NCBI GenBank assembly: GCA_027624315.1
Contig: JAQBXX010000001.1
Coordinates: 62,203 to 126,202 of the forward strand
DNA: 64,000 nucleotides
Direction of reading: 5' to 3'
Origin: Pseudomonadota bacterium
GTDB lineage: Bacteria > Pseudomonadota > Gammaproteobacteria > SURF-13
Position numbers and translations under genes: made by a program. Of the stretch, positions 1 to 64,000 are shown piece after piece. The notes under the pieces were generated by a model. The model was not told the origin of the DNA and made no database searches. It saw nothing but the letters and a program-made list of their open reading frames with translations. How positions within the stretch are numbered: position 1 is the stretch's first letter; the number at the start of each line of letters is the position of its first letter.

Positions 1-316
1 GGGTCTGCAGAATCGCCAAAATATTGTCGCCCACCGTCAGCTTGCGGAACACGGAGGCCTCCTGCGGCAGATAACCCACCCCCAGGCGCGCGCGCGCATG
101 CATGGGGTAATGGGTGAGGTCGTATTCATCGAGCATGATCCGGCCGCCGCCGCAGGGGACGAGGCCGACGATCATGTAAAAGCAGGTGGTCTTACCGGCG
201 CCGTTCGGGCCGAGCAGACCCACCACCTCGCCACTCCGCACCTCGAGCGTGACATCGTTGACCACACTGCGCGACTTGTAGCGCTTGGCCAGATGCCGGG
301 CTGAAAGCAGGCTCAC
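1..316 (-). CDS. lptB: LPS export ABC transporter ATPase LptB (N-terminal part; 3' end lies beyond the window start)
   Basis: Minus-strand translation from a GTG at 316 gives [43 protein letters not shown] (Walker A) and is LptB-like. The start overlaps the lptA stop. The listed + ORF 98..304 is antisense. Confidence 0.85.
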
Positions 317-317
317 T

Positions 318-854
318 TCAAGGCTTGCCCGGCACCGGAGCCGGAGCGGCGGGGTCTTTCTTACGTGGCTGGATCACAATGCGGACGCGTTCCTTGCCGC
401 TGCTCGACATGCTGGCATTCACCACGTCGCGCCGCGTGTCGTACTCGATGCGGTTGCCGCTGAATTCGTCCTGCCCCTGCCACAGATGCCCGCCCTCCAG
501 CAGGATGAGCTTCCCCTTGTCGGCGTAATATTCCATGCGCTGCGCCTTGGCGCGCACATCCTCGTCCTTGTTGTCCGGGCGCTGTTTGTAACGCGCCGGA
601 TTGCCCTCGGCAATCACCTTGTCGAGTTCGCGCTGCGGGCTGTAGATCGTGACGATGTCGGCATCGAGCACCAGGGTGCCCTGGGTGGCGGTGACGTTGC
701 CCTTGTAAACACTCACCCCGGCCTTGTCGTCGATCTCGACCGTATCGGCGTCGATGTTGAGCGGCTGCTCCTTGTCGCTGGAGAGCGCATACGCGCCATC
801 AGCCAATCCGAAACTGAACAGCAACAGGAGTTTACTAACGCTTTTTCGCTTCAT
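318..854 (-). CDS. lptA: LPS transport periplasmic protein LptA
   Basis: 178 aa with a signal peptide ([23 protein letters not shown]) and an OstA-like beta-jellyroll sequence. Sits in the lptC-lptA-lptB order. Confidence 0.85.
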
Positions 855-1458
855 ACCTGCCTCGCACCTTGGACAACAATTTCAACCGGCCTTCCTTGAT
901 GAACACCTGCATCCCCACCCCGCGGGTTTCACTGGTGCGCCCGGTGATCGTCACCGGTTGCGCGGTCTCGGCGTAATCCTTATCTGGTAATAGCGTCAGA
1001 TCGCGCGTCTTGAGGTGCCACACCTCGCGTGCCGGCGCCGCCGGATTTTCGATCAGCACCTCGTCCTGCAGCAGGATGCGCGTGTGGTCTTGCGACATCC
1101 AGCCGCGTTCGGCATGCACCTCCCACGGCGCCGCGTCCTCCTGATACAGGGTAATATCAGGCCGAGTGAACTCGGTGCTGCCGTCGTCCGCATAGTGCAC
1201 CATGTGCGGGGCCTGGAGCCGATGGGCAGGCTTGCCTGCGCTATCCATGGCGGTGATAACAAAATTATCCATCGTGTAGTCCGGCTCGTGACGCGGCTTG
1301 CTCTCGGGAGCGCGCCGCCCGGCCTCATTGAGGTTAAGCAGCCACTGGCTCAACAGCGCCAGCAGGCCGAGCAACGCTATCAATACCAGCGTGCGCCGCT
1401 CCGGAAGCCTGAGCCGAAATCTGGCCGGGCGGCGCATCAGAGGTGCCGAGGAGTTCAT
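835..1458 (-). CDS. lptC: LPS export inner-membrane protein LptC
   Basis: 207 aa with an N-terminal transmembrane anchor (LVLIALLGLLALLSQWLL), positioned between kdsC and lptA. Overlaps the lptA start by 20 bp. Confidence 0.75.
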   Translation of the reverse strand: MNSSAPLMRRPARFRLRLPERRTLVLIALLGLLALLSQWLLNLNEAGRRAPESKPRHEPDYTMDNFVITAMDSAGKPAHRLQAPHMVHYADDGSTEFTRPDITLYQEDAAPWEVHAERGWMSQDHTRILLQDEVLIENPAAPAREVWHLKTRDLTLLPDKDYAETAQPVTITGRTSETRGVGMQVFIKEGRLKLLSKVRGRYEAKKR

Positions 1459-1572
1459 GGGTACAGTAACATCTCCGTTACGTCCCCGCCCCTTGTTTAG
1501 GGGGCGGGACAGGGTGGGGGTAGAGTAAGGATTGAGATTTTACTTAGAAGGAGCAAAGTAAGCGATATCCGC

Positions 1573-2106
1573 TTACTTCGCTCCTTCTAAGTAACGCTGC
1601 AATTCCGCATCGAGATGCCCCTGCGCCTCCATGATGAGCTCGCACACATCACGCGCCGCGCCGCGCCCGCCCGGGCTCGGCGTTTGCCAGTGCGCATGCG
1701 CCTTGACCAGCGGATGCGCGTCCTGCACCGCGATGGCGAGACCGGCCCGGCGCATCGCCGGCAGATCCACCACGTCATCGCCTACAAATGCCGTTTGCTG
1801 CGCCTCTACGCCAAGCTTGGCGAGCAGCGTCTCGAACGCCGGCAGCTTGTCCGTATGGCCCTGATACACGTGCTCCACGCCCACGTTGGCCATGCGGTGC
1901 GCCACCACCTGCGAGGTGCGCCCGGTAATCACCGCGATATGCACGCCGGTGCGCTTCAGCATCTTCATGCCATGCCCGTCGCGCGAGTGGAAGGCCTTGT
2001 ATTCCTGGCCGTCGTCGCCGAGATAGAGGCTGCCGTCGGTGAGCACGCCGTCCACATCGAACACGACGAGTTTGATCTGCGCGGCCTTGGCGAGGATGTC
2101 TTTCAT
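1573..2106 (-). CDS. kdsC: 3-deoxy-D-manno-octulosonate 8-phosphate phosphatase KdsC (HAD family)
   Basis: HAD motif LVVFDVDGVLTDG and YrbI-like sequence. Start set at the ATG at 2106 (MKDILAKAAQ). An alternative upstream ATG at 2199 would run through a repeat-rich spacer. Confidence 0.7.
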   Translation of the reverse strand: MKDILAKAAQIKLVVFDVDGVLTDGSLYLGDDGQEYKAFHSRDGHGMKMLKRTGVHIAVITGRTSQVVAHRMANVGVEHVYQGHTDKLPAFETLLAKLGVEAQQTAFVGDDVVDLPAMRRAGLAIAVQDAHPLVKAHAHWQTPSPGGRGAARDVCELIMEAQGHLDAELQRYLEGAK

Positions 2107-2211
2107 AAATACAGTAGCGAGTGGCGAGTAGCGAGGAAATGAATACTTATTTAGAGTGTGTAGCCGGGTAGCTTTTGCTCGCCACTCGCCACTCGCCACT
2201 CGCTACTGTAG

Positions 2212-3216
2212 TCATATCACACCTGCACGCAACAGATCGTGCATGTTGAACGCGCCGACCAGCGCGCCTTTTTCATCGACCACGGGCAGCGCGTTGATCT
2301 TGTGCTTCTGCATGAGTTGCAGCGCCTCGGCGGCGAGCATCCCGGCGCGCGCGGTCTTGCCGCCGCGCGTCATCACCTGGGTGATCGGTGTCGTGTGCAC
2401 ATCGATCGCATGGTCGAGCGCGCGGCGCAGGTCGCCGTCGGTGAAAATGCCGAGCAGGCGGTCATCGGCGTCCACGACAGCGGTCATGCCCAGCCCTTTG
2501 CGCGTCATCTCCAGCAGCGCGTCACTGAGCGACGCCTGCTGCGTCACCTTCGGGATGCGCTCGCCGCTGTGCATGATATCGGCGATCAACAGCAACAGGC
2601 GCCGCCCCAGACGCCCGGCGGGATGCGAGCGCGCGAAATCCTCGGCGGTGAATCCGCGCGCCTCCAGCAGCGAAACCGCCAGCGCATCGCCCATCACCAG
2701 CGCCGCGGTAGTGCTCGCGGTAGGTGCGAGCCCGAGCGGACAGGCCTCCTGCGCCACGCTCACGTCGATGTGCACGCTGGCCATGCGGCCGAGCGTGGAG
2801 GCCGGGTTGCCGGTGAGCGCGATGAGCGGCACACCGAGGCGCTTGATGAGCGGCACAATGGTGAGAATTTCGTCGGTCTCGCCGGAGTTGGAGAGCGCGA
2901 GCACCACGTCCTTCGCGGTGATCATGCCGAGATCACCGTGGCTCGCCTCGCCGGGATGTACAAAAAACGCCGGGCTGCCGGTGCTGGCCAGCGTCGCCGC
3001 AATCTTGCCGCCGATGTGGCCGGACTTGCCCATGCCGATCACCACGATGCGCCCCTCGCAGTCCAGCATGTACTGGCAGGCACGCACGAAGTTCGCATCG
3101 ACGCGCGCGGCGAGTGCAGCCACCGCCTTGGCCTCGGTGTCGATCACGGCCCGCGCCATGCGCTGGAGTATCACGTCATCCATGCGCCGCCGGGCGGATT
3201 GGGCAGAACGATTCAT
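2212..3216 (-). CDS. kdsD: arabinose-5-phosphate isomerase KdsD (SIS plus tandem CBS domains)
   Basis: 334 aa with a SIS domain (VVIGMGKSGHIGGKIAATLASTG) and C-terminal CBS pair. Conserved order kdsD-kdsC-lptC-lptA-lptB. Confidence 0.9.
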   Translation of the reverse strand: MNRSAQSARRRMDDVILQRMARAVIDTEAKAVAALAARVDANFVRACQYMLDCEGRIVVIGMGKSGHIGGKIAATLASTGSPAFFVHPGEASHGDLGMITAKDVVLALSNSGETDEILTIVPLIKRLGVPLIALTGNPASTLGRMASVHIDVSVAQEACPLGLAPTASTTAALVMGDALAVSLLEARGFTAEDFARSHPAGRLGRRLLLLIADIMHSGERIPKVTQQASLSDALLEMTRKGLGMTAVVDADDRLLGIFTDGDLRRALDHAIDVHTTPITQVMTRGGKTARAGMLAAEALQLMQKHKINALPVVDEKGALVGAFNMHDLLRAGVI

Positions 3217-3443
3217 GGCGCTAAGTGTATAGGAATCATGGGGCAGTCACAAAACCGGCTTTATACATAGCGTCAGAAATCGTAGCGAGCGGCTTTCAGG
3301 CGGGGGCGGTGGAGCGCAGGAACCGGAGTGTACAAGTCAGTCTGCCGCTACGCGGCCCCGGATTCCGAGCACCGCACGCACCGGCATCAAAGACGCGCAG
3401 TAGATTTGTGGCGCTATGTATGGATAGTATAGTGGCGAGGAAT

Positions 3444-3878
3444 ATGAACTACTGGCTGATGAAATCCGAGCCCGATGCGTTCGGCATCGACGACCTCAAA
3501 CAGCGCCCGGCGCAGACCGAGCCGTGGGACGGTGTGCGCAATTATCAGGCGCGCAATATGATGCGTGATGACATGCAGGTGGGCGATCAGGCGTTTTTCT
3601 ACCATTCCAACTGCGCCGTGCCCGGCATCGCGGGCATGATGAAAATTGTCCGGGCGGGTTATCCCGATGCCAGTGCGTTCGATCCGCGCGGAAAACACCA
3701 TGATCCGAAGAGCACGCCCGATAACCCGCGCTGGTTTCGCGTGGATGTGCGCTACGTGCGCAAATTCAAACGCCTCATCAGCCTCGCCGAACTCAAGGCG
3801 CATCCCGAACTGCGCGGCCTTGCGCTGCTCCAGCGCGGCAACCGCCTGTCCATCATGCCGCTGACGACGGCGCAATAG
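3444..3878 (+). CDS. EVE (PUA-like) domain protein
   Basis: MNYWLMKSEPDAFGIDDL...WDGVRNYQARNMMRDDMQVGDQAFFYHS is the EVE/thymocyte-nuclear-protein-1 family signature. Start taken at the ATG at 3444, not the upstream ORF start at 3225. Confidence 0.75.
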   Translation: MNYWLMKSEPDAFGIDDLKQRPAQTEPWDGVRNYQARNMMRDDMQVGDQAFFYHSNCAVPGIAGMMKIVRAGYPDASAFDPRGKHHDPKSTPDNPRWFRVDVRYVRKFKRLISLAELKAHPELRGLALLQRGNRLSIMPLTTAQ

Positions 3879-3960
3879 AAATTCATTCTGTCGCTGGAAT
3901 AGCCACTACCGGAGAATGATCCTACCCCCATTTCACGGACACCCGGCTAAGAGAATAAAC

Positions 3961-4017
3961 GGCGCGCTCAAAAACCAAGTGCAACATTTTTCAGGAGAAA
4001 ATGTTGCATGGGAAAAA
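3961..4017 (+). mobile_element. solo IS30-family left inverted repeat (remnant)
   Basis: ggcgcgctcaaaaaccaagtgcaacatttttcaggagaaaatgttgcatggg matches the reverse complement of the left end of the complete IS30 copy (45050-45101) nearly base for base. It includes the transposase ATG and then diverges. No transposase ORF follows. Confidence 0.5.
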
Positions 4018-4076
4018 ACTTAGCTATCAAGCAGGAATATCGCAAGTCCCCGCGTCCGGACCCCCCGGACGCTGAC

Positions 4077-4337
4077 TTAATACCACTCGCCCGGATTGGC
4101 GCGCCTGCGGTAGGCATCCGTAAACATCACTAGAGCGGCGAGCACACAGAGCAGACCGAACACGACCAGCGTGCGCGGGAGCGAGCTCATGTCATCCCAC
4201 ATCATCTGCATGTGTTCGGCGAAGTGCAGCAGTGACGATTGCAGCAGCAGGAGCGAGTCCGCCACATACAATCCGAGCCATACCAGTGCGATACCGGTCA
4301 CCAGCAACGGCCAGCCAAGGGGTGGTGCACGCCTCAT
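4077..4337 (-). CDS. small two-transmembrane membrane protein (hypothetical)
   Basis: 86 aa (MRRAPPLGWPLLVTGIALVWLGLYVA...LVVFGLLCVLAALVMF) with two hydrophobic helices. A GGAGA Shine-Dalgarno lies 6 nt upstream of the ATG at 4337. It is the C-terminal part of an otherwise spurious 231-aa ORF. Confidence 0.4.
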   Translation of the reverse strand: MRRAPPLGWPLLVTGIALVWLGLYVADSLLLLQSSLLHFAEHMQMMWDDMSSLPRTLVVFGLLCVLAALVMFTDAYRRRANPGEWY

Positions 4338-4369
4338 ACGATCATCTCCGGACAGGGTGTGCGGCCATT

Positions 4370-5773
4370 CTACAACGCCTCGGAGGCGTAGTCTGCAAGC
4401 CGTGAGCGCTCGCCGCGCATGAGCGTGATATGCCCGCTGTACTGCCAGGCCTTGAACCGGTCCACCACATAGGTCAGGCCCGAGGTGGTCTCGGTGAGAT
4501 ACGGCGTGTCGATCTGCGCCACGTTGCCAAGGCACACCACCTTGCTGCCCGGCCCGGCGCGCGTGATCAGCGTCTTCATCTGCTTGGCGGTGAGGTTCTG
4601 CGCCTCGTCTAGAATGATGAATTTGTTGAGGAAGGTGCACCCGCGCATGAAATTGAGCGAGCGTATCTTGATGCGGCTGCGCAGCAGGTCGTGGGTGGCG
4701 GCGCGGCCCCAGTCGCCGCCGACATCGGACTGGGTGAGCACCTCCAGATTGTCCATCAGCGCGCCCATCCACGGCGTCATCTTCTCTTCCTCGGTGCCCG
4801 GCAGGAAGCCGATGTCTTCCCCCACCGGCACCGTCACGCGCGTCATGATGATCTCGCTGTAGCGCTTTTCATCCAGCACCTGCTCCAGGCCCGCGGCGAG
4901 CGTGAGCAGCGTCTTGCCCGCGCCCGCGGTGCCGAGCAGCGTGACAAAATCGACCTCGGAGTCCATCAGCAGATTGAGCGCGTAATTCTGTTCGCGATTG
5001 CGCGCGTTCACGCCCCACACCGCATGACGCGCGGTGCGGAAATCGCGTACCAGCTCGATCGTCGCGCTCTCACCCTCCAGCGCGCGCACGATGGCCTCGA
5101 AGCCGCTCTCATCCGCGCTGAACAAGAACTGGTTCGGACACCAGTGCGCCACCTCCGGGCCGCTGATCTTGTAAAACGTGCGCCCGCTCTCCTGCCACGA
5201 CGCCATGTTCTTGCTGTGCGTGTCCCAGAAATTCGCGGGCAGTTCCCCGGCGCCGCTGTAGAGCAGGTTGACATCGTCCAGCACCTGATCGTTGTAGTAG
5301 TCCTCGGCATACACCCCGAGCACCGCTGCCTTGATGCGCAGGTTGATGTCCTTGGAGACCAGAATCACCGTGACGTCGCGGTGCTCCTGTTGCAGCGCGA
5401 TCACCGTGCCGAGGATGTTGTTGTCCGGGCGATGGCCGGGCAGCGCCTCGTGCAGTTCGAGCGGCATGCGGCGGGTCTGAAAAAACAGACGCCCGTGGGC
5501 GCCGGCCGCCTGACTGAAGGCCGGCAGCGCAAGTCCGCGGTCGATCTCGTCCTTGCTCGCGTTGCGCATCAGATCGTCGAGAAAGCGGCTCACCTGACGC
5601 ACGTTGCGCGCGACTTCCGACAGACCCTTCTTCCCCGCGTCCAGCTCCTCCAGCACCATCATCGGCAGATAGACGTCGTGCTCCTGAAAGCGGAAGATCG
5701 CGGTGGGATCGTGCATCAACACATTGGTGTCGAGCACGAACAAACGCTTGCCGGTGATTTCTTTTCTGGTCAT
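4370..5773 (-). CDS. PhoH-like ATPase with N-terminal PIN domain (YlaK family)
   Basis: N-terminal PIN (LFVLDTNVLMHD) and C-terminal PhoH P-loop (LLGTAGAGKTLL...FIILDEAQN). Start assigned at the ATG at 5773 (MTRKEIT). Confidence 0.85.
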   Translation of the reverse strand: MTRKEITGKRLFVLDTNVLMHDPTAIFRFQEHDVYLPMMVLEELDAGKKGLSEVARNVRQVSRFLDDLMRNASKDEIDRGLALPAFSQAAGAHGRLFFQTRRMPLELHEALPGHRPDNNILGTVIALQQEHRDVTVILVSKDINLRIKAAVLGVYAEDYYNDQVLDDVNLLYSGAGELPANFWDTHSKNMASWQESGRTFYKISGPEVAHWCPNQFLFSADESGFEAIVRALEGESATIELVRDFRTARHAVWGVNARNREQNYALNLLMDSEVDFVTLLGTAGAGKTLLTLAAGLEQVLDEKRYSEIIMTRVTVPVGEDIGFLPGTEEEKMTPWMGALMDNLEVLTQSDVGGDWGRAATHDLLRSRIKIRSLNFMRGCTFLNKFIILDEAQNLTAKQMKTLITRAGPGSKVVCLGNVAQIDTPYLTETTSGLTYVVDRFKAWQYSGHITLMRGERSRLADYASEAL

Positions 5774-5799
5774 ATAACCTATAGTTCGCAACGCTAATT

Positions 5800-5896
5800 C
5801 CCTCCCCCTTTATGGGGGAGGGTTAGGGTGGGGGTGTGGTAACCGGCATCATTTCACCCCCATCCCCGCCTTCCCCCATCAAGGGGGAAGAAGTCA
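5800..5896. repeat. GC-rich REP-like repeat family, two adjacent units
   Basis: ccctccccctttatgggggagggttagggtgggggtg followed by cacccccatccccgccttcccccatcaagggggaag. Shares the core GGGGGAGGG..AGGGTGGGGGT with copies at 1476, 6411, 29408 and 16651 (inverted). Confidence 0.7.
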
Positions 5897-6370
5897 TTAT
5901 GCACCCAGCGCCTTTACCGCCTCCACCACCTCATCCACGTGCCCCTCCACCTTCACCTTGCGCCACTCCTTGCGCAACACGCCGCTCTGGTCGATGAGAA
6001 AGGTGCTGCGCTGCATGCCCACCACTTCCCTGCCGTACATCATCTTGGGCTGCATGACGTCAAACAGCGTGCATACCTTTTCGTCCGCGTCGGACAGCAG
6101 ATCGAAGCTGAAACCCTCCTGCTCCTTGAACGACTCGTGCGACTTCACGCTGTCGCGCGACACGCCCAGAACCACGGTATTCAGCCTGGCGAAGCGCGCC
6201 GCAGCATCGCGGAAATTCTGCCCCTCCAGCGTGCAGCCCGGCGTGTTGTCCTTGGGGTAGAAATACAACACGACGTTTTTTCCCTTCAGGCCGGAAAGCG
6301 CGATGCGCTTGCCGCCGGTGGCGGGCAATTCGAAATCCGGCACGGCCTTACCGACACTCACCTTGCTCAT
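5897..6370 (-). CDS. bcp: thiol peroxidase Bcp (peroxiredoxin)
   Basis: 157 aa with AhpC/TSA motif YFYPKDNTPGCT. Conserved gcvR-bcp neighbourhood. Confidence 0.9.
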   Translation of the reverse strand: MSKVSVGKAVPDFELPATGGKRIALSGLKGKNVVLYFYPKDNTPGCTLEGQNFRDAAARFARLNTVVLGVSRDSVKSHESFKEQEGFSFDLLSDADEKVCTLFDVMQPKMMYGREVVGMQRSTFLIDQSGVLRKEWRKVKVEGHVDEVVEAVKALGA

Positions 6371-6410
6371 GTTGCACCTCGTACATTATCAACGCAGCAA
6401 CAAAACATAT

Positions 6411-6470
6411 CCCCTCCCCCTTGACGGGGGAGGGCCAGGGTGGGGGTGAAATGCCTGACCCTCACCCAAC
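6411..6470. repeat. GC-rich REP-like repeat
   Basis: cccctcccccttgacgggggagggccagggtgggggtgaaatgcc forms a stem-loop (ccctccccc/gggggaggg) followed by the agggtgggggt motif. Confidence 0.7.
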
Positions 6471-6482
6471 CCTCATATAACC

Positions 6483-7013
6483 CTAGCGCTTAAGCGGCTC
6501 CAGCACCCCGTCCAGATTCATCTCCTCGCACAGATTCATGAACTCATCGCGCAGCGCCGCAATGTGCACCGAGGCGGGGATGTTGACCGTCAGGTTGAGC
6601 GCAAACATCGGCGTGGCGGAATGCGCCGAGGTATAGCCGCTGGTGTAGAGGTCTTCGATGTTGATACTGCGCGCGGTGAAAAAGTCCGCCATGCGGTAGA
6701 TGATGCCGGGACGGTCCACGGTGACGATCTCGGCGATGTAAGGCAGCAGCGGAGTCTCGGTGGAGCGCACCTCGGTACGGCGGGCGCTGATCGTGAGCCC
6801 CAGCCGCTCCTGCAACGCGGACAAGCCGCCCTCCACCTTGGCAATCGCACTCCAGTTGCCGGTGATCATGAGCACAGCGGCAAACTCGCTCCCCAGCACC
6901 GTCATGCGGCTGTCGGCGATGGTGCAGCCGCACTCCATCAGCGCCTGCGCCAACTCCTTGAGCAGCCCGGGCCGGTCTTTACCCAAGGCGGAAATAACGA
7001 GCAAGACTTTCAT
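6483..7013 (-). CDS. gcvR: ACT-domain glycine cleavage regulator GcvR-like protein
   Basis: 176 aa with two ACT-like halves. It sits upstream of bcp, as gcvR does in enterobacteria and pseudomonads. Confidence 0.7.
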   Translation of the reverse strand: MKVLLVISALGKDRPGLLKELAQALMECGCTIADSRMTVLGSEFAAVLMITGNWSAIAKVEGGLSALQERLGLTISARRTEVRSTETPLLPYIAEIVTVDRPGIIYRMADFFTARSINIEDLYTSGYTSAHSATPMFALNLTVNIPASVHIAALRDEFMNLCEEMNLDGVLEPLKR

Positions 7014-7186
7014 TCGATATGGGCGCCCCAGCGCAACATTGGATAATGTGGATATTGATGGGATGTTAAGTGACTTTCATTATACAAACAATTCACCACC
7101 GCGGAAAAAGAAAAGCCCCTCGTGAGAGGGGCTTTGAGTAATTGGGCTTGTTTCGTATTCAGCCCAACAGTGCTTGTTGTGATGGG

Positions 7187-7610
7187 TTACAGCTTACAGA
7201 GAATTGGAGCAGAGCCTTGCGCGGTCAAGCATCCGCTACCGGTTTTAGCCCAAGTCGTAGCGCCGACACCCAAAGTAGGAATCAATATTAAAGTGGATGC
7301 CGCATTAGTGGTGGAGGTTGGCGTTACGGTAATAGTTCCATTTGCGACAGCAATGGACGCTACATGAGTTGTTGCTTGTGTGGCGGGGATGCCATTTGTC
7401 TCAATATCACAGCCTGTAACGGTACCAAGTTCTTGTGCACAGATAGCAACAGCGGTTTTGTATGCGCTTGACACTGCAACCACTTCTGCGAATTTAGCCT
7501 TAAACGTGTAATCTTGGTAAGCTGGAATCGCCACAGCCGCCAGAATACCAATGATGGCGACCACGATCATCAATTCAATCAGGGTAAAGCCTTGTTGCAG
7601 CTTTTTCATA
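7187..7610 (-). CDS. pilA: type IVa pilin (PilA)
   Basis: [34 protein letters not shown] is the class III signal peptide with the N-methylphenylalanine site. A C-terminal Cys...Cys loop is present. The gene is AT-rich relative to its flanks. An AGGAGC Shine-Dalgarno lies 7 nt upstream of the ATG at 7610. Confidence 0.85.
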
Positions 7611-7704
7611 ATGTGCTCCTCAATGTAGGTTAAATTTTTAGCAACCTCGAGCCCGGTCTTGTAGCAGGTGACTACGGACTCGAAGCTTGACGGGCAACTA
7701 CTCA

Positions 7705-7720
7705 GCAGCATTCGTGCCAC
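7705..7720 (-). promoter_or_regulatory. sigma-54 (-24/-12) promoter candidate for pilA
   Basis: The minus strand reads TGGCACgaatgCTGCT, matching TGGCAC-N5-TTGCW, about 95 nt upstream of the pilA ATG. Pilin genes in pseudomonads are typically RpoN/PilR dependent. Confidence 0.5.
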
Positions 7721-8007
7721 CCGGCTTGATCCCGGACTTTATTTAAAACAACTCACTATTTTTTAATAATTTTATATTCTTGTACACCGCTTCATGCAGC
7801 ACCTGAATGAGATCTTTTCGGGGCAAGCATTCTCCACGTCACCCAACGTTTAGCGCAGAATGTGACGCAAAACGTCACCTGCTCCCCCAACCCTCCTCGC
7901 TGCGTCAGCAGCGTAGCGTGCGCCATACGCACGCTGAGGCAAGCCGGAGTATCCATACTACGACTCTTGACTCGGTAGCTACATGGTCATATATTATGAC
8001 TATGTTA

Positions 8008-8160
8008 GGGAAGCTCTGATTTATTCAGAGCTTCCCTGCGGCACACGGATGTGCCGCCATTTCTCAAACACGCAAGTGTTTGAGAAATGAAGAAAAACGA
8101 AAATCGCATTTTCGTTTTTCGTCTCTGAAAATTCCATGGATGGAATTATTCAGAGTTTCC
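8008..8160 (-). repeat. composite multi-hairpin intergenic element, copy A (inverted relative to copies C and D)
   Basis: The reverse complement aligns module by module with 28922-29075 and 31843-31984. The modules are ctctgaataattcc..ggaatt..cagag, gaaaaacgaaaatgcgattttcgtttttc, tttctcaaacacttgcgtgtttgagaaa, gcggcacatccgtgtgccgc and gggaagctctgaataaatcagagcttccc. Confidence 0.8.
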
Positions 8161-8179
8161 TTAGTAAGGGAGAGTCGCC

Positions 8180-8403
8180 ATGGAAAAGTTTAACATCGCC
8201 GAAGCCAAGGCTCATTTTTCCGAGCTGGTGCAGAAGGCCATGCTGGGTAAAGAGGTGATTATCGCCAAGGGTAGCAAGCCCCTGCTCAAGCTGGTTCCAC
8301 TGGCGCCAACACAGCCGCGCAAGCCGGGGTCGGGTAAGGGGCAGGTGCTCCATGTGGCATCTGATTTCGATGCCGCTCTGGAGGATTTTAAGGGCTACAC
8401 CTG

Positions 8404-8404
<1 letters not shown>
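8180..8404 (+). CDS. type II antitoxin (Phd/YefM-like, VapB-type)
   Basis: 74 aa, MEKFNIAEAKAHFSELVQKAMLGKEVIIAKGSKPLLKLVP. Overlaps the downstream PIN toxin start (ATGA). Confidence 0.8.
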
Positions 8405-9838
<1,434 letters not shown>

Positions 9839-9931
9839 CGGATCCGACACCCGTTTGCCGGTTCCGCGCTGCGCGCTTGCACCGACCTGCCGTGTAACAC
9901 TCCCGTCATATATGTTTCATATCCTCACGGC

Positions 9932-12001
9932 ATGAGCGATATCGACTTGAAGCAACCCGAACTCTACATCAACCGCGAACTCTCGCAACTCGAGTTCGAC
10001 CGCCGCGTGCTGGAGCTCGCGACTGACAAAACCGTTCCGCTGCTCGAGCGGCTGCGCTTCTTGTGCATCTCCAGCACCAACCTCGACGAATTTTTTGAAA
10101 TCCGCGTCTCCGGCCTGAAGCAGCAGGCGCAGGCGGGTGCAGTACAGGCCGGGCCGGATAATCTCAACCTGCAGGACACGCTCAAGCGCATCAGCGACAT
10201 AGCGCACGCGCTGGTCGCGGAGCAATACCGTATTTTGAATGAGGCGCTGATCCCGGAGCTGGCCGCAGAAAACATCCGTTTCGTGCGGCGCACGCACTGG
10301 AGCGCCAAACAGGCCGTCTGGGTGAGGCGTTACTTCAATGAAGAATTGCTGCCGGTGCTGAGCCCGATGGGGCTCGACCCGGCGCATCCGTTCCCGCGCA
10401 TACTGAACAAAAGCCTTAATTTTATTGTGGCGCTGGAAGGCAAAGACGCCTTCGGGCGCAATAGCGGCGTCGCCGTGGTGCAGGCGCCGCGCTCGCTGCC
10501 GCGCCTGATTCATCTGCCGCGCGATTGCTCCAAAGGCCCACACGACTTCGTGTTTCTCTCCTCCATCATTCACGCGCACGTGAATGACCTGTTCCCCGGC
10601 ATGAAGGTCACCGGCTGTTTTCAGTTTCGCCTCACGCGCAACAGCGAACTGTTTGTCAACGAAGAAGAGATCGACGACCTGTTGCACGCGCTGGAAGGCG
10701 AGCTACCCATGCGTCACTATGGTGATGCCCTGCGCCTGGAAGTGGCCGACAACTGTACGCACGAAATGGCGCATTTTCTGTTGCGCCAGTTCGACCTGAG
10801 CGCGGAAGACTTGTATCAGGTCGCCGGGCCGGTGAATCTCCATCGCCTGATGATGATCCCCGATCTGGTCGACCGGCCTGACCTGAAGTATCCCGCCTTC
10901 ACCCCCGGCCTGCCGCGGCGTCTGGCACACACTACTGACGTGTTTGAGGTGATGCGGCGTGGCGACGTGCTGCTGCATCATCCGTTTGAATCGTTTGCGC
11001 CCGTGATCGACTTCGTGCGTCAGGCGGCGGCGGATCCGAACGTGCTTGCGATCAAGCAGACGCTGTACCGCACCGGCGCCGAATCGGCACTGGTGGATAT
11101 GCTGGTCGATGCGGCGCACGCGGGCAAGGAGGTCACCGTAGTGGTCGAGCTGCGCGCGCGTTTCGACGAAGCGGACAACATCAACTCCGCCAACCGCCTG
11201 CAGGACGCCGGCGCGCACGTGGTCTACGGCGTGGTCGGGTACAAGACCCACGCCAAGATGATTCTGGTGGTGCGGCGTGAAGGCAAACGGCTGCGCCGCT
11301 ATGTGCATCTCGCCACCGGCAACTATCATGCACGCACCACGCGCACCTACACCGATTTCGGCCTGTTTACCTGCGACAAGGATATCGGCGACGATGTGCA
11401 CAAGGTGTTTCAGCAACTCACCGGACTGGGCCGCGCGATCAAGCTCAAAAAACTGCTGCAATCGCCGTTCACGCTTTTCAAAACCCTGCGTGAACTGGTG
11501 GCACGCGAGGCCGCGCATGCCAAACAAGGCAAGCCCGCACGCATCATCGCCAAGATGAATGCGCTTTCCGAACCGCAGATGATTGAGGCCTTGTATGAGG
11601 CCTCGCGTGCCGGAGTAAAAATTGATTTAATTGTGCGCGGCGTTTGCTGTCTGCGGCCGGGTGTGCCGGGCGTTTCCGAAAACATCCAGGTGCGCTCCGT
11701 CGTCGGCCGTTTTCTTGAGCACAGCCGCGTATTTTATTTCCACAACGATGGTAACTCCGCCGTGTATTGCTCCAGCGCCGACTGGATGACGCGCAACCTG
11801 TTCCGCCGCGTTGAGGCCTGCTTCCCGGTCGAGGACAAGCGTCTCGCCGCGCGCCTCCTGAACGAAGGCCTGCAGCCGTATCTCGCCGACAACAGCCAGA
11901 CCTGGCAGTTGCGCAGCGACGGCACCTACAAGCGCATCAAGCCCGGCGGCCATAAACCGCGCTCGGCTCAGCAGTTTCTGTTAGAAACACTCGCTGACTG
12001 A
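9932..12001 (+). CDS. ppk: polyphosphate kinase 1
   Basis: 689 aa Ppk1 (ELYINRELSQLEFDRRVLE...; two PLD-like HKD regions). Confidence 0.95.
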   Translation: MSDIDLKQPELYINRELSQLEFDRRVLELATDKTVPLLERLRFLCISSTNLDEFFEIRVSGLKQQAQAGAVQAGPDNLNLQDTLKRISDIAHALVAEQYRILNEALIPELAAENIRFVRRTHWSAKQAVWVRRYFNEELLPVLSPMGLDPAHPFPRILNKSLNFIVALEGKDAFGRNSGVAVVQAPRSLPRLIHLPRDCSKGPHDFVFLSSIIHAHVNDLFPGMKVTGCFQFRLTRNSELFVNEEEIDDLLHALEGELPMRHYGDALRLEVADNCTHEMAHFLLRQFDLSAEDLYQVAGPVNLHRLMMIPDLVDRPDLKYPAFTPGLPRRLAHTTDVFEVMRRGDVLLHHPFESFAPVIDFVRQAAADPNVLAIKQTLYRTGAESALVDMLVDAAHAGKEVTVVVELRARFDEADNINSANRLQDAGAHVVYGVVGYKTHAKMILVVRREGKRLRRYVHLATGNYHARTTRTYTDFGLFTCDKDIGDDVHKVFQQLTGLGRAIKLKKLLQSPFTLFKTLRELVAREAAHAKQGKPARIIAKMNALSEPQMIEALYEASRAGVKIDLIVRGVCCLRPGVPGVSENIQVRSVVGRFLEHSRVFYFHNDGNSAVYCSSADWMTRNLFRRVEACFPVEDKRLAARLLNEGLQPYLADNSQTWQLRSDGTYKRIKPGGHKPRSAQQFLLETLAD

Positions 12002-12017
12002 ATCTCAACAACAGCGT

Positions 12018-12119
12018 GTAGGTTGGGTTAGGCGCGTTTTTTGCGCCGTAACCCAACCAAAACCTGCGTTGAAGATTGGGTTTGTTGGGTTACGCGATAA
12101 AGCCGCTAACCCAACCTAC
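12018..12119. terminator. bidirectional terminator between convergent ppk and ppx (two nested hairpins)
   Basis: gtaggttgggttaggcgcgTTTTTTgcgccgtaacccaacc and ttgggttacgcgataaagccgctaacccaacctac are inverted repeats built on a ggttgggtta core, with a T-run in the centre. Confidence 0.6.
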
Positions 12120-12123
12120 ATAA

Positions 12124-13644
12124 TTAGACCAGCTTCAACCTGATACCGGCACTCTTGAGGTGGGTGATCTCTTCCTCCAGATCAGCATGCGTCAACGGCT
12201 GGCGCGCGGCCCAGGATTTTGGCAGCGTAATCTTCAGACTCTTGCCTGCGGCGGCGCATGCAAGGCGCGGCGGTGGCCGTGTGCTGCGGCTGCGGTTCAG
12301 CAGCCCCGCCAGCCGCAGCAGCACGCACAGATGCAGCCCCGCCTGCTTCAGCCTGCCGGGCAGCACCTCGAACGCCTGCACAGGAATTTTTCCACGCTGG
12401 CCCAGCACCAACACCGCCAGCAGTTGCTGATCGCGGCGCGAAAAGCCAGCCATGTCGGTATGTTCCGCGAGATAGGCGCCGTGCTTGTGGTGCTGACCGT
12501 GGCTGATCGAAAGACCCATCTCATGCAGACGCGCAGCCCATCGCAGCAGGCGCTCATCCTCCAGGTCATGCAGATGCCAGGCCTGCGTCACCTGCTTCAA
12601 CAATAGCAGGGCCATACGCTCCACGCGCAGCGCCTGCGCCGCATCAACGTGCGTGCGCAGAGCAAGCCACTGCACGGCGCGCTCACGCACATCCTCGCGC
12701 CTGCGCAGACGACCCAGCATGTCATGGAGCACGCCCTCGCGCAGCGCGCCATCGGCATTCGTCATGCGCGTAATGCCCAGACTTTCGAAGATCGCAATCA
12801 GGATGGCGACACCGCCCGGAAACACTCCGGCGCGCTCGCTGCGCAACCCGTCCAGCTTGAGCCGTTGCACACTGCGCGCAGCGATCAGCGCCTTGCGCAG
12901 TGTGTGCAGACTGGCCAGCGTAATGCCGTGCTCACTCCAGCCCTGGGCACGGACCACGTCCTGCACGGTGTTGATGGTGCCCGAGGCGCCGATGCATTCA
13001 CGCCAGCCGATGGCGCGGTAACGCGCCGCCAGCGGCTGCAACTCCTGCTGGGCGGCGATCTGCGCCCGCTCGAAATTGGCGCGGCTGATCACGCCCTTGG
13101 GGAAAGAACGCAAGCTGCCGCGCACACACCCCATGGCCAGACTTTCCATGTGCAACGGCTCAAATCCCCGGCCGATGATCAACTCGGTGCTGCCGCCGCC
13201 GATATCCACCACCAGGCGTCGCTCTTTGCTGTCGGTCAGACTGTGCGCCACGCCGAGGTAGATGAGCCGCGCCTCCTCCCGGCCGCCGATCACCTCGATG
13301 GGATGGCCCAGCACGCGCTGCGCCGCGGCGAGAAATTGCACCGCATTGCGCGCCCGGCGCAAGGTGTTGGTACCGACCACACGCATGCTGCCCGGCGGCA
13401 GGCCGCGCAGCCGTTCGCCAAAGCGCCTGAGACAGGCCAGCGCGCGCTGCTGAGCGCGCGCGGTGATGTCGTCCTTTTTATTCAGGCCAGCGGCGAGCTG
13501 CACCATCTCACGCAGCCGGTCCAGCACCTGCAACCGCCCCTGCACCACACGCGCCACAATCATATGAAAGCTGTTGGAGCCGAGATCGACCGCGGCGACC
13601 ATGTCAGGTGATTTATTTGATGTGCGCGCCAATGAATTCTCCAC
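12124..13644 (-). CDS. ppx: exopolyphosphatase (Ppx/GppA family)
   Basis: 506 aa, AAVDLGSNSFHMIVARV...; Ppx/GppA plus HD-like C-terminus. Convergent with ppk. Confidence 0.9.
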   Translation of the reverse strand: MENSLARTSNKSPDMVAAVDLGSNSFHMIVARVVQGRLQVLDRLREMVQLAAGLNKKDDITARAQQRALACLRRFGERLRGLPPGSMRVVGTNTLRRARNAVQFLAAAQRVLGHPIEVIGGREEARLIYLGVAHSLTDSKERRLVVDIGGGSTELIIGRGFEPLHMESLAMGCVRGSLRSFPKGVISRANFERAQIAAQQELQPLAARYRAIGWRECIGASGTINTVQDVVRAQGWSEHGITLASLHTLRKALIAARSVQRLKLDGLRSERAGVFPGGVAILIAIFESLGITRMTNADGALREGVLHDMLGRLRRREDVRERAVQWLALRTHVDAAQALRVERMALLLLKQVTQAWHLHDLEDERLLRWAARLHEMGLSISHGQHHKHGAYLAEHTDMAGFSRRDQQLLAVLVLGQRGKIPVQAFEVLPGRLKQAGLHLCVLLRLAGLLNRSRSTRPPPRLACAAAGKSLKITLPKSWAARQPLTHADLEEEITHLKSAGIRLKLV

Positions 13645-13734
13645 GTAACGGCTGTTATAATCAAAAGTATATCCGAAGATGCCGTAGTAAAAATTACAAC
13701 CGCCGCCTGGGCAAGCTATAGGGTACTAAACATC

Positions 13735-14583
13735 ATGTCATCGTTATTTGACTTTGAGCGGCGGGAAGAGCGCTATGCGGTGATGGGAAATCCCGTTTCC
13801 CACAGCAAGTCACCCTTCATCCATGCGGCGTTCGCGCGTCAGTGTGAGCACAAGATCAGCTATGACGCGATTCAGGTGGACGCAGGCGGGTTGGCGCAGG
13901 CGCTCGGCAATTTCCAGGCCGCAGGCGGCAAGGGCGTCAACATCACGGTGCCATTCAAGCAGGAAGCCTTCGCGCTGTGCAATGAAGTGAGCCTGCGCGC
14001 GCAACAGGCCAGGGCCGTGAACACTCTCACCTTCAGAGCCGACGGCACGCGGCATGGCGACAACACCGACGGCGTCGGACTGGTGCGCGACATCCTGCAC
14101 AACCACGGCGGTGTCATTGCACGGCGGCGCGTGCTGTTGCTCGGCGCGGGCGGTGCCGCGCGTGGCGTGGTGGGGCCGCTGCTCGCGGAAAGACCCGCGC
14201 AACTGGTGATCGCCAACCGCACGCCGGACAAGGCGCTGGAGCTGGCTGCCGAATTTTCCGGCAAGGACACTGTCACCGGCTGCGGCCTTCCCGCACTTGC
14301 CGGGCAATCGTTTGACCTTGTCATCAACGCCACCGCCGCCAGCCTGCACCAGGAACTGCCGCCGCTGCCGGAAGACGTGGTGGCGCCCGGCGGCTGGTGT
14401 TACGACATGATGTACGCTACACAACCCACCATCTTCATGCGCTGGGCAAGCGAGCATGGTGCGGAAAAATCACTGGATGGCTTAGGCATGCTGGTGGAAC
14501 AAGCCGCCGAGGCGTTTTATCTCTGGCGCGGTGTGCGCCCGCAGACCACGCCTGTCATCGCGGCCCTGCGGAAAAACAACTGA
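13735..14583 (+). CDS. aroE: shikimate dehydrogenase
   Basis: 282 aa, YAVMGNPVSHSKSPFIHAAF...NTDGVG...LLGAGGAARG, the AroE signature. Confidence 0.9.
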   Translation: MSSLFDFERREERYAVMGNPVSHSKSPFIHAAFARQCEHKISYDAIQVDAGGLAQALGNFQAAGGKGVNITVPFKQEAFALCNEVSLRAQQARAVNTLTFRADGTRHGDNTDGVGLVRDILHNHGGVIARRRVLLLGAGGAARGVVGPLLAERPAQLVIANRTPDKALELAAEFSGKDTVTGCGLPALAGQSFDLVINATAASLHQELPPLPEDVVAPGGWCYDMMYATQPTIFMRWASEHGAEKSLDGLGMLVEQAAEAFYLWRGVRPQTTPVIAALRKNN

Positions 14584-14609
14584 TCGTTTCTTAAAATACG
14601 GTAAGACAC

Positions 14610-16649
14610 ATGTCCAATCCCCTGCTCAATCTCACCGGCCTGCCGCCTTTCGCCTCCATCCTGCCTGAGCATGTGGAGCCGGCCATCGATACGCTGCTGG
14701 CGGAAAATCGCACTCGCATCGCGCAACTGCTGTCTGCGCGCGGCAACTACACCTGGGACAACCTGATCGCTCCGCTGGAGGAGCTGGATGATCGCCTCAG
14801 CCGCGCCTGGTCGCCGGCGAGCCATCTGAATGCGGTGATGAATTCGGAACCCTTGCGCGCGGCCTACAACGCCTGTCTGCCGAAGCTCAGCGATTACGCC
14901 ACCGAATTCGGACAGAACGCAGCACTCTACGAGGCCTATCAAACCATCGCTGCGGGCGCCGAGTATGCACGCCTCGACGGCGCGCAGAAAAGAGTGATCG
15001 ACAACGCCCTGCGTGATTTTCGCCTCTCCGGCGTGGCGCTGCCGCCCGCACAACAGGAGCGCTACAAGGCCATACAGCAGGAGCTCTCCGCACTCACCGC
15101 CAAGTTTGAAGAAAGCGTGCTCGACGCAACCCAGGGATGGATCAGGCATGTCAGCGACGAGACCGAACTGGAGGGCCTGCCCGAAAGCACGCAGGCGCTC
15201 GCACGACAGACGGCGCAGCAAGCGGGACAGTCCGGCTGGCACTTGACGCTCGACTATCCACTGTATGCGCCGGTAATGAAGTACGCCGCCAGCGCCGTGT
15301 TGCGGCGTGAGATGTACACTGCCTATATGACACGCGCCAGCGACCAGGGCCCGAATGCCGGCCGGTGGGACAATCAGCCGCTCATGGAGCAACTGCTTGC
15401 GCTGCGGCACGAACTTGCCCAACTGCTGGGCTTCGCCAATTACGCCGAACGGTCGCTCGCGAAAAAGATGGCGCGCGCCCCCCAGCAGGTGCTGGACTTT
15501 CTCAACGACCTCGCACGCCGCTCGCGCCCCATGGCGCAACGCGAACTGGACGAACTCCAGGGCTTTGCGCGCGAACATTTCGCTGTGCAGAACCTCGACG
15601 CCTGGGACATCTCCTACTATTCGGAGAAATTGCGTGTACACCGGTATGCGCTCTCACAGGAAGACCTACGCCCTTATTTTCCGTTACCCCGCGTGCTCAC
15701 GGGCATGTTCGAGATCGTGCATCGTCTCTACGGCCTGAACGTCGCCGAAGTAAAAAATATCGAAACCTGGCACGCGGATGTGCGATTTTTTGAAATCCGC
15801 GACGCCGACAACGAACCGCGCGGCCAGTTTTATCTCGATGCCTGCGCGCGCCCGCACAAACGCGGCGGCGCGTGGATGGACGAATGCATCGCACGCAAAC
15901 GCACAGCGGCTGGAGTGCAAACCCCCGTCGCCTACCTCACCTGCACAACAGCGCAGCCGGTCGGCGCTCAGCCGTCGCTGCTCACGCACGACGAGGTGCT
16001 CACCCTGTTTCATGAGTTCGGTCACGGGCTGCACCACATGCTCACGCGCGTGGATCAGCTCGCTGTGTCCGGCATCAACGGCGTGGCGTGGGACGCGGTG
16101 GAACTCCCCAGCCAGTTCATGGAAAACTGGTGCTGGGAACGCGAAGCGCTCGACCTCATCTCCGGTCACTGTCAGACGGGCGAACAGCTCCCGCAGGCGC
16201 TGCTCGACAAGATGTTTGCGGCAAAGAATTTCCAGGCCGGCATGCAGATGGTGCGGCAACTCGAATTTTCGCTGTTCGATTTCCGTCTGCATCTGGAATA
16301 CGATCCGGCCCGGGGGCCACGCATCCGCGAGCTGTTGCGCGAGGTGCGCGATACCGTCGCAGTCATCCAGCCGCCGGCGTTTGAACGCTTCGCCAACAAT
16401 TTCACCCACATCTTCGCCGGTGGGTACTCCGCGGGCTACTACAGCTACAAGTGGGCCGAGGTGTTGTCGTCGGATGCCTTCGAAAAATTCGAGGAGTGCG
16501 GTATTTTCGACCACGCTACCGGACAGCAATTCCTGCACAGCATTCTGGAGCAGGGCGGCACGCGCGATGCGATGGAATTGTTCATTGAATTCCGTGGCCG
16601 CGAGCCGCGCATTGATGCGCTGTTGCGTCACACTGGCATCACCGCATGA
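14610..16649 (+). CDS. prlC: oligopeptidase A (M3 family)
   Basis: 679 aa with zinc motif HEFGHGLHHMLT. M3A family. Confidence 0.9.
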   Translation: MSNPLLNLTGLPPFASILPEHVEPAIDTLLAENRTRIAQLLSARGNYTWDNLIAPLEELDDRLSRAWSPASHLNAVMNSEPLRAAYNACLPKLSDYATEFGQNAALYEAYQTIAAGAEYARLDGAQKRVIDNALRDFRLSGVALPPAQQERYKAIQQELSALTAKFEESVLDATQGWIRHVSDETELEGLPESTQALARQTAQQAGQSGWHLTLDYPLYAPVMKYAASAVLRREMYTAYMTRASDQGPNAGRWDNQPLMEQLLALRHELAQLLGFANYAERSLAKKMARAPQQVLDFLNDLARRSRPMAQRELDELQGFAREHFAVQNLDAWDISYYSEKLRVHRYALSQEDLRPYFPLPRVLTGMFEIVHRLYGLNVAEVKNIETWHADVRFFEIRDADNEPRGQFYLDACARPHKRGGAWMDECIARKRTAAGVQTPVAYLTCTTAQPVGAQPSLLTHDEVLTLFHEFGHGLHHMLTRVDQLAVSGINGVAWDAVELPSQFMENWCWEREALDLISGHCQTGEQLPQALLDKMFAAKNFQAGMQMVRQLEFSLFDFRLHLEYDPARGPRIRELLREVRDTVAVIQPPAFERFANNFTHIFAGGYSAGYYSYKWAEVLSSDAFEKFEECGIFDHATGQQFLHSILEQGGTRDAMELFIEFRGREPRIDALLRHTGITA

Positions 16650-16650
16650 T

Positions 16651-16740
16651 TCCTCTCCCTCACCCTGGCCCTCCCGGAGGGAAGAGCGAAGCGAAGGGTG
16701 CGGGGATATTAACTCCTCCCTCCGGGAGAAGGCTGAGATG
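16651..16740. repeat. GC-rich REP-like repeat (inverted orientation variant)
   Basis: ccctcaccctggccctcccggagggaag...ctcctccctccgggagaagg. The caccctggccctccc segment is the reverse complement of gggagggccagggtg at 6430. Confidence 0.55.
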
Positions 16741-16748
16741 AGAGCAGC

Positions 16749-17519
16749 GTGAAAATCGCTACCTGGAATGTAAACTCACTGCGCGTGCGCCTGCCGCACC
16801 TGCTGAGCTGGCTCGATGCCGAAAAACCCGACATCGTCGCCCTGCAGGAAACAAAAACGGTGGATGAAGATTTTCCGCTGAGCGAAATTCACGCGGCGGG
16901 TTATCAGGCGGTTTTTTCCGGCCAGAAGAGTTACAACGGCGTCGCCCTGCTGAGCCGTCTCACTCCCGCCGAGGTAACGCGTGATATTGCCAATCTTGAC
17001 GATGCACAACGCCGGCTGCTGGCCGCGAATTACAATGGCCTGCGCGTCATCAATCTCTATGTCCCGAACGGGGCCAGCGTCGGTTCGGAAAAGTATGTTT
17101 ATAAATTATCCTGGCTTGAAAAAATAAGCGCCTGGATTCAACAGCAACTCAGCACGCACGAACATCTCATCGTGCTCGGCGATTTCAATATCGCACCCGA
17201 AGACCGTGACGTGCATGACCCGGCAGCGTGGCAAGGCCAGGTGCTGGTAAGTGAGGCTGAGCGTGCCGCCTTCAGGCATCTACAGAACCTCGGGCTACAA
17301 GACAGCTTCAGGCTGTTTGAGCAGCACGAGACTATTTTCAGTTGGTGGGACTACCGCGCGGGTGGATTCCGCCGCAATCACGGCGTGCGCATCGACCACA
17401 TCCTCGTCAGCCCTGCGCTGCGCGCGCTCTGCACCTCCTGCCGCATCGACACAACACCGCGCAAGCTGGAGCGCCCCTCCGACCATGCGCCGGTGATTGC
17501 GGAATTCGCCTTAAAGTAA
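16749..17519 (+). CDS. xthA: exodeoxyribonuclease III
   Basis: 256 aa, MKIATWNVNSLRVRL...DIVALQETK...SDHAP, EEP/ExoIII family. Confidence 0.9.
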   Translation: MKIATWNVNSLRVRLPHLLSWLDAEKPDIVALQETKTVDEDFPLSEIHAAGYQAVFSGQKSYNGVALLSRLTPAEVTRDIANLDDAQRRLLAANYNGLRVINLYVPNGASVGSEKYVYKLSWLEKISAWIQQQLSTHEHLIVLGDFNIAPEDRDVHDPAAWQGQVLVSEAERAAFRHLQNLGLQDSFRLFEQHETIFSWWDYRAGGFRRNHGVRIDHILVSPALRALCTSCRIDTTPRKLERPSDHAPVIAEFALK

Positions 17520-17522
17520 GGT

Positions 17523-17927
17523 TTGATCGTGACCCCCGCCCTCGCCGCATGGCTTGCCGACATCACCGTCACCCTCCATTCCGCTTATGTGCTGTTTGTC
17601 GTCGGCGGGCAGGCATTCATTCTCGTCGGCTGGGCGCGCGGCTGGCGCGCGGCGCGCAATTTCACGTTTCGTTTGCTGCACCTCGCAGGTATCGGTTTCG
17701 TCGTGCTTGAAAGCTGGCTCGGCGCACGCTGCCCGCTCACGGTGCTGGAAAACTATCTGCGCCAGGTGGCGGGCGGCTCCCCAATGGATATAAGCTTTGT
17801 CGGCTACTGGCTCAGGTACCTGTTATTCTATAACGCACCCGAGTGGGTATTTACGGTGGTATATACACTGTTCGCCGCGGCGGTAATCACGACCTGGCTT
17901 GTGTATCCACCACGCCGCCGGGGATGA
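17523..17927 (+). CDS. DUF2784-like inner membrane protein (hypothetical)
   Basis: 134 aa, multi-pass hydrophobic (LHSAYVLFVVGGQAFILVGW...). Confidence 0.55.
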   Translation: MIVTPALAAWLADITVTLHSAYVLFVVGGQAFILVGWARGWRAARNFTFRLLHLAGIGFVVLESWLGARCPLTVLENYLRQVAGGSPMDISFVGYWLRYLLFYNAPEWVFTVVYTLFAAAVITTWLVYPPRRRG

Positions 17928-17956
17928 TACGCACGGCTGCTGACAAGGAGAACACC

Positions 17957-18601
17957 ATGCGCTCCATTCTGGTACTGAATGCAAAAGGTGGCTGCGGCAA
18001 AACCACGCTCGCCACCAATCTCGCAAGCTATTATGCCCAGCGCGGACTGCCGGTGGCACTCGCCGACTATGATCCGCAGGGTTCCAGCCTCGACTGGCTC
18101 AAGGCACGCGCGCCGGGCTATCCTCCTATTCAGGGCATCGCCGCGTGGAAAGAAGATGCGCAATTACCCAGGGACGTCGAGCGGCTCATCATCGACGCAC
18201 CCGCTGCCGTGCACGGCAAGGAACTCACACCGCTGGTGCGCCGCGCGCAGACCGTGCTGATACCCGTGCTGCCCTCGCCCATCGACATCCGCGCCGCCGC
18301 ACATTTCATCAAGGAACTGCTCTCGGTGGGCAAGGTCGCGCGCGACGAAACCAAACTTGCAGTGGTCGCCAATCGCGTGCGCGAATATACGCTCGCCTTT
18401 CACGCCCTGGAAAAGTTTTTGCACAGCCTCGACATTCCCTGCATTGCCACACTGCGCGACAGCCAGAACTACATCCGCGCCGCCGAGCGTGGACTCGGCC
18501 TGTATGAAATGCCGCATTACATGGTGGAACAGGATCTGGAGCAGTGGGAGCCGCTGGTCCGCTGGCTGAACAGCAAACGCAGCCTGCCGGAGTGTTCGTA
18601 A
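17957..18601 (+). CDS. orphan ParA/MinD-family P-loop ATPase
   Basis: MRSILVLNAKGGCGKTTLATNLA (deviant Walker A). AGGAG lies 7 nt upstream of the ATG at 17957. No parB partner is present. Confidence 0.8.
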   Translation: MRSILVLNAKGGCGKTTLATNLASYYAQRGLPVALADYDPQGSSLDWLKARAPGYPPIQGIAAWKEDAQLPRDVERLIIDAPAAVHGKELTPLVRRAQTVLIPVLPSPIDIRAAAHFIKELLSVGKVARDETKLAVVANRVREYTLAFHALEKFLHSLDIPCIATLRDSQNYIRAAERGLGLYEMPHYMVEQDLEQWEPLVRWLNSKRSLPECS

Positions 18602-18606
18602 CAAAC

Positions 18607-19479
18607 CTACTCGCCCAACCCCGCCAGCCCCGCCGCCAGATTCGGGTAACGCAGCACGACGCCCAGCTCCTCGCGCATACGCCGGTTGTCCATGCGGCGC
18701 GATTCGTTGAGATAGGACAGCAGGCCGGGGCTCAGCACCTTGTGCGCCTCGGCCAGTGGTAGCTGCGGCGGGCGCGCGATGCCGAGTGCATCGGCGACCG
18801 CGTTGAAGTAATCCGTCATCGTGCTGTGCTCGTCGTCGCACACGTTGTAGATGCGCCCCGCGCTGCCACGCCCGGCGGCGGCGAGACAGATGCGCGCCAG
18901 ATCATCCGCATGAATGCGGTTGGTGCAGGGCGCCTCTTCACGCCGCAGCACCGGCTCGCCACGCCGGATGCGCTCGACAGGCAGACGTCCCGGGCCGTAG
19001 ATGCCGCCCACGCGCAGTATCACCACCGGCACTGGATGATCACGCGCCCACGCCAGCAGCCGCGTCTCCGCGTCGAGGCGCGCCTGTGCGCGCGCCGTCT
19101 GCGGTTTGGCCGGCGCGTCCTCGGTCACCCACGCGCCCTCGCAATCGCCGTACACCCCGCTGGTGCTGATATAGACGATTTTATGCGGCAGTGCGTCGCG
19201 TGTTATCGCCTGCAGAAACCGCTCCATGCGCGAGTCGGTAATTCCGGACTCCGGCGGCGGGGCAAAATAATAGACGAGGGCATGCGGTGCCGGTAATGCG
19301 GTAAGCGTATTGGCGTCATCCAGATCACCGGACACGGGTGTCACGCCCAGCGCCGCAAGCTGCGCCGCGCGCACGGGTGTGCGCACCAGCCCGCTCACGC
19401 GCGCGCCCTGCGCAAGATGGATTCCGGCCACACGTGTACCGATATCACCGCAACCCACAATCAGTACGGTTTCGCTCAT
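18607..19479 (-). CDS. NAD-dependent epimerase/dehydratase family (SDR) protein
   Basis: 290 aa with N-terminal Rossmann motif LIVGCGDIGTRVA. Confidence 0.8.
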   Translation of the reverse strand: MSETVLIVGCGDIGTRVAGIHLAQGARVSGLVRTPVRAAQLAALGVTPVSGDLDDANTLTALPAPHALVYYFAPPPESGITDSRMERFLQAITRDALPHKIVYISTSGVYGDCEGAWVTEDAPAKPQTARAQARLDAETRLLAWARDHPVPVVILRVGGIYGPGRLPVERIRRGEPVLRREEAPCTNRIHADDLARICLAAAGRGSAGRIYNVCDDEHSTMTDYFNAVADALGIARPPQLPLAEAHKVLSPGLLSYLNESRRMDNRRMREELGVVLRYPNLAAGLAGLGE

Positions 19480-19548
19480 GGTTCCGCTACGCCATAAAAA
19501 CAGCGATAATGCATCGTTTTATATTTGTCCAATCTGCAAGGTGTATGC

Positions 19549-20595
19549 ATGGGTTTCACTGTTCACGTCAGGCCAAGTGGCCACGAATTCACTGTCGATG
19601 CCCATGAAACCATTCTGGATGCGGCCCTGCGTCACGGGCTCAGCCTGCCCTACGGTTGCCGAGGCGGCGCCTGCGGCGCCTGTAAATCCAGACTCATCAC
19701 CGGCGAGGTGGATTATGGCATGCCTCAACCGGCGGCGTTAAGCAACGCGGAAATAGCGCAAGGATACGCGCTCATGTGCCAGTCGCGGCCGTTGTCCGAC
19801 GTGACCGTCGAGGTGAGCGAAATCAGCGACGCGAAGCATATCCGCGTAAAAAAACTGCCCTGCCGTGTCACCCGGCTGGAGCATCTCTCGCCTGATGTGA
19901 CGCGCGTTTATCTCAAGCTTCCCGCCGGTGAGCGTTTGCAATTTCTTGCCGGCCAGTATATCGATTTTCTGTTGCGTGACGGCCGCAGGCGCAGCTTCTC
20001 CATCGCCAACGCCCCGCACGACGATGAGTGCATCGAGTTGCACATCAAACGCATCGAAGGCGGACGCTTTACCGATGATACCTTTGCCGTGCTCAAGGAA
20101 AAGGCCATGCTGCGCCTCGAAGGACCTTTCGGTAATTTTTATCTGCGCGAGGATTCGCCACACCCGATCATCTTCGTCGCGGGCGGCACTGGCTTCGCGC
20201 CGATCAAGGCCATCCTCGAACATGCCTTCGCGGAAGGCATTACGCGCCCCATGCACTTCTACTGGGGCGCACGCAGCCGGCGCGATCTTTACCTCGATGC
20301 GCTGCCGTGCGCATGGGCGGAGCAGTGCCGTCACTTCCGCTACACGCCCGTGCTCTCGGAGCCGCTGCCCGAGGACGACTGGCGCAGCGCGCAGGGTTAT
20401 GTGACGGATGCCGTGCTGTATGATCACCCGGCGCTGAATGCGTTCGACGTGTACGCCAGCGGGCCGCCGGTGCTGGTACAGGCGGCGCACCGTGACTTTA
20501 TCGCGCGCGGCCTCCTGCCGGAAAATTTCTACGCTGACCCGTTTGAGTTCGCGCATGACGCCGCGCCCGAAGGCGCGGCGCGCGATACCCCTTAG
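19549..20595 (+). CDS. 2Fe-2S ferredoxin / FAD / NAD(P)-binding oxidoreductase (CDP-6-deoxy-delta-3,4-glucoseen reductase-like)
   Basis: N-terminal plant-type ferredoxin cysteines (CRGGACGACK) plus an FNR-like RxSFS and GGTGFAP motif. Start likely MGFTVHV at 19549; the ORF begins at 19525. Confidence 0.8.
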   Translation: MGFTVHVRPSGHEFTVDAHETILDAALRHGLSLPYGCRGGACGACKSRLITGEVDYGMPQPAALSNAEIAQGYALMCQSRPLSDVTVEVSEISDAKHIRVKKLPCRVTRLEHLSPDVTRVYLKLPAGERLQFLAGQYIDFLLRDGRRRSFSIANAPHDDECIELHIKRIEGGRFTDDTFAVLKEKAMLRLEGPFGNFYLREDSPHPIIFVAGGTGFAPIKAILEHAFAEGITRPMHFYWGARSRRDLYLDALPCAWAEQCRHFRYTPVLSEPLPEDDWRSAQGYVTDAVLYDHPALNAFDVYASGPPVLVQAAHRDFIARGLLPENFYADPFEFAHDAAPEGAARDTP

Positions 20596-20795
20596 TTGTA
20601 ATGCGCTGTTCTGTTTAAAGCTTATCAATCCGGCTGGGCATCGCGGTCTTAAATCCTCCCTCGCTAGCGCTCGACCCCCTTTGAAAAGGGGGTGGCCGTG
20701 AGCTTGTCGAACGGCCGGGGGATTTAGGGCCGCGCTGTTGACGCATACGACGGATCATTATCATTGCGCATAGTCGAAGTAAGATTCGCAGATCA

Positions 20796-22043
20796 CTAAC
20801 CGTGCAGTGCGCCGAATGCCCTGGCCGGCGCGCTTGCCTCGCTCTTTACCGCAGACGCCGCGCCGTTCAGCGTGGCCTGCAATCCCCGGCGATAGCAGTC
20901 GAGCGCGGCGGACTGCTCGCCCAACTGTTCATGCAGGCTGCCCAGTGTCTGATAGGTCTCGGCCCGCGCGGCAAGATTGAGACTCCCCTCCAGATAGGTG
21001 CGCGCCTTGCCCCACAGGCGATGGCACATGCACAAGCGGCCCAGCGTGAGCAATAACATGGGGTCGTTGCCGTGGCCTGCCAGCCAGCCCTCGGCACGCG
21101 CCAACTGCTCGGTAGCGTCGGCGGCCTGCACTAGGCCGTACAGATGTACCAGATCATCGCTCCACTCCCGGCGTAACGTGCGGTACAGCAGCGCCTCTGC
21201 ATCATCCTCGCGGCCCTGTTTGCGCAGACATTGTGCATACTGGAGCACGAGCCGGGGATGGGACTGCAATGCCTTGGGCACCTGCGCCCATACCAACCGC
21301 ACAGCATTGTTATCCGGGGCACGCGCGGCCATCTCCAGCACCGCGCCATGGGTTTTTATCTCCAGCTCATCGGCTTCGTGTGCGCTGATCACCGCGCGCT
21401 TGCGTAACTCGGGAATCAGCTTGACCAACTGGCCCCAGTCGCCGAGCGCCACACTGAGCTGCATCAGCAAGCGCAACACATAGGCATGCTTGGGTGCGAG
21501 ATCATACAGGCGATTGAGCGTGGCCAGCGCCTGTTCGAGTTGCTGGTGACTGAGCTGGAGTTCGGCCTGGACCAGCCCCACCGCGACATCCGCCTGCGGC
21601 GTGCTCGCATGCGCCAGACGCAGATGATCGTCGCGCCTCTCATGCGCGCCCAGACGCTGCGCCGCGCGCGCGGCGGCGAGGTAATTGAGCAGCGGCGTAT
21701 CGCTGTGCTCCGCATACTTGAGCAGTGTGCCCTCCGCCTCGCGCCACGCCCCTTCTTCCAGTTGAATCAATCCGCGCGTGAGGGCGTTGCGCGCCTTGAC
21801 GCGGCGGCGCTCGCGGCGCAAGGCGCGGATGTGCTCTGGCAGGCGCCAGGCCTGTATCACGAAACGGATCATAAAATAAAGCAGCAGAAAGGCAACCAGC
21901 AGCAGCACCACAAACGTCACCAGGGTGATCTCGGCGGACCAGTGGCCGCGGCTCAGCAACACATAACCGGGATCGGTTTGCGCAACCAGCGCCAGCAGCA
22001 CCGAGAGCAGCAGCACCAGAACAATCGTGACGAGCAACTTCAT
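20796..22043 (-). CDS. hemY: HemY-like TPR membrane protein (heme biosynthesis-associated)
   Basis: 415 aa with N-terminal transmembrane helices and TPR repeats. Last gene of the hemCDXY operon. Confidence 0.8.
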   Translation of the reverse strand: MKLLVTIVLVLLLSVLLALVAQTDPGYVLLSRGHWSAEITLVTFVVLLLVAFLLLYFMIRFVIQAWRLPEHIRALRRERRRVKARNALTRGLIQLEEGAWREAEGTLLKYAEHSDTPLLNYLAAARAAQRLGAHERRDDHLRLAHASTPQADVAVGLVQAELQLSHQQLEQALATLNRLYDLAPKHAYVLRLLMQLSVALGDWGQLVKLIPELRKRAVISAHEADELEIKTHGAVLEMAARAPDNNAVRLVWAQVPKALQSHPRLVLQYAQCLRKQGREDDAEALLYRTLRREWSDDLVHLYGLVQAADATEQLARAEGWLAGHGNDPMLLLTLGRLCMCHRLWGKARTYLEGSLNLAARAETYQTLGSLHEQLGEQSAALDCYRRGLQATLNGAASAVKSEASAPARAFGALHG

Positions 22044-23026
22044 GGTGGCGTCGTTCCGTTGCTGAATGTGCCTGCTTCAGATTGTATGAGGTCGTGCAGC
22101 AGCGCCTGCAGGGAGGATAGCTCCGGCAGCGGCGGGGCGATGTCGGTTTGCTCCAGCGCATCCAGCGCCTCCAGCAGCGCCGTGGTTGGCGCGGCCTGGA
22201 CATCAAAATAGCGCTTGATCCAGCTGCGCGCCGTGCCGAGACTGGCGTGAAAAGCGCGCGCATCGCGCCGCAGCACACTCAGGCGCGCCGCCTCCAGCTC
22301 AAGCCGCAGATTCTGATACAGAAAATACTGCTGGGCAGGCGGCAGCAGCGGCACCACCGTTTCATCCCGGTGCCGTATCGCCACTAGGGTTTTCAGTTCG
22401 GCCCAGAGGCCCTGCAACAGGGTTTTCCAATGCGACGTCTGCAGCGGCGCAGGCGACGGCACCGCCGTTGCGACACGGGCAACGGGAAGCTCCTCCACGC
22501 GCGCCGACCAGTCCTGCAGTCGCAGCGCCAGTTGAGCAATATCCGGCGCCCGCACCTCACGCAACGCGCGCAGCGTGCCGGCAAGCTGTGTCTTGACGGC
22601 AAGCAGCCGGGAATCATCGATCCCCTGCAAGCGCTGTTCGGCAGCCGCAAGCGCATCGATGGCGCCGGGCAGATCATACGCAAAGGAAAGGTGATAGTGC
22701 GCAATGCGCACCAGAGAGTCGGCCTCGACCGCTACACGCACAAGCGTGTCACGATATGCCTCAGCGCGCAGTTTATCGAGCGCCGCCTGCGTCACCTGCT
22801 GCTGTTCGCGCAGGGCCTGCGCTGCGGACTCCTCCTGCCGGATTCCCGCCTGCAACTGTTCCACCTGGGCGGCAAGGCGCTCCTGCCGGTGGCCCACATG
22901 CCACAGGCCATAGGCTGCCGCCGCCGCGCTCAGCACCACCAGTAGGGCAAGCAGCGCAACCCACAGGCGTTGCCTGCCGCCGGCGTTGTGCGTCTCTGCG
23001 TTGTCTTGGTCGTTCATGATTAGCAC
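22040..23026 (-). CDS. hemX: HemX (uroporphyrin-III C-methyltransferase-like membrane protein)
   Basis: 328 aa with an N-terminal transmembrane helix and Gln/Ala-rich coiled coil. Operon position between hemD and hemY. ATGA overlap with hemY. Confidence 0.75.
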   Translation of the reverse strand: MLIMNDQDNAETHNAGGRQRLWVALLALLVVLSAAAAAYGLWHVGHRQERLAAQVEQLQAGIRQEESAAQALREQQQVTQAALDKLRAEAYRDTLVRVAVEADSLVRIAHYHLSFAYDLPGAIDALAAAEQRLQGIDDSRLLAVKTQLAGTLRALREVRAPDIAQLALRLQDWSARVEELPVARVATAVPSPAPLQTSHWKTLLQGLWAELKTLVAIRHRDETVVPLLPPAQQYFLYQNLRLELEAARLSVLRRDARAFHASLGTARSWIKRYFDVQAAPTTALLEALDALEQTDIAPPLPELSSLQALLHDLIQSEAGTFSNGTTPP

Positions 23027-23027
23027 C

Positions 23028-23831
23028 TTAGTTATGCTGCGCTGCCGTGATTACGCCATCGATCAGGCCTTCGTCATCCGCCTGCTCCGCCACCACTGCT
23101 TTGCCAAAACCCAGGCTGCGCGCACATTCGGCGTTACGCGCGCTCATCACCACGAGCCGGGTGTGTCGCAACAGCGGCTGTCCCTGCACGCCTGCCATCT
23201 CGAACAGATTCTGCAAGCCCTCGTTGCTAGTGACAACCATAACGACTTTTTTATTGTCCTCCAATACCCGCACCAATTCCGCACCTTCACACACAGGCCG
23301 CACGCGCCGGTAGACCTCGGCGTAACTCACGTGTGCGCCGCGCTGAGTGAGCGTCTCGCCCAGTAAGGCGCGGCCGCCAGTGCCGCGAAAGATTACGATA
23401 TTTTTTCCCTGCACGTTCTGCATTTCCGGCAGCGCGAGCAAGGCCTCGCTGGTGAAACCCTCCTGCGGTTGAATATCGGCCCGCAGCCCATGCGCCTGCA
23501 ATACCTCGGCGGTGCGTCTGCCGATGGCCGCCACACGCAGCCGCGCCGGAAAACCCGCGCGCGCGGCAATCATGGGCGCGGCCTTGTGCACCGCATTTGC
23601 GCTCACAAAAATGGCGAGATCGAATTCGTCCAGACGCTGGATCAACGCACGCGCCGGGCCGCTATCCTCGACGTCAATGATTTCCAGCACGGGGAACAGG
23701 ACAGCGCGACCGCCGCGCGCCTCGATCAGATGGCACAGACGCGCCGCCTGATGACGCGGGCGCGTCACCACCACCGTGACACCTGCCAGAGTATCAGCGG
23801 CTATCGGCAAAGCGTTCGTCGGCATAGACAT
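23028..23831 (-). CDS. hemD: uroporphyrinogen-III synthase
   Basis: HemD family. Start set at the ATG at 23831 (MSMPTNALP...), giving the usual overlap with the hemC 3' end. The ORF begins at 24008. Confidence 0.75.
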
Positions 23832-24744
23832 CGCGCAGAATCTCGCGCGCGCCGCGCGCGAGCAGATCATCGGCGAGCGCGATGCCGAGCTGCTCGGCCT
23901 CCGCCTGCGGGCCGCTGACCGCGCCGCGCACCACCGCGCTGCCGTCGGGCCGGCCCACCAGACCGCGCAAACTGAGCAAGCCTGCGGCGAGCAGCGCATG
24001 GCCCGCAATCGGTACCTGACAGCCGCCCTGCAGGCGATGATTCATGGCGCGCTCGGCACTCACTCGGAGGTGCGTCTCGGCGTCGTCCAGCACACGGATG
24101 AGATCATGTACGCGCGCATCGTCCGTACGGCACTCGATGCCGATGGCACCCTGACCGACGGCGGGCAGGCTCACCTCCGGCTCCAGCAACTGCGTGATGC
24201 GCGCACCGAAGCCGAGGCGCAACAGGCCCGCAGCGGCGAGTATGACTGCGTCGAACTCGCCCTCATCCAATTTCCTGAGGCGCGTATTCACATTGCCGCG
24301 CAGACTGACGATGTGCACATCCGGACGCCGCTCCTGCAACTGACACTGCCGCCGCAGACTGGACGTGCCCACGCGCGCACCCTGCGGCAACGCATCCAGC
24401 TTGGCATAGCGGTTAGACACAAACGCATCACGCGGGTCTTCACGCGCGCCGATCACCGGCAGACACAGGCCCGCCGGAAACTCCATCGGCACATCCTTCA
24501 TCGAGTGCACGGCGATATCGGCGCTGCCATCGAGCAGCGCCTGCTCCAGCTCCTTCACGAACAATCCCTTGCCGCCCACCTTGGACAGCGGCGTGTCGAG
24601 AATCTTGTCGCCCTGGGTGCTCATGCGCACCAGCTCTATCTGAATTCCGGGATGAGCCGCGAGCAGGCGGTCGCGCACATGTTCGGCCTGCCACAGCGCG
24701 AGCGGGCTTTTGCGTGTGGCAATGCGCAGTGTCTGTGTTGACAT
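23794..24744 (-). CDS. hemC: hydroxymethylbilane synthase (porphobilinogen deaminase)
   Basis: 316 aa, [18 protein letters not shown]...; the HemC signature. Confidence 0.9.
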
Positions 24745-24771
24745 GGTATTCCCTAGAAATCAAAGCACTAA

Positions 24772-24934
24772 CAGGCTGTTGAAAAAGTCCGTCCAGGACT
24801 TTTTCAACCACGTAAAGCAAAAAATGTGATTTTTGCTTTACTTCATTTTTCAAACACTTACGTGTTTGAAAAATGGCGGCACATCCATGTACCGCACCGC
24901 AGGCTGTTGCAAAACAGAGTTTTTCAACAGCCTG
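24772..24934 (+). repeat. composite multi-hairpin intergenic element, copy B (variant terminal hairpins)
   Basis: The central modules gtaaagcaaaaaatgtgatttttgctttac, tttttcaaacacttacgtgtttgaaaaa and ggcggcacatccatgtaccgc are conserved with copies A, C and D. The terminal hairpins are replaced by caggctgttgaaaaagtccgtccaggactttttcaacc and caggctgttgcaaaacagagtttttcaacagcctg. Confidence 0.75.
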
Positions 24935-24992
24935 CTAATGCTAAGGCCTGCGCCGCCGCGAGGCAAACACTACCTGCGGAACGCGTTCGTAC

Positions 24993-25727
24993 TCACCCCG
25001 ACTTCATGCGCCGACGCAGCTCCGCCACATGCCGACGGCTGACTTCGAGCCGTTCTTCAATACCACGTAAACGCACCAGGCTATTGCCCGCAACGTCCCT
25101 CTCCAGCACGCTGATTCTGGCCGCGGCCACCAGCGCATTGCGGTGAATGCGTACAAAGCACTCACCAAACTCCTCCTCCAATGTCTTGAGTGCATCCTCG
25201 ATCAGCACCTCGCCCTCGGGGGTACGCACCGTGACGTATTTCTGGTCGGCCTTGAAATATACGATGTCGGCGACCGGAATGAGCTGGAGTGTGCCGTGCG
25301 CGTGGGCGCTGAGATATCTGCGCGCACGTGCCTCACCACTGTCGCGGCGCACAACGGCAAGCTGCGCCCGGTTCATCATCCGTGTCTTGCTAAGTGCATG
25401 CTCCAGTTGCTCTTTACGGATCGGCTTCAACAAGTAATCCGTGGCGTGCGCCTCGAAGGCGGCGAGCGCATGATCGCCGTAGGCGGTGGTGAAAATCACG
25501 GCGGGCGGCTCGTCCAGCAGGGCGAGATGCAGCGCAGCCTCCAGCCCGTCCAGCTCCGGCATGCGGATGTCCATCAGCACAACCTCCGGCAGCAACACCG
25601 CAGCGCGTGCCAGCGCCTCCTTGCCGTTGGCCGCCTCGCCTACCACCTCGTGGCCGCCAAGTTCGGCGACGAGCCCGCGCAGGCGTTCGCGCGCGAGGGC
25701 TTCGTCATCCACAATCAGAATTTTCAT
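24993..25727 (-). CDS. algR: LytTR-family response regulator AlgR
   Basis: Receiver domain (MKILIVDDE...DIRMPELDG) plus a C-terminal LytTR DNA-binding domain. Conserved algZ-algR-hemC synteny. Confidence 0.85.
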   Translation of the reverse strand: MKILIVDDEALARERLRGLVAELGGHEVVGEAANGKEALARAAVLLPEVVLMDIRMPELDGLEAALHLALLDEPPAVIFTTAYGDHALAAFEAHATDYLLKPIRKEQLEHALSKTRMMNRAQLAVVRRDSGEARARRYLSAHAHGTLQLIPVADIVYFKADQKYVTVRTPEGEVLIEDALKTLEEEFGECFVRIHRNALVAAARISVLERDVAGNSLVRLRGIEERLEVSRRHVAELRRRMKSG

Positions 25728-26830
25728 GCGTCGGACTGCACACAAGGAAAGCGGAGGCGGACACTGTAGCGCCAGCCGTTATGCTCGTCAGCCTCATCGA
25801 TGACAAGTCCGGCTTTCGTACCATAGTAAGCCACCAGACGCTCACGTACGTTGTCCACTGCGATGTGGTTGCTGTGCGGACGAAACAGCGCACCTTGTGG
25901 CGCTACCGGATTGGTGAGTGTAATTTCTATGATGCCGCCCGTATCGCGGCCCTGAATGGCGATCACGCCACCTTCCGCCAGCGGCTCAATGCCGTGATAG
26001 ACGGCGTTCTCCAGTAACGGTTGCAAGGTCAGCACCGGCACCAGCGCATCTTCCGGCACGGCATCCATATCCCACTCCACGCGCAGGCGTTCTCCCAGAC
26101 GCAGGTGTTCAATATCCAGGTACTTGCGCACCATGGCGAGTTCCTCGTGCAATGGCACGCGATTGCGCGCATCGGCCAGGCTCGCACGGAACAGGTCGGC
26201 GAGGTTCACCACTGCCGCCTCCGCCAGCTCCGGGCGGCTGCGCGTTAGACTGGCGATGATATTCATGCTGTTGAACAGGAAATGCGGCCGGATGCGCGAC
26301 TGCAGGGCCTGGATGCGTGCGTTGGACTCCGACTCGATGTTGCTCTTCCACTGGTGCTGCACATAAAAATAGCGCAACGCCACCGCGCTGATGATCGCGC
26401 TCACCGCGAGACTGCGCAGCAGAAAATCATAATGCCAGAACGCGGGCAATGGAATACCGACGACGTCACTCTGCAGCAGCCAGTACGCCGCCTCGCTGAC
26501 CAATGCCGTGACCGCAAGTAACAACAGGTAGCTCAGCAGCGCGGCGGCGCGGTTGGGCACGCGGGCAAGCCAGCGGCGGCTGGCGCACAACGCTGCGGCG
26601 CTGGTAAGCGCCACCCACTGCACAAACAGCGAGAGCACGCTGAGATCGGCCCAGCGGTCGCCGCTCTCCAGCGCCCCCAAGGCCAGCACCAGGGCAAGCA
26701 ACTCGGCGATCACCATGAGCGCCAGCACCATGCGCACACCGCAGAAATCGGGCAGAAACAGCGTGTCGCGGGAGGCTGTGGCGTTAATACTGAACTCCTT
26801 AGTAATCTTTCGAATACAGCATATAATAAC
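25724..26830 (-). CDS. algZ: sensor histidine kinase AlgZ/FimS (LytS/YehU-type)
   Basis: N-terminal transmembrane helices plus a His_kinase domain (HFLFNSMN...[13 protein letters not shown]). The 5' end is uncertain: a TAAGGAG Shine-Dalgarno is followed by an in-frame ATT, with no ATG before the conserved N-terminus. The ORF extends to 26974. ATGA overlap with algR. Confidence 0.7.
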
Positions 26831-26857
26831 GCAGCATCCGGCAACAGCGCGCAAAAC

Positions 26858-28249
26858 ATGGCCAAAAACACATCCACTGAAAAGCCCTGGGCAGGCCGCT
26901 TCACCGAACCCACCCAGGCCTTCGTCGAGGCCTTCACCGCCTCCGTCGGCTTCGATCATCGCCTCTACAGGCATGACATCGCGGGCTCACTGGCGCACGC
27001 GCGCATGCTTGCGCACATCGGCGTGCTCAACTCCGCCGAGTGCGAGAAAATCGTGGGCGGGCTGCAGGCGATTGAGCATGCCATTGACCAGGGCAAATTC
27101 GAATGGTCGATAGCGCTGGAAGACGTGCACATGAACATCGAGGCGCGCCTTATCGAGCGCATCGGCGAGGTGGGCAAGAAACTGCACACTGGCCGCTCGC
27201 GCAATGATCAGGTGGCGACCGACATGCGGCTGTATCTGCGTGATGAAATCGACGCGGTACTGGCCGAGATGCGCCGCCTGCAGGGCGCACTGCTCGACGT
27301 AGCCGAGCGCGAAGCGGAAACCATCATGCCCGGCTATACCCATCTGCAAGTCGCGCAGCCGGTCACCTTCGGCCATCACCTGCTCGCCTGGTTTGAAATG
27401 CTGGCGCGCGACGCCGCGCGTCTGCGCGAGTGCCGTGTGCGCGTCAACGTCATGCCGCTCGGCTCGGCGGCGCTTGCCGGTACGAGCTACCCGATTGACC
27501 GCAATTACACGGCCCAACTGCTCGGCTTCGACGCGCCATGCGAAAACTCGCTCGATGCGGTCAGCGACCGCGACTTCATCATCGAATTCGTGAGTGCCGC
27601 TGCGCTGCTCATGACGCACCTGTCGCGCTGCTCCGAAGAGCTGGTACTGTGGTCGTCCACGCAGTTCGGCTTCGTCGATCTGGGTGATGCGTTTTGCACC
27701 GGCTCGTCGATCATGCCGCAAAAAAAGAATCCCGACGTGCCGGAGCTCGTGCGCGGCAAGGCGGGGCGTGTGAACGGCCACCTAGTGGCGCTGCTCACCT
27801 TAATGAAGGCGCAGCCGCTCGCCTACAACAAGGACAATCAGGAGGACAAGGAGCCGCTGTTCGACACCGTGGACACGGTGAAGGGTTCGCTGCACGTATA
27901 CGCCGACATGATTCCCGCCCTGCGCGTCAATCGCGCGGCGATGCTGCACGCCGCGCGCAGCGGCTTCTCCACCGCCACCGATCTTGCGGATTATCTGGTG
28001 CGCAAGGGCGTGGCGTTTCGTGATGCGCACGAAGTCGTGGGCAAGGCGGTGCGTCACTGCATCGACTGCGGCCGCACGCTGGAGCAGCTCACGCTGGAGG
28101 AGTTGCGCGCGCACTCCCCTGTCATCGGCCAGGACGTATTTGCCGTGCTCACGGTGGAGGGCTCCGTCGCGGCGCGCGACCATGTGGGCGGCACCGCGCC
28201 GGCGCAGGTGCGCGCCGCGCTCAAACGCGCGCGCGCCCGTCTGGGCTAG
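26858..28249 (+). CDS. argH: argininosuccinate lyase
   Basis: 463 aa with fumarate-lyase signature [12 protein letters not shown]. Confidence 0.95.
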
Positions 28250-28271
28250 CAACAGCTTCGAGAGACCGCCC

Positions 28272-28910
28272 ATAAAACGTCAACTTTATCTGCTTGCACT
28301 GTCGCTGCTAACGGCCGTTGCTCTGTCGTCCGGAGGATTCGCCGCAGACAAACTCTACAAATAGGTGGACGACAAGGGCGAGGTGCATTACGGCGACAAG
28401 ATCCCGCCGGAATACGCGCAGCAGGGCCACACGGAACTCAACAAGCAGGGCGTCACCGTCAAGACCACCGAGGGCGCCAAAACCGAAGAGCAGCTTGCCG
28501 GGGAAGAGCGCAAACAGCAGGCCATGGCGGATGAAAAACGCCGCGCCGACGAACAGGTCGCGCGCGACAAGGTACTGCTAAACACCTATGCGAGCGAGAC
28601 CGACATCACCCAGACGCGCGACAGAAAGCTTGCGATGATCAATGGCGAGATCACCCTGCACACAAGCTACAGCGAGAACCTGAAAAAACATCTGGCCGGC
28701 CTGGCCAATGAGGCCGCCGCTTTTGAGAACTTGGGCAAACCCCTGCCGGAGAGATTACAAAAGGATATCCGTGAGTCCACGGCGCAGGACGAAAAATACA
28801 CCACCTTCATCAAGACCAAACAGAACGAACAGGACGCTATCAAGCGCCAAGCCGAGGCCGATATACAGCGTTTCCGTGAGCTCAAGGGCGCCACTGGCGC
28901 CAAACCGTAG
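28272..28910 (+). pseudogene. DUF4124 periplasmic protein gene disrupted by a start-codon change and an in-frame amber codon
   Basis: The frame reads (ATA)KRQLYLLALSLLTAVALSSGGFAADKLYK-TAG-VDDKGEVHYGDKIPPEY. DUF4124 proteins have a signal peptide followed by YKWVD. Here the Trp codon is TAG (28362-28364) and the expected ATG is ATA (28272-28274). The downstream ORF 28365..28910 starts only on a GTG with no Shine-Dalgarno. Confidence 0.5.
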
Positions 28911-28921
28911 CGGGTTACTTA

Positions 28922-29075
28922 AGGAAGCTCCGAATAATTCCATCCAGGAATTATTCAGAGCACGAAAAACAAAAATGCGATTTTTGCTTTTCTTCACGTT
29001 TTTCAAATACTTACGTATTTGAAAAATGGCGGCACATCCATGTGCCGCAGGAACCTCTGATTAATCAGAGGTTTT
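28922..29075 (+). repeat. composite multi-hairpin intergenic element, copy C
   Basis: ggaagctccgaataattccatccaggaattattcagagc, acgaaaaacaaaaatgcgatttttgcttttc, tttttcaaatacttacgtatttgaaaaa, gcggcacatccatgtgccgc, aggaacctctgattaatcagaggtttttt. Lies between two convergent gene ends. The last module resembles an intrinsic terminator. Confidence 0.8.
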
Positions 29076-29078
29076 TTA

Positions 29079-29354
29079 TTATTTCCGGTCCCCGGTCTCG
29101 AGTTCGGCCCCCACCACCCTGCCGCGCGCATCGAGCCGCACACGGAAGCGCCCCCAACAGGCGACGCGCCCGGCCTCACAGCCGGAACCTTCCATGATGA
29201 CCTCGTCGAATCTCACTGCACACAGCGCCTGCTCGTCGTCCTCCTCCAGCAACTCAATACGCATACTGGCCGGATCCGGCCAGCCGTTTTGCGTGCACAG
29301 TTGTGCAAGCCCGGAGGAAGCGGAAAAAAATTCCTGCAAACTGGTTTGATCCAT
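29079..29354 (-). CDS. hypothetical protein (91 aa)
   Basis: An ORF with typical GC3 bias and acidic stretches. No family recognised from sequence alone. Confidence 0.45.
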   Translation of the reverse strand: MDQTSLQEFFSASSGLAQLCTQNGWPDPASMRIELLEEDDEQALCAVRFDEVIMEGSGCEAGRVACWGRFRVRLDARGRVVGAELETGDRK

Positions 29355-29407
29355 CGCGCCGTTACGATCAGATTACTTATAAGTCAGTAAGTAAGGTTCC
29401 ACGTCCC

Positions 29408-29462
29408 GCTACGTCTCCGCCCCCTGTTTAGGGGGCGGGATAGGGTGGGGGTAGAGTAAACA
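29408..29462. repeat. GC-rich REP-like repeat, near-identical to the copy at 1476-1530
   Basis: ctccgccccctgtttagggggcgggatagggtgggggtagagtaaac against 1476-1530 tccccgccccttgtttagggggcgggacagggtgggggtagagtaagg. Confidence 0.75.
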
Positions 29463-29470
29463 CGGTATTA

Positions 29471-31789
<2,319 letters not shown>

Positions 31790-31842
31790 TTCTTGTTCTC
31801 TTTGCTTTCCCTTGCTACTCGTTACTTATTTACGGAAGCTCT

Positions 31843-31984
31843 GAATAATTCCATCCAGGAATTATCAGAGCACGAAAAGCAAAAATGTGATTTTTTCTTT
31901 TCTTCATTTTTCAAATACTTACGTATTTGAAAAATGGCGCTACACCCCTGTAGCGCAGGAACCTCTGACACATCAGAGGTTCCT
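31843..31984 (+). repeat. composite multi-hairpin intergenic element, copy D
   Basis: About 90% identical to copy C. The gcgctacacccctgtagcgc module shows compensatory changes relative to gcggcacatccatgtgccgc. The last hairpin abuts the dut stop codon. The element lies 54 bp upstream of the algC start. Confidence 0.8.
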
Positions 31985-32439
31985 TACTGTCTTCCCGAAT
32001 GCCCGAAACCGCCGGCGCCGCGCTGAGTCTCGTCAAACGACTCGACGATATCAAAGCGTGCGCGTACTACGGGCACAAACACCATCTGCGCGATGCGTTC
32101 ACCCGCGTTGACGGTGAAAGGCTCGCTGCTCCGGTTCCAGCACGAGACCAGCACCTGGCCCTGATAATCCGAGTCGATCAGGCCGACCAGGTTGCCGAGC
32201 ACGATGCCGTGCTTGTGGCCGAGACCGGAGCGCGGCAACAGCACCGCCGCGAGCGCGGCGTCGGCGATGTGCATCGCCATGCCGGTCGGGATCAGGTGGG
32301 TCTCGCCCGGCTTGATGAGCAGCGGGCTGTCGAGACACGCGCGCAAGTCGATGCCTGCGGAGCCGTCCGTGGCGTACGCGGGCAGCGGAAATTCATTGCC
32401 GAGGCGCGCATCAAGAATCTTGAGTTGTATGCTTTGCAT
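31984..32439 (-). CDS. dut: dUTP diphosphatase
   Basis: [34 protein letters not shown]... Start at the ATG at 32439; the ORF begins at 32496. Confidence 0.9.
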
Positions 32440-33628
32440 GATATCTCTCTGCGATGATGGCGACGAGTTCGCGCGCCAGCCGGGCCTTCGACGCACGCGG
32501 CAACAGCCTGCCGCCGCCCTCCCAAAACAGTTTGAGTTCGTTTTCGTCGCTGTCGAAACCCAAGCCCGGTTGATTCACCCAATTGGCGGCGATCATATCG
32601 AGTTTTTTCGCGGCGCGCTTGGCTTGCGCGTTAAGCTCGAGATTCTCCGTCTCGGCGGCAAAGCCCACGGTAAAGGGTGCCTGCGGCAGTGCCGCAACGT
32701 CTTCCAGAATGTCCGGATTGCACACCAGCGCAAGCGCGAGGTTTTCTGTTGTCTTTTTCATTTTCTGTGGAGCACTCTCTGCGGTCTGATAATCCGCGAC
32801 TGCGGCGGCGCCGATGAAGATGTCATGCTGCGGCGCACGCGCAAGCACCGCCTCGTGCATTTCCCTTGCGCTTGTCACGTCCACGCGCGCCACGCGCTCC
32901 AGTGCAGCGAGCGCCACCGGGCCGCTCACCAGCGTCACCTGCGCGCCTGCCTCGGCAGCGGCCTCGGCCAGCGCGTAGCCCATCTTGCCCGAACTGCGAT
33001 TGCTGATATAACGCACGGGGTCTATCGCCTCGCGCGTGGGGCCGGCACTCACCAGCACACGCAGGCCAGAAAGCAGGCCGGTCTCGAACAGGGCGGCGGC
33101 GAGAGGCACGATGTCCGCAGGCTCCAGCATACGTCCCGGCCCGATTTCGCCGCACGCCTGCGAACCCTCCGCGGGGCCGAACAGGCGTATGCCGCGCTGC
33201 TCAAGAATTTCCCTGTTCGCCTGTGTCGCCGCATTCAGCCACATCTGCCGGTTCATCGCCGCCGCGAGCGCCAGCGGCGCGGCAGTCGCCAGGCACAGCG
33301 TGCTGAGCAGGTCGTCGGCGCGACCGTGCGCCAGCCTGGCCATAAAATCGGCGCTCGCGGGCGCGACCAGCACCGCATCGGCCCAGCGCGCAAGTTCGAT
33401 GTGCCCCATTGCCGCCTCGGCGTGCGGATCGAAAATATCGAGGCGTACCTCATGCCCGGACAAGGCCTGCAAGGTCAGCGGGGTGATGAATTCCGTGGCC
33501 GCGCGCGTCATCACCACACGCACGTCGGCGCCCGCCTCGCGCAGGCGGCGCGTGAGGTCGGCGCTCTTGTATGCGGCGATGCCGCCGGTAACACCGAGCA
33601 GAACGCGCTTGTTGGTCAAGGATTTCAT
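32411..33628 (-). CDS. coaBC: bifunctional phosphopantothenoylcysteine decarboxylase / phosphopantothenate-cysteine ligase
   Basis: 405 aa with a flavoprotein N-terminal domain ([13 protein letters not shown]) and a CoaB domain. Overlaps the dut start. Confidence 0.9.
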
Positions 33629-33795
33629 GGTAGGATAAATTTTACCCTAATCAAACGCTTAACGGGGGAACCAATTCACTTTCGCGCCGCGCGGAATAAA
33701 TCCGCGCGGGCGACCAAAGGGGGGAGCGAACGCCTCTCCCCTTTGGAAACCCGATTTGCTAAGGAGCCCGCTGCAAACTGCGGGGCAGAAAAGTT

Positions 33796-34470
33796 ATGCC
33801 CATCACCGACTGGCCGCAAGAGGAACGCCCGCGCGAAAAGCTGCTGGCGCGTGGGCCGGGCGCACTCTCCGACGCCGAATTGCTCGCCATTTTCCTACGC
33901 ACCGGGGTACGCGGCAAAACGGCGGTGGATCTGGGGCGTGATCTGCTGCAACAGTTCGGCAGCCTGCGCGCCTTGCTGGAGGCGGATCATGCACACCTCT
34001 GCTCCGCTACGGGACTGGGGCCGGCCAAATCCACCCAGCTCCAGGCCATACTGGAAATGGCGCGGCGGCACCTCGGCGAGCAGCTCGCGCGCGGCGATGC
34101 GCTATCCCACCCCGATGCCACCCGTAACTTCCTCACCGCCCACCTGCGCGCCTACCGCCATGAGGTCTTTGGCTGCCTGTTTCTCGACCAGCGCCACCGC
34201 GTCATCGCCTTCGACGAGCTGTTTCACGGCACCATCGACGGCGCCAGTGTGCACCCGCGTGAAGTGGTCAAACGTGCCCTGGGCCATAATGCCGCCGCCG
34301 TGATCCTGGCGCACAACCACCCCTCCGGGGTGGCCGAACCGAGCGAGGCCGACCGCCACATCACCCAGCGGCTGAAGGCGGCGCTGGCGCTCATCGACAT
34401 CCGGCTGCTGGACCACTTCATCATCGGCGATGGGCGGGCAGTCTCGCTGGCCGAGCGCGGGCTGTTATAA
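33796..34470 (+). CDS. radC: RadC-family JAB/MPN domain protein
   Basis: 224 aa with an HhH N-terminus and JAMM motif HNHPSG. Confidence 0.85.
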
Positions 34471-34555
34471 AGTCTAACGCCTATAGTCCTTGTGGCCGGG
34501 CCCCTGTTTTTGCTAGAATTGGCGGCTTGCAAGTGATTGTTTAAGGGATTTCACC

Positions 34556-34792
34556 ATGGCCAGAGTCTGTCAAGTTACCGGTAAGCGCCCGATGGCGGGC
34601 AACAACGTGTCGCACGCCAACAACAGAACCAAGCGGCGCTTCCTGCCCAATCTGCGCCACCATCGCTTCTGGGTGGAGAGTGAGCGGTGCTGGATACGCC
34701 TGCGCCTTACCACCAAGGGTATGCGCATCATCGATAAGCTCGGCATCGACCACGTGCTCGCAGACATGCGCAGCCGCGGCGAAAAGGTTTGA
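34556..34792 (+). CDS. rpmB: 50S ribosomal protein L28
   Basis: [33 protein letters not shown]... Confidence 0.95.
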
Positions 34793-34803
34793 GGAGTTAA
34801 GTC

Positions 34804-34959
34804 ATGCGTGAAAAGATCAAGCTCGTTTCCAGTGCCGACACCGGTCACTACTACACCACCACCAAGAACCGGCGCACTATGCCGGAGAAGATGGAGATCA
34901 AGAAGTATGATCCCGTGGTGCGCAAGCACGTCATCTACAAGGAAGCCAAGATCAAATAG
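34804..34959 (+). CDS. rpmG: 50S ribosomal protein L33
   Basis: 51 aa, read by hand (below the ORF-track size cutoff): [57 protein letters not shown] lies 8 nt upstream. Confidence 0.9.
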
Positions 34960-34980
34960 ACGGTCTTCCATGCAGCCAAT

Positions 34981-35008
34981 AAAAAACCCGCCAGTGGCGG
35001 GTTTTTTA
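34981..35008. terminator. rho-independent terminator (bidirectional) after rpmBG
   Basis: AAAAAAcccgccagtggcgggTTTTTT. Confidence 0.8.
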
Positions 35009-35027
35009 TTGTTCGACTGCCGGATAG

Positions 35028-36227
35028 TTATGCCGGGTGCAGTGAGTAAGCACGCAGCTTGTGGGAAAACTCCTGCAGCGCCTTGATGCCAGTCGCCTCG
35101 GCCTGCTTGCACCAGTCCTGCAGCGCATGCAGCAGATTTTCCTGGGTCTCGGCGGAGCGCTGCCAGATCTGCTGTAACCGCTGCTTGTACTGATATACCG
35201 TCTGCAGTTGCGCGCTCTGGCTCAGCACCGCGTGCAGCTTGGCGCACGCATCCTCGTTCAGCAGCGACTCATCACGCACCAGAAGGCCACGCGCGCGCTT
35301 GAGCAGGCTGCGGTAAGCCCCTTGCGCAATGCGCACCTCTTCCGCATGCACATGTGCCAGCACATCCTGCGCATAATGGGCCATTACGCGCATGCGGTGC
35401 GTGATTACGGCCTTCACCGTATCCATGTCCACCATATGCTTGGTCTGCACCATCACCGGCTCGACGGCCACCTTCTTGACGCGCGCAAGGCCGAAGGTTT
35501 CGAGGATGCGGATATAAACCCAGCCGATATCGAACTCCCACCACTTGGAAGAGAGCTTGGCGGAGCTGCCGAAGGCATGGTGATTGTTATGCAGTTCTTC
35601 ACCGCCGATCAGGATGCCCCACGGCACGATGTTGGTGGAGGCGTCCAGAGACTCATAGTTGCGATAGCCCCACCAGTGGCCGATACCATTGATGACGCCT
35701 GCCGCAGTGACGGGTATCCATATCATCTGGATCGCCCACACGGCCAAGCCCACCACACCGAACAGCATGAGGTCGATGATCAGCATGATCCTGACGCCCC
35801 AACCGGTACGGGGCGTATAGATATTGCGCTCCAGCCAGTCGTCCGGGGTGTTGTGGCCGTAATTGTCCAGCGTGTCCTGTTTTTTCGCCTCGGCGCGATA
35901 GAGCTCGGCACCCTGCAATAACAGCTTGCGCAGACCGAAAACCTGCGGGCTGTGCGGATCATCCTTGGTTTCGACCTTGGCGTGATGCTTGCGATGGATC
36001 GCCACCCAGTCCTTGGTCACCATGCCGGTGGTGAGCCATAGCCAGAAACGGAAAAAGTGGCTGGGCAGCGGGTGCAAATCGAGTCCGCGATGCGCCTGAT
36101 GACGATGCAGGAATATGGTCACGGCGGCGATAGTAATGTGCGTAAACACCAAGGTCACCACGACCAGCTCCCATGCGGAGAGGTGCAGCAGCCCACCGGC
36201 CATCATATTCAGCAAACCATCAATCAT
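35028..36227 (-). CDS. membrane fatty-acid (acyl-CoA/acyl-lipid) desaturase
   Basis: 399 aa with His boxes (HRHQAH, HRKHH, HNNHH) and transmembrane segments. Confidence 0.8.
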   Translation of the reverse strand: MIDGLLNMMAGGLLHLSAWELVVVTLVFTHITIAAVTIFLHRHQAHRGLDLHPLPSHFFRFWLWLTTGMVTKDWVAIHRKHHAKVETKDDPHSPQVFGLRKLLLQGAELYRAEAKKQDTLDNYGHNTPDDWLERNIYTPRTGWGVRIMLIIDLMLFGVVGLAVWAIQMIWIPVTAAGVINGIGHWWGYRNYESLDASTNIVPWGILIGGEELHNNHHAFGSSAKLSSKWWEFDIGWVYIRILETFGLARVKKVAVEPVMVQTKHMVDMDTVKAVITHRMRVMAHYAQDVLAHVHAEEVRIAQGAYRSLLKRARGLLVRDESLLNEDACAKLHAVLSQSAQLQTVYQYKQRLQQIWQRSAETQENLLHALQDWCKQAEATGIKALQEFSHKLRAYSLHPA

Positions 36228-36571
36228 GAATGACTCCTGGAAAGAAATTGCATCGGGATACTATAGAGAAGTCCGGGGCGCACGTCCATAGGCCTTTGCT
36301 ACCCGGACCATAAAGAGCCTTGGCAAACCGGCACGTTACCAGCATATTCGAAGATATTTACGTATTTTCACAACAAGTTAGGCTCAATCATGCTCAAAAA
36401 GTTCAATCCCCAGTGACTTGAGCACATGTTGCTCATATACGCTCGGAAACCCCCATTTTCAAAGGCGATGCCGGTATCACCCCTGTCAGCCAAGCAAATC
36501 GCATTCCATGTCCCTTGGGCCGTGGCGGGTTTGCCGGCCACCCACTGGAGGTGGGGGCGAGAGTGTGATTT

Positions 36572-37213
36572 TTAAACCCCGTAGCAGGAGCGGTAATTGT
36601 GGATGGCCTCAAGGTGCGGCCGCACTACAGCTCGTTGCTCCACGTAGCTCAGCAGTGTCTTGAGCGTGACGATACTCACCACCGGAATGCCGTAATTGTT
36701 TTGCACCTCCTGCACGGCGGACAGTTCGCCCTGACCGCGCTCCTGGCGGTCGAGCGCGATCAGCACGCCCGCAGGCTGCGCGCCCGCATCCTTGATGACG
36801 GCGACGGACTCACCCACCGAGATACCCGCGCTGATCACGTCGTCCACGATGAGCACGCGCCCCGCGAGCGGGGCGCCGACGATCAAACCGCCTTCACCGT
36901 GGCGCTTCGCCTCTTTGCGGTTGAAGGCATAAGGCACGTCGCGTCCGTGATGATCGGCCAGCGCGATGCTCACCGCCGCCACCAGCGGAATGCCCTTATA
37001 GGCCGGCCCGTACAGCATGTCGTACTCCACGCCGGAGTGAACCAATGCCGCAGCGTAATAGCGCCCAAGCCGCGCGAGGCTCGCGCCGGTATTGAACAGG
37101 CCGCTGTTGAAAAAATACGGACTCACGCGCCCGGACTTCAGCGTGAACTCGCCGAACTTGAGCACGCCGGTGTCCAGGGCAAAATCGAGAAATTCGTGTT
37201 GGTAATCCTGCAT
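36572..37213 (-). CDS. pyrE: orotate phosphoribosyltransferase
   Basis: [36 protein letters not shown]... with PRPP motif [11 protein letters not shown]. Start at the ATG at 37213; the ORF begins at 37249. Confidence 0.9.
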
Positions 37214-37286
37214 AGGCATTCCCGCAGCGGGGATTATAACCAAAACCATGCACGCGAAGTCATTTTACGGTACGCTTTAGCGCTTT

Positions 37287-37319
37287 ATCACGCTCAACAT
37301 GAATGGCATCCGCTCTGCG
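37287..37319 (+). repeat. left 33-bp direct repeat (copy of the first codons of the xth/crc-like gene)
   Basis: atcacgctcaacatgaatggcatccgctctgcg against 39328-39360 atcaccctcaacatgaacggcatccgctctgcg, 31/33 identical. Encodes ITLNMNGIRSA followed by a stop 3 codons later. Confidence 0.75.
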
Positions 37320-37372
37320 GCGCGCTGATGTCACACCAGACGACCGATTACTTCGGGCAGAGCCCCAGTTGC

Positions 37373-37735
37373 ATGTCTCGACACAAAACAATCCCGATTG
37401 TCGATCTCTTCGCGGGCCCGGGCGGGCTTGGGGAAGGATTTTCTGCCTTCACTACAGCCCATGACCAACATCCTTTCAGGGTAATGCTTTCGATTGAAAA
37501 GGACGGCGCTGCACACAGGACTCTTCTTCTGAGAACCTTCTTGCGGCAATTCCCCGATAACCGCGTCCCGAAGGATTATTATGAATTTCTCAGGAACTTT
37601 AAAGAACCGGAGAGCAGCAGACTCACCCGTCTCTATGGGAAGTATCCCAAAGAAGCTCAAAGAGCGGCCTGCCAAGCCATGCATGCCGAGCTTGGCGTAA
37701 CCGAACTGGCAACAATCAGACATGAATACTCATAA
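37373..37735 (+). pseudogene. N-terminal fragment (120 aa) of a C5 cytosine-specific DNA methyltransferase
   Basis: IPIVDLFAGPGGLGEGF is motif I (FxGxGG). The following block resembles the C5 methyltransferase region between motifs I and IV, but no PCQ or ENV motif appears and the frame stops at 37735. Low GC. Confidence 0.55.
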
Positions 37736-38510
37736 CTGGACAAGAGAGCAGCTAAAGCTGGCATTCCACCTTTATTGCCAGCTACCGTTTGGAAAGTTAC
37801 ATCACAGAAATCCAGAAATAATTCAGCTTGCAAAGCTAATTGGTCGAACACCATCAGCAGTTTCGATGAAATTAGGGAATTTTTCTAGCCTTGATCCCGC
37901 TATCACAAGTACCGGACGGAGTGGTCTAGGTAATGCCTCTAAAGCCGACCGTGAAATTTGGACTGAATTTCATGAAAATTGGGAGAAACTTGCGATTGAG
38001 TGCGACAGCTTAAGGCGGCAACTCAACGCAGGACTTGAAATACCAGCTACATCCGAATTCAATTTATCAACTGATGAATACCTTGGTGATTTCACTGGTG
38101 AAACTCGCAACGTAATCACAGAGCAACGCATTAAGCAGCAATTTTTCCGCAGGGCAGTGTTGAGTAGCTATCGCGGAAGATGCTGTATGACAGGACTATC
38201 TGAACCAAGATTACTGGTAGCCAGCCATATCGTCCCCTGGAGCGCAGACAGATCGAACCGTTTAAACCCGAGAAATGGCCTATGCTTGTCATCGTTGCAT
38301 GACAAAGCTTTTGACCAAGGACTGATTACGCTGACAGACAACTTCAGAATTATTCTCTCCGATAAACTACGAAGCAAAGACGAGCCCTTTATTAAGCAAG
38401 CGTTTTTTGCGCTAGAAGGACATGCCATAGAATTACCCGAACGTTTCTTGCCCAGCGTAGAATTTGTTGCATATCATCGTCAAGAGGTGTTTCTAGATAA
38501 CCGCGCATAA
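37722..38510 (+). CDS. HNH-family (HNH_2-like) putative restriction endonuclease
   Basis: 262 aa with C-terminal motif ASHIVPWSADRSNRLNPRNGLCLSSLHDKAFDQGLIT, the His-Asn-His beta-beta-alpha metal finger. AT-rich. Overlaps the methyltransferase fragment by 14 nt. Confidence 0.7.
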   Translation: MNTHNWTREQLKLAFHLYCQLPFGKLHHRNPEIIQLAKLIGRTPSAVSMKLGNFSSLDPAITSTGRSGLGNASKADREIWTEFHENWEKLAIECDSLRRQLNAGLEIPATSEFNLSTDEYLGDFTGETRNVITEQRIKQQFFRRAVLSSYRGRCCMTGLSEPRLLVASHIVPWSADRSNRLNPRNGLCLSSLHDKAFDQGLITLTDNFRIILSDKLRSKDEPFIKQAFFALEGHAIELPERFLPSVEFVAYHRQEVFLDNRA

Positions 38511-38516
38511 AAGCAT

Positions 38517-38927
38517 CTAAAGCCAACTTATCTTTACCTCGTTCTCGACTTGCTTAAACTCTTTATCGCCAGTGACCAATTCCGCTTTCCGATCCTTAGC
38601 CAAAGCTGCCGCAAAGCAATCCGCGAAGGACATGCGGTTCTTGGCTTTGAATGTTCCGGCAATACGCGCCAACTTCCAGTCAACATCCACAAATTCTATC
38701 CCAAGCAGCCTCAGCGTATCTATTGCCTTGTCCGCCTCGGTTTCGGACACTTCCCAGGCGATTATGTACCAAACCTCTCCGGCGTTCACGACCGACATGA
38801 GCAGCGGTATCCCGTGCTCATGGGCATCACCGATCAGGCTCGCCACTTTCGGGCCAGTGCTTTCGTCCTCCAGATAGGCCAGCACCGCCCACGAATCAAG
38901 CACGATAGCTTTCGGCCGGCGGGCCAT
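38517..38927 (-). CDS. vapC: PIN-domain toxin VapC (second copy)
   Basis: 136 aa, IVLDSWAVLAYLEDE...LLMSVVNAGE..., PIN fold. Confidence 0.8.
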   Translation of the reverse strand: MARRPKAIVLDSWAVLAYLEDESTGPKVASLIGDAHEHGIPLLMSVVNAGEVWYIIAWEVSETEADKAIDTLRLLGIEFVDVDWKLARIAGTFKAKNRMSFADCFAAALAKDRKAELVTGDKEFKQVENEVKISWL

Positions 38928-39157
38928 TAGATATCCCTCTCACGCTTCTTTTCCGCCGCCAGCGCCTTGAGCAGCCCCTTGCCCTTGTATTTTCCCCGCA
39001 TGCTCTGGATGTATTCAGGGGTAATCGGGGTGAGGACAATCTTGTGCGTCTGTTCGTCCACATCAATCTGGATTCTTGTCCCTTCCTTCATTCCAAGCCT
39101 TCTCCGCACCTTTGACGGGATCACGATCTGTCCCTTGGCGGTCAGGTAGGTTTCCAT
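38927..39157 (-). CDS. vapB: AbrB/MazE/SpoVT-family antitoxin (VapB)
   Basis: 76 aa, KGQIVIPSKVRRRLGMKEGTRIQID, a swapped-hairpin beta-barrel motif. Its stop overlaps the vapC start. Confidence 0.8.
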   Translation of the reverse strand: METYLTAKGQIVIPSKVRRRLGMKEGTRIQIDVDEQTHKIVLTPITPEYIQSMRGKYKGKGLLKALAAEKKRERDI

Positions 39158-39318
39158 GACGGCACCCTCAATTTCTGATATTTTTGTATTTTATACCATT
39201 ATTTAAAATGTAAGTCAAATATTATATTTCTTACTTTTTTCATAAGGCGGACATGCTGACGGCTTGCGCCCGCAGTCGGCGGGATGCGCCACAGTGCAAT
39301 TTAAGGTAGGCTGCGCGC

Positions 39319-40092
39319 ATGCGCATCATCACCCTCAACATGAACGGCATCCGCTCTGCGAACACCAAGGGATTTTTCCCGTGGATGCTGAAACAAAAAC
39401 CCGACGTCGTCTGCCTGCAGGAGACCAAGGCGCAGGAGCATCAACTGACGGACAACGCACTGCACCCGGACGGCTACCACAGCTATTTTCACGACGCCGT
39501 AAAAAAAGGCTACAGCGGCGTCGCACTCTACTGCAAGCACAAACCGGACAAGGTCATCATGGGCTTGGGCTGGCCGGACTTTGACGCCGAAGGACGTTAC
39601 ATCGAAGCGAGCTTTGGCAACCTGAGCGTCGTGTCATTGTATCTGCCTTCCGGCTCGTCCGGCCCGGAACGTCAAGCCGTAAAATTCGACATGCTCGAAC
39701 GCCTGGTGCCGGTGCTGAAAAAAATGCGCAACAGCAAACGCGAATACATCATCTGCGGCGACTGGAACATCGCCCATAAAAACATTGATCTCAAAAACTG
39801 GCGCAGCAATCAAAAGAACTCCGGCTTCCTGCCAGAAGAGCGCGCCTGGATGGATCAATTATTCGGCAAGCTCGGTTTCGTGGATGCGTTCCGCGTGGTG
39901 AATCAGGAACCGGAGCAATATACGTGGTGGTCAAACCGCGGTCAGGCGTGGGCGAAAAACGTCGGATGGCGCATTGATTATCACGTCACCACACCGGGCC
40001 TTGTGGATAAGGTCAAATCCGCTGCGATTTATAAAACGGAGCGCTTCTCCGACCACGCGCCGTTGACGATGAATTATGATTACACTTTCTGA
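39319..40092 (+). CDS. exodeoxyribonuclease III family protein (Xth paralog / Crc-like, pyrE-adjacent)
   Basis: 257 aa, MRIITLNMNGIRSA...VVCLQETKAQ...SDHAP. Position next to pyrE matches crc in Pseudomonas. The sequence alone cannot say whether it is a nuclease or a Crc-type regulator. Confidence 0.8.
   Translation: MRIITLNMNGIRSANTKGFFPWMLKQKPDVVCLQETKAQEHQLTDNALHPDGYHSYFHDAVKKGYSGVALYCKHKPDKVIMGLGWPDFDAEGRYIEASFGNLSVVSLYLPSGSSGPERQAVKFDMLERLVPVLKKMRNSKREYIICGDWNIAHKNIDLKNWRSNQKNSGFLPEERAWMDQLFGKLGFVDAFRVVNQEPEQYTWWSNRGQAWAKNVGWRIDYHVTTPGLVDKVKSAAIYKTERFSDHAPLTMNYDYTF
39328..39360 (+). repeat. right 33-bp direct repeat (inside the 5' end of the xth/crc-like gene)
   Basis: See the left repeat at 37287-37319. 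Confidence 0.75.
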
Positions 40093-40098
40093 TTTTAG

Positions 40099-40875
40099 TT
40101 GGGCGCATTAAAACGCATGAAGATACATAGGGCACAGCTAGGCGCAACAAAACTGAGCAAGGTACCGGAGAATGAACGGGTGTTGTTCGTCTTGCTCGGC
40201 CATTTTGTAAATGAAATAAACGTACTTAACAAGACGTTCTACTTATGCTCCCAGTTTCAAGCAGCGCCAAAGTGGCGATCGCATGCTCATACAAGCCAAG
40301 CTCTTGTATTCGCCCGGATACTTATTGGCAAGCTATATGAAGGCTGGAAATTACTGTGCAAAGGATACTTCGACTCGCAAATATCAAAAATCTACGATGA
40401 GCGTCTTAATCAGGAAGCTAAGGACGCACTCAGCAATCTCAAAAAGTACTTTGGGCGAGAAAATCTAATCGACACGATTAGAAACAGCTTCTCGTTTCAC
40501 TACTCCCTCCCAGATACACGGGCAGCCTTAGCCCGGGAACTTGATAATGAAGAGTTGCTCATGTATCTAGCGGATAACAATGGCAATACGCTCTACTACT
40601 TTTCCGAATACATTGTTAATACTGCGCTACTGGAAGCTATAGAGAAAGGGGATCCTGGCAAGGCTTTAGAGCGTCTGATTGGTGAAAGCGCGAAAGTTGT
40701 ACGCTGGTTTAATGAGTTGGCTAGCGGAATAATGACTCATGTTGTTGATAAGTATTTATTGGAAAGTGATGGAAAGCTCGTGTTAGAGTTAATTGATCTT
40801 GGCCACGTTCCGGTTGCCGAGCAAATCGAGATCCCATACTTCTTTACGTCAGAGTCAACCGGTAGGCATGAATAG
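40099..40875 (+). CDS. hypothetical protein in a low-GC islet (no recognisable family)
   Basis: 258 aa ORF, markedly AT-rich against a GC-rich background, with coding-like composition. An alternative start lies at the ATG at 40117. Confidence 0.5.
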   Translation: MGALKRMKIHRAQLGATKLSKVPENERVLFVLLGHFVNEINVLNKTFYLCSQFQAAPKWRSHAHTSQALVFARILIGKLYEGWKLLCKGYFDSQISKIYDERLNQEAKDALSNLKKYFGRENLIDTIRNSFSFHYSLPDTRAALARELDNEELLMYLADNNGNTLYYFSEYIVNTALLEAIEKGDPGKALERLIGESAKVVRWFNELASGIMTHVVDKYLLESDGKLVLELIDLGHVPVAEQIEIPYFFTSESTGRHE

Positions 40876-40956
40876 CGAACTCCGTCCAATTAAAGCGCGC
40901 AACAACAGCGCGTAAATACCTTTCCCAAAGGGAGAGGTATACAACCCACTCTTAAA

Positions 40957-42261
40957 ATGACACTTAAAGACTACCTCCACATCTTCACTAACCGCCGCGT
41001 GGCGGTGGTGCTGTTGCTCGGATTCTCCTCGGGGCTGCCGCTGGCGCTCTCCGGCGGCACGTTGCAGGCGTGGATGACGACTGCGGGGGTGGATTTGAAA
41101 ACCATCGGCATCTTTACGCTGGTGGGTTTGCCTTACACGCTCAAATTTCTCTGGGCGCCGTTCATGGATCGCTTTGTGCCGCCGTGGCTGGGGCGGCGGC
41201 GTGGCTGGATGGTCGCCACGCAGGTTGCGCTCATGCTGGGTATCGCGGCGATGGGACTGGGTTCGCCGCAGCACGCACTGTGGGCCTTGGCGGCGCTCGC
41301 CGTGTTTGTCGCCTTCACTTCAGCTTCACAGGACATTGCCTTCGATGCCTACCGCGCCGATGTGTTGCGCCCGGCGGAACGTGGCGTGGGCGCGGCGGTG
41401 TCGGTGATGGGCTATCGCATCGCGATGCTGGTGTCGGGCGCGGGCGCCTTGATTCTCGCCGACCACTTCGGCTGGCACACGACGTATCTCATCCTTGCGG
41501 GGTTGATGATTATAGGCGTCATCGCCACACTGCTCGGCCCGGAGCCGGACGGACACATCGCACCACCGCGCACCTTGCAGGAGGCGGTGACAGGGCCGTT
41601 AAAGGCCTTCGTTTCGCTGCACTCCCTCGCGGGCGCAGCGTGGATACTGCTGTTGATCGTGCTGTACAAGCTCGGTGATGCCTTCGCAGGCACATTGAGC
41701 ACTGCCTTTCTGCTGCGCGGCGTGGGTTTTTCGCTGACCGATGTCGGTGCGGTAAACAAGGGGCTGGGATTGCTCGCGCTGATCCTGGGCGCCTTGTTCG
41801 GCGGGGCGTTGCTGCCGAAGCTCGGGCTCTATCGTGCCTTGATGGTGTTCGGTGTGCTGCAGGCCGTTTCCAACCTGAGTTTCATGGCGCTGGCGTGGGT
41901 CGGCAAGAGTTATGCGATGCTGATCACCGCCGTGGTGTTTGAGCAGGTGAGCGGCGGCATGGGGACAGCGGCCTTTGTCGCGCTGCTCATGGCGCTGTGC
42001 GATCACCGCTACACCGCCACGCAGTTCGCGCTGTTCTCCGCCTTCGCCGCATTCGGCAGGCAGTATCTGGGGCCACCTGCCGGTGTGCTCGCCGACGAGT
42101 TGGGCTGGGTGATTTTTTTCTTCATCACCACGCTCGCCGCACTGCCGGGGTTGTGGCTGCTGTGGCGTATGCGTGCACGCATCAGCGGCCTGGAGGGCGG
42201 CAGCCCGGTTAATTCGGCTTACGCCGAAAGCGGTACAGCGCAATCTCGCCCAGTAGATTAG
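40957..42261 (+). CDS. ampG: muropeptide permease AmpG (MFS)
   Basis: 434 aa, 12-14 transmembrane segments, AmpG-like N-terminus (LLLGFSSGLPLALSGGTLQAWM). Confidence 0.85.
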   Translation: MTLKDYLHIFTNRRVAVVLLLGFSSGLPLALSGGTLQAWMTTAGVDLKTIGIFTLVGLPYTLKFLWAPFMDRFVPPWLGRRRGWMVATQVALMLGIAAMGLGSPQHALWALAALAVFVAFTSASQDIAFDAYRADVLRPAERGVGAAVSVMGYRIAMLVSGAGALILADHFGWHTTYLILAGLMIIGVIATLLGPEPDGHIAPPRTLQEAVTGPLKAFVSLHSLAGAAWILLLIVLYKLGDAFAGTLSTAFLLRGVGFSLTDVGAVNKGLGLLALILGALFGGALLPKLGLYRALMVFGVLQAVSNLSFMALAWVGKSYAMLITAVVFEQVSGGMGTAAFVALLMALCDHRYTATQFALFSAFAAFGRQYLGPPAGVLADELGWVIFFFITTLAALPGLWLLWRMRARISGLEGGSPVNSAYAESGTAQSRPVD

Positions 42262-42814
42262 GCAACAGCCGCATACCCCAACCGCCACGGTGCGCATGAT
42301 CGACCACGGTGCGCTGTAGCACGCTGATGCCGTTTTTCGCGCACAACTGCTCGAAATCCCTCAGCGTGCACAGATGGATGTTGGGCGTGTTGTACCACTC
42401 GTTCGGCAGGTTGCGTGACACCGGCATGTGCCCGCCGAGCGCAATCTGCACGCGGTTTTGCCAGTGGCCGAAATTGGGAAAGGTGACGATGCCCTCGCGT
42501 CCGACGCGCAACATCTCATCCAGCAGCCGGTCGGGGTAATACACCGCCTGCAGGGTCTGCGAGAGGATCACGTAATCGAACGAGTCGGCGTCGAAGTCGG
42601 ACAGGCCGGCGTCGAGGTCGGTCTGGATCACGTTCACGCCCGCCTCGATACACTTGATGATGTTGGCGCCGTCGATCTCCAGCCCGTAACTGCTCACGCC
42701 ACGCGTGGCATTCAGATACGCCAGCAGTGCGCCGTCGCCGCAGCCGAGATCGAGCACGCGGCTGCCGGGCGCGATCCATTCGCTGATGATTTCAAAATCC
42801 GGGCGCAGGGCCAT
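42209..42814 (-). CDS. metW: methionine biosynthesis protein MetW
   Basis: 201 aa with SAM-methyltransferase-like motif VLDLGCGDGALL. Lies directly downstream of metX. Its 3' end overlaps the ampG 3' end by about 50 bp, so one of the two stop assignments may be slightly off. Confidence 0.8.
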   Translation of the reverse strand: MALRPDFEIISEWIAPGSRVLDLGCGDGALLAYLNATRGVSSYGLEIDGANIIKCIEAGVNVIQTDLDAGLSDFDADSFDYVILSQTLQAVYYPDRLLDEMLRVGREGIVTFPNFGHWQNRVQIALGGHMPVSRNLPNEWYNTPNIHLCTLRDFEQLCAKNGISVLQRTVVDHAHRGGWGMRLLPNLLGEIALYRFRRKPN

Positions 42815-43965
42815 TACACGCCCACCTCTCTGGCGACGCGCTCGAGATACGTGTGCAGCAGCGTCTGATAATGCGTATTGGGCATGAGAAACGCATCGTG
42901 TCCTTCGGACGAGGTGATCTCGGCGTAACTCACCTGATGGTCGTTATCGAGCAGGGCGCGCACGATCTCGCGCGAGCGCGCGGGCGAAAAACGCCAGTCA
43001 CTGGTGAACGCGATCACAAAAAACTTTGCCGTCGCAGCCTTGAGCGCCGCCGACAGGTCGTGGTTGAATTCCGCCGCCGGGTCGAAATAGTCCAGCACCT
43101 TGGTCATGAGTAAATAGGTGTTGGCGTCAAAGCGCTCGACGAAGGACTGCCCCTGATAACGCAGATAGCTCTCGACCTGAAACTCCACATCGAAACCGAA
43201 GCTGAGCTTGCCCTCACGCAACTCGCGCCCGAACTTGGCGCGCATCGCATCGTCGGAGAGATAGGTGATGTGGCCGAGCATGCGCGCGAGCATAAGCCCC
43301 CGGCGCGGCACGACGTTATGCTCGTAATAATGCCCGGCGTGAAAATCGGGATCGGACATGATGGCTTGGCGCGCCACCTCGTTGAAGGCGATGTTCTGGG
43401 CGGAGAGCTTGGGTGCGGCGGCAATGGCCAGTGCATGACGCAATCCATCGGGGAAGTCGATGGCCCATTGCAACGCCTGCATGCCGCCCAGGCTGCCGCC
43501 AATCACCGCGGCCCACTGCGTAATGCCGAGCGCCGCGCCCAGGCGCGCTTGGCTCTGCACCCAGTCGCGCACCGTGACGATGGGAAAGTCCGGGCCGTAG
43601 GGCTTGCCGGTGGCGGGGTTCACACTCACCGGGCCGGTGGAGCCTTTGCAGCCGCCCAGATTATTCAGCGACACCACAAAGAAGCGCCGCGTATCAAACG
43701 GCTTGCCGGGGCCGATGCAACTGTCCCACCAGCCCGGCTTCTTGTCCTCCGGCGAATGATAGCCCGCGGCGTGATGATCGCCGGACAGTGCGTGACACAC
43801 CAGAATCGCGTTGGACCGCGCCGCATTCAGCGCGCCATAGGTTTCGTAGACCAGTTCGTACTCGTCGAGCGTGCGCCCGCAGTCGAGCGCCAGCGGCTCA
43901 CTGAAATGCAGCGTCTGTGGCGTGACTATGCCGACGGAGTCAGCAGGAAGAGTAATAGGCATCAA
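42814..43965 (-). CDS. metX: homoserine O-acyltransferase MetX (alpha/beta hydrolase)
   Basis: 383 aa, ...[15 protein letters not shown]..., the MetX family catalytic Ser motif. Confidence 0.9.
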
Positions 43966-43976
43966 GGTTTATACTT

Positions 43977-45101
43977 GGCGGTTTCAATGACCAAGTGCAA
44001 AAAGCGCAGCATGATGCTGCCTGAAATCAAACGCATCCGGGGTGAACAACTCCGCGGGACACTTGAAGCCCAACGTCTTGCGTGGCCGGGTATTCAGTTT
44101 CCAGGCAATCGCATCCAGTTCCTTCTGGGTGAAGCCACTCAGGTCGCTGCCCTTGGGCAGGTACTGCCGCAACAGGCCGTTGGTGTTCTCGTTGATGCCG
44201 CGCTGCCAGGGGCTGTGCGGATCGGCGAAGTAGACCTTCACCCCGGTGGCTTCCGTCAGTCGTTGATGCGCCGCCATTTCACGGCCCTGATCGTAAGTGA
44301 GCGACAGACGCTTTTGCGCCTCGATCCGGTTGAGCACATGGCTGAAGCCTTCGAGCGCCGCTTCGGCACCGGCGTCGTTCATGCGCGACAGCACCGTGAA
44401 CAGGGTGGCGCGCTCCACCAGGGTGCCGACCGCCGAGCGGTTGTGCGCCCCCTTGATGAGATCGCCCTCCCAGTGCCCCGGCACCAGCCGCTCTTCCACT
44501 TCCGGTGGGCGATCATGAATGCTGACCATGGCGGGGATCTGACCGCGCCGGTCTTCACCCCGCGCACGGGGTCGGTGTTTGGCATGGCCGAAACGCAGCC
44601 AGCCAATCACCGCCGTGCGCAGCTCACCACGCGGCATGGCGTAGATCGCGGTGTAGATGGTTTCGTGAGAAACCCGCAACAAAGGCTGGTCGGGATGCAC
44701 GGCTTGCAGTGTGCCAGCAATCTGCTCGGGCGAGTAGCCTGCCTTCAGGTAGCGCAGCACCGGCTTCCACAGGGCGGTTCCGGGCTGCAGGCGGCGCTCC
44801 ACCCGTGGGATGGCCGTGCAGGCTTGGGCGCGCTGATGGGCCGCTTCGGCACGGTAGCCGCCGGCCAACGCAGGGCGTCCCGGGCCGCGACGCGCCTTCG
44901 GGCGAGCCCAGCCGTTGCGGCAGAGTTCGCGGGAAAGCGTGGAGGCCGAACGATTCAACCCCGCGGCAATCGCCGCCGGTTTGATGCCCATTTCCAGTTG
45001 CGTTTGGATCATCGTTCGCTCTTCAATACTCAACTGCTGGTAGATTTTCCCCATGCAACATTGTCTCCTGAAAATGTTGCACTTGGTATTTGAGCGCGCC
45101 C
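43977..45101 (-). mobile_element. complete IS30-family insertion sequence (about 1.1 kb) with terminal inverted repeats
   Basis: Terminal inverted repeats ggcggtttcaatgaccaagtgcaa (43977-44000) and ttgcacttggtatttgagcgcgcc (45078-45101). Candidate 3-bp direct duplication ctt at 43974-43976 and 45101-45103. The internal transposase ORF ends within the repeat. Confidence 0.85.
43984..45054 (-). CDS. IS30-family transposase (DDE)
   Basis: 356 aa with an N-terminal HTH (EERTMIQTQLEMGIKPAAIA) and a C-terminal DDE domain (HWEGDLI...DQGREMA...). Confidence 0.9.
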   Translation of the reverse strand: MGKIYQQLSIEERTMIQTQLEMGIKPAAIAAGLNRSASTLSRELCRNGWARPKARRGPGRPALAGGYRAEAAHQRAQACTAIPRVERRLQPGTALWKPVLRYLKAGYSPEQIAGTLQAVHPDQPLLRVSHETIYTAIYAMPRGELRTAVIGWLRFGHAKHRPRARGEDRRGQIPAMVSIHDRPPEVEERLVPGHWEGDLIKGAHNRSAVGTLVERATLFTVLSRMNDAGAEAALEGFSHVLNRIEAQKRLSLTYDQGREMAAHQRLTEATGVKVYFADPHSPWQRGINENTNGLLRQYLPKGSDLSGFTQKELDAIAWKLNTRPRKTLGFKCPAELFTPDAFDFRQHHAALFALGH

Positions 45102-45125
45102 TTTAAGGCTGTATGGGTGCCCAAT

Positions 45126-45392
45126 TTACGCCGCCTTTCTGCGCTTCATCACTTGATCCAGATCGTAGGTGGCCTGAAGGTTCATCCAAACCTTGGCGGA
45201 TGTACCTAGTGCCTTGGCCAAATCCAGCGCCGCCTCTGCAGTAATGCCTCTTTTGCCCTTGATTAACTCATTCAATCGCGCACGCGTCCACCCCAGTTTC
45301 TTCGCAAATGCGGCCTGGGTGATGTCGTCTGGAATGAGGAACTCCTCCAGAAGAATCTCTCCCGGATGAAACGGATTTCTGGGCTGACGCAT
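45126..45392 (-). CDS. higA: HigA-family antitoxin (XRE HTH)
   Basis: MRQPRNPFHPGEILLEEFL... with a helix-turn-helix (QAAFAKKLGWTRARLNELIKG). The ORF could start at 45419. Confidence 0.75.
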   Translation of the reverse strand: MRQPRNPFHPGEILLEEFLIPDDITQAAFAKKLGWTRARLNELIKGKRGITAEAALDLAKALGTSAKVWMNLQATYDLDQVMKRRKAA

Positions 45393-45415
45393 GATATTTA
45401 CCTCTTCATCCAGCT

Positions 45416-45706
45416 TCAATGATAATCAACAACCTGTACATCACTGGCATTACCGTCCTGCCACCTGAAAACTACCCGCCACTGGCTATTGATGCGAATA
45501 GAGTGGTAGCCCTTCCATTTGCCTTTTAATGCCTCAAGCCGGTTGCCGGGCGGAACGCGCAAATCCAACAACTCAGCGGCATCATGCAGATAGAGCAGTT
45601 TTCTGCGCGCCGCGCGCGTTACATCGGGCGGAAATGACAGCATATCCTTACTGCGCCGGTCGAGAAACAGATCCTGTGCCAGCTTATTTCCAAAGCCCAA
45701 AATCAT
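45416..45706 (-). CDS. higB: HigB-like toxin (RelE/ParE superfamily, plasmid-maintenance killer)
   Basis: 96 aa, ...LEALKGKWKGYHSIRINSQWRVVFRW, toxin-first higBA order. The palindrome tatcgaaactcgata at 45711-45725 upstream is a likely operator. Confidence 0.75.
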   Translation of the reverse strand: MILGFGNKLAQDLFLDRRSKDMLSFPPDVTRAARRKLLYLHDAAELLDLRVPPGNRLEALKGKWKGYHSIRINSQWRVVFRWQDGNASDVQVVDYH

Positions 45707-45750
45707 ATATTATCGAAACTCGATAACTACCGCAAATGACTGGGGTGTCA

Positions 45751-47421
<1,671 letters not shown>

Positions 47422-47494
47422 AGGGGCAGTGGCGAGTAGCTAGTGGCGAGTGGTAAGGCAACTATGATACTGGATATTCGCCCGCGATGGCTTA

Positions 47495-48004
47495 CTACGT
47501 GGTGCTTGCTATCGGCTTCTCCAGACGCAACGCCGGGGCGTGATCTTGGTAGTAATCGGTGATCTGGCGGATGAGTTGAAAGCCCGCCTTTTTATACAAA
47601 CGCAAAGCAGGTGCGTTGTCGGTGCGCACTTCGAGGCTCAAGCGGTGGCAGCCGCGCGCGGTGACGGCGCGCTCAACAGTCTCCAGCAGCGCTCGCGCGA
47701 TACCGCGCCCGTGATGCTGCGGGTGCACAACGAGGGAATAGAGACGGGCCTGCGTAGAGGTGGTGCGGCAGAGCAGCACGGCGTTGCCGGTCACCTGCCC
47801 GGCCTCTTCGTACACCCACACCTCGGCGCTCGCGCTGTGCAGCAGACGGCGGAGGCTCTGCCGCGACAAACGGTCGCCGGGAAAATGCCGCTCCAGCGCA
47901 ACGAGCGCAGCGAGGTCGGCGGGCACAGCGCGGCGCAACGTGGCCGCATAGACCTCCGCCTGCGCCGATGCCCCGCTGTAAGCGGACGGCTCAGCCCTGA
48001 ACAC
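47495..48004 (-). CDS. GNAT-family N-acetyltransferase
   Basis: 169 aa with acetyl-CoA motif QHHGRGIARALL. Overlaps the upstream DUF2156 gene by 14 nt. Confidence 0.75.
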   Translation of the reverse strand: MFRAEPSAYSGASAQAEVYAATLRRAVPADLAALVALERHFPGDRLSRQSLRRLLHSASAEVWVYEEAGQVTGNAVLLCRTTSTQARLYSLVVHPQHHGRGIARALLETVERAVTARGCHRLSLEVRTDNAPALRLYKKAGFQLIRQITDYYQDHAPALRLEKPIASTT

Positions 48005-49091
48005 TGTAACGGCTTAAGGTGAACTTCTCGCCGAACAGCGCCGGGCGGTAGCTCATCTTCACCTTGCGCAAGTTTTCCAGGCCGAGGTCGTCACCCACGT
48101 TGATGTAGGTGCAGTCGCGGTAGGTCTTGGCGAATTCTCGGAACAGATACTGCGCCGAACCCTGAATGGTGAAGTTGGTCTTTTCCACCAGCACGCTCGC
48201 CACATCAGCGGTGATGCGCTCACCGAAGGTGAAGCCTTCGATGCGCCCGCCGATGATGAGGCACAGGCCGTCGAGTTGCAGGTAGTCGTAATGCTCCAGC
48301 GCGCGATTGATCGCGGTGCGTTCCAGCTCGGCGGTGCAGAGGAAGTTGGGGATTTCCTGCGCCGGCAGATACTTGATGCGCTCCTGCAACCAAGTGTTGA
48401 CCAGCTCGCAGATGCCGTCGTGATGCTGCGGCCCCACCGGCTCCATGCGATGGTCCGGGTGGACGCGGCGGAACTGGTTGATCTCGTTGCGCTTGGTCTT
48501 GTAGGCGTTGCCCTTGAGCTCGATCAGGTCAGAGGTAGTGTAGATGTAATCGGGCAGGCTGCGTTCGACCAGCCATGCGCCGTCGCTCATGGTGGGGGGG
48601 GTGTCTTCGTCCGGGCTGACATGCAGCGCGCGCAGAAAGTCGCGGTACACAAACTCGACCTTGCCGAGGTAGGGTGTGGCGTTGTAGCCGTCCATGATCT
48701 CGAAGCAGGTGCTGAGCGCCGCGTGCTGGTCTTCCACACTGCCGAGCGGGGGCAGCGGCATGGTGAGGCCGTCGCCGGTGAGGCAAAACAAGCAGAAGCA
48801 CTCGTCTATGATCTGGTAAAAGCCGCTCTTCTGCGACAGCCAGATGATGTTGTTGGCGAAGGTGTAATCGGAGAGCGGGACTTGCGCGTGGCCGAGGTAA
48901 CTTTCGAACAGCGGCTTGACGTCAATGGTGAAGGGATAGAGCTTGTGGCCTTCAATGGCGAGGTAGCGATTGGGAAAGGCCTTGTTGACATGGAGCGCGA
49001 GCGGCGCGATGGAGGCCGGGCGTACGTCGCCCCAGCGCAGGCGGTTATCACGCAGGCTACTACCGGGAGGTTCGTCGAGTTGATTCAGCAT
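47991..49091 (-). CDS. DUF2156 protein (aminoacyl-phosphatidylglycerol synthase MprF C-terminal-like domain, stand-alone)
   Basis: 366 aa. Resemblance to the LPG-synthase C-terminal domain, with no membrane flippase part. Translationally coupled to the GNAT gene. Confidence 0.6.
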   Translation of the reverse strand: MLNQLDEPPGSSLRDNRLRWGDVRPASIAPLALHVNKAFPNRYLAIEGHKLYPFTIDVKPLFESYLGHAQVPLSDYTFANNIIWLSQKSGFYQIIDECFCLFCLTGDGLTMPLPPLGSVEDQHAALSTCFEIMDGYNATPYLGKVEFVYRDFLRALHVSPDEDTPPTMSDGAWLVERSLPDYIYTTSDLIELKGNAYKTKRNEINQFRRVHPDHRMEPVGPQHHDGICELVNTWLQERIKYLPAQEIPNFLCTAELERTAINRALEHYDYLQLDGLCLIIGGRIEGFTFGERITADVASVLVEKTNFTIQGSAQYLFREFAKTYRDCTYINVGDDLGLENLRKVKMSYRPALFGEKFTLSRYSVQG

Positions 49092-49290
49092 AGGTGTGTC
49101 TCCTTTTATTTATATGAATATTGAAACGGACATATGAAAACGCCGCTGGGGCATAAGCCATAGCGGCGCAGTCGGTTAGTACCGGGAAGGTGATGACAAG
49201 GGTAAAAATTGTCGCGCGCGTTCATTCTGTGCGCACATAGTACGAGTTGACGTAGCGCTGTCAACTACTATTTTACTGCGCCTGCGCGCT

Positions 49291-49776
49291 TTACGGGACG
49301 ATAGTGACCTTCTCCATCACCACCGGTTCAGTGGGCTTGTCGTTTCGATCCTTTGCCGTGCTTGCGATGGCATTGACCACCTCCTGACCCTCCGTGACCC
49401 GGCCGAAAATCGCGTAGTTCGGCGGCAGCGGATAATCCGCGTGCATGATGAAGAATTGCGAGCCGTTGGTGTTCGGCCCCGCGTTGGCCATCGCCACAAT
49501 GCCGGCCTTGTAACCCACCTTGTACAGCTCCGATGTGGCGTCGATCTCGTCGGCGAAGCGCCCGCCCCAGGCCGACTCGCCGCCGCGGCCGGTGCCGGTC
49601 GGATCACCGCCCTGAATCATGAAACCCTTGATCACGCGGTGAAAGATCACGCCGTCGTAGTATCCGCGCTCGGCGAGGGTGATGAAGTTTTCCGTGGTCT
49701 TGGGCGCATCCGTCTCCAACAGTTCAAAACGGATGGTGCCTTGGTTGGTTTCAATAATGGCGCTGCGGTGAGTCAT
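49291..49776 (-). CDS. ppiB: peptidyl-prolyl cis-trans isomerase (cyclophilin type)
   Basis: 161 aa, HRVIKGFMIQGGDPTGTGRGG, the cyclophilin signature. Confidence 0.9.
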   Translation of the reverse strand: MTHRSAIIETNQGTIRFELLETDAPKTTENFITLAERGYYDGVIFHRVIKGFMIQGGDPTGTGRGGESAWGGRFADEIDATSELYKVGYKAGIVAMANAGPNTNGSQFFIMHADYPLPPNYAIFGRVTEGQEVVNAIASTAKDRNDKPTEPVVMEKVTIVP

Positions 49777-49809
49777 CGGGTCTCCTGAGGTTCAACTTTG
49801 GGTAAAAAA

Positions 49810-50022
49810 TCATTGCTGTCCGGCATCTGTGCTGGGCGTCTTGAGCGCCTTGAAAAAACACCACACGAGGGCTCCAAGCCAATACAGCAGTGTCCAGCCT
49901 ACTGCCGCCGCCATCATGATGGGGGGGCTCAAGGTAAACCAGGAAATTATCAGCACACCGATAAGCGACACTATCCAGCTTGGGATTTTGTTTTGCAGGC
50001 ATACATACATTTTCTGAAACAT
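49810..50022 (-). CDS. small membrane protein (70 aa, 2 transmembrane helices; hypothetical)
   Basis: MFQKMYVCLQNKIPSWIVSLIGVLIISWFTLSPPIMMAAAVGWTLLYWLGALVWCFF... GGAGGG Shine-Dalgarno 6 nt upstream of the ATG at 50022. Confidence 0.45.
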   Translation of the reverse strand: MFQKMYVCLQNKIPSWIVSLIGVLIISWFTLSPPIMMAAAVGWTLLYWLGALVWCFFKALKTPSTDAGQQ

Positions 50023-50172
50023 GACACCCTCCTGCCAGATCAGGCAATGCGCCACATGGCGACCTTGCCAGTGTAGCGCACGGCCTGCAAACACGCACCT
50101 TGGGCCCCTCAGGCCCGCGAAATCACCCGCAAAATCGGGTATCCTACGCACTTTGCGCATCTAAGGAAGACC

Positions 50173-51429
<1,257 letters not shown>

Positions 51430-51453
51430 CTGTACCAAACAGGAGCGCACACC

Positions 51454-51966
51454 ATGCGCTGTCCCTTCTGTGGAGCGGATGACACCAAGGTAATCGATTC
51501 GCGCCTCGCCAACGAGGGGGCCGAAGTGCGCAGGCGCAGGCAGTGCCTAACCTGCGGCGAGCGCTTTACCTCGTATGAAAGCGCCGAGCTTGCGATGCCG
51601 CGCCTCGTCAAGCGTGACGGCAGCCGCGTGGCCTTCGATGAAGAGAAGCTGCGCGCCGGCATGATGCGGGCGCTGGAGAAGCGTCCGGTGTCGAGCGAGC
51701 GCATCGAGGTCGCCATCCGCCACATCAAACACCACCTGCGCGCGGGCGGTGAGCGCGAGGTGGCTTCACGCACGCTGGGTGAGTGGGTGATGGAGGCGTT
51801 GCGCGAGCTTGACCACGTCGCCTACGTGCGCTTTGCCTCGGTGTATCACAGTTTTCAGGATGTCGACGCCTTCCGTGATGAGATCGAGCGCTTGAAGCAT
51901 GAGCTGCCGGAAGACGCGAAGAAGCAACAGATTCCGCTGCTGCCTTCCGACCCCCCCAAGAAATGA
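51454..51966 (+). CDS. nrdR: transcriptional repressor NrdR
   Basis: [18 protein letters not shown]...[12 protein letters not shown], a zinc ribbon plus ATP-cone. Confidence 0.9.
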
Positions 51967-53078
51967 CCAACGACCACGCCCACATGGCGCATGCCCTGCA
52001 ACTCGCGGCGCGTGGTCTCTACACCGCGCACCCCAACCCGCGCGTCGGCTGCGTAATTGTGCGCGACGGCGAAATCGTGGGCGCAGGCTGGCATCAACGC
52101 ACCGGCGAAGCGCACGCCGAAATCCATGCACTGCAACAGGCCGGAGCACGTGCGCGTGGCGCCACCGCCTACGTCACGCTGGAGCCCTGCTGTCATCACG
52201 GACGCACGCCGCCGTGCACTGACGCCTTGATCCAGGCAGGTGTCGCGCGCGTGGTGGCCGCGATGCGCGACCCCAACCCGAAGGTCGCGGGCACGGGCCT
52301 GCAGCAGCTCAAAGCAGCGGGCGTCGCCGTGGAAAGTGGAGTGCTGCAAACGGAAGCAGAAAGGCTCAACCCCGGTTTCATCATGCGCATGCAACACGAG
52401 CGCCCCTTTGTGCGCTGCAAACTCGCCATGACGCTGGATGGCCGCACCGCGGCGGCGGATGGCGCGAGCCAATGGATCACGGGCGAGGCGGCGCGTGCCG
52501 ATGTGCAGCATTGGCGCGCGCGCAGTTCCGCCATCCTCACCGGCATCGGCACCGTGCTCGCCGATGATCCGCGCTTGACGGTGCGGCTGGCGGAAGATCA
52601 CCTGCACCCGTTGCGCGTCGTACTGGACAGCGGCCTGCGCCTGCCACCCGGCGCGCGCATGCTGCAAGAGCCGGGGCAGACGCTTGTCCTGACCGCAGGC
52701 GGTAATGACGCCAAACGCGCCGCACTCACACAGGCGGGCGCAACGGTGGTGAAGCTGCCGCACGGCAACGGCGGCATTGATCTGCATGCGGCACTGCGCA
52801 CGCTTGCCGCGGAGTACGCAATCAACGAGCTGCTGGTCGAGGCCGGCCCCACCTTGCACGGCGCCCTGCTCGACGCCGGTCTGATCGATGAGTTGGTCAT
52901 TTATATGGCGCCGGCCCTGCTTGGCGACGGCGCACGCGGCCTGTTTCACCTGGCCTCACCCCCGGCTATGCCGCAGCGCATCGAGCTGGAGATCAGTGAA
53001 GTGCGCGCGGTGGGCCAGGACTGGCGCATCACCGTCACGCCCTCGAAGCCGCTGGCGCCAAGGTGCAACAGGGGCTGA
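51963..53078 (+). CDS. ribD: bifunctional riboflavin biosynthesis deaminase/reductase RibD
   Basis: 371 aa with a CMP/dCMP deaminase zinc motif (HAEIHAL...[11 protein letters not shown]) and a C-terminal reductase domain. Confidence 0.9.
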
Positions 53079-53282
53079 CGACCGTGGAGGAGATATTGCG
53101 CGTGCTCGGCCCGCAGACGGAATAGTCGTATCGTCCAAGGAAGTTCTGATCAAGCCTGCCATTCCCGCGCAAGCGGGAATCCAGTCATTCAACAGCCTGC
53201 TGGACTCCTGCCTCCGCAGGAGTGACTTTAATCCTGAGTTCCCTTGCTTCTTGCTTCTTTTATCTTGTATCTTGCTTTTCTT

Positions 53283-53906
53283 ATGTTCACCGGCATCATC
53301 GAGACTACAGGACGACTCACCCTGCTCACGCAGCGGGGCGCGGACGCATGCGCGCAGATCGCCACCGGCACGCTCGACCTGTCCGACGTGCACACCGGCG
53401 ACAGCATCGCGGTGAACGGCGTGTGCCTCACGGTCGCCGCACTCGATGCAAGTGGATTTCAGGCCGACCTCTCCGCTGAAACCCTGCAGCGCACCACGTT
53501 TGCCACGCTCGTGCCCGGCAGCGCGCTCAATCTGGAGAAATCCGCGACCCCGGTCACGCGCCTCGGCGGCCACCTGGTCAGCGGCCACGTCGACGGCACC
53601 GCCACGCTGCTTGCGCGCGAGACTGTTGGTCAGTCGCTGCGCCTCTCGCTCAAGGCGCCCGCTACCCTCGCCAAATACATCGCAGAAAAAGGTTCGATCT
53701 GCGTCAATGGCGTGAGCCTGACCGTGAATGCGGTGAATGGCTCCACGTTCGATGTGAACCTGGTGCCTCATACCTTGCAGGCCACCACGCTGGTCACACT
53801 CGCCGTGGGGGACAGCGCCAACATCGAAGTAGACATGATCGCACGCTATCTGGAACGTTTGCTGCTGCGCGAGCGAGCGGCGGAGAGTTCGGATGATCCC
53901 ATATAA
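53283..53906 (+). CDS. ribE: riboflavin synthase (alpha chain)
   Basis: MFTGIIETTGRL... with a duplicated lumazine-binding half (second copy VNGVSLTV). Start at the ATG at 53283. Confidence 0.85.
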   Translation: MFTGIIETTGRLTLLTQRGADACAQIATGTLDLSDVHTGDSIAVNGVCLTVAALDASGFQADLSAETLQRTTFATLVPGSALNLEKSATPVTRLGGHLVSGHVDGTATLLARETVGQSLRLSLKAPATLAKYIAEKGSICVNGVSLTVNAVNGSTFDVNLVPHTLQATTLVTLAVGDSANIEVDMIARYLERLLLRERAAESSDDPI

Positions 53907-54047
53907 AAGCTCAACGCGAAGACGCAAAGACGCCAAGCACAAAGGGGGCCTAAAAGGATGAAAACACATTTATTGAGCCAGCCTGGAGTTAAAACAATAT
54001 GTCATTTGAATACTGTGCGTCTTTGCGTTGGGTCTTTAGATAAATAA

Positions 54048-55172
54048 ATGGCGCTCAGCAAGATAGAAGACATCGTCGCCGACATACGCGCCGGAAAAAT
54101 GGTCGTGCTCATGGACGACGAGGAGCGCGAAAACGAAGGCGACCTCATCATGGCGGCAGCGCATGTGCGCGCCGAAGACATCAACTTCATGGCGCGTTAT
54201 GGGCGCGGCCTCATCTGCCTCACGCTCACGCACGAGCGTTGCACGCAACTGCGCCTGCCGCTCATGGTGAGCGGCACCACCACCGAGCACCGCACCAACT
54301 TCACCGTCTCCATCGAGGCTGCGCACGGCGTCACCACCGGTATCTCCGCCGCCGACCGCGCGCGCACCGTGCGCGCCGCAGTCATGCCTGATGCCAGGCC
54401 CGCCGACCTCACCCAGCCCGGCCACATCTTCCCGCTCATGGCGCAGCCGGGCGGTGTGCTCACGCGCGCCGGCCACACCGAGGCGGGCTGCGACCTCGCG
54501 CGCCTCGCCGGCCTCGAACCTGCGGCGGTGATCGTCGAGATTCTGAATGAAGACGGCAGCATGGCGCGCCGCACTGATCTCGAAGTGTTCGCGCAACACC
54601 ACGGCCTCAGGATCGGCACCATCGCCGACCTGATTCACTATCGTATCCAGCGCGAAAAGACGGTGGAACACATCAGTCACCGTCCGGTGCACACCGAGTA
54701 CGGAGAATTTCAGTTACACACTTATCACGATGCCATCGACAACCAGTTGCACCTCGCACTGGTGCGCGGCGAGCTGCATGCCGACGCGCCCACGCTGGTG
54801 CGCGTGCACGTGGAAACTGCACTGGACAGCATCGCACTCAAGCGTGATGACGCGGGCTGGACACTGCACACGGCCATGCAGCGCGTGGCACAGGAAGACA
54901 CGGGGGTGATCGTGATTCTGCGCAGGCCGGACACGACGCAGGAATTGCTCGCGTTCATCAGCCCTACCCAACCCCATGCGCAAGACTCGCATCCGTCCGC
55001 TGCGGAAGGTGCAGCCGACTTGCGCACCTACGGCGTCGGCGCGCAAATTCTCATGGATCTGGGCGTGCGCAAGATGCGCGTGCTGGGCCAGCCCAGAAGA
55101 CTGCACGGCCTCTCCGGCTTTGATCTGGAAATTGTCGATTATGTAACGACTGACAAAAGAGAACAGAGATAA
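54048..55172 (+). CDS. ribB: 3,4-dihydroxy-2-butanone-4-phosphate synthase with GTP-cyclohydrolase-II-like C-terminal domain
   Basis: 374 aa; N-terminal DHBP synthase motif ([15 protein letters not shown]); the C-terminal domain resembles RibA. Confidence 0.9.
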
Positions 55173-55232
55173 AGCAATCAGAAAAGCGTATAATTCCATA
55201 AGCTTTTCACAGCCTGCCTTGTCTCTGTCGTT

Positions 55233-55727
55233 ATGAAAAAATCAAAACCCGCCGAAGTCCGCTTCAACCTGCGCGGCGCACGCTTCGGCATCGTCGCGGC
55301 ACGCTTTAACAACACCATCGTGGACGCCCTGCTCGACGGCGCGCTTGCCGCGCTGCATGAGCACGGCATCGCACAGCGCAATATTGACATCGTGCGCGTG
55401 CCGGGCGCGCTTGAAATGCCGCTCGCGGCCAGCCGCATGGCGCAAACCAAACGCTACGATGCCTTGATTGCGCTCGGCGCGGTGATCCGCGGCGGCACGC
55501 CGCACTTCGAGTACGTGGCAGGTGCATGCACCGACGGCCTCGCCGCAGTCAGCTTGAAGCATGACATCCCGGTCAGTTTCGGCGTGCTCACCACCCATAC
55601 GGTGAAGCAGGCCGTCCAGCGCACCACTCCAAAAAACAATAAAGGCGCGGACGCTGCACAGGCCGCCATGGAGATGGTCAGCGTATTGCGTGAAATTGAT
55701 GCGCACAAAAAGAAAAAAGGCCGATGA
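55233..55727 (+). CDS. ribH: 6,7-dimethyl-8-ribityllumazine synthase
   Basis: 164 aa, FGIVAARFNNTIVDALLDGA... Confidence 0.9.
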   Translation: MKKSKPAEVRFNLRGARFGIVAARFNNTIVDALLDGALAALHEHGIAQRNIDIVRVPGALEMPLAASRMAQTKRYDALIALGAVIRGGTPHFEYVAGACTDGLAAVSLKHDIPVSFGVLTTHTVKQAVQRTTPKNNKGADAAQAAMEMVSVLREIDAHKKKKGR

Positions 55728-56152
55728 GCCGCGCCCGCAGCCTGGCCCGCCGAGCCGCTGTGCAGGCGTTATACCAATGGCAGATGGCGCAGCAGAACCT
55801 CTCGGACATCGAAACCCAGTTCCTGGTCGAGCATGATCTGCGCAAGGCCGAGCTGCCCTACTTCCAGGAATTGCTGCATCAGATTCCGGCGCAACTCGAC
55901 GAGATCGAAAAAAGCCTGGCGCCCGTGCTCGACCGCCCGCTCGCAGAGGTCGACCCGGTGGAGTGCGCCATCCTGCGCATCGGTGCCTATGAACTGCGCG
56001 CCCACCCCGAAATCCCCTACCGCGTGATCATCAACGAAGCCGTCGAGCTCGCCAAACGCTTCGGCGGCGATCTCGGCTACAAATACGTCAACGGCGTACT
56101 CGACAAAGTCGCACGCACACTGCGCCCTGACGAGAAGCGCAACAGACAGTAA
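55724..56152 (+). CDS. nusB: transcription antitermination factor NusB
   Basis: 142 aa, ARRAAVQALYQWQM... Confidence 0.9.
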   Translation: MSRARSLARRAAVQALYQWQMAQQNLSDIETQFLVEHDLRKAELPYFQELLHQIPAQLDEIEKSLAPVLDRPLAEVDPVECAILRIGAYELRAHPEIPYRVIINEAVELAKRFGGDLGYKYVNGVLDKVARTLRPDEKRNRQ

Positions 56153-56157
56153 GGCAC

Positions 56158-57138
56158 ATGGCACTCACCGAGTTCAGCCTCATCGAGCGCTATTTTTCGC
56201 GCCCCGCGGCGCAGCGTGACCCGGATGTGGTGCTCGGCATTGGCGACGACGCTGCGCTGCTGCATGTGCCGGAAGGCATGGAACTCGCCGTGGCGACGGA
56301 CACGCTGGCGGAAGGCGTGCACTTCCCGCTGCACACAAAACCCGAAGATATCGGCCACAAGGCGCTTGCGGCAAACCTGAGCGACATGGCGGCGATGGGC
56401 GCGGAACCACGCTGGGCGACGCTTGCACTCACACTGCCCCATGCCGACAAGTCCTGGCTGGCCGCCTTCAGCGCAGGTTTTTTTGCGCTCGCCGCCGAGT
56501 ACCGAATACAACTCATCGGCGGCGACACTACGCGCGGCCCGCTCTCCATCACGGTGCAGATACTCGGCCTCGTACCCGCAGGCATGGCGCTGCGCCGCAG
56601 CGGGGCGCACGCGGGTGATCTGATTTATGTCACCGGCACGCTGGGTGACGCAGGGCTAGGCCTGCGCGTACTGCAACAACCGATCGAACTTTCCGCAGGG
56701 CATGCAGCGCACGTCATGCAGCGCCTGAATCGCCCGCAGCCGCGCGTCGCGGAAGGCATTGCGCTGCGCGGCATTGCCAGCGCCGCGATTGATATTTCCG
56801 ACGGCCTCGGCGCCGATCTCGGCCACATTCTGCAAGCCAGCGGCACAGGCGCGCGCATCAATATGGCCGCGCTGCCACTGTCCGCTGCCGTGAACTCATA
56901 TGTGAACCATTCCGGCGACTGGCACACACCGCTGTGCGCGGGCGATGATTACGAATTGTGCTTCACCGTGCCCGCACAGAAACGCCCCGCATTACTTGAT
57001 GCACTGAAGTCTTCCGCCTCCGGCTGCACTCACATCGGCGTGATTGAGGCAGCACCGGGCCTGCGCTGCATCTCGGCCAGCGGCGCACTTATCACACCCC
57101 GCGCAGGCGGCTACCAACACTTTTCCGCAAATGAATAA
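56158..57138 (+). CDS. thiL: thiamine-monophosphate kinase
   Basis: 326 aa, AIR-synthase-like fold (IGDDAALL...DTLAEGVHF). Confidence 0.85.
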   Translation: MALTEFSLIERYFSRPAAQRDPDVVLGIGDDAALLHVPEGMELAVATDTLAEGVHFPLHTKPEDIGHKALAANLSDMAAMGAEPRWATLALTLPHADKSWLAAFSAGFFALAAEYRIQLIGGDTTRGPLSITVQILGLVPAGMALRRSGAHAGDLIYVTGTLGDAGLGLRVLQQPIELSAGHAAHVMQRLNRPQPRVAEGIALRGIASAAIDISDGLGADLGHILQASGTGARINMAALPLSAAVNSYVNHSGDWHTPLCAGDDYELCFTVPAQKRPALLDALKSSASGCTHIGVIEAAPGLRCISASGALITPRAGGYQHFSANE

Positions 57139-57610
57139 ACTCACTGCACTGCGCGATCTGTGGCGCAATCCGGTACACCTGCTGGCCTTTGGCCTCGGCG
57201 CCGGCCTGCTGCCCGCACCCGGCACCTTCGGCTCGCTGCTGGGCGTAGCCGTTTATCTGTGGGCACAAATACTGACGCCTGAAATGTACGCCGCGCTGTG
57301 CGCACTCCTGTTTGTCGCCGGGATATGGCTGTGCGGCACCACGGCACGAACACTTGGCCGGGAAGATCACCCCGGCATTGTATGGGATGAAATCACCGGC
57401 TATCTTGTCACCATGATGTTCGCGCCGCGCGGCTGGCTGTGGATCGTGCTGGGGTTTGGGTTGTTCCGCCTGTTTGACATCTGGAAGCCGTGGCCCATCA
57501 ATATCGCTGACCGTAGGATAAAAGGCGGCTTCGGCATCATGCTGGACGACATCCTCGCCGCGCTGTACGCCATGCTGGCACTGCAACTCATTTACTTTAT
57601 TACGCACTGA
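57131..57610 (+). CDS. pgpA: phosphatidylglycerophosphatase A
   Basis: MNKLTALRDLWRNPVHLLAFGLGAGLLPAPGTFGS... Overlaps the thiL stop. Confidence 0.85.
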   Translation: MNKLTALRDLWRNPVHLLAFGLGAGLLPAPGTFGSLLGVAVYLWAQILTPEMYAALCALLFVAGIWLCGTTARTLGREDHPGIVWDEITGYLVTMMFAPRGWLWIVLGFGLFRLFDIWKPWPINIADRRIKGGFGIMLDDILAALYAMLALQLIYFITH

Positions 57611-57624
57611 AAACCGGAATCATC

Positions 57625-58497
57625 ATGAGCAAGGTCATGGACAAATTTGAGAAACTGCGCGACATGGAGGCCTTTACCGAGACCATGTTCAACCGCATCT
57701 TTGAATTCCAGCAGAAGCTGCATCCGGCCTGGAATGCCGAACTGCCGTTCGGCGAGCGCATCAAGAATCTGCCGCTGCACTACCTCGTATTCAGCACCCC
57801 GGACCGTGACCCGAAACTGTTTGCCCCCACAGTCGCGCCGTACTACCCGCTGCATGAAGAGATGCGGAAGATTGCGTGGTATGCGCGCCGCGTCGCGCAA
57901 CAGCCGCTGGCGTGCGATGTCCATTGCGGCAACGGCTTCATCGGTAGCCTGCTGGCGCGCGAGGGCGTAAAGGTCATCGGTGTGCGCGACCCGGAGGCGA
58001 GACCGAATCAGATCGCCGATTTTTATGACAAGAATTGCTATGAAATCCGCAGCGCTAAATTCGTTGGCATCGATTTCCCGTTTGACGTTGCGTTCTCGTC
58101 GTGGATGCCGTCCGGCGTGAATCTCATGCCGGAGATTGTACGGCGCGCACCGAAACTCATCGTATATATCCACACCGACCACGTCAACGAAGAAACCGGT
58201 GCGGCGCAGACCGGAACGCCCGAGGCGTTCACTCAGCTGCCTGTGCGTTACAAGCTCATTGATGAGTGGTCAGTGACGCGGCCGGCAGATATGTTTTATG
58301 AAATCTGGCCCGATTTGAGCCGTAACATGGAAGAGACGCGGCACGTCAAAATATACGCCGACGGACCCTGGCACGATCTTGCGTATCAGGCGCCGCCGGG
58401 AACCAGCGCAGAGTATGACTGGGAGCAGGAGTTGGCGATCACCACTCTCGCACTGGAGGCTAAATCCATGCTGCGCGCGCGGGGTCACCATCTGTAA
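57625..58497 (+). CDS. putative class I SAM-dependent methyltransferase-like protein (hypothetical)
   Basis: 290 aa with a Rossmann-like DVHCGNGFIGSLLAREGVKVIGV (GxGxG) motif. Function unknown. Confidence 0.55.
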   Translation: MSKVMDKFEKLRDMEAFTETMFNRIFEFQQKLHPAWNAELPFGERIKNLPLHYLVFSTPDRDPKLFAPTVAPYYPLHEEMRKIAWYARRVAQQPLACDVHCGNGFIGSLLAREGVKVIGVRDPEARPNQIADFYDKNCYEIRSAKFVGIDFPFDVAFSSWMPSGVNLMPEIVRRAPKLIVYIHTDHVNEETGAAQTGTPEAFTQLPVRYKLIDEWSVTRPADMFYEIWPDLSRNMEETRHVKIYADGPWHDLAYQAPPGTSAEYDWEQELAITTLALEAKSMLRARGHHL

Positions 58498-59125
58498 TTT
58501 TCGTTTTTATAGCGCCTAGAATGACAGCACCCGCCTCCGATATGCCACCATGGGTATCAACAGCAGACAGGCTGCTGCAATTACAGCAGGAAACAAAACT
58601 GTTGTCAGCGAGTAATGCTCCAGCGCCATAATGGCTATAAGGTTACGTGCCGTGCCTGCCCCAAGCGCCAATGTGGCACTGCAGGCCAATACAGTGCTAC
58701 AATGGCCCGGCAAATACAGGGATTACCGTGAATGGAGTCATTGCGTTCACGGATGGGCATCACTTTTATGCCAACGATGTATCCCTGCAACAGGGTGCGA
58801 ACACCTTGGAGGCCATTGCGACAACGCCCAGAGGCAAAAGCGCCGTTGCTACACTTTAATCATACGCCATTGCGTTTCCGGTCAATATGTATCGGTGCAT
58901 GGGTTGGCAGGAACTGAAAAATATGGCTACATCCAGATAGTCGTTTTCGAACCCACCCGCTCCGTCCCACCGCCATCACGTCTCCGAGGGCGGGCAGAGT
59001 TGTCGCAGCAGTTCCCGGCGAAGCTGTATCGCGCCAAAGAAAATTTAAAGGCATCCGCCCCCGCATCGGCGGCGGTTCCAGAGCCAGGTCAACCCGCGAC
59101 GTCGCGCGTTCAGGCGGAGGTGAAA

Positions 59126-59803
59126 ATGGCCGCAAAACCGAGGATTGAGCCGTTCGCCGTCAAGGACTGCGCGCTCGCCGCCATCTCCACCGGCCGGCGC
59201 GCGCAGAACCTGCGCGAACTGCGCGACCACCTGCAGGCGGTGCCCGTCGGCTGTTTCCACTACCATTTCTGGGGCGGGCTGCTGCGTCCGCGCTTCGACG
59301 ACCCCGAGTACAACAACGACTTCGCCTCGTGGGTGCGCCACGCCTTGCACGACGCACGGCTCGCCGAGCGTCTTGGCATCCTCGATCCGGCCGAGTACGC
59401 CGATGTCGAACAATTGCGCCGGGAACTGGTGGACATTATCGAGCAGCGACTCGACGAAACCGAGTTTCTCGCCTGGGCGCGGCGCAACCAGCAGTTTCAC
59501 TTCGTCCGCGCTCAGACTGTCGTGTTCGACACGCGCAAGCGTCTCACCCACCCCGCGGAACTCGCCGACGCGGTCCCGGCGCTGTCGCTCGGCAGCATCT
59601 ATTACCACTTCATCGACGCGCGCCGGCGGGCGCCACAGGGCGTGGACGATTTCCGCGCCTGGCTCGATCATTTCGGCGATGAATTCCGCGACCTGCGCGA
59701 CCAGATTATGGCCATCGATCCGTATTTCATCACCCTGCGCGAGCTGCGCGAACGGCTGGCGACGCTTTTCCGCCGCCAATTTTCCGCCGGGGCGCCGTCA
59801 TGA
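59126..59803 (+). CDS. conserved hypothetical protein translationally coupled to treT
   Basis: 225 aa, MAAKPRIEPFAVKDCALAAISTG... GGAGG Shine-Dalgarno 5 nt upstream. Its stop overlaps the treT ATG (ATGA). The ORF frame is open back to 58631, but the upstream part lacks coding features. Confidence 0.5.
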   Translation: MAAKPRIEPFAVKDCALAAISTGRRAQNLRELRDHLQAVPVGCFHYHFWGGLLRPRFDDPEYNNDFASWVRHALHDARLAERLGILDPAEYADVEQLRRELVDIIEQRLDETEFLAWARRNQQFHFVRAQTVVFDTRKRLTHPAELADAVPALSLGSIYYHFIDARRRAPQGVDDFRAWLDHFGDEFRDLRDQIMAIDPYFITLRELRERLATLFRRQFSAGAPS

Positions 59804-61041
59804 GTGCGTTGCTGCAGGACTACGCCGCCGTGGTCGGCGAGGATGTCATCGACCAGTTGTTGCAGCTGGCGGAACCGCTCAAGGGCAAGAAGGTCGTGCA
59901 CATCAACTCCACGCGTGTCGGCGGCGGCGTGGCCGAGATTCTCACGAAGCTCGTACCACTACAGCGAGAGCTCGGCATGGATGCACGGTGGGAGATCATT
60001 CCCGGCCAGGACGAATTCTACCAATGCACCAAGCTGTTCCATAACGCGCTCCAGGGCCGGACAGCGGTGTTGTCAGAATCGCTGAAACAGGCCTACGAGG
60101 AGGCCAATGCCCAGTGTGCGGAGGAGCATCGCGCCCTGCTACGCGACGCCGACGTCGTCTTCATTCACGATCCGCAGCCGGCGGCGCTACTGCCGCACAT
60201 CCATGACCGCAAGGGCAAGTGGATCTGGCGCTGCCATATCGACGTCAGTCACCCGCAACGCCAGATCTGGCGTTACCTGAGCGGGTTCGTCGCCGGCTAC
60301 GACGCGAGCGTGTTCTCGCTCGCCGATTTTGCGCAGATGCTGCCGCACTCGGTGTACCTGATCCCGCCGAGCATCGACCCCTTGAGCGAGAAGAACCGCG
60401 AGCTGCCGGAAAAGGAAATTCGCGAAACCTGCGAGCTGCACCGCATCGACCCGGACCGGCCGATGATGCTGCAGGTGTCGCGCTTCGACCGTTTCAAGGA
60501 CCCGCTCGGCGTGGTCCAGGCCTATTACCTCGCCAAGAAGTTCATTCCGGCGCTGCAGCTGGTGCTGGCGGGCGGCGGCGCAAGCGACGACCCGGAGGGC
60601 GACGCCGTGCTCGCCGAAGTGCAGGCCGCGGTCAAGGGCGACGCGGATGCGCACGTCCTGTTCCTGCCGCCGGACGCGCACCGCACCGTCAACGCGTTGC
60701 AGCGTGCGGCGTTATTCGTGCTGCAAAAGTCCGTGCGCGAGGGTTTCGGTCTCACCGTGGCCGAGGCATTGTGGAAGGGAAAACCGGTCATCGGCGGCAA
60801 TACCGGCGGTATTCGCCTGCAGGTCGTTAATCATCACACCGGCTTCCTCGTCGATTCGCCGGAGGGCGCGGCGCTGCGCATCCGTTACCTGCTGCACCAT
60901 CCCGACAAGCTCGCAGAAATGGGAGGCAAGGCGCGCGAATTCGTGCGCGATAATTTCCTGATCACGCGCCAGTTGCGCGAATACCTCACGCTCATGGTCG
61001 CCCTGGTGCACGGCGCCAACGGCCGGCTGGTGCTGGAATGA
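59800..61041 (+). CDS. treT: trehalose glycosyltransferring synthase TreT-like GT4 glycosyltransferase
   Basis: KKVVHINSTRVGGGVAEILTKLVPLQRELGMDARWEIIPGQDEFYQCTKLFHNALQG closely matches the archaeal/bacterial TreT N-terminal block, plus a C-terminal GT4 motif (REGFGLTVAEALWKGKPVIG). Confidence 0.75.
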   Translation: MSALLQDYAAVVGEDVIDQLLQLAEPLKGKKVVHINSTRVGGGVAEILTKLVPLQRELGMDARWEIIPGQDEFYQCTKLFHNALQGRTAVLSESLKQAYEEANAQCAEEHRALLRDADVVFIHDPQPAALLPHIHDRKGKWIWRCHIDVSHPQRQIWRYLSGFVAGYDASVFSLADFAQMLPHSVYLIPPSIDPLSEKNRELPEKEIRETCELHRIDPDRPMMLQVSRFDRFKDPLGVVQAYYLAKKFIPALQLVLAGGGASDDPEGDAVLAEVQAAVKGDADAHVLFLPPDAHRTVNALQRAALFVLQKSVREGFGLTVAEALWKGKPVIGGNTGGIRLQVVNHHTGFLVDSPEGAALRIRYLLHHPDKLAEMGGKAREFVRDNFLITRQLREYLTLMVALVHGANGRLVLE

Positions 61042-61841
61042 CGGCGACCGTGAAAACGCTGCGCGAAGGCGTCGATCTGACGGAGTTCTTCCGGCGCGTG
61101 CGCGCCGCGAACACGCGCCTGCTGCTGCTCGACTACGATGGCACGCTGGCACCGTTTCACCTCGACCCGGCGCAGGCGCGGCCCTATCCCGGCGTGTGCG
61201 AGCGGCTGGACGCGATCATGGAGAACGCACGCACGCGGCTGGTGCTGATCAGCGGCCGCTGGACGCGCGACCTGCTGCCGCTGCTCACGTTGCGACGGCG
61301 CCCGGAAATCTGGGGTTCGCACGGCTGGGAACAACTCACGCCCGACGGCGGCTACGCCGTGGCGCCGATCGGCGAGACGGCGCTCGCCCGGCTGCTGGAT
61401 GCGGACGTACTCGAAGCACGCATCGTCGCCCTCGGCGGGCGCTGCGAGCGCAAGCCCGGCGGGTTCGCAGTCCACTGGCGCGGACTCGCGCCCAACCAGA
61501 TAGCGGACATCCGCAGCGATGTGTTCGAGAATTGGATGGATCAGGGACTGCACCGCGACCTCGTGTGGCATGACTTCGACGGCGGCGTCGAGCTGCGGGC
61601 GCCGGGACGCCACAAGGGCTACGTCGTGGACACGTTGCTGGCGGAGGCGCCGGGCGCGGTCGCCGCCTACCTCGGCGACGACCTCACGGACGAAGATGCG
61701 TTCCGGGCGATCAAGGACAAGGGTCTCGGCATCCTGGTGCGGCCCGAATTCCGGCCGACGGAAGCCGACTTGTGGCTGCGCCCTCCGGCGGAATTGCTCG
61801 ATTTTCTCGATCGCTGGCGCGATGCCGGGAACGCGCGATGA
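61038..61841 (+). CDS. otsB: trehalose-6-phosphate phosphatase-like HAD-IIB hydrolase
   Basis: 267 aa with HAD motif I LLLLDYDGTLAP and motif IV YLGDDLTDEDAF. Confidence 0.8.
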   Translation: MTATVKTLREGVDLTEFFRRVRAANTRLLLLDYDGTLAPFHLDPAQARPYPGVCERLDAIMENARTRLVLISGRWTRDLLPLLTLRRRPEIWGSHGWEQLTPDGGYAVAPIGETALARLLDADVLEARIVALGGRCERKPGGFAVHWRGLAPNQIADIRSDVFENWMDQGLHRDLVWHDFDGGVELRAPGRHKGYVVDTLLAEAPGAVAAYLGDDLTDEDAFRAIKDKGLGILVRPEFRPTEADLWLRPPAELLDFLDRWRDAGNAR

Positions 61842-62896
61842 GCTGGCTCGAACGCGGCATCTACGGCAGCCCCTTGGCCGACTGGCTCGTCGCCCTGGGC
61901 ATCGCGGCCGGCGCGGCCGTCCTGCTGCTGTTGTTGCGGCGCACGGTCCCGTCCTGGTTCGCCGCCCGGGCACGCCGAACCGAAACCCGCGTGGACGATA
62001 TCGTCGTGGAGGTTCTGGCCGCGACCAAGCCGGCGTTCCTGCTGGTCGCGGCGCTCTACCTCGGGGCGCAATACCTCACACTTCCGGACAAGATCGCGCG
62101 CATCGTCGACGGCATCGCCCTCGTCGCATTGCTGTTGCAGGCGGGCGCTTGGGGCCAGCGCGGCATCGCCCTCGCCCTGCGCCTGAAGAAGGAGACCGAC
62201 GCCGCCGGCGCCACCACGCTCACGGTACTCGGGTTCGTGGGGCGCATCGTGCTGTGGTCGGTCGTGGCGCTGATGATCCTCGACAACCTCGGCGTCAACA
62301 TCACCGCCCTGGTGGCGAGCCTCGGCATCGGCGGCATCGCCGTGGCGCTCGCGGTGCAGAACATCCTTGGCGATATCTTCGCCTCGCTCTCGATCACGCT
62401 CGACCGCCCGTTCGCGATCGGCGATTTCATCGTCGTCGGCGACGTGCTCGGCACGGTGGAGTACATCGGCCTCAAGACCACGCGCATCCGCAGCCTCTCC
62501 GGCGAGCAGATCGTGTTCTCCAACGCCGACCTGCTGAAAAGCCGCATCCACAACTACAAGCGCATGACCGAGCGCCGGGTGGTGTTCGGCTTCGGCGTCG
62601 TCTACCAGACCCCGGCCGACAAGCTCGAATGCATCCCGGCCATGGTGCGCGAAGCCATCGAGGCGCAACCGAAGACGCGTTTCGACCGCGCGCACTTCAA
62701 GGAGTACGGCGACTCGGCGCTGACATTCGAGGCGGTCTATTTCGTGCTCGACCCGGACTACAACGTCTACATGGACATGCAGCAGGCGGTGAACCTGGCC
62801 CTGTTCCGGCGTTTCCAGGACGAAGGCATCGGCTTTGCCTACCCGACGCGCACCGTGCACCTCCAGCCGGCGGACAACACGAGGGAGACCCCATGA
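61838..62896 (+). CDS. MscS-family mechanosensitive channel
   Basis: Transmembrane helices plus the MscS signature (IGGIAVALAVQNILGDIFASL...PFAIGDFIVVGDVLGTVEYIGLKTTRIRSLSGEQIVF). Start ATG overlaps the otsB stop. Confidence 0.8.
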   Translation: MSWLERGIYGSPLADWLVALGIAAGAAVLLLLLRRTVPSWFAARARRTETRVDDIVVEVLAATKPAFLLVAALYLGAQYLTLPDKIARIVDGIALVALLLQAGAWGQRGIALALRLKKETDAAGATTLTVLGFVGRIVLWSVVALMILDNLGVNITALVASLGIGGIAVALAVQNILGDIFASLSITLDRPFAIGDFIVVGDVLGTVEYIGLKTTRIRSLSGEQIVFSNADLLKSRIHNYKRMTERRVVFGFGVVYQTPADKLECIPAMVREAIEAQPKTRFDRAHFKEYGDSALTFEAVYFVLDPDYNVYMDMQQAVNLALFRRFQDEGIGFAYPTRTVHLQPADNTRETP

Positions 62897-64000
62897 ACGA
62901 CCGGCCACGCGCCAGTCTTTCGCGCTCGCTGCGGTTGGGATTGTTCATCGCCGCCGTCATCGGCCTCGTCACCGGGCTTTTCGCCTGGCACCAGATCGAA
63001 AGCGAGCGCGCGATCAACCTCGACGACGTGGCCCGCCGCGCGCACGTGCTGGCGCAGCAGCTCTCCGTCCGTGCCACGCATGCGCTCGCGCTGCCGGACG
63101 CACAGGCACGACTGGCGCTGCGGCCGCGACTCGAGGGCTACCAGCGATTGCTCGGCTACGCGGTGTTTCGCGCCGACGGCCGACTGCTGGCTGCGGGCAA
63201 GGCGGTGTCGGCATTCACCGACAAGCTCGACGACCCGGCGCGCCAGGCATTGCAATCCGGCAAGGAAGTCACGCAACTCTTGCGTGCCTCGGGCATGCAC
63301 GTCCACGTGTTGATGAAACCGCTGCCCGGAGCAACGCCAGCGACGGGCGCGCTGGCAGTGGTACACGACGTCACCTTTCTGGACGACCGCGCGGTAGCCC
63401 GGCTGGCGCAGTTCGGTTTCTGGATATTGATCATCACGCTGCTCGCGGTCGCGCTCGTGGTGGGCAGCACCTGGCTCGCGTACGAGCGGCCGCTGCACAA
63501 GCTCGCCGACTGGATGCGGCGCCTGCGCACCGAAAACGTCGCCGAGGCGCCACCGGGGCTGCCCTCGGGGCGGCTGCGCAGCGAATCGGACCGGCTCGCG
63601 GCGTCGTTCCGCGCGGCGCGCTCCACCGGCCAGGTGCTCTCGGAAGCGGCAATGCATGCCGAACAGGTATGGACCCCGGAGCGGCTGCGCACGCATGGAC
63701 TCGCGGCTCTCGGCGAGGCCCGCCAGCTCATCGTGGTCAGCAACCGCGAGCCCTACATGCACCAGTGGCACGACGGCAAACCGCACGTGATCGTGCCGGC
63801 GGGAGGACTCGTCACCGCGCTCGACCCGGTACTCCAAGCCTGTGGCGGCGTGTGGATCGCGCACGGCGCCGGCGATGCCGACCGCGCGACAGCCGACGCC
63901 GCCGGCCGGCTCACGGTACCGCCCGACGATGCGCGCTACACGCTCAAACGCGTATGGCTCACGCGCCAGGAGGAACAGGGCTACTACTACGGCTTCTCGA
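62893..64000 (+). CDS. GT20 synthase (OtsA/GgpS-like) with an N-terminal two-transmembrane periplasmic-loop extension; 3' end beyond the window
   Basis: Translated by hand. Transmembrane helix 1 LGLFIAAVIGLVTGLFAW, a roughly 150-aa loop, transmembrane helix 2 FGFWILIITLLAVALVVGSTWLA, then LIVVSNREPYMHQWHDGKPHVIVPAGGLVTALDPVL...YYYGF, which matches the N-terminal block of GT20 trehalose-6-P / glucosylglycerol-P synthases. ATGA overlap with the MscS gene. Confidence 0.7.
   Translation, partial: MNDRPRASLSRSLRLGLFIAAVIGLVTGLFAWHQIESERAINLDDVARRAHVLAQQLSVRATHALALPDAQARLALRPRLEGYQRLLGYAVFRADGRLLAAGKAVSAFTDKLDDPARQALQSGKEVTQLLRASGMHVHVLMKPLPGATPATGALAVVHDVTFLDDRAVARLAQFGFWILIITLLAVALVVGSTWLAYERPLHKLADWMRRLRTENVAEAPPGLPSGRLRSESDRLAASFRAARSTGQVLSEAAMHAEQVWTPERLRTHGLAALGEARQLIVVSNREPYMHQWHDGKPHVIVPAGGLVTALDPVLQACGGVWIAHGAGDADRATADAAGRLTVPPDDARYTLKRVWLTRQEEQGYYYGFS

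Follow-up and report, generated by a model that had tools for sequence, protein, structure and literature searches.

Among the short repeats described in bacterial genomes, the class of G/C-rich intrastrand triplexes of the class II purine-motif kind (BoxC / PIT / TMECO) is already known and widespread, and the earlier work on BoxC / PIT reportedly comprises studies by Bachellier et al. in the 1990s and by Hoyne & Maher in 2000 and 2002. The TMECO pattern was defined as CCCTCNCCC N3-6 GGGNGAGGG N3 GGGNGAGGG (Holder et al. 2015, PMC4666352). The E. coli units are intergenic, show no strand bias and occur also as inverted A/B pairs (PMC4666352), and no transposase remnants were noticed near TMECO sites (Holder et al., PMC4666352). 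Triplex formation by these units has been evidenced in vitro by NMR and CD; in vivo DMS footprinting in E. coli did not detect a stable triplex (PMC4666352).

The window discussed here is the whole stretch of DNA that was analysed, 64 kb in length. The repeats which a preliminary description had noticed at its gene boundaries are present at the places given there; they comprise four strong copies and one inverted partner, and the copy claimed at 16651 turned out to be degenerate. The 22-mer GGGGGMGGGNNAGGGTGGGGGT has four exact matches in the window (at 1500, 5814, 6426 and 29431, all on the + strand) against 0.01 expected from shuffles; a fifth, with 3 mismatches, is at 5856-5877 on the - strand. 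A rule-based triplex finder tolerating one flaw hit the window 4 times, 20 shuffles not at all and unrelated metagenome loci totalling 570 kb twice. Copy 1 was missed by this finder because of two flaws, one being a C:G inversion and the other a shift in stem register. What had been called a hairpin plus tail does contain the hairpin, and in fact consists of three blocks in the following order on one strand: a C-rich arm (C-arm), a loop of 3-7 nt, a complementary G-block (G1), a loop of about 3 nt and a second G-block (G2) mirroring the first. The features are as follows.

1484-1521, + strand: triplex unit copy 1; C-arm 1484-1492 (CCCCGCCCC, with a flaw in register), G1 1500-1508 (GGGGGCGGG), G2 1512-1520 (GGGTGGGGG); conserved core 1475-1528.
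5800-5835, + strand: triplex unit copy 2, of type A with all 9 triads perfect; C-arm 5800-5808, loop TTTAT, G1 5814-5822, loop TTA, G2 5826-5834.
5856-5890, - strand: inverted partner of copy 2, type B, 8 perfect triads; C-arm 5883-5890 (CTTCCCCC), G1 5870-5877 (GGGGGAAG), G2 5857-5864 (GATGGGGG).
6412-6447, + strand: triplex unit copy 3, of type A with all 9 triads perfect; C-arm 6412-6420, loop TTGAC, G1 6426-6434, loop CCA, G2 6438-6446.
6459-6483, - strand: truncated inverted partner of copy 3, reading GGGTTATATGAGGGTTGGGTGAGGG, without C-arm.
16651-16690, - strand: degenerate relative with only 5 triads, CCCTC/GAGGG followed by CCA and GGGTGAGGG.
29416-29452, + strand: triplex unit copy 4; C-arm 29416-29424 (TCCGCCCCC), G1 29431-29439 (GGGGGCGGG), G2 29443-29451 (GGGTGGGGG); core 29406-29459.

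The single stem first ascribed to all copies, CCCTCCCCC/GGGGGAGGG, does not apply to copies 1 and 4, whose stem is CCCCGCCCC or TCCGCCCCC with GGGGGCGGG. These two copies are near-identical, as had been noted, with a common core of 54-57 nt at 94% identity; in copy 4 the finder scores one flaw, a T opposite a C:G inversion, and a T·G stands at the stem end. The two units recognised at 5800-5896 are an inverted pair with tails facing, the second being of another triad type, and together they make a BoxC-like palindromic pair. According to gene calls all copies are intergenic, and rather than directly after stop codons they lie downstream of a minus-strand gene, 12-52 nt from its stop codon; they are also just upstream of the following gene. 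The relative at 16651-16690 folds no better than shuffles (z=0.03) and is possibly a relic or a chance match, and the remainder of the inverted variant once drawn there (16693-16740) is not a unit.

The blocks follow one another on a single strand in the order pyrimidine, purine, purine. Watson-Crick complementarity joins blocks 1 and 2 over 8-9 bp with at most one mismatch (perfectly so in copies 2 and 3 and the type B partner, with the register flaw in copy 1), and block 3 is block 2 reversed under purine-motif rules (G versus G; A or T versus A), with zero flaws in the same three units. The loop pairs seen are TTTAT/TTA, TTGAC/CCA, TTGTTTA/ACA, TGTTTA/ATA and TTGAT/GCGGG. The literal TMECO pattern has 0 matches in the window, and the window variant departs from it solely at triad 6, where T·A*A is replaced by C·G*G in a three-way compensatory manner: position 6 of block 3 is G where the pattern has A, which matches the G in block 2, and so the structure is kept. 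The E. coli unit at tauD|hemB, TTCCCTCGCCCCCTTGGGGAGAGGGTTAGGGTGAGGG, is directly similar to the window units (identity about 80%). The repeats are intergenic, have unbiased orientation and occur in inverted pairs, with that at 5800-5890 in the window and downstream inverted partners in many other loci; Rfam 15 at gathering score gave no match in the window. We consider it likely that they are members of the BoxC / PIT / TMECO class of putative intrastrand triplexes.

Hairpins were chosen by stem alone and the position of T/A in the third block was scored. On CCCTCCCCC/GGGGGAGGG stems the tail GGG[T/A]GGGGG was found 47 times and GGGGG[T/A]GGG once, while on CCCCCTCCC/GGGAGGGGG stems the figures were 0 and 28 (p=6e-20 for the contrast between stem types). 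Opposite the A:T pair stands either T or A and no other base, in agreement with purine-motif rules, and the mirror rule holds also in 32 unselected units; it speaks against the triplex reading that in viral contigs a third block is present on only 38% and 21% of such stems. As the T/A of the third block tracks the A·T pair of the stem in mirror fashion, a triplex is favoured over a G-quadruplex or an alternative hairpin. Orthologous sites, too, keep the mirror rule as their sequences change. At bcp|phoH three related genomes have three different triad types with the rule kept, and at ACT|bcp the G2 base is T in the window and A in the genome L453, again in keeping with the rule. The L453 orthologue of copy 3 has GGGAGGGGG as G2, and the truncated inverted partner (6459-6483) is absent at this orthologous site. 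Copy 1 and its L453 orthologue both have flawed C-arms, which indicates that individual copies can decay. Covariation establishes three-strand complementarity, at the level of sequence, as a conserved and selected feature.

The repeats had been supposed to be a species-specific family, and this did not hold: the exact 22-mer, nearly always with its C-arm before it, is present in more than 10 phyla and at least 120 stretches; a large part of the records across phyla are MAGs, in which some contamination is possible. Loops and flanks of these units are lineage-specific and there are several copies per genome, and a near-identical unit of 36-40 nt is found in groups as far apart as CPR bacteria, Chloroflexota and Proteobacteria.

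Several other explanations deserve attention. The repeats could act at the RNA level, with the transcribed GC hairpin, and in copies 1 and 4 also the hairpin of 21-25 bp, protecting upstream mRNA from 3' exonucleases, serving as an RNase III site or masking the next RBS, and with the third block irrelevant. The hairpins are indeed very stable as RNA, all single copies of the window lie between co-directional genes, and at bcp|phoH, where the TM unit is kept in 3 of 3 genomes, the purine arm (GGAGG) stands in all three at Shine-Dalgarno distance from the phoH2 start. Against this, the conserved, covarying third block is left unexplained by an RNA hairpin function, and the uniform orientation seen in the window (C-rich strand = sense) proved not to be general when other genomes were checked: among 70 classifiable cases orientation to the flanking genes was SS 25, AA 20, AS 15 and SA 10, with no preference, nor was any strand, transcription or replication bias found (GC skew 52 versus 59). 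Termination, one of the roles proposed at first, is unlikely, since just 1 of 5 hairpins has a T-run, and a weak one; no GC hairpin with a proper U-run of the intrinsic terminator kind was found, the sole weak run being GATATGTTTT at 6434-6412 (- strand). It speaks in the same direction that the E. coli relatives, PIT elements, were reported (Hoyne & Maher 2002, as cited in PMC4666352) to act neither as promoters nor as terminators. Purine-motif triplexes are quoted as not forming with RNA (Semerad & Maher 1994, cited in PMC4666352). An RNA-level function as the reason for these repeats is considered unlikely.

It might also be assumed that the four G-tracts of G1 and G2 fold as a G-quadruplex in DNA or RNA, that this fold is selected and that the C-arm is a competing switch. 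The layout GGGxGxGGG-NNN-GGGxGxGGG does offer four G3 tracts with 3-nt loops, and 5 of the 6 canonical G4 motifs in the window are these units. A G-quadruplex, however, has no use for the C-arm, which accompanies nearly all of the 123 cross-phylum 22-mer matches; it puts no constraint on which interruption is A or T, yet the mirror rule is obeyed; and the type B unit (GGGGGAAG...GATGGGGG) would be a poor one. In NMR of E. coli units the 18 imino signals pointed to a triplex rather than a G-quadruplex (PMC4666352). A selected G-quadruplex is thought quite improbable.

In a further alternative it is the sequence and not the DNA fold that is conserved, because a conserved protein binds there, for example a topoisomerase or a protein of the nucleoid or of repair. 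This would agree with the near-identity of the 36-40 nt sequences across phyla, which extends to the loop TTGAC/TTGAT; loops and triad types nevertheless vary freely provided that the mirror rule holds, and mirror symmetry is not what is expected for dimeric proteins binding a duplex. We know of no candidate binding protein, and the explanation seems very unlikely.

Copies 1 and 4, at the least, lie within larger insertions, which are listed below.

1443-1590, - strand: composite inserted element A, 148 nt.
1540-1594, no strand assigned: long hairpin of element A, 25-nt arms, 5-nt loop.
29368-29511, - strand: composite inserted element B, 144 nt, layout as in element A.
29471-29517, no strand assigned: long hairpin of element B, 21-nt arms, 5-nt loop.

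Element A, whose parts are the long hairpin, a spacer of 11 nt, the triplex core and a tail of 33 nt, sits between kdsC codon Y172 and the ancestral Leu-stop/lptC start. In the relatives L446, L447 and L448 the kdsC|lptC site is empty (...CGC TAT CTG TGATGCGCC...) and the kdsC stop overlaps the lptC start; in L453 the orthologous site is filled. Element B sits between an R codon of argB and the ancestral Ser-stop (TCGTAA, still at 29362-29367), and the argB|orf91 site of the relative L450 is empty (...ATT CGG TCG TAA GTGCGTG ATG); the ArgB C-terminus of relatives reads GTLIRS*/GTLLRL*, and the window ArgB ends otherwise. From the empty sites in close relatives it follows that copies 1 and 4 belong to inserted elements of 148 and 144 nt, and they demonstrate insertion one codon before the kdsC and argB stops. 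The elements are recent and supply the final 5 codons of kdsC and the final 11 of argB. Their hairpins are the longest and second longest inverted repeats in the window (RNA fold -64 kcal/mol, z=-9.2 for A; z=-9.3 for B), with the outer 4 nt (1591-1594) in A being native kdsC sequence and the outer 6 nt (29512-29517) in B native argB sequence. The hairpin of A differs from that of L453 by 3 double compensatory changes, which indicates that it is maintained, and a third element copy, with a hairpin homologous to that of B, lies at a different locus in L446. Neither terminal inverted repeats nor a clear target-site duplication, as expected of a MITE, was found at the two filled/empty sites, and the left flanks are TTAC and CCGG, with no common target (n=2 sites).

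The REP/BIME reading of the preliminary description was thus right in part. A dispersed, intergenic, hairpin-containing repeat family, sometimes with inverted pairs as in BIMEs (5800-5890) and linked to local genome change, has been borne out; REP identity has not, as the unit has three blocks, the third obeying triplex mirror rules, and no window copy is a 20-40 nt imperfect palindrome with a GTAG-type tetranucleotide adjoining the stem on its 5' side. Mobilisation by RAYT as a REP/BIME family, in spite of the dispersed palindromic lifestyle, the inverted pairs, the presence/absence between relatives and a GTAG after G2 in copies 1 and 4, is hardly credible given that the unit is not a simple palindrome, that this GTAG is 14 nt from the next stem and missing from copies 2 and 3, that the core is common to more than 10 phyla (REP families being, to our knowledge, species- or genus-specific) and that no Y1/RAYT gene (Y1_Tnp, PF01797) is present in the parts of the window with Pfam-annotated genes (roughly 1-44 kb and 55-61 kb).

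The triplex reading leads to the following model, in which the fold is deduced from the sequence rules together with what has been published on E. coli units. Once the G-rich strand is single-stranded, for example in replication, repair or transcription, the C-arm and G1 would form a 9-bp hairpin, and G2 would fold back antiparallel onto G1 with reverse-Hoogsteen G*G:C and T/A*A:T triads, giving a class II purine-motif triplex. The units behave as small dispersed elements gained, lost and exchanged between close relatives, and they could spread in the form of folded single-stranded DNA that an enzyme acting in trans mobilises; the evidence on mobility consists of two empty sites and one relative genome. 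For the host the consequences are probably incidental for the most part, namely additional GC hairpins between cistrons, changes to gene ends and instability of the local sequence. Tentatively, and as a possibility rather than an expectation, the triplex core may provide pan-bacterial non-autonomous elements moving in this form with a module for structural recognition. If this were true, the module would correspond, on the basis of a triplex, to the ends of REP/RAYT or IS200/IS605, an intramolecular DNA triplex would be directly under natural selection in vivo, and there would be an explanation for the wide occurrence, CPR bacteria, Chloroflexota and Proteobacteria included, of a near-identical 36-40 nt unit that covaries in three ways, for insertions of about 145 nt appearing and disappearing between close relatives, and for triad types replacing each other at the same intergenic position.

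Compared with known systems, the window units share with REP/BIME the short GC-rich intergenic hairpins, often in inverted pairs, with many copies per genome and strain differences, and differ in the triplex-rule third block, the lack of a stem-adjoining GTAG and the cross-phylum core. Elements A and B resemble IS200/IS605-derived PATEs and MITEs in size (about 150 nt), prominent hairpins, non-coding character and precise insertion versus empty sites, and are compatible with the IS200/IS605 type in having hairpins near the ends with neither terminal inverted repeats nor evident target duplication; in contrast to PATEs and MITEs they have no identified cognate transposase, and their hairpin sequence differs between copies with the structure kept. 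With TMECO/PIT/BoxC the units have in common the block order, the block length of 9, loops of 3-6 and 3, second-loop types TTA and CCN, intergenic position, absence of strand bias, inverted A/B pairs, and being present, absent or mutated between close relatives. Unlike TMECO, which are of E. coli and other Proteobacteria, repeats of the window type are spread far beyond Proteobacteria, include extra triad types (GGGGGAAG/GATGGGGG; GGGGGCGGG with T opposite a C:G pair) and have one subfamily inside a hairpin-core-tail element of about 145 nt with empty sites, whereas Holder et al. reported no mobile-element link. Homopurine/homopyrimidine mirror repeats that form H-DNA are similar in having a mirror-symmetric purine strand, in G*G:C and T/A*A:T triads and in being associated with polymerase stalling and instability, but H-DNA arises from a duplex mirror repeat under supercoiling; the window units have three blocks in tandem on one strand, and so their fold would need single-stranded DNA and not a long duplex tract.

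It had been claimed in a preliminary description that a GC-rich unit is repeated in the window, and direct reading of the sites concerned bore this out. The window pattern scan gave four exact matches to GGGGGMGGGNNAGGGTGGGGGT, at 1500, 5814, 6426 and 29431, all on the + strand, where 0.01 are expected from dinucleotide-preserving shuffles; a fifth match with 3 mismatches lies on the - strand at 5856-5877. No match to the window was found in Rfam. Each unit is composed of three blocks on the same strand. The C-arm (CCCTCCCCC in copies 2 and 3) is separated by a first loop of 5-7 nt from the complementary G-block G1 (GGGGGAGGG), which is followed after a second loop of 3 nt by the second G-block G2 (GGGTGGGGG). 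Rather than repeating G1 directly, G2 is G1 reversed, with T facing the A (the mirror rule).

Triplex units of the window
1484-1521, + strand: copy 1, in element A (1443-1590, kdsC|lptC)
5800-5835, + strand: copy 2
5856-5890, - strand: inverted partner unit of the other triad type, CTTCCCCC / GGGGGAAG / GATGGGGG, obeying the mirror rule
6412-6447, + strand: copy 3
29416-29452, + strand: copy 4, in element B (29368-29511, argB|orf91)

Class II purine-motif triplexes consist of a Watson-Crick hairpin and an antiparallel third strand, held in G*G:C and T/A*A:T triads. Judged by sequence, the unit layout is that of such an intrastrand triplex. A C:G inversion (GGGGGCGGG) faced by T is found in copies 1 and 4; this variant is rare outside the window (1 match in viral contigs). 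The stem of copy 1 has an additional register flaw. The predicted folds of the unit DNA hairpins range from -8.6 to -12.6 kcal/mol. A rule-based triplex finder (8-9 triads, at most one flaw) returned 4 units in the window, 0 in 20 shuffles and 2 in 570 kb of unrelated metagenome loci; these loci with a bcp homologue, at no more than 67% identity, were too distant as empty sites and served as the background set. Of the inverted variant claimed at 16651-16740, the part at 16651-16690 is a degenerate relative, perhaps a relic or perhaps chance, having 5 triads only and a fold no better than shuffles.

The mirror rule was examined in a collection of viral contigs scanned for the two stems only, with the tail left free. 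A GGGNGNGGG tail was present in 51 of 136 CCCTCCCCC/GGGGGAGGG hairpins, and such a tail in 28 of 136 CCCCCTCCC/GGGAGGGGG hairpins; all 84 tails counted had distinct contexts. On the former stems the tails were GGGTGGGGG (30), GGGAGGGGG (17), GGGAGAGGG (6) and others (3), on the latter GGGGGTGGG (14) and GGGGGAGGG (14), with none of the opposite kind. Tabulated as stem against tail register (47, 1 / 0, 28), the association has p=6e-20, with kinship among copies only partly controlled, and it follows from this table that the interruption of the third block, which is T or A only, mirrors the A:T pair of the stem. The same three stem/tail combinations recur in 32 unselected units of genome loci. 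The register seen is the mirror one, opposite to what would be expected of a direct repeat or of pairing with the C-arm in an alternative hairpin. It is the three-strand complementarity that is conserved in the units.

Orthologous sites provide a further comparison. At ACT|bcp, G2 is GGGAGGGGG in L453 (a locus of a related genome) versus GGGTGGGGG in the window. At bcp|phoH, a unit stands at the same place in the window, L453 and GCA_030655395.1 with three different triad types, each obeying the mirror rule: the window pairs type A with inverted type B, L453 has type B only, and the unit of GCA_030655395.1 is E. coli-like. In the same three genomes the purine arm of the unit hairpin (containing GGAGG or AAGGAGG) is found at Shine-Dalgarno distance from the PIN-PhoH start, and the hairpin could mask this ribosome-binding site, since the C-arm resembles an anti-SD sequence.

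Purine arm near PIN-PhoH
Window, 5773-5822
L451 (locus of GCA_030655395.1), 640-705
L453, 1223-1290

Two further observations were made at these loci. Upstream of bcp, L451 1-110 holds a nested GC-rich palindrome (AAATCCCCC...ACCCCCTTTGCAAAGGGGGT...GGGGGATTT), which occupies the position of the triplex unit in the window and L453 and may come from another repeat family. PIN-PhoH of L453 (1283-1573), adjoining the triplex unit, is called as a 96-residue fragment versus 473 residues in the window; this could be local instability or an assembly problem.

The family is widespread. At least 120 stretches of a species-representative genome collection contain the exact 22-mer of G1, loop and G2; part of the records are MAGs and some contamination is possible. 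Among the matches listed, the carriers are Dehalococcoidia, Anaerolineae and other Chloroflexota, Nitrospirota, Planctomycetota, Actinomycetota, Bacteroidota, Armatimonadota, Auribacterota, two CPR lineages, Thermodesulfobacteriota and other 'delta' groups, and Alpha-, Beta- and Gammaproteobacteria, including isolates of Azospirillum, Aminobacter, Herbaspirillum and Falsiroseomonas. Nearly all of these listed matches have the C-arm and a short loop, frequently TTGAC or TTGAT, in front of them, and in many an inverted partner follows downstream. Loop and flank sequences are specific to the lineage, and several genomes hold multiple copies sharing flanks. With such a distribution over many phyla, the species-specific family proposed earlier has to be given up. 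A search of a plasmid collection with the 148-nt element A gave no match.

The single copies of the window all stand with co-directional genes whose sense strand is the C-rich one. This uniformity is not a property of the family, as 123 units in other genomes showed no bias to gene orientation (G-strand against flanking genes: SS 25, AA 20, AS 15, SA 10), local GC skew (positive 52, negative 59) or coding strand (share 0.51), and an orientation rule was rejected. For this count, genes were predicted by codon usage, with training on the retrieved loci and a check limited to the genes called in the first 12 kb.

Two of the units, copies 1 and 4, are parts of lineage-specific insertions. Protein searches place the window in a gammaproteobacterial MAG; the relatives retrieved bear the name Gammaproteobacteria, Thiohalobacter being about 75% identical. 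The kdsC|lptC site is empty in GCA_030655395.1 (KdsC 94% identical) and a JGI relative (89%), where the stop of kdsC and the start of lptC overlap (...CGC TAT CTG TGATGCGCC); the KdsC C-terminus is RYL* in 9 of 9 aligned relatives. In the window, kdsC has a 148-nt insert (1443-1590) after codon Y172. Likewise, argB of the same relative ends ...ATT CGG TCG TAA, with orf91 starting 7 nt on, and window argB carries a 144-nt insert (29368-29511) after CGG, the old TCGTAA being kept to the right of it. As a result KdsC is longer by 4 residues and ArgB by about 10, and LptC has an upstream in-frame start. Both inserts are built of a long hairpin, an 11-nt spacer, a triplex core of 54-57 nt and a tail of 33-39 nt, and their hairpins are the two longest inverted repeats of the window. 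A third copy, whose hairpin is homologous, whose spacer is equally long and whose tail is the same, is present at another locus of that relative genome (L446, ~2725-2880). Upstream of the window's own kdsD there is no copy, but with the differing gene order this is no empty-site comparison with L446. In L453, where genes are ordered as in the window, the orthologous kdsC|lptC insert is present; three double compensatory substitutions and one G·T repair separate its 25-bp hairpin from that of the window.

No convincing target-site duplication or terminal inverted repeats were found at the two insertions, and no Y1 transposase among the annotated genes at ~1-44 kb and 55-61 kb of the window. TTAC as an IS608-like target holds for site A only and was rejected. 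It was also considered that the long palindromes are inverted duplications of native gene ends, made through polymerase stalling at the triplex. This reading was rejected because relatives end KdsC with RYL* and ArgB with LIRS*, so that most of both arms is inserted; the homology of the copy 4 hairpin to one at another locus of a relative genome also speaks against it. Long palindromes showed no general enrichment beside units elsewhere. The last native kdsC codons are CGT TAC in the window (1591-1596), CGC TAC in L453 and CGC TAT in the empty-site genomes (L446/L447), synonymous changes that extend the inserted-hairpin pairing into the gene by 1-2 bp.

Other features of the window were noted as well. 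An unrelated family of AT-rich 32-nt palindromes (CATTTTTCAAAYAC-NNNN-GTRTTTGAAAAATG; 4 copies versus 0.00 expected, arm changes compensatory) could be an operator or another small repeat. A perfect palindrome with 17-nt arms (CAATAAAAAACCCGCCA T TGGCGGGTTTTTTATTG) and A/T runs on either side looks like a bidirectional intrinsic terminator. A stretch of low GC (0.53 versus ~0.61) with an HNH gene, a PIN/MazE toxin-antitoxin pair and a gene with an ISL3-type DDE match may be a small genomic islet. Near the ppk/ppx boundary lie the ends of scaffold_675 and scaffold_3538 of ENA ERZ23495043; the NCBI contig version is 129 kb.

Other features of the window
8058-8089, 24844-24875, 28997-29028, 31905-31936: AT-rich palindromes, all intergenic
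~12100-12300: ENA scaffold ends
34977-35011: perfect palindrome
36000-40000: low-GC stretch

We propose that the G-rich strand, once single-stranded, would fold into a triplex, and that the units may be dispersed as non-autonomous elements, which an enzyme encoded elsewhere might handle as folded single-stranded DNA. Effects on neighbouring genes would be mostly incidental: the new C-terminal tails on KdsC and ArgB, the LptC start, added hairpins between cistrons and the purine arm at Shine-Dalgarno distance of phoH2. A G-quadruplex is one rival: of the six canonical motifs that the 64-kb window contains, five belong to triplex units, but a G-quadruplex predicts no dependence of tail on stem and does not need the C-arm. 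Each of the rivals (this one, a function as RNA hairpin, a REP/RAYT system, a protein-binding site) fits less well with the mirror covariation, the absent orientation bias or the cross-phylum distribution. The units should be annotated as BoxC/TMECO-type triplex repeats and not as REPs, terminators or small ORFs; their translation gives G-E-G-W-G-like peptides, and they distort gene ends. Covariation of third block and stem in many phyla and at orthologous sites could ease the question whether DNA triplexes matter in cells, and the position of units within precisely bounded insertions could likewise make it more tractable; biophysical and genetic tests would be well served by these natural compensatory variants and by the pairs of filled and empty sites.

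The REP/BIME interpretation thus stands in part only, and the units are assigned instead to the BoxC/PIT/TMECO class. TMECO, earlier named BoxC and then PIT (Hoyne & Maher), has the pattern CCCTCNCCC N3-6 GGGNGAGGG N3 GGGNGAGGG; Holder et al. 2015 (PMC4666352) counted 3610 copies over 262 proteobacterial genomes. The copies, in E. coli K-12 always intergenic, are without strand bias, and inverted pairs invariably combine one type A and one type B unit; a stable triplex was seen in vitro by CD and NMR and was not detectable in vivo, the units showed no link to mobile elements, and sequence variability between strains is raised near units (PMC4666352). As cited there, Hoyne & Maher (2002) observed no promoter or terminator activity. 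Neither third-block covariation nor filled/empty-site analysis was found in Holder et al. 2015 (PMC4666352), and the literature search found no other description of the window variant. The literal TMECO pattern does not match the window units: TMECO has A at G2 position 6, whereas the window units have G, and since the C-arm has C and G1 has G at the corresponding place, C·G*G stands instead of a T·A*A triad. The weak blastn match in E. coli (79-83% over ~45 nt) is itself a TMECO unit, TTCCCTCGCCCCCTTGGGGAGAGGGTTAGGGTGAGGG, between tauD and hemB. The window units are members of the BoxC/PIT/TMECO structural class, and they are a sequence variant of this known and poorly understood group of repeats.

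Follow-up and report, generated by a model that had tools for sequence, protein, structure and literature searches.

As described by Snesrud et al. (2018, PMC5821093), the insertion sequence (IS) ISApl1 is lost from its host DNA through deletions of about one IS length between direct repeats of 1-10 bp, which leave remnants of 42 or 90 bp with an entire terminal repeat; the authors attribute the loss to template switching in an abortive copy-out transposition event, at a time when both IS ends are synapsed. For IS30, it has been described that its junctions yield adjacent deletions starting at the repeat edge, and that its repeats stay targets for IR-targeting even in a dead element (Szabo et al. 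2022, PMC9333248).

The window analysed here (the whole stretch of DNA under study, 64 kb in length) carries at positions 3961-4020 the left end of an IS30-family element of a lineage designated type B, without a partner end. The best explanation of these 60 nt, and a probable one, is an inert left-end stump of a type-B element that would have lost its body through imprecise excision. As a mere piece of an IS30-family member the stump is not itself a member, and with neither a transposase nor a second end it is incapable of autonomous movement.

A solo left end between an EVE-domain gene and a membrane-protein gene

The features of the locus, together with the complete IS copy found elsewhere in the window, are as follows.

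3444-3878, plus strand: EVE-domain gene, 144 aa (Pfam EVE, E = 5.8e-56)
3903-3918, plus strand: relic of the spacer between the EVE gene and a lost adaptor gene, ccactaccggagaatg, with the GGAGA ribosome site of the latter (alignments to the relatives L028 and L019)
3919-3960, no strand assigned: left flank of the repeat, 42 nt, ending in AT-rich GAATAAAC; no match found
3961-4020, plus strand: type-B IS30-family remnant comprising left end, 5' leader, ATG and 4 codons (59/60, ungapped, to L001 and L011)
3961-3985, plus strand: left terminal inverted repeat (IRL), GGCGCGCTCAAAAACCAAGTGCAAC; agrees exactly with the IRL pattern (chance expectation 0)
3980-4008, no strand assigned: 11-bp hairpin, TGCAACATTTT / AAAATGTTGCA; its loop contains the Shine-Dalgarno sequence AGGAG (3993-3997), and the ATG is at its base
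4021-4076, no strand assigned: 56 nt from the stump to the stop codon of the membrane-protein gene; no significant match to IS types A or B past 4020, nor to relatives
4052-4059 / 4065-4072, no strand assigned: GC-rich hairpin, GCGTCCGG-ACCCC-CCGGACGC, just past the stop codon of the minus-strand membrane-protein gene
4077-4337, minus strand: gene for an 86-aa membrane protein, whose stop codon is the exact point at which the relatives are homologous again
43977-45100, minus strand: complete type-A IS30-family element, 1124 bp, with a 356-aa transposase at 43984-45054, repeats matching at 19/25 and an AAG duplication

As the first-pass annotation of this DNA had stated, the segment lies between the EVE-domain gene, ending at 3878, and a small membrane-protein ORF on the minus strand (4077-4337), after which a PIN/PhoH gene comes next. 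The 25 nt of its left repeat are the same 25 nt that open every full copy of the IS, and the pattern of this terminal repeat occurs in the window at 3961-3985 and 45076-45100 only (0.00 expected); the 17-mer ACCAAGTGCAACATTTT has exactly two occurrences in the 64 kb, compared with 0.01 expected by chance. Local alignment with the complete copy pairs 3956-4020 (+) with 45105-45042 (-) over 65 columns with one gap, and bears out the description of a left repeat and a transposase start, including the ATG (4008-4010), followed by divergence: the similarity to the IS stops at 4020. Past this point no significant similarity to either IS type was found (P = 0.07). A longer match, reaching 4037 by way of a 6-nt insertion and a CAAGCAG common to both, was considered and rejected (P = 0.07, with the best alignment elsewhere).

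The annotation was also right that no transposase ORF follows, the only ORFs at the stump being one of 41 aa (4008-4133) and one of 35 aa (3916-4023). Whereas a complete IS30-family element has a DDE transposase (N-terminal HTH and rve catalytic core, matching the IS30 family model) and two terminal inverted repeats of ~20-30 bp, the stump retains four transposase codons and the left repeat alone. Its left flank ends in AAC and a second AAC lies at 4017-4019, before the inner junction, an arrangement compatible with a 2-3-bp duplication. The 41-aa ORF, on the plus strand, begins at the orphaned transposase ATG, runs antisense to the membrane-protein gene and is called as a gene in public assemblies (L016, L018 and L032); the call is probably an annotation artefact seeded by the orphaned ribosome site and ATG.

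Two IS30-family lineages and the parentage of the stump

Scans with IS patterns of one-genome-per-species contigs and of metagenomes yielded 15 loci, 10 of which are full or contig-truncated IS copies that fall into two lineages, A and B; the hits L003 and L004 were discarded as chance matches to the search pattern. The type-A transposase begins MGKIYQQLSIEERTM and the type-B transposase MGKNYKQLSLEERTM. The complete copy in the window is of type A, and the intact type-B copies are those of Thiobacillus denitrificans RG (L001) and of a metagenome contig (L011). The two types are 83% identical in protein (297/356) and 80% in DNA. The ends of the type-A copy in the window, GGCGCGCTCAAATACCAAGTGCAAC and GGCGGTTTCAATGACCAAGTGCAAA, match at 19 of 25 positions, and 3-bp target duplications were found at this copy (AAG) and at L001 and L010 (CTG); the likeness of left and right repeat and these duplications together delimit the element. 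The transposases of the window copy and of L001 each score 293 bits against the NCBIfam IS30 model NF033563, whose cut-off is 80 bits, and have HTH_38 and rve domains; an exact-protein look-up of the former gave no match. Among plasmid records, the closest elements that bear a name are ISPsp7-like, with ~70% DNA identity over 60% of the element; they have an IS30-family DDE transposase in common with types A and B but are too distant from them to be one and the same IS. Types A and B appear to be unnamed members of the family, with sulfur-oxidising betaproteobacteria as their hosts (Thiobacillus, Sulfuricella and MAGs related to them).

Aligned with the two type-B copies, the stump matches at 59 of 60 positions, ungapped and with a single substitution, compared with 55 of 60 and one gap for the type-A copy in the window (five substitutions and one indel) and 54-56 of 60 and a gap for all type-A copies. 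The diagnostic positions are all in the type-B state (AAAAA vs AAATA, TTTTT vs TTTT, and GGGAAAAAAC vs GGGGAAAATC), as derivation from the lineage of L001 and L011 demands. Apart from the stump, no type-B copy, intact or otherwise, was seen in the 64-kb window. The stump shows that two related species of the IS30 family have at some time been present in this MAG lineage. The type-A element with its AAG duplication (43974-45103) lies 22 nt downstream of a higB-higA toxin-antitoxin pair (45126-45706) and 11 nt upstream of a homoserine O-acetyltransferase-like ORF, assigned from its translation. Elsewhere, the type-A copies L010 and L012 have their right flank in common (ctgcgtcaatctgcgtaatctgcgga) and differ in their left flanks, which indicates that one of these loci has been rearranged at the IS.

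The first-pass annotation had taken the stump for a footprint of the very element that is complete at 43977-45100. The two have an equal architecture and 55 of 60 positions in common, yet five substitutions and one indel stand between them, against one substitution to two independent type-B copies from other sources, and since every distinguishing position is in the type-B state, descent from the resident copy is very improbable. The annotation had further left a choice between the footprint of an insertion and deletion, which holds in the form of an IS30 remnant with its body deleted, and a miniature derivative, which does not. The latter would be a miniature non-autonomous element (MITE) with both ends, mobilisable by the resident transposase, and hardly any weight can be given to it: although the complete left repeat is kept, and short stumps of like size recur in other genomes, these stumps share the IS-derived part only, stop at different positions and have no flanks in common, the stump itself is single-copy in the window, and neither a right repeat nor a second left repeat lies within reach. 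A search of the window for the right repeat with three mismatches allowed recovered the right end of the complete copy and, as weak matches, both left repeats, none of them a partner within a few hundred bp of the stump, and the 10-nt core common to both repeats was found at the three known ends only. Of the marks of a MITE (both repeats on a short unit, target duplication, several copies) the first and the last are absent here, the stump having a single end and a single copy in the window. The IR-like string ttggcgcgcc at 4096-4105 was tried as a right end and dismissed because it belongs to the native gene: the relative L028 has the identical string in its coding sequence. As for a generic motif shared by chance with unrelated loci, or a host sequence beside which the IS inserts, its probability is negligible. 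The one point in its favour is a shared TAAA just outside the repeat, and this is accounted for by an AT-rich target preference; against it, 0 matches are expected by chance, the same 60 nt open 11 full copies (one in the window and ten elsewhere) with unrelated flanks, and the 3-bp duplications place the repeat inside the element.

A 158-nt block in place of an RND efflux operon

In all six relatives examined (L028, GCA_030655395.1; L029; L030/31; L021; L023; and L027, GCA_030680605.1), the EVE gene is followed by a gene for a periplasmic adaptor (MFP) of 349-352 aa, which starts 20 nt downstream of it (5 nt in L023), and then by a gene for an RND transporter of 1064-1067 aa; in two long relative contigs the 86-aa, PIN/PhoH, AhpC-like and ACT genes come next, on the opposite strand. 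The EVE genes of the six relatives show 82-94% DNA identity, the window grouping with L028, L029 and L030 (93-94%), and this group being 82-83% identical to L021, L023 and L027. The operon is present in both subclades, and its absence in the window is therefore a loss. No adaptor or RND homolog was found anywhere in the 64 kb.

Where the relatives have the 4,242 nt of the adaptor-RND operon, the window has 158 nt (3919-4076). Homology to L028 runs through 3918, stopping 3 nt before the ATG of the adaptor gene, and is back at 4077 with the stop codon of the 86-aa gene, 5 nt past the RND stop in L028. Borders within 3-5 nt of the ends of a two-gene operon are not expected of a random deletion. 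The EVE gene itself ends at a TAG (3876-3878) where 6/6 relatives have TGG (Trp); its ancestral stop lies in frame 24 nt downstream, at 3900-3902, and the early stop removes the conserved last 8 residues (W-K/D/E-F/I-I-L-S/A-L-E). An exact look-up with the 148-aa EVE ORF gave no match, while the 144-aa database version (P0001) was matched.

The block is made up of the 42-nt left flank, the 60-base stump and the 56 nt that include the GC-rich hairpin. Neither flank matches the operon of the relatives, either strand of the type-A and type-B elements, the rest of the window or any of 34 retrieved loci; in plasmid records the repeat itself was matched and the flanks were not, and viral contigs gave nothing. 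One alignment of the flank with the type-A antisense strand (score 23, P = 0.009, uncorrected for 8 tests) was taken as chance because the parent type B gives nothing. When 3919-3950 was considered as the C-terminal tail of the lost RND gene, none of 120 homologous tails, which are hypervariable, resembled any of its reading frames. Apart from the 60 nt common with the complete IS copy, 3920-4076 has no other copy in the window. The left flanks are AT-rich at all IS copies, and the GAATAAAC of the stump fits 13 other copies.

In the window's own population in the database (L016, L017 and L018) the block is identical and the stump is present in all three contigs, an apparent variant in L018 differing by Ns and contig-end noise only. 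A look-up by the 86-aa protein for a strain with an occupied or empty site returned the same two contigs only; neither an occupied site (a full type-B element) nor an empty one (the 42 and 56 nt contiguous) was found.

Two families of short repeats were also observed in the window. An A+T-rich family of ~120-165 nt has four copies (8035-8163, inverted; 24804-24925; 28915-29078; 31826-31986), each made of four or five short perfect palindromes, such as gaataattcc...ggaattattc, tttttcaaatacttacgtatttgaaaaa, and ggaacctctgattaatcagaggtt followed by Ts, and it has the look of an intergenic element of stacked hairpins. The other family, G+C-rich and REP-like (CCCTCCCCC-N5-GGGGGAGGG-ttagGGTGGGGGTG), occurs at 1483-1522, 5797-5836, 5850-5888 (inverted), 6409-6448 and 29414-29453; two of its copies, in inverted orientation, stand on either side of the AhpC/redoxin gene, a short way upstream of the PIN/PhoH gene.

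Proposed formation of the stump, its hairpins and its described counterparts

We propose that the short stretch separating the EVE gene from the convergent membrane/PhoH genes would have received a type-B element at an AT-rich site (...GAATAAAC|), and that nearly the whole IS body, ~1.07 kb, would later have been lost through imprecise excision by a mechanism like that of ISApl1, in which template switching or illegitimate recombination takes place in abortive copy-out transposition with the IS ends held together. The candidate joint is the 4-nt repeat AACT, present at IS positions 57-60 (...ATGGGAAAAAACT) and formed on the other side by a presumed target duplication AAC with the next flank base T; the AAC that ends the left flank is a plausible 3-bp duplication, the stump ends ...AAAAAACT and the next bases are TAGC. 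The product predicted for such a joint (...AAAAAACT|TAGC...) is the sequence read at 4013-4024. What would remain is the whole left repeat, that is, the transposase-binding end, together with the ribosome-site hairpin, the ATG and four codons. Since neither the occupied nor the empty site was found, the AACT joint is one that we infer, as are the order of events, a causal link between the IS and the operon loss, and a present-day role. On the AACT model the 42 and 56 nt would be one contiguous target, and therefore a 98-nt piece would have been in the gap before the IS arrived.

At least three further stumps of the same kind were recovered. Each keeps the whole left repeat: that of Thiobacillus denitrificans RG (L005) stops 11 nt past the ATG, that of L015 stops at +33, and that of the Sulfuricella denitrificans plasmid pSCD stops at +47 and has lost the 3' arm of the hairpin. 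With the window stump, which stops at +13, they make four secure stumps of 56-95 nt from a 1.1-kb element. Four such end-points would not be expected if truncations were spread evenly along the element, a comparison to be read with the design of the search patterns in mind, which demanded both the repeat and the beginning of the hairpin. L002 was not counted, as the IS copy there may have been interrupted and not truncated; its right side is like reverse-strand coding sequence, the locus is cut 228 nt further on, and Pfam searches of its fragments gave nothing.

Several of these loci have features of their own. At L005 (4391-4628; NZ_LDUG01000002.1) a solo type-B left end lies between an EAL-domain gene and an mrpA-like gene, with one arm of a perfect 23-bp inverted repeat, ctagcagtctgtcggacttgaag, on each side. 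Read as reverse complement, the left flank of this solo end matches the DNA adjoining the right end of the intact type-B copy in L011 (91% over 109 nt), a relation that suggests either an inversion or the reuse of a repeated palindromic target. The pSCD remnant (L034 2001-2075; Sulfuricella denitrificans skB26, NC_022358.1, ~24167-24241) belongs to the same IS subgroup, is unannotated, and lies between a methyltransferase gene and pal; here the ATG is also lost and ~47 nt of the ORF are kept. L002 (7711-7772) and L015 (1016-1076) have 890 nt of left flank in common (94%), followed by a decayed IS left end, and wholly different right sides, with stops at +16 and +33, so that synteny breaks at the IS end.

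The 11-bp stem starts inside the left repeat, and on the minus strand it is followed by CTTGGTTTTT; the RNA of that strand folds at -14.3 kcal/mol (z = -4.35). It is the sole terminator-like match in 3400-4600 (1 found vs 1.1 expected) and lies on the minus strand, and the stem as read on that strand has 3 G-C pairs only and is followed by CUUGGUUUUU. The GC-rich inverted repeat noted in the first-pass annotation is real, although its arms lie at 4052-4059 and 4065-4072 rather than at the stated 4048-4070. The number of pairs is 8, rising to 9 if a G-U pair of the minus-strand RNA is included, and with an outer stem it folds at -20.2 kcal/mol (z = -3.7), with no U-tract on either strand. Rfam 15 covariance models gave no match with E <= 1 in 3700-4400, and a promoter scan of 3400-4600 found none.

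The stump lies inside the block that replaces the operon; it therefore marks the operon loss and may have contributed to it. A stronger reading, which we consider possible but doubtful, is that the IS caused the loss, by IS30-type intramolecular transposition or by recombination between IS copies, the stump being what remains of the agent. The stump sits exactly in the operon gap, IS30 junctions are known to produce adjacent deletions (PMC9333248), and in a GC-rich genome a preference for AT-rich sites could bias breakpoints to gene borders. However, transpositional deletions begin at the repeat edge (PMC9333248), and no repeat is seen here at a breakpoint: the repeat lies 42 nt from the left one and the stump 56 nt from the right one, with DNA of no known match in between. 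Two independent events at one permissive intergenic site fit the data equally well. A different proposal concerns what the stump does now, namely that it has been kept because it terminates or insulates transcription where the EVE and membrane-phoH units converge, the two having become neighbours once the operon was lost. Judged from the fold, a terminator role of the 11-bp hairpin for the minus-strand membrane-phoH transcript is possible: a hairpin of -14.3 kcal/mol followed by CTTGGTTTTT, alone of its kind in the region, lies 69 nt downstream of the membrane-gene stop and after the GC-rich hairpin of -20 kcal/mol. That it was kept for this purpose is nevertheless unlikely, for the scan count equals chance and the stem is A+T-rich; hairpin and T-run are unchanged from the type-B element (L001, L011) and therefore give no sign of adaptation, and all contigs of the population are identical and therefore give no signal of selection.

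It is rather improbable, too, that the stumps of this subgroup are, instead of random wreckage, a regular by-product of abortive copy-out in which the transposase-binding repeat and the hairpin next to it are kept every time, and that the stump has acquired a present-day role here. In such a case the stump could act as a terminator or insulator between newly convergent units, or else it could be a live 'landing pad', a putative pseudo-end bindable by the resident type-A transposase; if true, the pseudo-end would seed further rearrangements of the 41 kb up to the intact copy. Our preferred reading is still that of an inert stump left by imprecise excision.

As an object the stump is routine: truncated IS copies are common, and this one is an ordinary genomic scar of a known kind, whose formation route has already been described for ISApl1, and not a new system. 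Its value is modest and lies in what it adds to the map. The loss of an efflux operon, the adaptor-RND pair beside the lpt/kds cluster, is mapped precisely, dated to this lineage and given base-exact borders; more IS30-family stumps that retain a repeat are brought to light; and the 41-aa gene call in a public MAG is flagged as spurious.

The sequestering of translation start signals in a left-end hairpin is a general feature of many IS, and the stump resembles them in that its 11-bp stem has the ATG at the foot and a loop that contains the Shine-Dalgarno sequence; it differs from them in that any predicted control extends to the spurious 41-aa ORF only. In E. coli K-12 the IS30B copy is truncated (Szabo et al. 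2022, PMC9333248) and is likewise an incomplete IS30-family copy found beside intact ones; compared with it, the present locus shows no evident IR-IR junction, IR-targeting or repeat-edge deletion, and its resident intact copy is another IS species (83% transposase identity).

The ISApl1 remnants of decaying Tn6330 (ISApl1-mcr-1-ISApl1) differ in that, as far as the available text of Snesrud et al. (2018, PMC5821093) describes them, they keep the right repeat where our stump keeps the left, and in that their joints were proven by empty and occupied sites whereas ours is a candidate; the stump here, moreover, lies within 98 nt without a match, at the loss of a 4.2-kb operon. The likenesses are a common family, IS30; a remnant, of 42 or 90 bp in ISApl1 and of 60 bp in the window, in which one terminal repeat is complete; a loss of about one IS length; a short direct repeat at the joint (1-10 bp there, the candidate AACT here); and junctions that are 'ragged' between independent cases. 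The stumps described here thus add independent, environmental, betaproteobacterial examples of the ISApl1 pattern, in which the repeat is kept whole and the body is gone.

Follow-up and report, generated by a model that had tools for sequence, protein, structure and literature searches.

A probable recent pseudogene of a conserved DUF4124 gene in an uncultured gammaproteobacterium, with start codon and invariant tryptophan lost to G>A changes

Background

Proteins of the DUF4124 family (Pfam PF13511) combine a signal peptide with a small beta domain marked by the motif [YF]-[KR]-W-x-D-x-x-G; to our knowledge, no function is known for the family. Only one characterised DUF4124 protein was found in the literature, TfpC (NGO0783) from Neisseria gonorrhoeae, a type IV pilus stabilising factor with a DUF4124 domain (PMC7593972). 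Its authors warned against taking most DUF4124 proteins for orthologues (PMC7593972). Ordinary bacterial point-mutation pseudogenes arise by start loss or nonsense mutation and are often mis-called as shorter coding sequences.

Here, a DUF4124 gene just downstream of argH was analysed within a stretch of 64,000 nucleotides (the window) from an uncultured sulfur-type gammaproteobacterium, an organism known from one sample and a single genome. A sequence-only reading of this DNA had proposed that the gene carries two lesions, and had offered a recent pseudogene, a sequencing or assembly error, and amber readthrough as explanations. The comparisons given below make it very likely that the locus is a real, recent two-hit null allele (pseudogene) of a conserved gene.

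Sequences and comparisons

The gene product was repaired at both lesions (I1 to M, stop to W), and the resulting 212-aa sequence was searched against a protein collection of 5.8 billion clusters, which returned 161 matches. With one genome scanned per GTDB species, 80 related loci were obtained, all in MAGs that carry the labels Thiogranum, Thiohalobacter, Thiohalobacteraceae, Sulfuriflexus, Steroidobacteraceae, Woeseiaceae or simply Gammaproteobacteria. A site was counted as a singleton change when six sequences agreed and a seventh differed. AlphaFold2 was used with a 60-sequence alignment to model P0002, the closest intact orthologue (mean pLDDT 88.9).

Reading frame and lesions

The argH gene ends in TAG at 28247-28249, 22 bp upstream of the DUF4124 gene. 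A Shine-Dalgarno-like GAGAGA was read in the sequence at 28260-28265 (+), 6 nt 5' of an ATA at 28272-28274 (+), and GAGAGACC also precedes the ATG in orthologue L007, where the GAGAGA is identical. Translation of 28251-28910 placed this ATA and a TAG at 28362-28364 (+; codon 31) in one frame (IKRQLYLLALSLLTAVALSSGGFAADKLYK*VDDKGEVHYGDKIPPEY...) that runs to a stop at 28908-28910, so the two lesions lie where the sequence-only reading had located them. The altered bases, at 28274 and 28363, are 89 bp apart.

A signal-peptide coding remnant (IKRQLYLLALSLLTAVALSSGGFA; 28272-28343, +) begins at the ATA and has no usable start codon. Judged by eye, KRQLYLLALSLLTAVALSSGGFA followed by AD has the n/h/c layout of a signal peptide, with a basic n-region, a hydrophobic core and a small-residue GFA-A site, and the remnant aligns with the N-termini of the orthologues. 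The DUF4124 domain coding region (28320-28499, +; residues 17-76 of the repaired protein; PF13511) is broken by the TAG. A residual ORF of 181 codons, from GTG to TAG (28365-28910, +), encodes what remains of the DUF4124 domain together with a coiled-coil region of three helices; it is the only ORF that a mechanical ORF list gave for the locus, and it was deposited as MDA1106854.1, "hypothetical protein O2845_00410" of Proteobacteria bacterium (a PGAP call).

The 30 codons 5' of the TAG are identical to those of P0002 at 26 of 30 positions, which marks them as the remains of a real coding sequence rather than a frame that arose by chance. Neither the sequence nor the ORF list contains an in-frame ATG, GTG or TTG between 28364 and an ATG inside argH, roughly 30 codons 5' of 28272 (coordinate estimated). 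An alternative upstream start was rejected, given that this argH-internal ATG is the sole in-frame one and that its frame would still be ended by the TAG.

The stop codon of argH has itself moved. It arose by AAG>TAG at 28247-28249, and the ancestral TAG two codons downstream is now CAG (28247-28255), which leaves the window ArgH two residues shorter than in L005 and L007; the shift is probably neutral.

Intact relatives

The best match in the protein search (P0001) was the window's own 181-aa ORF. The matches that followed were intact proteins of 205-212 aa with 58-82% identity, nearly all of them with PF13511; the nearest had an E value of 4e-100 and 82% identity over 97% of the query, and P0002-P0015 showed 58-82% amino-acid identity over their full length. 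No intact allele more than 82% identical was present in the 5.8-billion-cluster collection.

Every one of 21 aligned orthologous proteins starts at the codon aligned with the ATA and carries W at the position of the TAG. This tryptophan (W31) was found in 60/60 homologues and is one of only five invariant columns. In the orthologue DNA, the start codon aligned to the ATA is ATG in L005, L007, L008 and L011 and GTG in L003 and L009, and the Trp codon is TGG in L003, L004, L005 and L007. At the start site, L005 and L007 read ...CCCATGAAACGTCAA... where the window reads ...CCCATAAAACGTCAA...; at the Trp site, L003, L005 and L007 read CTCTACAAATGGGTGGAC where the window reads CTCTACAAATAGGTGGAC. 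Given ATG and TGG in the orthologues, both lesions (ATG>ATA and TGG>TAG) are G>A changes on the + strand, and the ancestral codons assumed by the earlier reading are borne out by L003, L005 and L007. That reading had also named orthologues starting downstream without the signal peptide as evidence that would count against it; every orthologue examined has the signal peptide.

At least 79 of the 80 related loci are intact, with the Trp and a signal-peptide-like N-terminus within one uninterrupted ORF. The window copy was the sole disrupted one seen among the relatives examined, and a short form like the 181-aa ORF was absent from about 100 relatives. No paralogue able to compensate was found in the window.

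Family membership and predicted structure

The repaired product matched PF13511 over residues 17-76 with an E value of 9e-10 and 39.1 bits. The gathering threshold of this family is 22 bits, and it was passed only with both lesions repaired; the 181-aa ORF as encoded gave no Pfam match. The orthologue protein and DNA alignments bear out the identity first proposed for the gene, a putative signal peptide followed by DUF4124. No NCBIfam match was obtained for the gene product. Codon 31, which in intact relatives specifies the invariant Trp of the [YF][KR]W motif (beta-strand 1), is TAG, and the locus is therefore classed as an inactivated descendant of the DUF4124 family and not as a functional member.

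In the P0002 model, a low-confidence signal-peptide helix (residues 3-17) and a disordered linker are followed by a four-stranded beta domain at residues 28-67 (strands 28-32, 38-41, 52-56 and 62-67), with W31 in the first strand, and by three long helices (72-105, 109-153 and 160-205) with pLDDT >95. No relative in the PDB was found by sequence or by fold, where only generic coiled coils were matched. The intact protein would be a periplasmic protein of about 210 aa, composed of a Sec signal peptide, the small DUF4124 beta domain and a three-helix coiled coil.

Support for the lesions in three assemblies

The exact 181-aa product was also found on ENA ERZ23495043 (MEHR18-1_SAMN03444961 scaffold_3538, 31.9 kb) and on a Logan contig from SRR2027830. 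The ENA stretch (L001) is identical to the window at 6546/6546 bp, including both A's, and the Logan contig (L002) at 1190/1190 bp (window 27839-29028), including the ATA and the TAG. All three assemblies that hold both A's (NCBI MAG, ENA and Logan) appear to derive from one sample and are independent only at the assembler level, and their agreement makes assembler error unlikely. The argH, histidine kinase, LytTR response regulator, argB and algC genes are full length relative to their orthologues; with five neighbours free of disabling changes, the consensus is not generally error-ridden. The exact ArgH and ArgB sequences had no occurrence outside the same sample, and a literature search turned up no paper naming SRR2027830, SAMN03444961 or MEHR18.

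These data bear on the possibility that the real gene is intact and that the A's came from a damaged or amplified template, or from low local coverage, and were then propagated by three assemblers. Cytosine deamination in the template is read as G>A. Both lesions bear this signature of opposite-strand deamination, no other conserved position is altered in what is elsewhere a pristine gene, and the shared sample means that a template fault could reach all three assemblies. Against this stand the base-for-base agreement of three pipelines across 1.2-6.5 kb, a source contig of 129 kb, which suggests adequate coverage, the undamaged state of the five conserved neighbours, and the fact that G>A is the commonest change on the lineage branch in functional genes (85/303 across 6.5 kb). 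We therefore regard an artefact as decidedly improbable. The error option of the sequence-only reading is disfavoured by the three identical assemblies, with the proviso that these share one sample.

Age of inactivation and mutation pattern

Apart from the two lesions, the gene shows no sign of further decay. Thirty alignment columns are at least 80% conserved in 60 intact homologues; the gene retains 28 of them, all but M1 and W31. No frameshift was found in the gene, and it differs in length from close orthologues only by a 9-bp stretch that lies in frame within the variable C-terminal tail. The window sequence has 6 synonymous and 8 nonsynonymous singletons with both lesions counted, and the four most informative intact relatives have 6/5, 12/14, 6/7 and 9/13 (synonymous/nonsynonymous). 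The window pattern resembles that of the intact relatives and so gives no sign of relaxed constraint. Since the rest of the gene is undamaged and shows no nonsynonymous excess, the comparison points to an inactivation that would be recent relative to the divergence of about 15% (nucleotide) from the nearest known relatives. A long-standing pseudogene was rejected, as frameshifts are lacking, the other conserved residues are kept and the synonymous/nonsynonymous pattern is that of intact relatives. Among the explanations first offered, the recent pseudogene is accordingly the one best supported, with 28/30 conserved columns kept and no nonsynonymous excess on its own branch.

Across window positions 25365-32000, functional genes included, comparison with L003 and L005 assigned 150 GC>AT and 57 AT>GC changes to the window lineage. 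The corresponding ratios were 130:125 on the L005 branch and 120:72 on the L003 branch, which suggests a shifted mutation or selection balance in the window lineage. As the commonest change across the region, G>A belongs to its normal mutational bias and is not a local anomaly. Local G>A hypermutation (e.g. by a deaminase) was rejected given the general GC>AT bias of 150:57 across 6.5 kb; moreover, with closer orthologues added, the 5' part of the gene held no G>A singletons other than the lesions. Their minus-strand contexts differ (TCA vs CCA), so no single deaminase motif fits both.

No more than about 4-5% of random substitutions would abolish a start codon or introduce a stop, and roughly 4% would introduce a stop. 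Under pure neutrality, a second knockout hit with no other decay is therefore somewhat unexpected, which gives some scope to selection, to one clustered mutational event or to an artefact. The branch carries about 12 further changes, and if the start was lost first, the chance of an extra nonsense hit by drift was estimated at roughly 20-40%, which is not improbable.

Consequences for expression

AUA initiates at about 1-2% of AUG in Escherichia coli (bioRxiv 10.1101/063800), and by analogy ATG>ATA would be a severe knock-down. The TAG at codon 31 lies seven residues past the predicted cleavage site between GFA and ADKLYK, and any product stopped there would be a peptide of 30 residues at most. 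In a crude set of 67 ORFs from the window, about 18 end in TAG, argH among them, and ARAGORN found no tRNA gene in the 64-kb window. Since TAG is an ordinary stop here, codon reassignment is disfavoured; it was rejected together with a suppressor tRNA on the frequency of TAG stops and the lack of a tRNA gene in the window. The same observations agree with the earlier judgement that amber readthrough is unlikely. For the residual ORF, no purine-rich Shine-Dalgarno sequence could be read before the GTG at 28365. An ORF of 181 codons with neither a ribosome-binding site, an export signal nor the first beta-strand would not be expected to yield a functional protein, and MDA1106854.1 is a gene-caller remnant.

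The locus might nonetheless still function, either by AUA initiation combined with UAG readthrough or a suppressor tRNA, or through a new role for a cytoplasmic 181-aa coiled-coil protein started at GTG 28365. In favour of this, weak initiation at AUA is possible, the downstream frame of 181 codons is open and conserved, and its GTG ORF was called as a coding sequence by PGAP; an open frame is also what recent inactivation would leave. UAG readthrough is typically sub-percent, and multiplied by 1-2% initiation it would give negligible product. The same codon serves as the stop of argH, 22 bp upstream, and of about a quarter of the window ORFs, and the window has no tRNA gene. The truncated product, for its part, would start at a GTG with no Shine-Dalgarno sequence, would lack both the signal peptide and beta-strand 1 with its invariant Trp, falls below the Pfam threshold, and has no counterpart among the roughly 100 relatives. 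Continued function of either type seems scarcely credible.

For the null allele, the proposed course is that two independent G>A transitions disabled the gene. ATG>ATA would have removed the initiator, with perhaps 1-2% initiation left by analogy with E. coli, and TGG>TAG at codon 31 would have halted the residual translation. Under neutrality, start loss as the first hit is the more probable order. No expression would be expected from such an allele, as judged from its sequence.

Gene neighbourhood and possible selection for loss

The DUF4124 gene is convergent with orf91-argB-algC. The order response regulator-histidine kinase / argH / DUF4124 / orf91-argB-algC-dut was also found in L003, L005 and L011. 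Across the 80 loci, the gene is convergent with argB-algC in 41, and an upstream argH with an AlgZ/AlgR-like pair was present in only 6, all in the closest clade. Because the neighbourhood is patchy, gene context provides no firm functional link, and no consistent link to pili was seen in the neighbourhoods of the 80 loci.

The neighbouring orf91 (29079-29354, -) is a conserved 91-aa ORF that separates the DUF4124 gene from argB. Its identity to the versions in close relatives is 87-89%; in relatives it abuts the argB stop at a distance of about 7 bp. It has no Pfam match on record and no NCBIfam match. In the ENA assembly of the same sample, it was shortened to 61 aa by the gene caller.

As a sub-case of the null allele, the inactivation may have been selected, for example if the envelope protein was costly or exploited by phage. 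The route would be a leaky knock-down by ATG>ATA that was later reinforced by the amber codon. Type IV pili are common phage receptors, a type IVa pilin is encoded in the window at 7187-7720, and the characterised DUF4124 protein, TfpC, acts on type IV pili (PMC7593972). Two disabling hits fall within 93 bp while 28/30 conserved columns and the whole downstream frame are intact, and a second hit could add fitness if an AUA start leaks at 1-2%. Set against these points, a single genome was sampled, an extra nonsense hit by drift is not improbable at the estimate given above, the likeness to TfpC is known for the Pfam domain and general architecture alone, and the AlgZ/AlgR link is confined to 6/80 loci. 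Selected loss is thus rather unlikely. If it were true, as positive selection in a natural population for escape from a phage, or from another antagonist, that exploits a DUF4124 or type IV pilus-associated factor, it would be a first ecological hint to the function of the DUF4124 coiled-coil family, a small functional clue for an uncharacterised and widely conserved periplasmic family.

Repeats and other features of the window

Directly after the DUF4124 gene stop, 28911-29078 is an insertion absent from L003, L005 and L007. It belongs to a family of AT-rich intergenic repeats of about 155 bp, with window copies at 28911-29078 (+), 31826-31981 (+), 8011-8167 (-) and, in part, 24781-24896 (+), and with other copies at L018:2089-2243 and L014:313-465. 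The repeat is bounded by inverted ends TTAAGGAA...TTCCTTAA (also given as TTAAGGAANCTCTGA...TCAGAGNTTCCTTAA) and folds as five consecutive hairpins, with 13 base pairs showing compensatory changes among only six copies. Its core was found in 92 metagenome stretches (77 unique full copies with unconserved flanks), and the Logan contig breaks inside it. No Rfam family was found for the repeat; at gathering thresholds none was found in the window, and around the locus there were only chance hairpin matches. In appearance the repeat is a MITE- or BIME-like element or, alternatively, a family of structured RNA not yet described.

A second insertion, of about 120 bp, lies between orf91 and argB (29355-29520), where L003, L005 and L007 have only about 7 bp; its start is common to L008. 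It holds a G-rich repeat of about 54 bp that recurs at 1475-1528 and 5792-5835. A perfect hairpin with 19-bp arms (29473-29515) overlaps the argB 3' end and has left the window ArgB with a different and longer C-terminus; the protein has 308 aa, whereas those of L003 and L005 have 295-298 aa and that of L011 has 315 aa.

Elsewhere in the window, lower-GC3 regions contain the type IVa pilin gene (7187-7720, -) and toxin-antitoxin-like pairs, VapBC-like and HigBA-like, at 8180-8790 (+) and 45126-45706 (-). At about 37380-37735 (+), a short ORF segment with a C5 DNA-methyltransferase-like motif I (IVDLFAGPGGLGEGF) ends after about 120 residues and is directly followed by an HNH-type endonuclease-like ORF (37722-38510, +). 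The two may represent a truncated methyltransferase or the remnant of a split restriction-modification system. They sit in a low-GC3 island, where toxin-antitoxin pairs are also present (38517-39157).

Implications for annotation

MDA1106854.1 should be flagged as a pseudogene fragment and not as a 181-aa hypothetical protein. The case illustrates how a point-mutation pseudogene in a MAG is concealed when the gene caller resumes at the following GTG. Beyond annotation hygiene it has little significance, being a feature of an ordinary kind, and the adjoining repeat of about 155 bp may merit separate study more than the pseudogene itself.

Comparison with known systems

Relative to the PF13511 proteins, the repaired window protein has the N-terminal order, a putative signal peptide and then YKWVDxxGxVHY, seen in all homologues examined. 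Unlike those proteins, the gene as encoded has no start codon and no invariant Trp.

Its closest counterparts are an orthologous group of DUF4124 proteins (about 205-215 aa, with a three-helix coiled coil) from Thiogranum-, Thiohalobacter- and Steroidobacteraceae-like Gammaproteobacteria, represented by P0002 and P0007. The window gene fits this group both by full-length similarity and by conserved neighbourhood, and it differs in bearing disabling lesions. The window locus also has two small repeat insertions flanking orf91 that are absent from L003, L005 and L007.

Like TfpC, the proteins of the window family would reside in the envelope; both have a cleavable signal and a DUF4124 domain, and both end in a charged coiled coil. 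This likeness was set by description (shared Pfam domain and architecture), and the window organism does have a type IVa pilin gene. TfpC is unlike the window family in its mature length of 147 residues and its extended proline-rich middle region (PMC7593972).

Measured against intact orthologues, the locus carries the disabling lesions (ATG>ATA and TGG>TAG) by which a pseudogene is recognised. Like ordinary bacterial pseudogenes it was disabled by substitutions, and the gene caller took the longest downstream ORF from an internal GTG. Compared with them, its one mild oddity is that it took two knockout hits with no further decay.

Follow-up and report, generated by a model that had tools for sequence, protein, structure and literature searches.

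The closest described counterparts of the locus analysed here are the islands and prophages found at dusA. They carry DusA-associated integrases, and the island gives dusA a new 5′ end, the original 5′ end being displaced to the outer boundary, with attL and attR as imperfect direct repeats (Farrugia et al. 2015, PMC4482086). Their cognate tyrosine integrase lies at the boundary, they excise as circles, and they are known from more than 200 genomes, in which they use a semi-conserved att site of 21 bp (PMC4482086). SXT/R391 integrative conjugative elements are likewise placed at the 5′ end of a gene, prfC (PMC4344509, citing Hochhut and Waldor 1999). SXT is a self-transmissible element of ~100 kb with int and xis; nothing of this kind is present in the islet described below. 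Hochhut and Waldor are said to have found in 1999 that prfC stays expressed from sequence supplied by the SXT element. A direct duplication can also arise by Campbell-type insertion, in which a single crossover of circular DNA carrying a chromosomal fragment leaves that fragment duplicated on both sides of the insert, with no need of a dedicated recombinase; the duplicate copies can later recombine or convert each other. Such insertions are usually seen in the laboratory, with plasmids or IS-mediated homology, whereas the homology at our locus covers only ~47-92 nt.

In the window, by which we mean the whole 64-kb stretch of DNA that was analysed, a low-GC foreign islet of 2.0 kb sits within the first 16 codons of xth, the gene for exodeoxyribonuclease III. 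Like the dusA islands, it occupies the 5′ end of a conserved housekeeping gene, has provided a replacement 5′ end with upstream region, has left a stub at the boundary and has imperfect direct repeats at both ends. Unlike them, it has no integrase, is confined to one small clade, carries only 2 kb of cargo and has a repeat of ~92 nt that includes non-coding upstream DNA. Two features of the dusA and prfC cases are thus absent: a recombinase gene beside the att site and recurrent use of the site in many genomes. With vapBC, the remnant of a methylase gene and a nuclease of the restriction-like HNH kind, its low GC, its patchy presence among relatives and a second variable spot directly 3′ of xth, the islet also resembles the small defence and toxin-antitoxin islets of intergenic hot spots in core genomes; these normally lie between genes, whereas the xth islet is inside coding sequence, compensated by a spare gene start. 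We found no earlier report of xth or exodeoxyribonuclease III as an integration site in the full-text literature. We consider the islet a real 5′-end-replacing insertion into this gene, with site-specific integration unproven; xth would join the short list of protein-coding genes at whose 5′ end foreign DNA has brought a replacement start, of which dusA and prfC are the described cases.

The locus comprises the following features, given with their occurrence in related contigs (L numbers) where relevant:

36572..37213, minus strand: pyrE, orotate phosphoribosyltransferase (Pfam Pribosyltran), the native left neighbour
37214..37286, plus strand: native pyrE-xth intergenic region, the 'type A' xth upstream region; 99% identical in L164
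37287..37328, plus strand: left copy, the displaced xth 5′ stub, codons 4-16 (ITLNMNGIRSAAR) and TGA; stub intact in L164 and L165
37373..37735, plus strand: N-terminal quarter of a DNA cytosine-5 methyltransferase gene (M.C5′), whose homologues carry PF00145
37722..38510, plus strand: intact HNH_2 nuclease of 262 residues (PF13391; PADLOC HNH PDLC04132, E=8e-122)
38517..38927, minus strand: vapC, PIN-domain toxin (PF01850); present in L165 and L170
38927..39157, minus strand: vapB, AbrB/MazE-type antitoxin (PF04014, TIGR01439)
39158..39245, no strand: AT-rich spacer (23% GC) upstream of vapB; conserved in L165 and L170 (TATACCATT..TAAGTCAA)
39271..39318, plus strand: imported type-A xth upstream region, which holds the ribosome-binding site AAGGTAGG; aligns with the upstream region of the L175 empty site
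39319..39366, plus strand: right copy, codons 1-16 of the functional xth gene, with the 33-mer at 39328-39360
39319..40092, plus strand: xth, exodeoxyribonuclease III, intact, 257 residues, gene body native (TIGR00633, 278 bits against a cutoff of 99)

The original prediction, made from the sequence of the window, had placed a truncated C5 methyltransferase, an HNH nuclease, vapBC and an AT-rich spacer between the two copies, and all of them are present. The low GC that it noted is also evident (0.49 in the islet, 0.61 in the window), the lowest value among the islet genes being that of HNH (GC3 0.40). Rfam and tRNA scans of the region found no RNA genes. The M.C5′ fragment matches positions 3-98 of 422 in the DrmMII/MTase_II profiles; it contains motifs I-II, stops before motif IV, about 15 residues short of the catalytic GGPPCQ of its homologues P0003 and P0004, and the end of its reading frame shares 14 nt with the beginning of HNH. 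As motif IV (PCQ) and the C-terminal motifs are absent, HNH has no complete methyltransferase with which to form a type II restriction-modification pair, and the truncation indicates that internal deletions have occurred. HNH has 7683 homologues at ~65-70% identity, and its profile matches are restriction-enzyme-like, with none to a homing-endonuclease family. The vapBC genes have the layout of a type II toxin-antitoxin system, the PIN toxin gene lying directly 3′ of the antitoxin gene with a 1-nt overlap (base 38927); the source contig gave the only exact match to VapB. Low Ka/Ks values show purifying selection on HNH and vapBC, strong in the case of HNH (0.06; vapC 0.07-0.09, vapB 0.07-0.17). 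The values for the M.C5′ fragment and xth are 0.34 and 0.06-0.08, respectively.

The direct repeats bounding the islet are exactly as first described, with 31 of 33 positions identical between 37287-37319 and 39328-39360. At up to three mismatches these two are the only matches to the 33-mer in the whole window and a second copy arose in 0 of 100 shuffled sequences, which rules out chance or a common intragenic motif. A repeat search extended the pair to 40 nt (37280-37319 and 39321-39360, 36/40 identical); comparison with L164 shows the additional 7 nt on the left (GCGCTTT vs GCGCATC) to be a coincidence resulting from a 9-nt deletion. The similarity between the two copies runs ~45 nt 5′ of the ATG (left vs right upstream region in the window, z=3.0, p ~0.016), and the homology of the left copy to xth stops at about +47. 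Judged from these limits, the duplicated unit spans about -45 to +47, exceeding the 33 bp first noted. Its coding part is ~90-95% identical and its upstream part ~66%, the longest exact run common to both copies being 15 nt; the repeat pair of L165 is identical at 36 of 42 positions. In each of five samples (L001, L002/L003, L164, L165, L170), assembly gave both junctions independently, which, together with shared exact runs of at most 15 nt, excludes an assembly artefact.

In the window, the left copy reads (TAG CGC TTT) ITLNMNGIRSA-AR-stop, at a distance of 73 nt from the start of pyrE at 37213. This start (MQDYQ), and not the upstream ATG at 37249, is the true one: a gene of 213 aa is called in L001, L165 and L175, and relatives match the longer ORF from its residue 13 onwards. 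The stub of L164 is intact, reading ATG CGC ATC ATC ACA CTC AAC ATG AAT GGC ATC CGC TCT GCG GCG CGC TGA and encoding MRIITLNMNGIRSAAR before the stop. Compared with it, the window stub is missing ATGCGCATC, since a 9-nt deletion took ATG CGC ATC before 37287 and with it the start codon. The intact stubs of L164 and L165 mark the left copy as a displaced xth start. Codons 15-16 of the stub (AR) agree with the family consensus AAR, and no more than ~4 of 47 positions separate the left copy from native-type starts. Between the window and L165, 1 of 33 positions of the stub 33-mer differs, against 14 of 54 in the adjacent non-coding stretch (Fisher p=0.007). The region between pyrE and the stub (37214..37286) is homologous to the intergenic region of the L175 empty site (AAACC-ATGCAC-GCG, AAGTC, ATTTTA-GGTA-G); today it precedes a dead stub and points into the M.C5′-HNH genes.

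The right copy had been taken for the start of an intact gene, and this gene proves to be xth. Its closest relatives come from the same genomes as those of metW, radC and rpmB, and its GC/GC3 (0.54/0.72) equals that of xth in the empty-site genomes, which excludes that xth is itself foreign and part of one island from 37.3 to 40.9 kb. A promoter and ribosome-binding site for xth had been assigned to the AT-rich spacer; the first finds no support there and the second lies elsewhere. A promoter scan of 39158-39318 gave no candidate on the plus strand, and the ribosome-binding site belongs to the GC-rich copy of the xth upstream region at 39271-39318. This segment matches the native upstream region of L175 (z=6.1, p<0.001), bears no resemblance to its type-B counterpart in L172, and is 92% and 79% identical in L170 and L165, respectively. 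It is this imported xth upstream DNA, not the spacer, that forms at least 46 nt 5′ of xth together with the ribosome-binding site.

Relatives free of the islet have pyrE (or chrA) adjoining xth and a single copy of the start, as the original prediction anticipated for pyrE. Thus L175 and L176 share the gene order of the window (radC-rpmB-rpmG-desaturase-pyrE-xth-ampG-metW), with a gap of 122 nt and a single xth start, and L172-L174 have the order pyrE-chrA-xth, a 61-nt gap and one xth start. The pyrE-xth gap measures 8-930 nt in 105 of 107 loci with divergent pyrE, against 2105 nt in the window; the sole other large insert, of 3.3 kb in L011, has unrelated ORFs and no repeat. The same islet occurs in three related contig lineages, L164, L165 and L170/171, the last of which has kept vapBC and the imported xth start and lacks HNH. 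In L165, the left copy retains a native upstream region from the chrA side, orthologous to the L172 empty site (z=13), whereas that of the right copy belongs to the pyrE-side type seen in L175 (z=3.5), with no relation to its left counterpart. Since a native chrA flank on the left is here combined with the same imported right copy, the upstream region, ribosome-binding site and start of the present xth must have arrived with the islet. An imported 5′ end with the displaced original at the outer boundary, as seen in 5′-end-replacing islands, is thereby found at xth (z=13 vs L172 on the left, z=3.5-6.1 vs L175 on the right), and the L165 flanks agree with the empty sites in supporting the proposed insertion into the 5′ end of xth by an element that restored the gene start. 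The left copies of the window and L164 (pyrE side) and of L165 (chrA side) all have ATG as codon 8 and GCG-YGC as codons 15-16, which indicates that the part from codon 8 to 16 travels with the islet and that the crossover lay within the first ~21 nt.

Between islet-bearing lineages, Ks ranges from 0.3 to 1.0. The window and L165 differ by 0.28-0.31 in pyrE, M.C5′, HNH and vapB and by 0.93-1.08 in vapC and xth; the window and L164 differ by 0.69 in pyrE, 0.06 in M.C5′ and 0.32 in HNH. Values so high and so mosaic show an old islet, reshuffled by homologous recombination, and it behaves as resident chromosomal DNA, unlike a recently arrived cassette. In the right copy of the window, codon 8 (ATG) and codon 13 (TCT) are common only to left copies, which reveals a gene-conversion patch and makes the 31/33 identity partly secondary. 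The islet thus offers a view of a 5′-end insertion long after movement ceased, its stub still conserved and its repeats converting each other. For annotation, this means that near-identical repeats need not imply recent integration, and that a short 'pseudo-start' of a neighbouring gene can flag an old island boundary.

The prediction that no integrase remains is confirmed for the islet ORFs, which match an M.C5 fragment, HNH_2, PIN and MazE/AbrB. We found no integrase or recombinase in or beside the islet in the window, L164, L165 and L170/171, where gene content is the same or smaller, and no recombinase in the other low-GC spots of the window. Among the other xth loci, 0 of 160 have a duplicated 5′ end and no second island occupies the site; with the L011 insert lacking a repeat, we reject xth as a recurrent att site for the sampled relatives. 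The stub motif has no exact match in viral contigs, the islet has no similarity to phages, and plasmid records gave only a 135-nt match to HNH. The closest homologues of the methylase stub belong to the same islet (L164, L165), to an unrelated M.C5′-HNH module (L178) and to a normal M.C5-Vsr pair (L177), and no integrase is found near any of these four. A transposon or IS is rejected in view of the absence of a transposase domain in the islet ORFs and of an inverted repeat linking the ends, and of a repeat of 40-92 nt. As to XerCD/dif-borne elements and integron cassettes, the repeat, compared by eye with the gammaproteobacterial dif consensus, shows no resemblance; GCTCAAC in it fits the loose RYYYAAC core, with a chance expectation of about once per ten such segments, and the repeat search found no attC-like inverted repeat in the islet. 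The islet therefore leaves the site-specific integration originally proposed undemonstrated, there being no recombinase in the islet contigs, no duplication at other xth loci and no phage, plasmid or viral match. By its gene content, it appears to be without sign of continuing mobility.

The insertion and its empty sites are established, as are the import of the right copy, the age of the islet, selection on its cargo, its mosaic history and gene conversion between the repeats; as to how it arose, we tentatively favour, at a probability of roughly 0.45, an old homology-driven insertion with a captured xth 5′ segment. Foreign DNA would have entered xth ~47 nt past the start codon, carrying its own xth 5′ segment (~-45 to +47) captured from a genome in which pyrE and xth adjoin. 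Recombination through this segment would have produced the two direct copies, the right one substituting upstream region, ribosome-binding site, ATG and first codons, by which xth stays functional, and the left one, the former promoter and start, becoming a dead stub that faces the M.C5′-HNH genes. A circular molecule may have entered by a single crossover of the RecA type; alternatively, the islet may have been copied from a donor that already carried it, through double-strand-break repair or gene conversion. We infer such a Campbell-type or gene-conversion mechanism, with no dedicated integrase present at the time of entry. Later, the cargo would have shrunk to the methylase stub, the selected HNH nuclease and the selected vapBC pair; the locus was reshuffled among related lineages by homologous recombination, the copies swapped a short patch in the source genome, and the stub lost its ATG.

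Besides the empty sites, the islets of relatives and the L165 flanks, this reading is preferred because homologous recombination has been active at the locus, as the mosaic Ks shows, because of the gene-conversion patch, and because there is neither a recombinase gene in the islet or the other low-GC spots of the window nor another duplicated 5′ end among the xth loci compared; moreover, non-coding upstream DNA forms part of the duplicated unit, which suggests that this unit was captured from a host and is more than a minimal att core. Against it, the origin of the captured xth segment is left without explanation, and the crossover in L165 is confined to ≤21 nt, possibly ≤6 nt, which is short for RecA and would better suit a site-specific enzyme or microhomology. 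The conservation of the stub 33-mer is what a site bound by a protein (att) would show, the islet has exactly the architecture of the integrase-borne islands at dusA and prfC (PMC4482086, PMC4344509), and, as the closest relatives are represented by short metagenomic contigs only, a larger parent element could exist.

The original reading, that of a decayed site-specific island, we regard as possible and on balance doubtful. A tyrosine or serine recombinase, its own or supplied in trans, would have acted on an attP mimicking the xth 5′ end, and the integrase and most of the cargo would later have been deleted. The layout matches the dusA-specific islands (PMC4482086), two different left flanks are joined to the islet in the same way, the crossover being confined to the first ≤21 nt, the stub 33-mer has been kept beyond the local neutral rate (p=0.007), and the truncated methylase gene shows that internal deletions happened. 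However, no integrase was found in or next to the islet or in other low-GC spots, xth is not a commonly used att site (0/160 duplicated, 105/107 gaps <1 kb), and viral contigs, phages and plasmids gave no match. The ~45 nt of homologous non-coding upstream DNA in the repeat also go far beyond what an att core needs, and with Ks up to ~1, any integrase activity would be ancient.

A further, improbable reading is that the xth stub is a maintained recombination site and the islet an integrase-less 'hitch-hiking' cassette, which would pass from lineage to lineage, or come and go, through a portable 47-92-nt copy of the target start using host recombination functions or an unlinked recombinase. Such a cassette would always bring a spare promoter and start and thus never inactivate an essential-like target; it would amount to a new mechanism only if the stub proves to be a functional site.

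Equally hard to credit is a duplication in situ, in which DNA entered a pyrE-xth ancestor illegitimately, duplicating ~90-120 nt of target or landing inside a small tandem duplication, and the chrA flank of L165 was swapped in later by homologous or microhomology-assisted recombination. The upstream regions of both window copies are of one type (z=3.0), which makes the arrangement symmetrical, the left copy is only ~4/47 positions off native-type starts, and the mosaic Ks makes a flank replacement plausible. Yet this scenario requires either that two rare events coincided in position or that the target was duplicated over a far greater length than known insertion mechanisms give, and for L165 an extra recombination ending inside ≤21 nt. 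A freely decaying stub should also be ~25% diverged between the window and L165, where 1/33 is observed, and its codons 15-16 (AR) resemble the real xth start of another lineage, unlike decay.

Homing by HNH, in which the nuclease would cleave xth alleles lacking the islet at about +47 and the islet would spread as the break is repaired from a copy that carries it, is very unlikely. It would account for an intact and strongly selected HNH (Ka/Ks 0.06), and copying during repair would yield the conversion of recipient codons 8-16 to the islet type. However, in six inspected contigs outside the clade (L166-L169, L178, L179) the HNH family occurs in three unrelated contexts and never at xth, it has thousands of members at ~65-70% identity with restriction-enzyme-like and not homing-endonuclease profiles, and L170/171 kept vapBC and the imported xth start without it. 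Faulty assembly at a repeated k-mer, a common intragenic motif or the target-site duplication of a transposon might be suspected in a metagenome-derived window and has next to no chance of being the explanation, given the shuffled sequences, the short exact runs, the five independently assembled samples, the lack of terminal inverted repeats and of a transposase domain, and a repeat far longer than a target-site duplication.

The two 33-mers of the original prediction (37287-37319, left; 39328-39360, right) were recovered at their positions with an identity of 31/33. They are the only matches across the window at ≤3 mismatches, and shuffled sequence gave none. The right copy begins an intact gene of 257 aa, which is exodeoxyribonuclease III (xth; TIGR00633, 278 bits, cutoff 99). 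The left copy, a displaced xth 5' end that we call the xth stub, lies 73 nt from the start of pyrE (MQDYQ, 37213) and reads ...TAG CGC TTT / ATC ACG CTC AAC ATG AAT GGC ATC CGC TCT GCG GCG CGC TGA. The DNA between the copies, the islet, has a GC content of 49% (window 61%), and its contents agree with the cargo proposed for it, namely a truncated C5 methyltransferase, an HNH nuclease, vapBC and an AT-rich spacer:

Left junction of the islet: GGCATCCGCTCYGCGGCGYGCYGRTGT
37373-37735: DNA cytosine-5 methyltransferase gene, first quarter only (M.C5', the methylase stub), between the repeat copies
37722-38510: HNH_2 nuclease gene, its start overlapping the stop of M.C5'
38517-39157: vapC and vapB, on the strand opposite to M.C5' and HNH
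Next after vapC/vapB: spacer of 88 nt with 23% GC
Last segment, after the spacer: 73 nt of 67% GC

Searches with Xth against one genome per species and the JGI metagenomes yielded 160 loci, the best 78% identical. In 107 of these, the source contig included, a divergent pyrE lies upstream of xth, at a distance of 8-930 nt in 105 cases (median ~90 nt); the outliers are the window (2105 nt) and contig L011 (3279 nt). Among the loci of this search, only that of the source contig contains its own xth 5' end twice. The 3.3-kb gap of L011 (6746-10000) holds unrelated ORFs of 158, 181, 297 and 391 aa, with no repeat and no duplicated xth start. Closer relatives came from a larger protein collection. 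L175/L176 (Xth 83%) have the gene order of the window (radC-rpmB-rpmG-desaturase-pyrE-xth-ampG-...-metW), with 122 nt between pyrE and xth and 93 nt between xth and ampG, and in L172-L174 (Xth 90%) the order is pyrE-chrA-xth, with 61 nt from chrA to xth. Both groups are empty sites with one xth start each, and the comparison with relatives lacking the insert, which the original prediction had proposed, therefore favours insertion.

The methylase stub as query led to two contigs that carry the islet, L164 (pyrE-stub-M.C5'-HNH...) and L165 (desaturase-pyrE-chrA-stub-M.C5'-HNH-vapC-vapB-xth). In L170/L171 (Xth 94%), chrA and 26 nt of its upstream region are followed directly by vapC-vapB-spacer-xth, without xth stub, M.C5' or HNH. 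The islet is thus common to several lineages, 10-25% apart at the nucleotide level. Since the xth stub is complete in L164 (MRIITLNMNGIRSAAR, then a stop), that of the window has lost ATGCGCATC. Seven additional 'repeat' bases returned by the repeat search were rejected as an accident of this deletion, as the L164 stub shows. About 120 nt between the stops of HNH and vapC are present in L164 (2334-2452) and L165 (4157-4281) and missing from the window at 38510/38511, reflecting either a deletion in the window or a small insert in the other two. The chrA gene between pyrE and xth (L165 1551-2876, L172 1105-2430, L170 1-1227) is 93% identical between L172 and L170, but that of L165 is only 72% identical to either and less similar to them than the flanking pyrE and xth are; either chrA is old, therefore, or this position gained it on two occasions.

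Native xth upstream regions are of two kinds, type A on the pyrE side (in L175, ...AAACCGATGCACCGCG...GAAGTCGAC...GATTTTAGGTAGGATGCCCGCC-ATG) and type B on the chrA side (in L172, TGAGTGAGTGGCGGTCATGG...AGTGTATCATCGCAAC...-ATG). Every right copy is preceded by type A (z against L175: window 6.1, L170 2.3, L165 3.5), and in none of the three did we find similarity to type B. The left copy of L165 has a type B upstream region, orthologous to that of L172 (z=13) and unrelated to the one upstream of its own right copy. Hence, in the chrA background at least, the islet brought along what now precedes and opens the right copy, namely its upstream region, its ribosome-binding site (AAGGTAGG) and its start, a piece captured from a locus of the pyrE-xth type. 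The ribosome-binding site, which had been attributed to the AT-rich spacer, lies instead in this type A region. In the window, type A precedes the left copy as well as the right (z=3.0), so that the repeat reaches to about -45. In many gammaproteobacterial relatives (L004-L163), the pyrE-xth gap contains a motif G(C/T)TAT(C/G)ATACAC(G/A)CC, 10-50 nt upstream of xth, that resembles a conserved -10 element or an operator; type B (L172, L165 left) retains it as GTGTATCATCGC and type A is without it.

ATG at codon 8 and GCG-YGC at codons 15-16 are common to the three left copies, irrespective of a type A or type B flank; at codon 8, native starts (L175, L172) read GTC, as do the right copies of L165 and L170. 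As the left-copy states are independent of the flank, the stub, from codon 8 or an earlier point to +47, belongs with the left end of the islet, and the crossover fell within the first ~21 nt of xth. The exception is the right copy of the window: its ATG (codon 8) and TCT (codon 13) are variants that elsewhere occur only in left copies and that its sister, L170, lacks. This is a left-to-right gene-conversion patch, and it inflates the repeat identity first noticed (31/33 in the window, 36/42 in L165).

The islet is a real 5'-end-replacing insertion at xth, a target for which full-text literature searches found no report. Its layout is of the kind that results when DNA with a copy of a chromosomal segment recombines with that segment, which then flanks the insert on both sides. 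We favour homology-driven insertion and spread, to which we give a probability of roughly 45%. A decayed integrase-borne island is a tentative second. Islands with an integrase at dusA present the same picture, supplying a new 5' end and leaving the original at the boundary (PMC4482086), and SXT/R391 elements likewise target a gene 5' end, that of prfC (PMC4344509). As originally noted, no integrase remains: no recombinase was found in the islet of any lineage examined (window, L164, L165, L170/L171) or in the other low-GC spots of the window (pilin gene, another PIN toxin, HigBA pair, IS30-like transposase), and neither homologues of the cargo nor searches of phage, plasmid and viral collections led to one. 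Of the proposed site-specific integration with restoration of the gene start, the insertion and the imported start are upheld, and the site-specific route ranks below the homology-driven one. In-situ duplication is doubtful but conceivable for the pyrE-flanked form, and homing by the HNH enzyme and an artefact are both unlikely.

Synonymous divergence (Ks) of the window from L165 and from L164
pyrE: L165 0.31; L164 0.69
M.C5': L165 0.28; L164 0.06
HNH: L165 0.30; L164 0.32
vapB: L165 0.28; L164 no value
vapC: L165 1.08; L164 no value
xth: L165 0.93; L164 no value

By these values, the islet is as old as the lineages carrying it, and homologous recombination, with break points within the islet, has exchanged its parts. 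On present evidence it is old and immobile. HNH has a Ka/Ks of 0.06, xth of 0.06-0.08, vapBC of 0.07-0.17 and the methylase stub of 0.34. GC3 is 0.40 in HNH, 0.52 in the methylase stub, 0.65-0.71 in vapBC and 0.77-0.82 in host genes; that of xth (0.72) is the same as in the empty-site genomes. Because its ORF ends ~15 residues ahead of the GGPPCQ motif of homologues, the methylase stub cannot methylate.

The arrangement at 37373-38510, in which the stop of an N-terminal methylase stub overlaps an HNH start, recurs in an unrelated context in L178 (3014-4133), with the methylase cut at another point (98 aa). Other homologues, L166 and L167 being among the contigs compared, lie behind full-length M.C5 (P0131, P0237) or are solitary between housekeeping genes with a ~125-aa ORF downstream (Gallionella, Sulfuricella), and in L177 (8001-9998) the same methylase family has Vsr in the position of HNH. 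With ~65-70% identity across thousands of proteins and a Ka/Ks of 0.06, this HNH family shows more conservation than is usual among restriction enzymes; a modification-dependent nuclease and a Vsr-like repair nickase are candidate roles.

The one feature that could raise the interest of the islet is the conservation of its dead xth stub. Between the window (37287-37319) and L165 (2935-2967) only 1 of 33 positions differs, against 14 differences in the next 54 non-coding nt, approximately the rate at synonymous sites nearby (Fisher p=0.007). Gene conversion by the right copy does not account for this, since codon 8 of the stub has stayed private to it. Possible reasons for the conservation are a site for binding or recombination, a leader function for M.C5'-HNH, and chance.

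A second low-GC insert lies in the xth-ampG gap (40099-40875; GC 0.44, GC3 0.48). Its single ORF of 252/258 aa (from ATG 40117) had no Pfam, NCBIfam or PADLOC match. In L170 the same ORF (97% nucleotide identity; xth ~90%) precedes a Y1 (IS200-like) transposase; in L172 its place is taken by a 134-aa ORF, a group II intron reverse transcriptase, an ORF of 195 aa and the Y1 transposase, and the gap of the empty-site genome L175 is only 93 nt. Given these differing contents, the xth-ampG gap is a separate variable hot spot. In the remaining low-GC patches of the window (7187-7720, 8404-8790, 43984-45054, 45126-45706) we found genes for a type IV pilin, for a second PIN-domain (vapC-like) protein, immediately upstream of hemB, and for an IS30-like transposase (HTH_38 + rve), as well as a higB-higA pair. 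Several small toxin-antitoxin islets lie between core genes of the source genome.

Follow-up and report, generated by a model that had tools for sequence, protein, structure and literature searches.

The open reading frame (ORF) at 40099-40875 (+) of the window, the window being the whole 64,000-nucleotide stretch of gammaproteobacterial DNA analyzed here, is read as the gene of a stand-alone HEPN-like ribonuclease that was acquired horizontally as a promoterless cassette and that would act in the manner of an abortive-infection or toxin protein. We lean towards this reading as a whole, in which the ribonuclease activity, the trigger and the defense role are its predicted parts. The abortive-infection or toxin-like character is suggested by the catalytic signature of the protein, population genetics of the kind seen for conflict genes, carriage in cassettes, the company kept by family members and the precedent of an AbiU2 cassette. 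It is weakened by the lack of a match to any defense model, by mostly housekeeping neighbors and by control genes that are about as rich in PADLOC matches. The ORF is not a new kind of system, there being earlier descriptions of HEPN ribonucleases, of HEPN proteins on integron cassettes and of cassettes that lie outside integrons. The features of the locus are collected in Table 1.

Table 1. Positions and strands of the ORF, its putative motifs and boundaries, and its neighbors in the window.
Feature	Position	Strand	Remark
pyrE	36572-37249	-	Neighbor in the window
HNH_2 nuclease	37722-38510	+	PADLOC HNH model PDLC04132, 8e-122
VapC/PIN	38517-38927	-	Neighbor in the window
MazE/AbrB-type antitoxin	38927-39157	-	Neighbor in the window, with VapC
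xth (exodeoxyribonuclease III)	39319-40092	+	TIGR00633, E 6e-83; core housekeeping gene directly upstream of the ORF
Inserted single-gene cassette, ~800 bp	40093-40894	+	24-nt 5' leader, ORF, ~19-nt 3' tail
GTTGGGC, integron R'-type core (GTTRRRY)	40098-40104	+	Putative 5' cassette boundary
Encoded protein	40117-40875	+	252 aa, large unnamed family; predicted HEPN-like helical-bundle ribonuclease
K72-L-Y-E75, conserved basic/acidic pair	Codons 40330-40341	+	In the second long helix (52-85, predicted model)
R122-N-S-F-S-F-H128, Rx5H putative catalytic motif	Codons 40480-40500	+	R122 and H128 are the only invariant columns among 103 diverse members
GTCCAAT, weak R''-like heptamer	40884-40890	+	8 nt past the stop; 5/7 complement of the 5' core, not significant; no R' partner
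AmpG-like MFS gene	40957-42261	+	Next gene after the ORF

Counted from the TTG codon given in the ORF listing of the window, the product has 258 amino acids, as stated in an earlier note on this DNA, which also gave 252 from the ATG at 40117. The true start is almost certainly this ATG, because the N-termini of homologues align to it and the TTG sits inside the GTTGGGC heptamer. The ORF is a real coding gene and not a chance reading frame, since purifying selection was observed both between it and the copy in the related locus L064 (dN/dS 0.24) and between two other family members, those of L007 and L009 (0.21). Its GC content, measured over intervals of 400 nt, was 0.43-0.45 across 40000-40999, compared with 0.655 in ampG (41000-41399), 0.65 in pyrE (36600-36999) and 0.52-0.56 in xth, in agreement with the low GC content reported earlier. 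This composition is a property of the family, in that the gene was found to be more AT-rich than its flanks of 5 kb on either side in 50 of 51 loci, the mean difference being 9.2 points.

The description of the ORF as an orphan was incorrect. A word-indexed search returned 28 homologues (39-93% identity, all of about 250 aa and all labeled "hypothetical"), and an exhaustive phmmer search, counted in clusters at 50% identity, returned 1,274 clusters at E≤1e-3, 794 at ≤1e-10 and 133 at ≤1e-30, almost all of 240-260 aa and aligned end to end. The accompanying claim that the ORF belongs to no recognizable family holds for curated libraries, with no match of the query protein in Pfam, PADLOC, NCBIfam or PHROGs, but it fails in view of this large and widespread family. 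Its hosts include Gamma-, Beta-, Delta-, Alpha- and Zetaproteobacteria, Acidobacteriota, Nitrospirota, Chloroflexi, Planctomycetes, Clostridia and others, with Azotobacter chroococcum, Burkholderia anthina/cepacia complex and Teredinibacter waterburyi as cultured carriers. A scan of species-representative genomes returned 48 loci, and no copy above 58% identity to the window ORF was found in any species representative. In about five of 54 loci (~9%; L033, L035, L055, L056 and L059) the gene is split into two ORFs by a frameshift or stop, which suggests frequent decay. No phage match was found, and the only plasmid matches were partial ones, at 29%, to four Bradyrhizobium plasmids. No Pfam domain was recognized in the N-terminal extensions of the longer members. 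One 236-aa member (P0013, L004:8001-8711; KAF0190589.1/TND04050.1) is labeled "S-adenosyl-L-homocysteine hydrolase" in GenBank, almost certainly a mis-annotation, because this family member has no such domain.

Comparison with relatives located via xth homology strongly supports the horizontal acquisition proposed in the earlier note. In L062 and L063 (xth 83% identical) the order radC-rpmB-rpmG-desaturase-pyrE-xth-ampG-...-metW-metX is the same as in the window, and both pyrE and xth and xth and ampG directly adjoin, giving a site that is empty of the HNH/VapBC islet and of the ORF alike. The homology between the window and the empty site of L062 was seen in the alignment to stop exactly at the xth stop codon. 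In L060 and L061 (xth 90%) the slot between xth and ampG holds a 134-aa ORF, a group II intron reverse transcriptase, a 195-aa ORF and a Y1 transposase, and in L064 and L065 (xth 94%) xth is followed by the family ORF and a Y1 transposase. On the compared segments (window 40093-40956, L060:3266-6966, L064:2843-5191 and L062:6775-6867) the junction of xth and ampG is a variable hotspot within the lineage. Identity to L064 is 71-95% in the flank from VapBC to xth and rises to 95-99% over 40149-40848, with the homology ending at 40894. Because dS for the same pair of genomes is 0.070 in the ORF and 0.54 in the adjoining xth, the unit of about 800 bp was exchanged far more recently than its flanks diverged.

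Several smaller differences were observed around this junction. The empty junction of L062 contains two REP-like hairpins (GGGCACG-N5-CGTGCCC), and in L064 a 35-nt REP-like palindrome stands behind the family ORF, ahead of the Y1 (RAYT/IS200-like) transposase; the window has neither the palindrome nor the transposase. Between the ORF and the start of ampG, the window has two hairpins (40895-40912, GCGCG-N7-CGCGC; 40916-40940, ATACCTTTCCC-AAA-GGGAGAGGTAT) that jointly fold better than shuffled sequences (z -2.9); neither is followed by a T-run and neither was found in the spacers of the relatives. Further downstream, ampG (end 42261) and metW (42209-42814, -) overlap convergently by about 50 nt, and in L062 and L063 an additional 429-aa gene (L062:8258-9547) separates them, a presence/absence difference near the ORF. 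Between metX and ettA, an IS30-like transposase ORF (43984-45054, -) and a HigB/HigA-type-like pair of small ORFs (45126-45419 and 45416-45706, -) were read from their translations only, and GC content falls to about 0.51 over 43984-45706.

The profile scans gave the same identities for the neighboring genes (pyrE, HNH, VapBC, xth and ampG) as had been guessed. The ORF and the HNH/VapBC islet had been taken to form one acquired patch, but they are distinct insertions that flank the core gene xth and differ in their boundaries, a 40-nt duplication of the xth 5' end for the islet and an integron-type core site for the ORF. The direct repeat (40 nt, 90% identity; 37280-37319 and 39321-39360) brackets the islet (~37320-39320), its right copy forming nt 1-40 of the coding sequence of xth, its left copy lying just beyond the pyrE start. 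Because this repeat of the xth start surrounds an islet that is missing from L062 and L063, integration of the islet seems to have taken place within the 5' end of xth, which was rebuilt in the process, by a mechanism that seems to differ from that of the ORF cassette. The HNH_2 protein of the islet is solitary: it also matches a type II restriction-enzyme HNH model (1.6e-46) and, weakly, the NCBIfam model "phosphorothioated DNA-binding restriction endonuclease" (66 bits, cutoff 180), and no adjoining methyltransferase or dnd genes were found in PADLOC and NCBIfam scans.

How did the cassette reach this site? The family very likely is carried by integrons. An integron cassette starts at a G|TTRRRY core shortly ahead of its ORF. 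In 10 of 52 family loci, compared with 1.1 expected, an exact GTTRRRY heptamer stands 8-45 nt upstream of the start, and eight of the ten have the form GTTRGGY. In L009, GTTGGGC precedes the gene, and GCCCAAC-N49-GTTGGGC begins 4 nt past the stop, forming a strongly folding 63-nt attC site whose R''/R' cores are perfectly complementary. Such sites have the form R''-L''...L'-R', span 55-150 nt and fold as the bottom strand. A strict scan found attC sites beginning between -15 and +60 nt from the stop in four of 54 loci (L009, L015, L029 and L066), where 0.57 were expected from the background of the loci themselves, and further attC-like elements were seen in L021 and L039. The 5' core pairs with the R'' of its own gene at 7/7 positions in L009 and at 6/7 in both L029 and L066, as expected of a single cassette. 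L066 is an array of two cassettes, a BrnT/BrnA cassette followed by the family gene. No integron integrase was identified beside any family copy with the integron-integrase profile. The only recombinase found adjoining a family copy is a 368-aa tyrosine recombinase (L056:8604-9710, -) that lies divergent to a split copy in an integron-like layout and scores 78 bits on the integron-integrase model (cutoff 265) and 108 bits on an archaeal XerA/integron-integrase model (cutoff 220). No Rfam RNA family was found in the ORF region or at the cassette-type loci.

For the window copy itself, an integron origin is the moderately favored reading. Its GTTGGGC lies 5 nt past the xth stop, where the homology with the empty site ends, and 12 nt ahead of the ATG, a spacing that resembles those in L009, L066, L042 and L021. 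A test of R''/R' pairing and folding found no attC 3' of the ORF, the two hairpins described above being separate and unrelated, and the surroundings of the ORF in the window contain no further convincing attC. The hairpin behind the ORF of L064 was also considered as an attC and rejected as REP-like, since the 35-nt palindrome recurs inverted behind xth in L060 without a family gene. Because the 5' core is kept but no attC is recognizable, the window copy appears to be a cassette that became fixed, or decayed, outside an integron, similar to a SALIN. CALINs are clusters of attC sites without an integrase (PMC4889954), and SALINs are single cassettes that are put by IntI at genomic attG sites and expressed behind a resident promoter (bioRxiv 10.1101/2022.09.11.507474). 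The window copy resembles these in being a lone promoterless cassette without an integrase, placed directly behind a resident gene able to drive its expression, but a SALIN by definition keeps its attC, whereas the window copy has only the 5' core. The absence of an attC in both the window and L064, and of an integrase nearby, also fits a different route of arrival, for instance homologous recombination between relatives or REP/RAYT-linked rearrangement of the hotspot, to which the REP-like palindrome (inverted in L060) and Y1 transposase of L064 would point. GTTGGGC would then be a coincidence, a 7-mer core being expected by chance within a 38-nt interval in about 2% of loci. This route is a serious competitor, to which we give somewhat less than an even chance; it has to account for a core within 6 nt of the exact homology breakpoint, for a 12-nt spacing like those of L009, L066, L042 and L021 and for canonical cassettes that were demonstrated independently for the family. 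On the preferred reading, the family would travel repeatedly as integron gene cassettes and the window copy would keep the core of one, as a compact promoterless unit of about 800 bp transferred horizontally to the site directly behind xth.

Consensus scans found no promoter-like site on the + strand within 39200-41100 and no terminator-like site on that strand between xth and the ORF, and the 24-nt leader has no obvious Shine-Dalgarno sequence. Because the cassette is promoterless and no terminator-like site separates it from xth, read-through from xth is probably the source of its transcription, which is the simplest model.

The prediction of a ribonuclease is based on a signature in the protein. 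R122 and H128 were present in all 178 retrieved members, and at position 123, where N or D stands in 163 of the 178, 149 members have N and 14 have D. The R122-x5-H128 spacing falls within the Rx4-6H pattern of the HEPN superfamily, the residue after R is polar as in HEPN proteins, and the motif occupies the HEPN position in the confident helical-bundle model of the protein, in which DSSP assigns R122 to helix 117-126, H128 to the loop 127-130 and the following residues to helix 131-138. K72 and E75 on the neighboring helix were conserved in 173 and 172 of 179 members, respectively. HEPN domains usually have a conserved acidic residue in helix 2, typically as Ex3[KR] (PMC3710099), whereas the pair of the window protein has a KxxE arrangement. 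No significant profile match to a recognized HEPN family was obtained for the query or the 103 members. Sub-threshold echoes were to Ribonuc_2-5A (0.0049), PaREP1 (0.016), CARF_HEPN (0.0028) and Csm6 (0.015). An hhalign comparison with one PF05168 HEPN protein, from L009, gave a probability of 0.5%, which is uninformative. Profile searches of PDB sequences with alignments of 29 and 103 sequences returned chance matches only, and Foldseek, named in the earlier note as one way to place the ORF, gave no fold match below E 0.3 in PDB or BFVD. The protein probably belongs to the HEPN superfamily of metal-independent ribonucleases or close to it, a placement that draws on the motif and the predicted model. 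It could instead be a non-nuclease helical bundle, that is, a regulator or a module binding a ligand, nucleic acid or protein, in which R and H serve binding and the likeness to HEPN is convergent. This is unlikely given exactly two invariant residues in 178 sequences, with HEPN spacing, N/D after R and a position at a helix end, and given weak profile echoes that all lead to HEPN families, none of them random. In the favored model, R122-N-x4-H128 at the end of a bundle helix would form the active center, probably aided by K72/E75 on the neighboring helix.

Comparison with known HEPN systems places the family apart from each of them. HepT is about 130 aa in length, is always paired with the MntA nucleotidyltransferase antitoxin and typically has Rx4H. 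The window family differs from it (PDB 8xdj, 7ae2, 5yep) in its length of about 250 aa, its lack of a conserved partner and its Rx5H motif. AbiV, AbiD/F, ApeA and prophage HepS are described as single HEPN proteins that stay latent until phage infection and then cleave RNA, as proposed here for the window family, but there is no sequence, significant fold or PADLOC match to them, HepS (9oik) reaching a Foldseek E of 1.3 only. Table 1 of PMC3710099 includes the integron-cassette HEPN family of Vpc_cass2 (PDB 3jrt), which has been described from Gammaproteobacteria only, unlike the window family, which spans many phyla; the window protein has 7% sequence identity to 3jrt, no match at the profile level, about 85 more residues, an extra region (~131-179) and small terminal beta strands. 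AbiU2 (Lactococcus AbiU; Pfam HEPN_AbiU2) is an HEPN abortive-infection family with a conserved Rx4-6H motif (PMC3710099), and an HEPN-AbiU2 integron cassette of V. mimicus, which proved impossible to clone by itself, gave E. coli protection from T4 and T7 (2026 preprint). UniRef names one family member (P0030, from Azotobacter) "HEPN AbiU2-like domain-containing", a name that the profile search did not reproduce, with no HEPN_AbiU2 or PADLOC AbiU match for the query, P0030 or any of the 103 members. The operon partners of AbiU2 are a Sel1-repeat protein or restriction-modification genes (PMC3710099 Table 1); the former is absent from the window family and the latter adjoin only a few of its loci.

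The family stands alone in its genomic contexts. When all ORFs within 6 kb were compared with one another across about 50 non-redundant loci, no conserved neighbor gene was found, the only recurrent neighbors being unrelated ABC ATPases at varying distances. Family copies occur in the gpx/der interval, behind a methyltransferase, behind recBCD with IS110, behind htpG-BrnT-BrnA and behind an alanine transaminase; most neighbors are housekeeping genes, with the family copy downstream in the same orientation. An apparently shared xth-type upstream gene in L068 was dismissed as a coincidence, the Exo_endo_phos gene there not being an xth orthologue. Some copies adjoin defense genes (Drt4, Drt6, type IIG R-M, DISARM DrmMI and BovA), and that of L009 lies in a defense-like island with AAA_13, RmuC, MNT/HEPN, UDG and WYL. 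In the window, its company includes the VapBC pair and the HNH nuclease. PADLOC matches were about equally frequent in immediate neighbors and in control genes 5-6 positions away, in counts that are rough because the scan scores families and not proteins. PADLOC (2023), another check named in the earlier note, gave no match for the query at E≤1 and only sub-threshold matches of single members among the 103. The suggestion made there of an abortive-infection, defense or addiction function is plausible in that it fits the HEPN-like ribonuclease signature and the integron-cassette carriage, and is weakened by the missing PADLOC match and by neighbors no richer in defense genes than the control set.

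A ribonuclease of direct benefit to its host, acting in RNA processing, dormancy or translation control under stress and not against phage, would be compatible with housekeeping neighbors transcribed in the same direction and with no demonstrated defense enrichment; dormancy under stress has been proposed for HEPN proteins on integron cassettes (PMC3710099). The data are compatible with either role, and we consider this one improbable for the family, whose patchy spread, empty site, AT-richness in 50 of 51 loci, split or pseudogenized copies (~9%) and recent lateral exchange are typical of conflict genes, and some of whose copies lie beside defense genes or in the island of L009. Least probable is a toxin or other component of a toxin-antitoxin or addiction module with an unrecognized partner (a small overlapping ORF, an antisense or cis RNA, or a distant gene): HEPN toxins are often accompanied by cognate antitoxins, as with HepT/MntA and RnlA/RnlB, family copies are often found beside toxin-antitoxin pairs (VapBC in the window, BrnTA in L066, PIN/DUF433 in L068) and the AbiU2-type cassette is not clonable alone, but no conserved adjoining antitoxin, as expected of a type II system, was found among the ORFs within 6 kb in about 50 loci, the exchanged unit of about 800 bp has, apart from the ORF, only a 24-nt leader and a tail of about 19 nt, the adjoining pairs differ in family from locus to locus and form a separate cassette in L066, and the region has no Rfam RNA.

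What would the abortive-infection reading imply for the family? The protein would be a latent ribonuclease that responds to a trigger, for example stress or infection by phage, by cutting cellular or phage RNA and arresting growth. A broader claim, that the ORF is the founding example of an unannotated, partner-less family of HEPN-like ribonucleases (>1,200 clusters) constituting a new single-gene abortive-infection system, spread as promoterless integron cassettes and fixed outside integrons behind housekeeping genes with constitutive expression (xth, htpG, alaA, gpx and recD) whose transcription it borrows, is speculative and in our view doubtful. For the window, the annotation changes from an orphan to a defined mobile cassette, and the junction of xth and ampG becomes a variable hotspot. 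If confirmed, the proposed reading would give more than 1,000 clusters of "hypothetical protein" a predicted catalytic center (R122/H128) and a function open to testing, would place a stand-alone HEPN ribonuclease among the candidates for single-gene defense systems or toxins that PADLOC, Pfam and NCBIfam miss, and would provide a natural case of integron-type cassettes settled outside integrons behind housekeeping genes. The ORF is a reasonable candidate for a single-gene defense screen.
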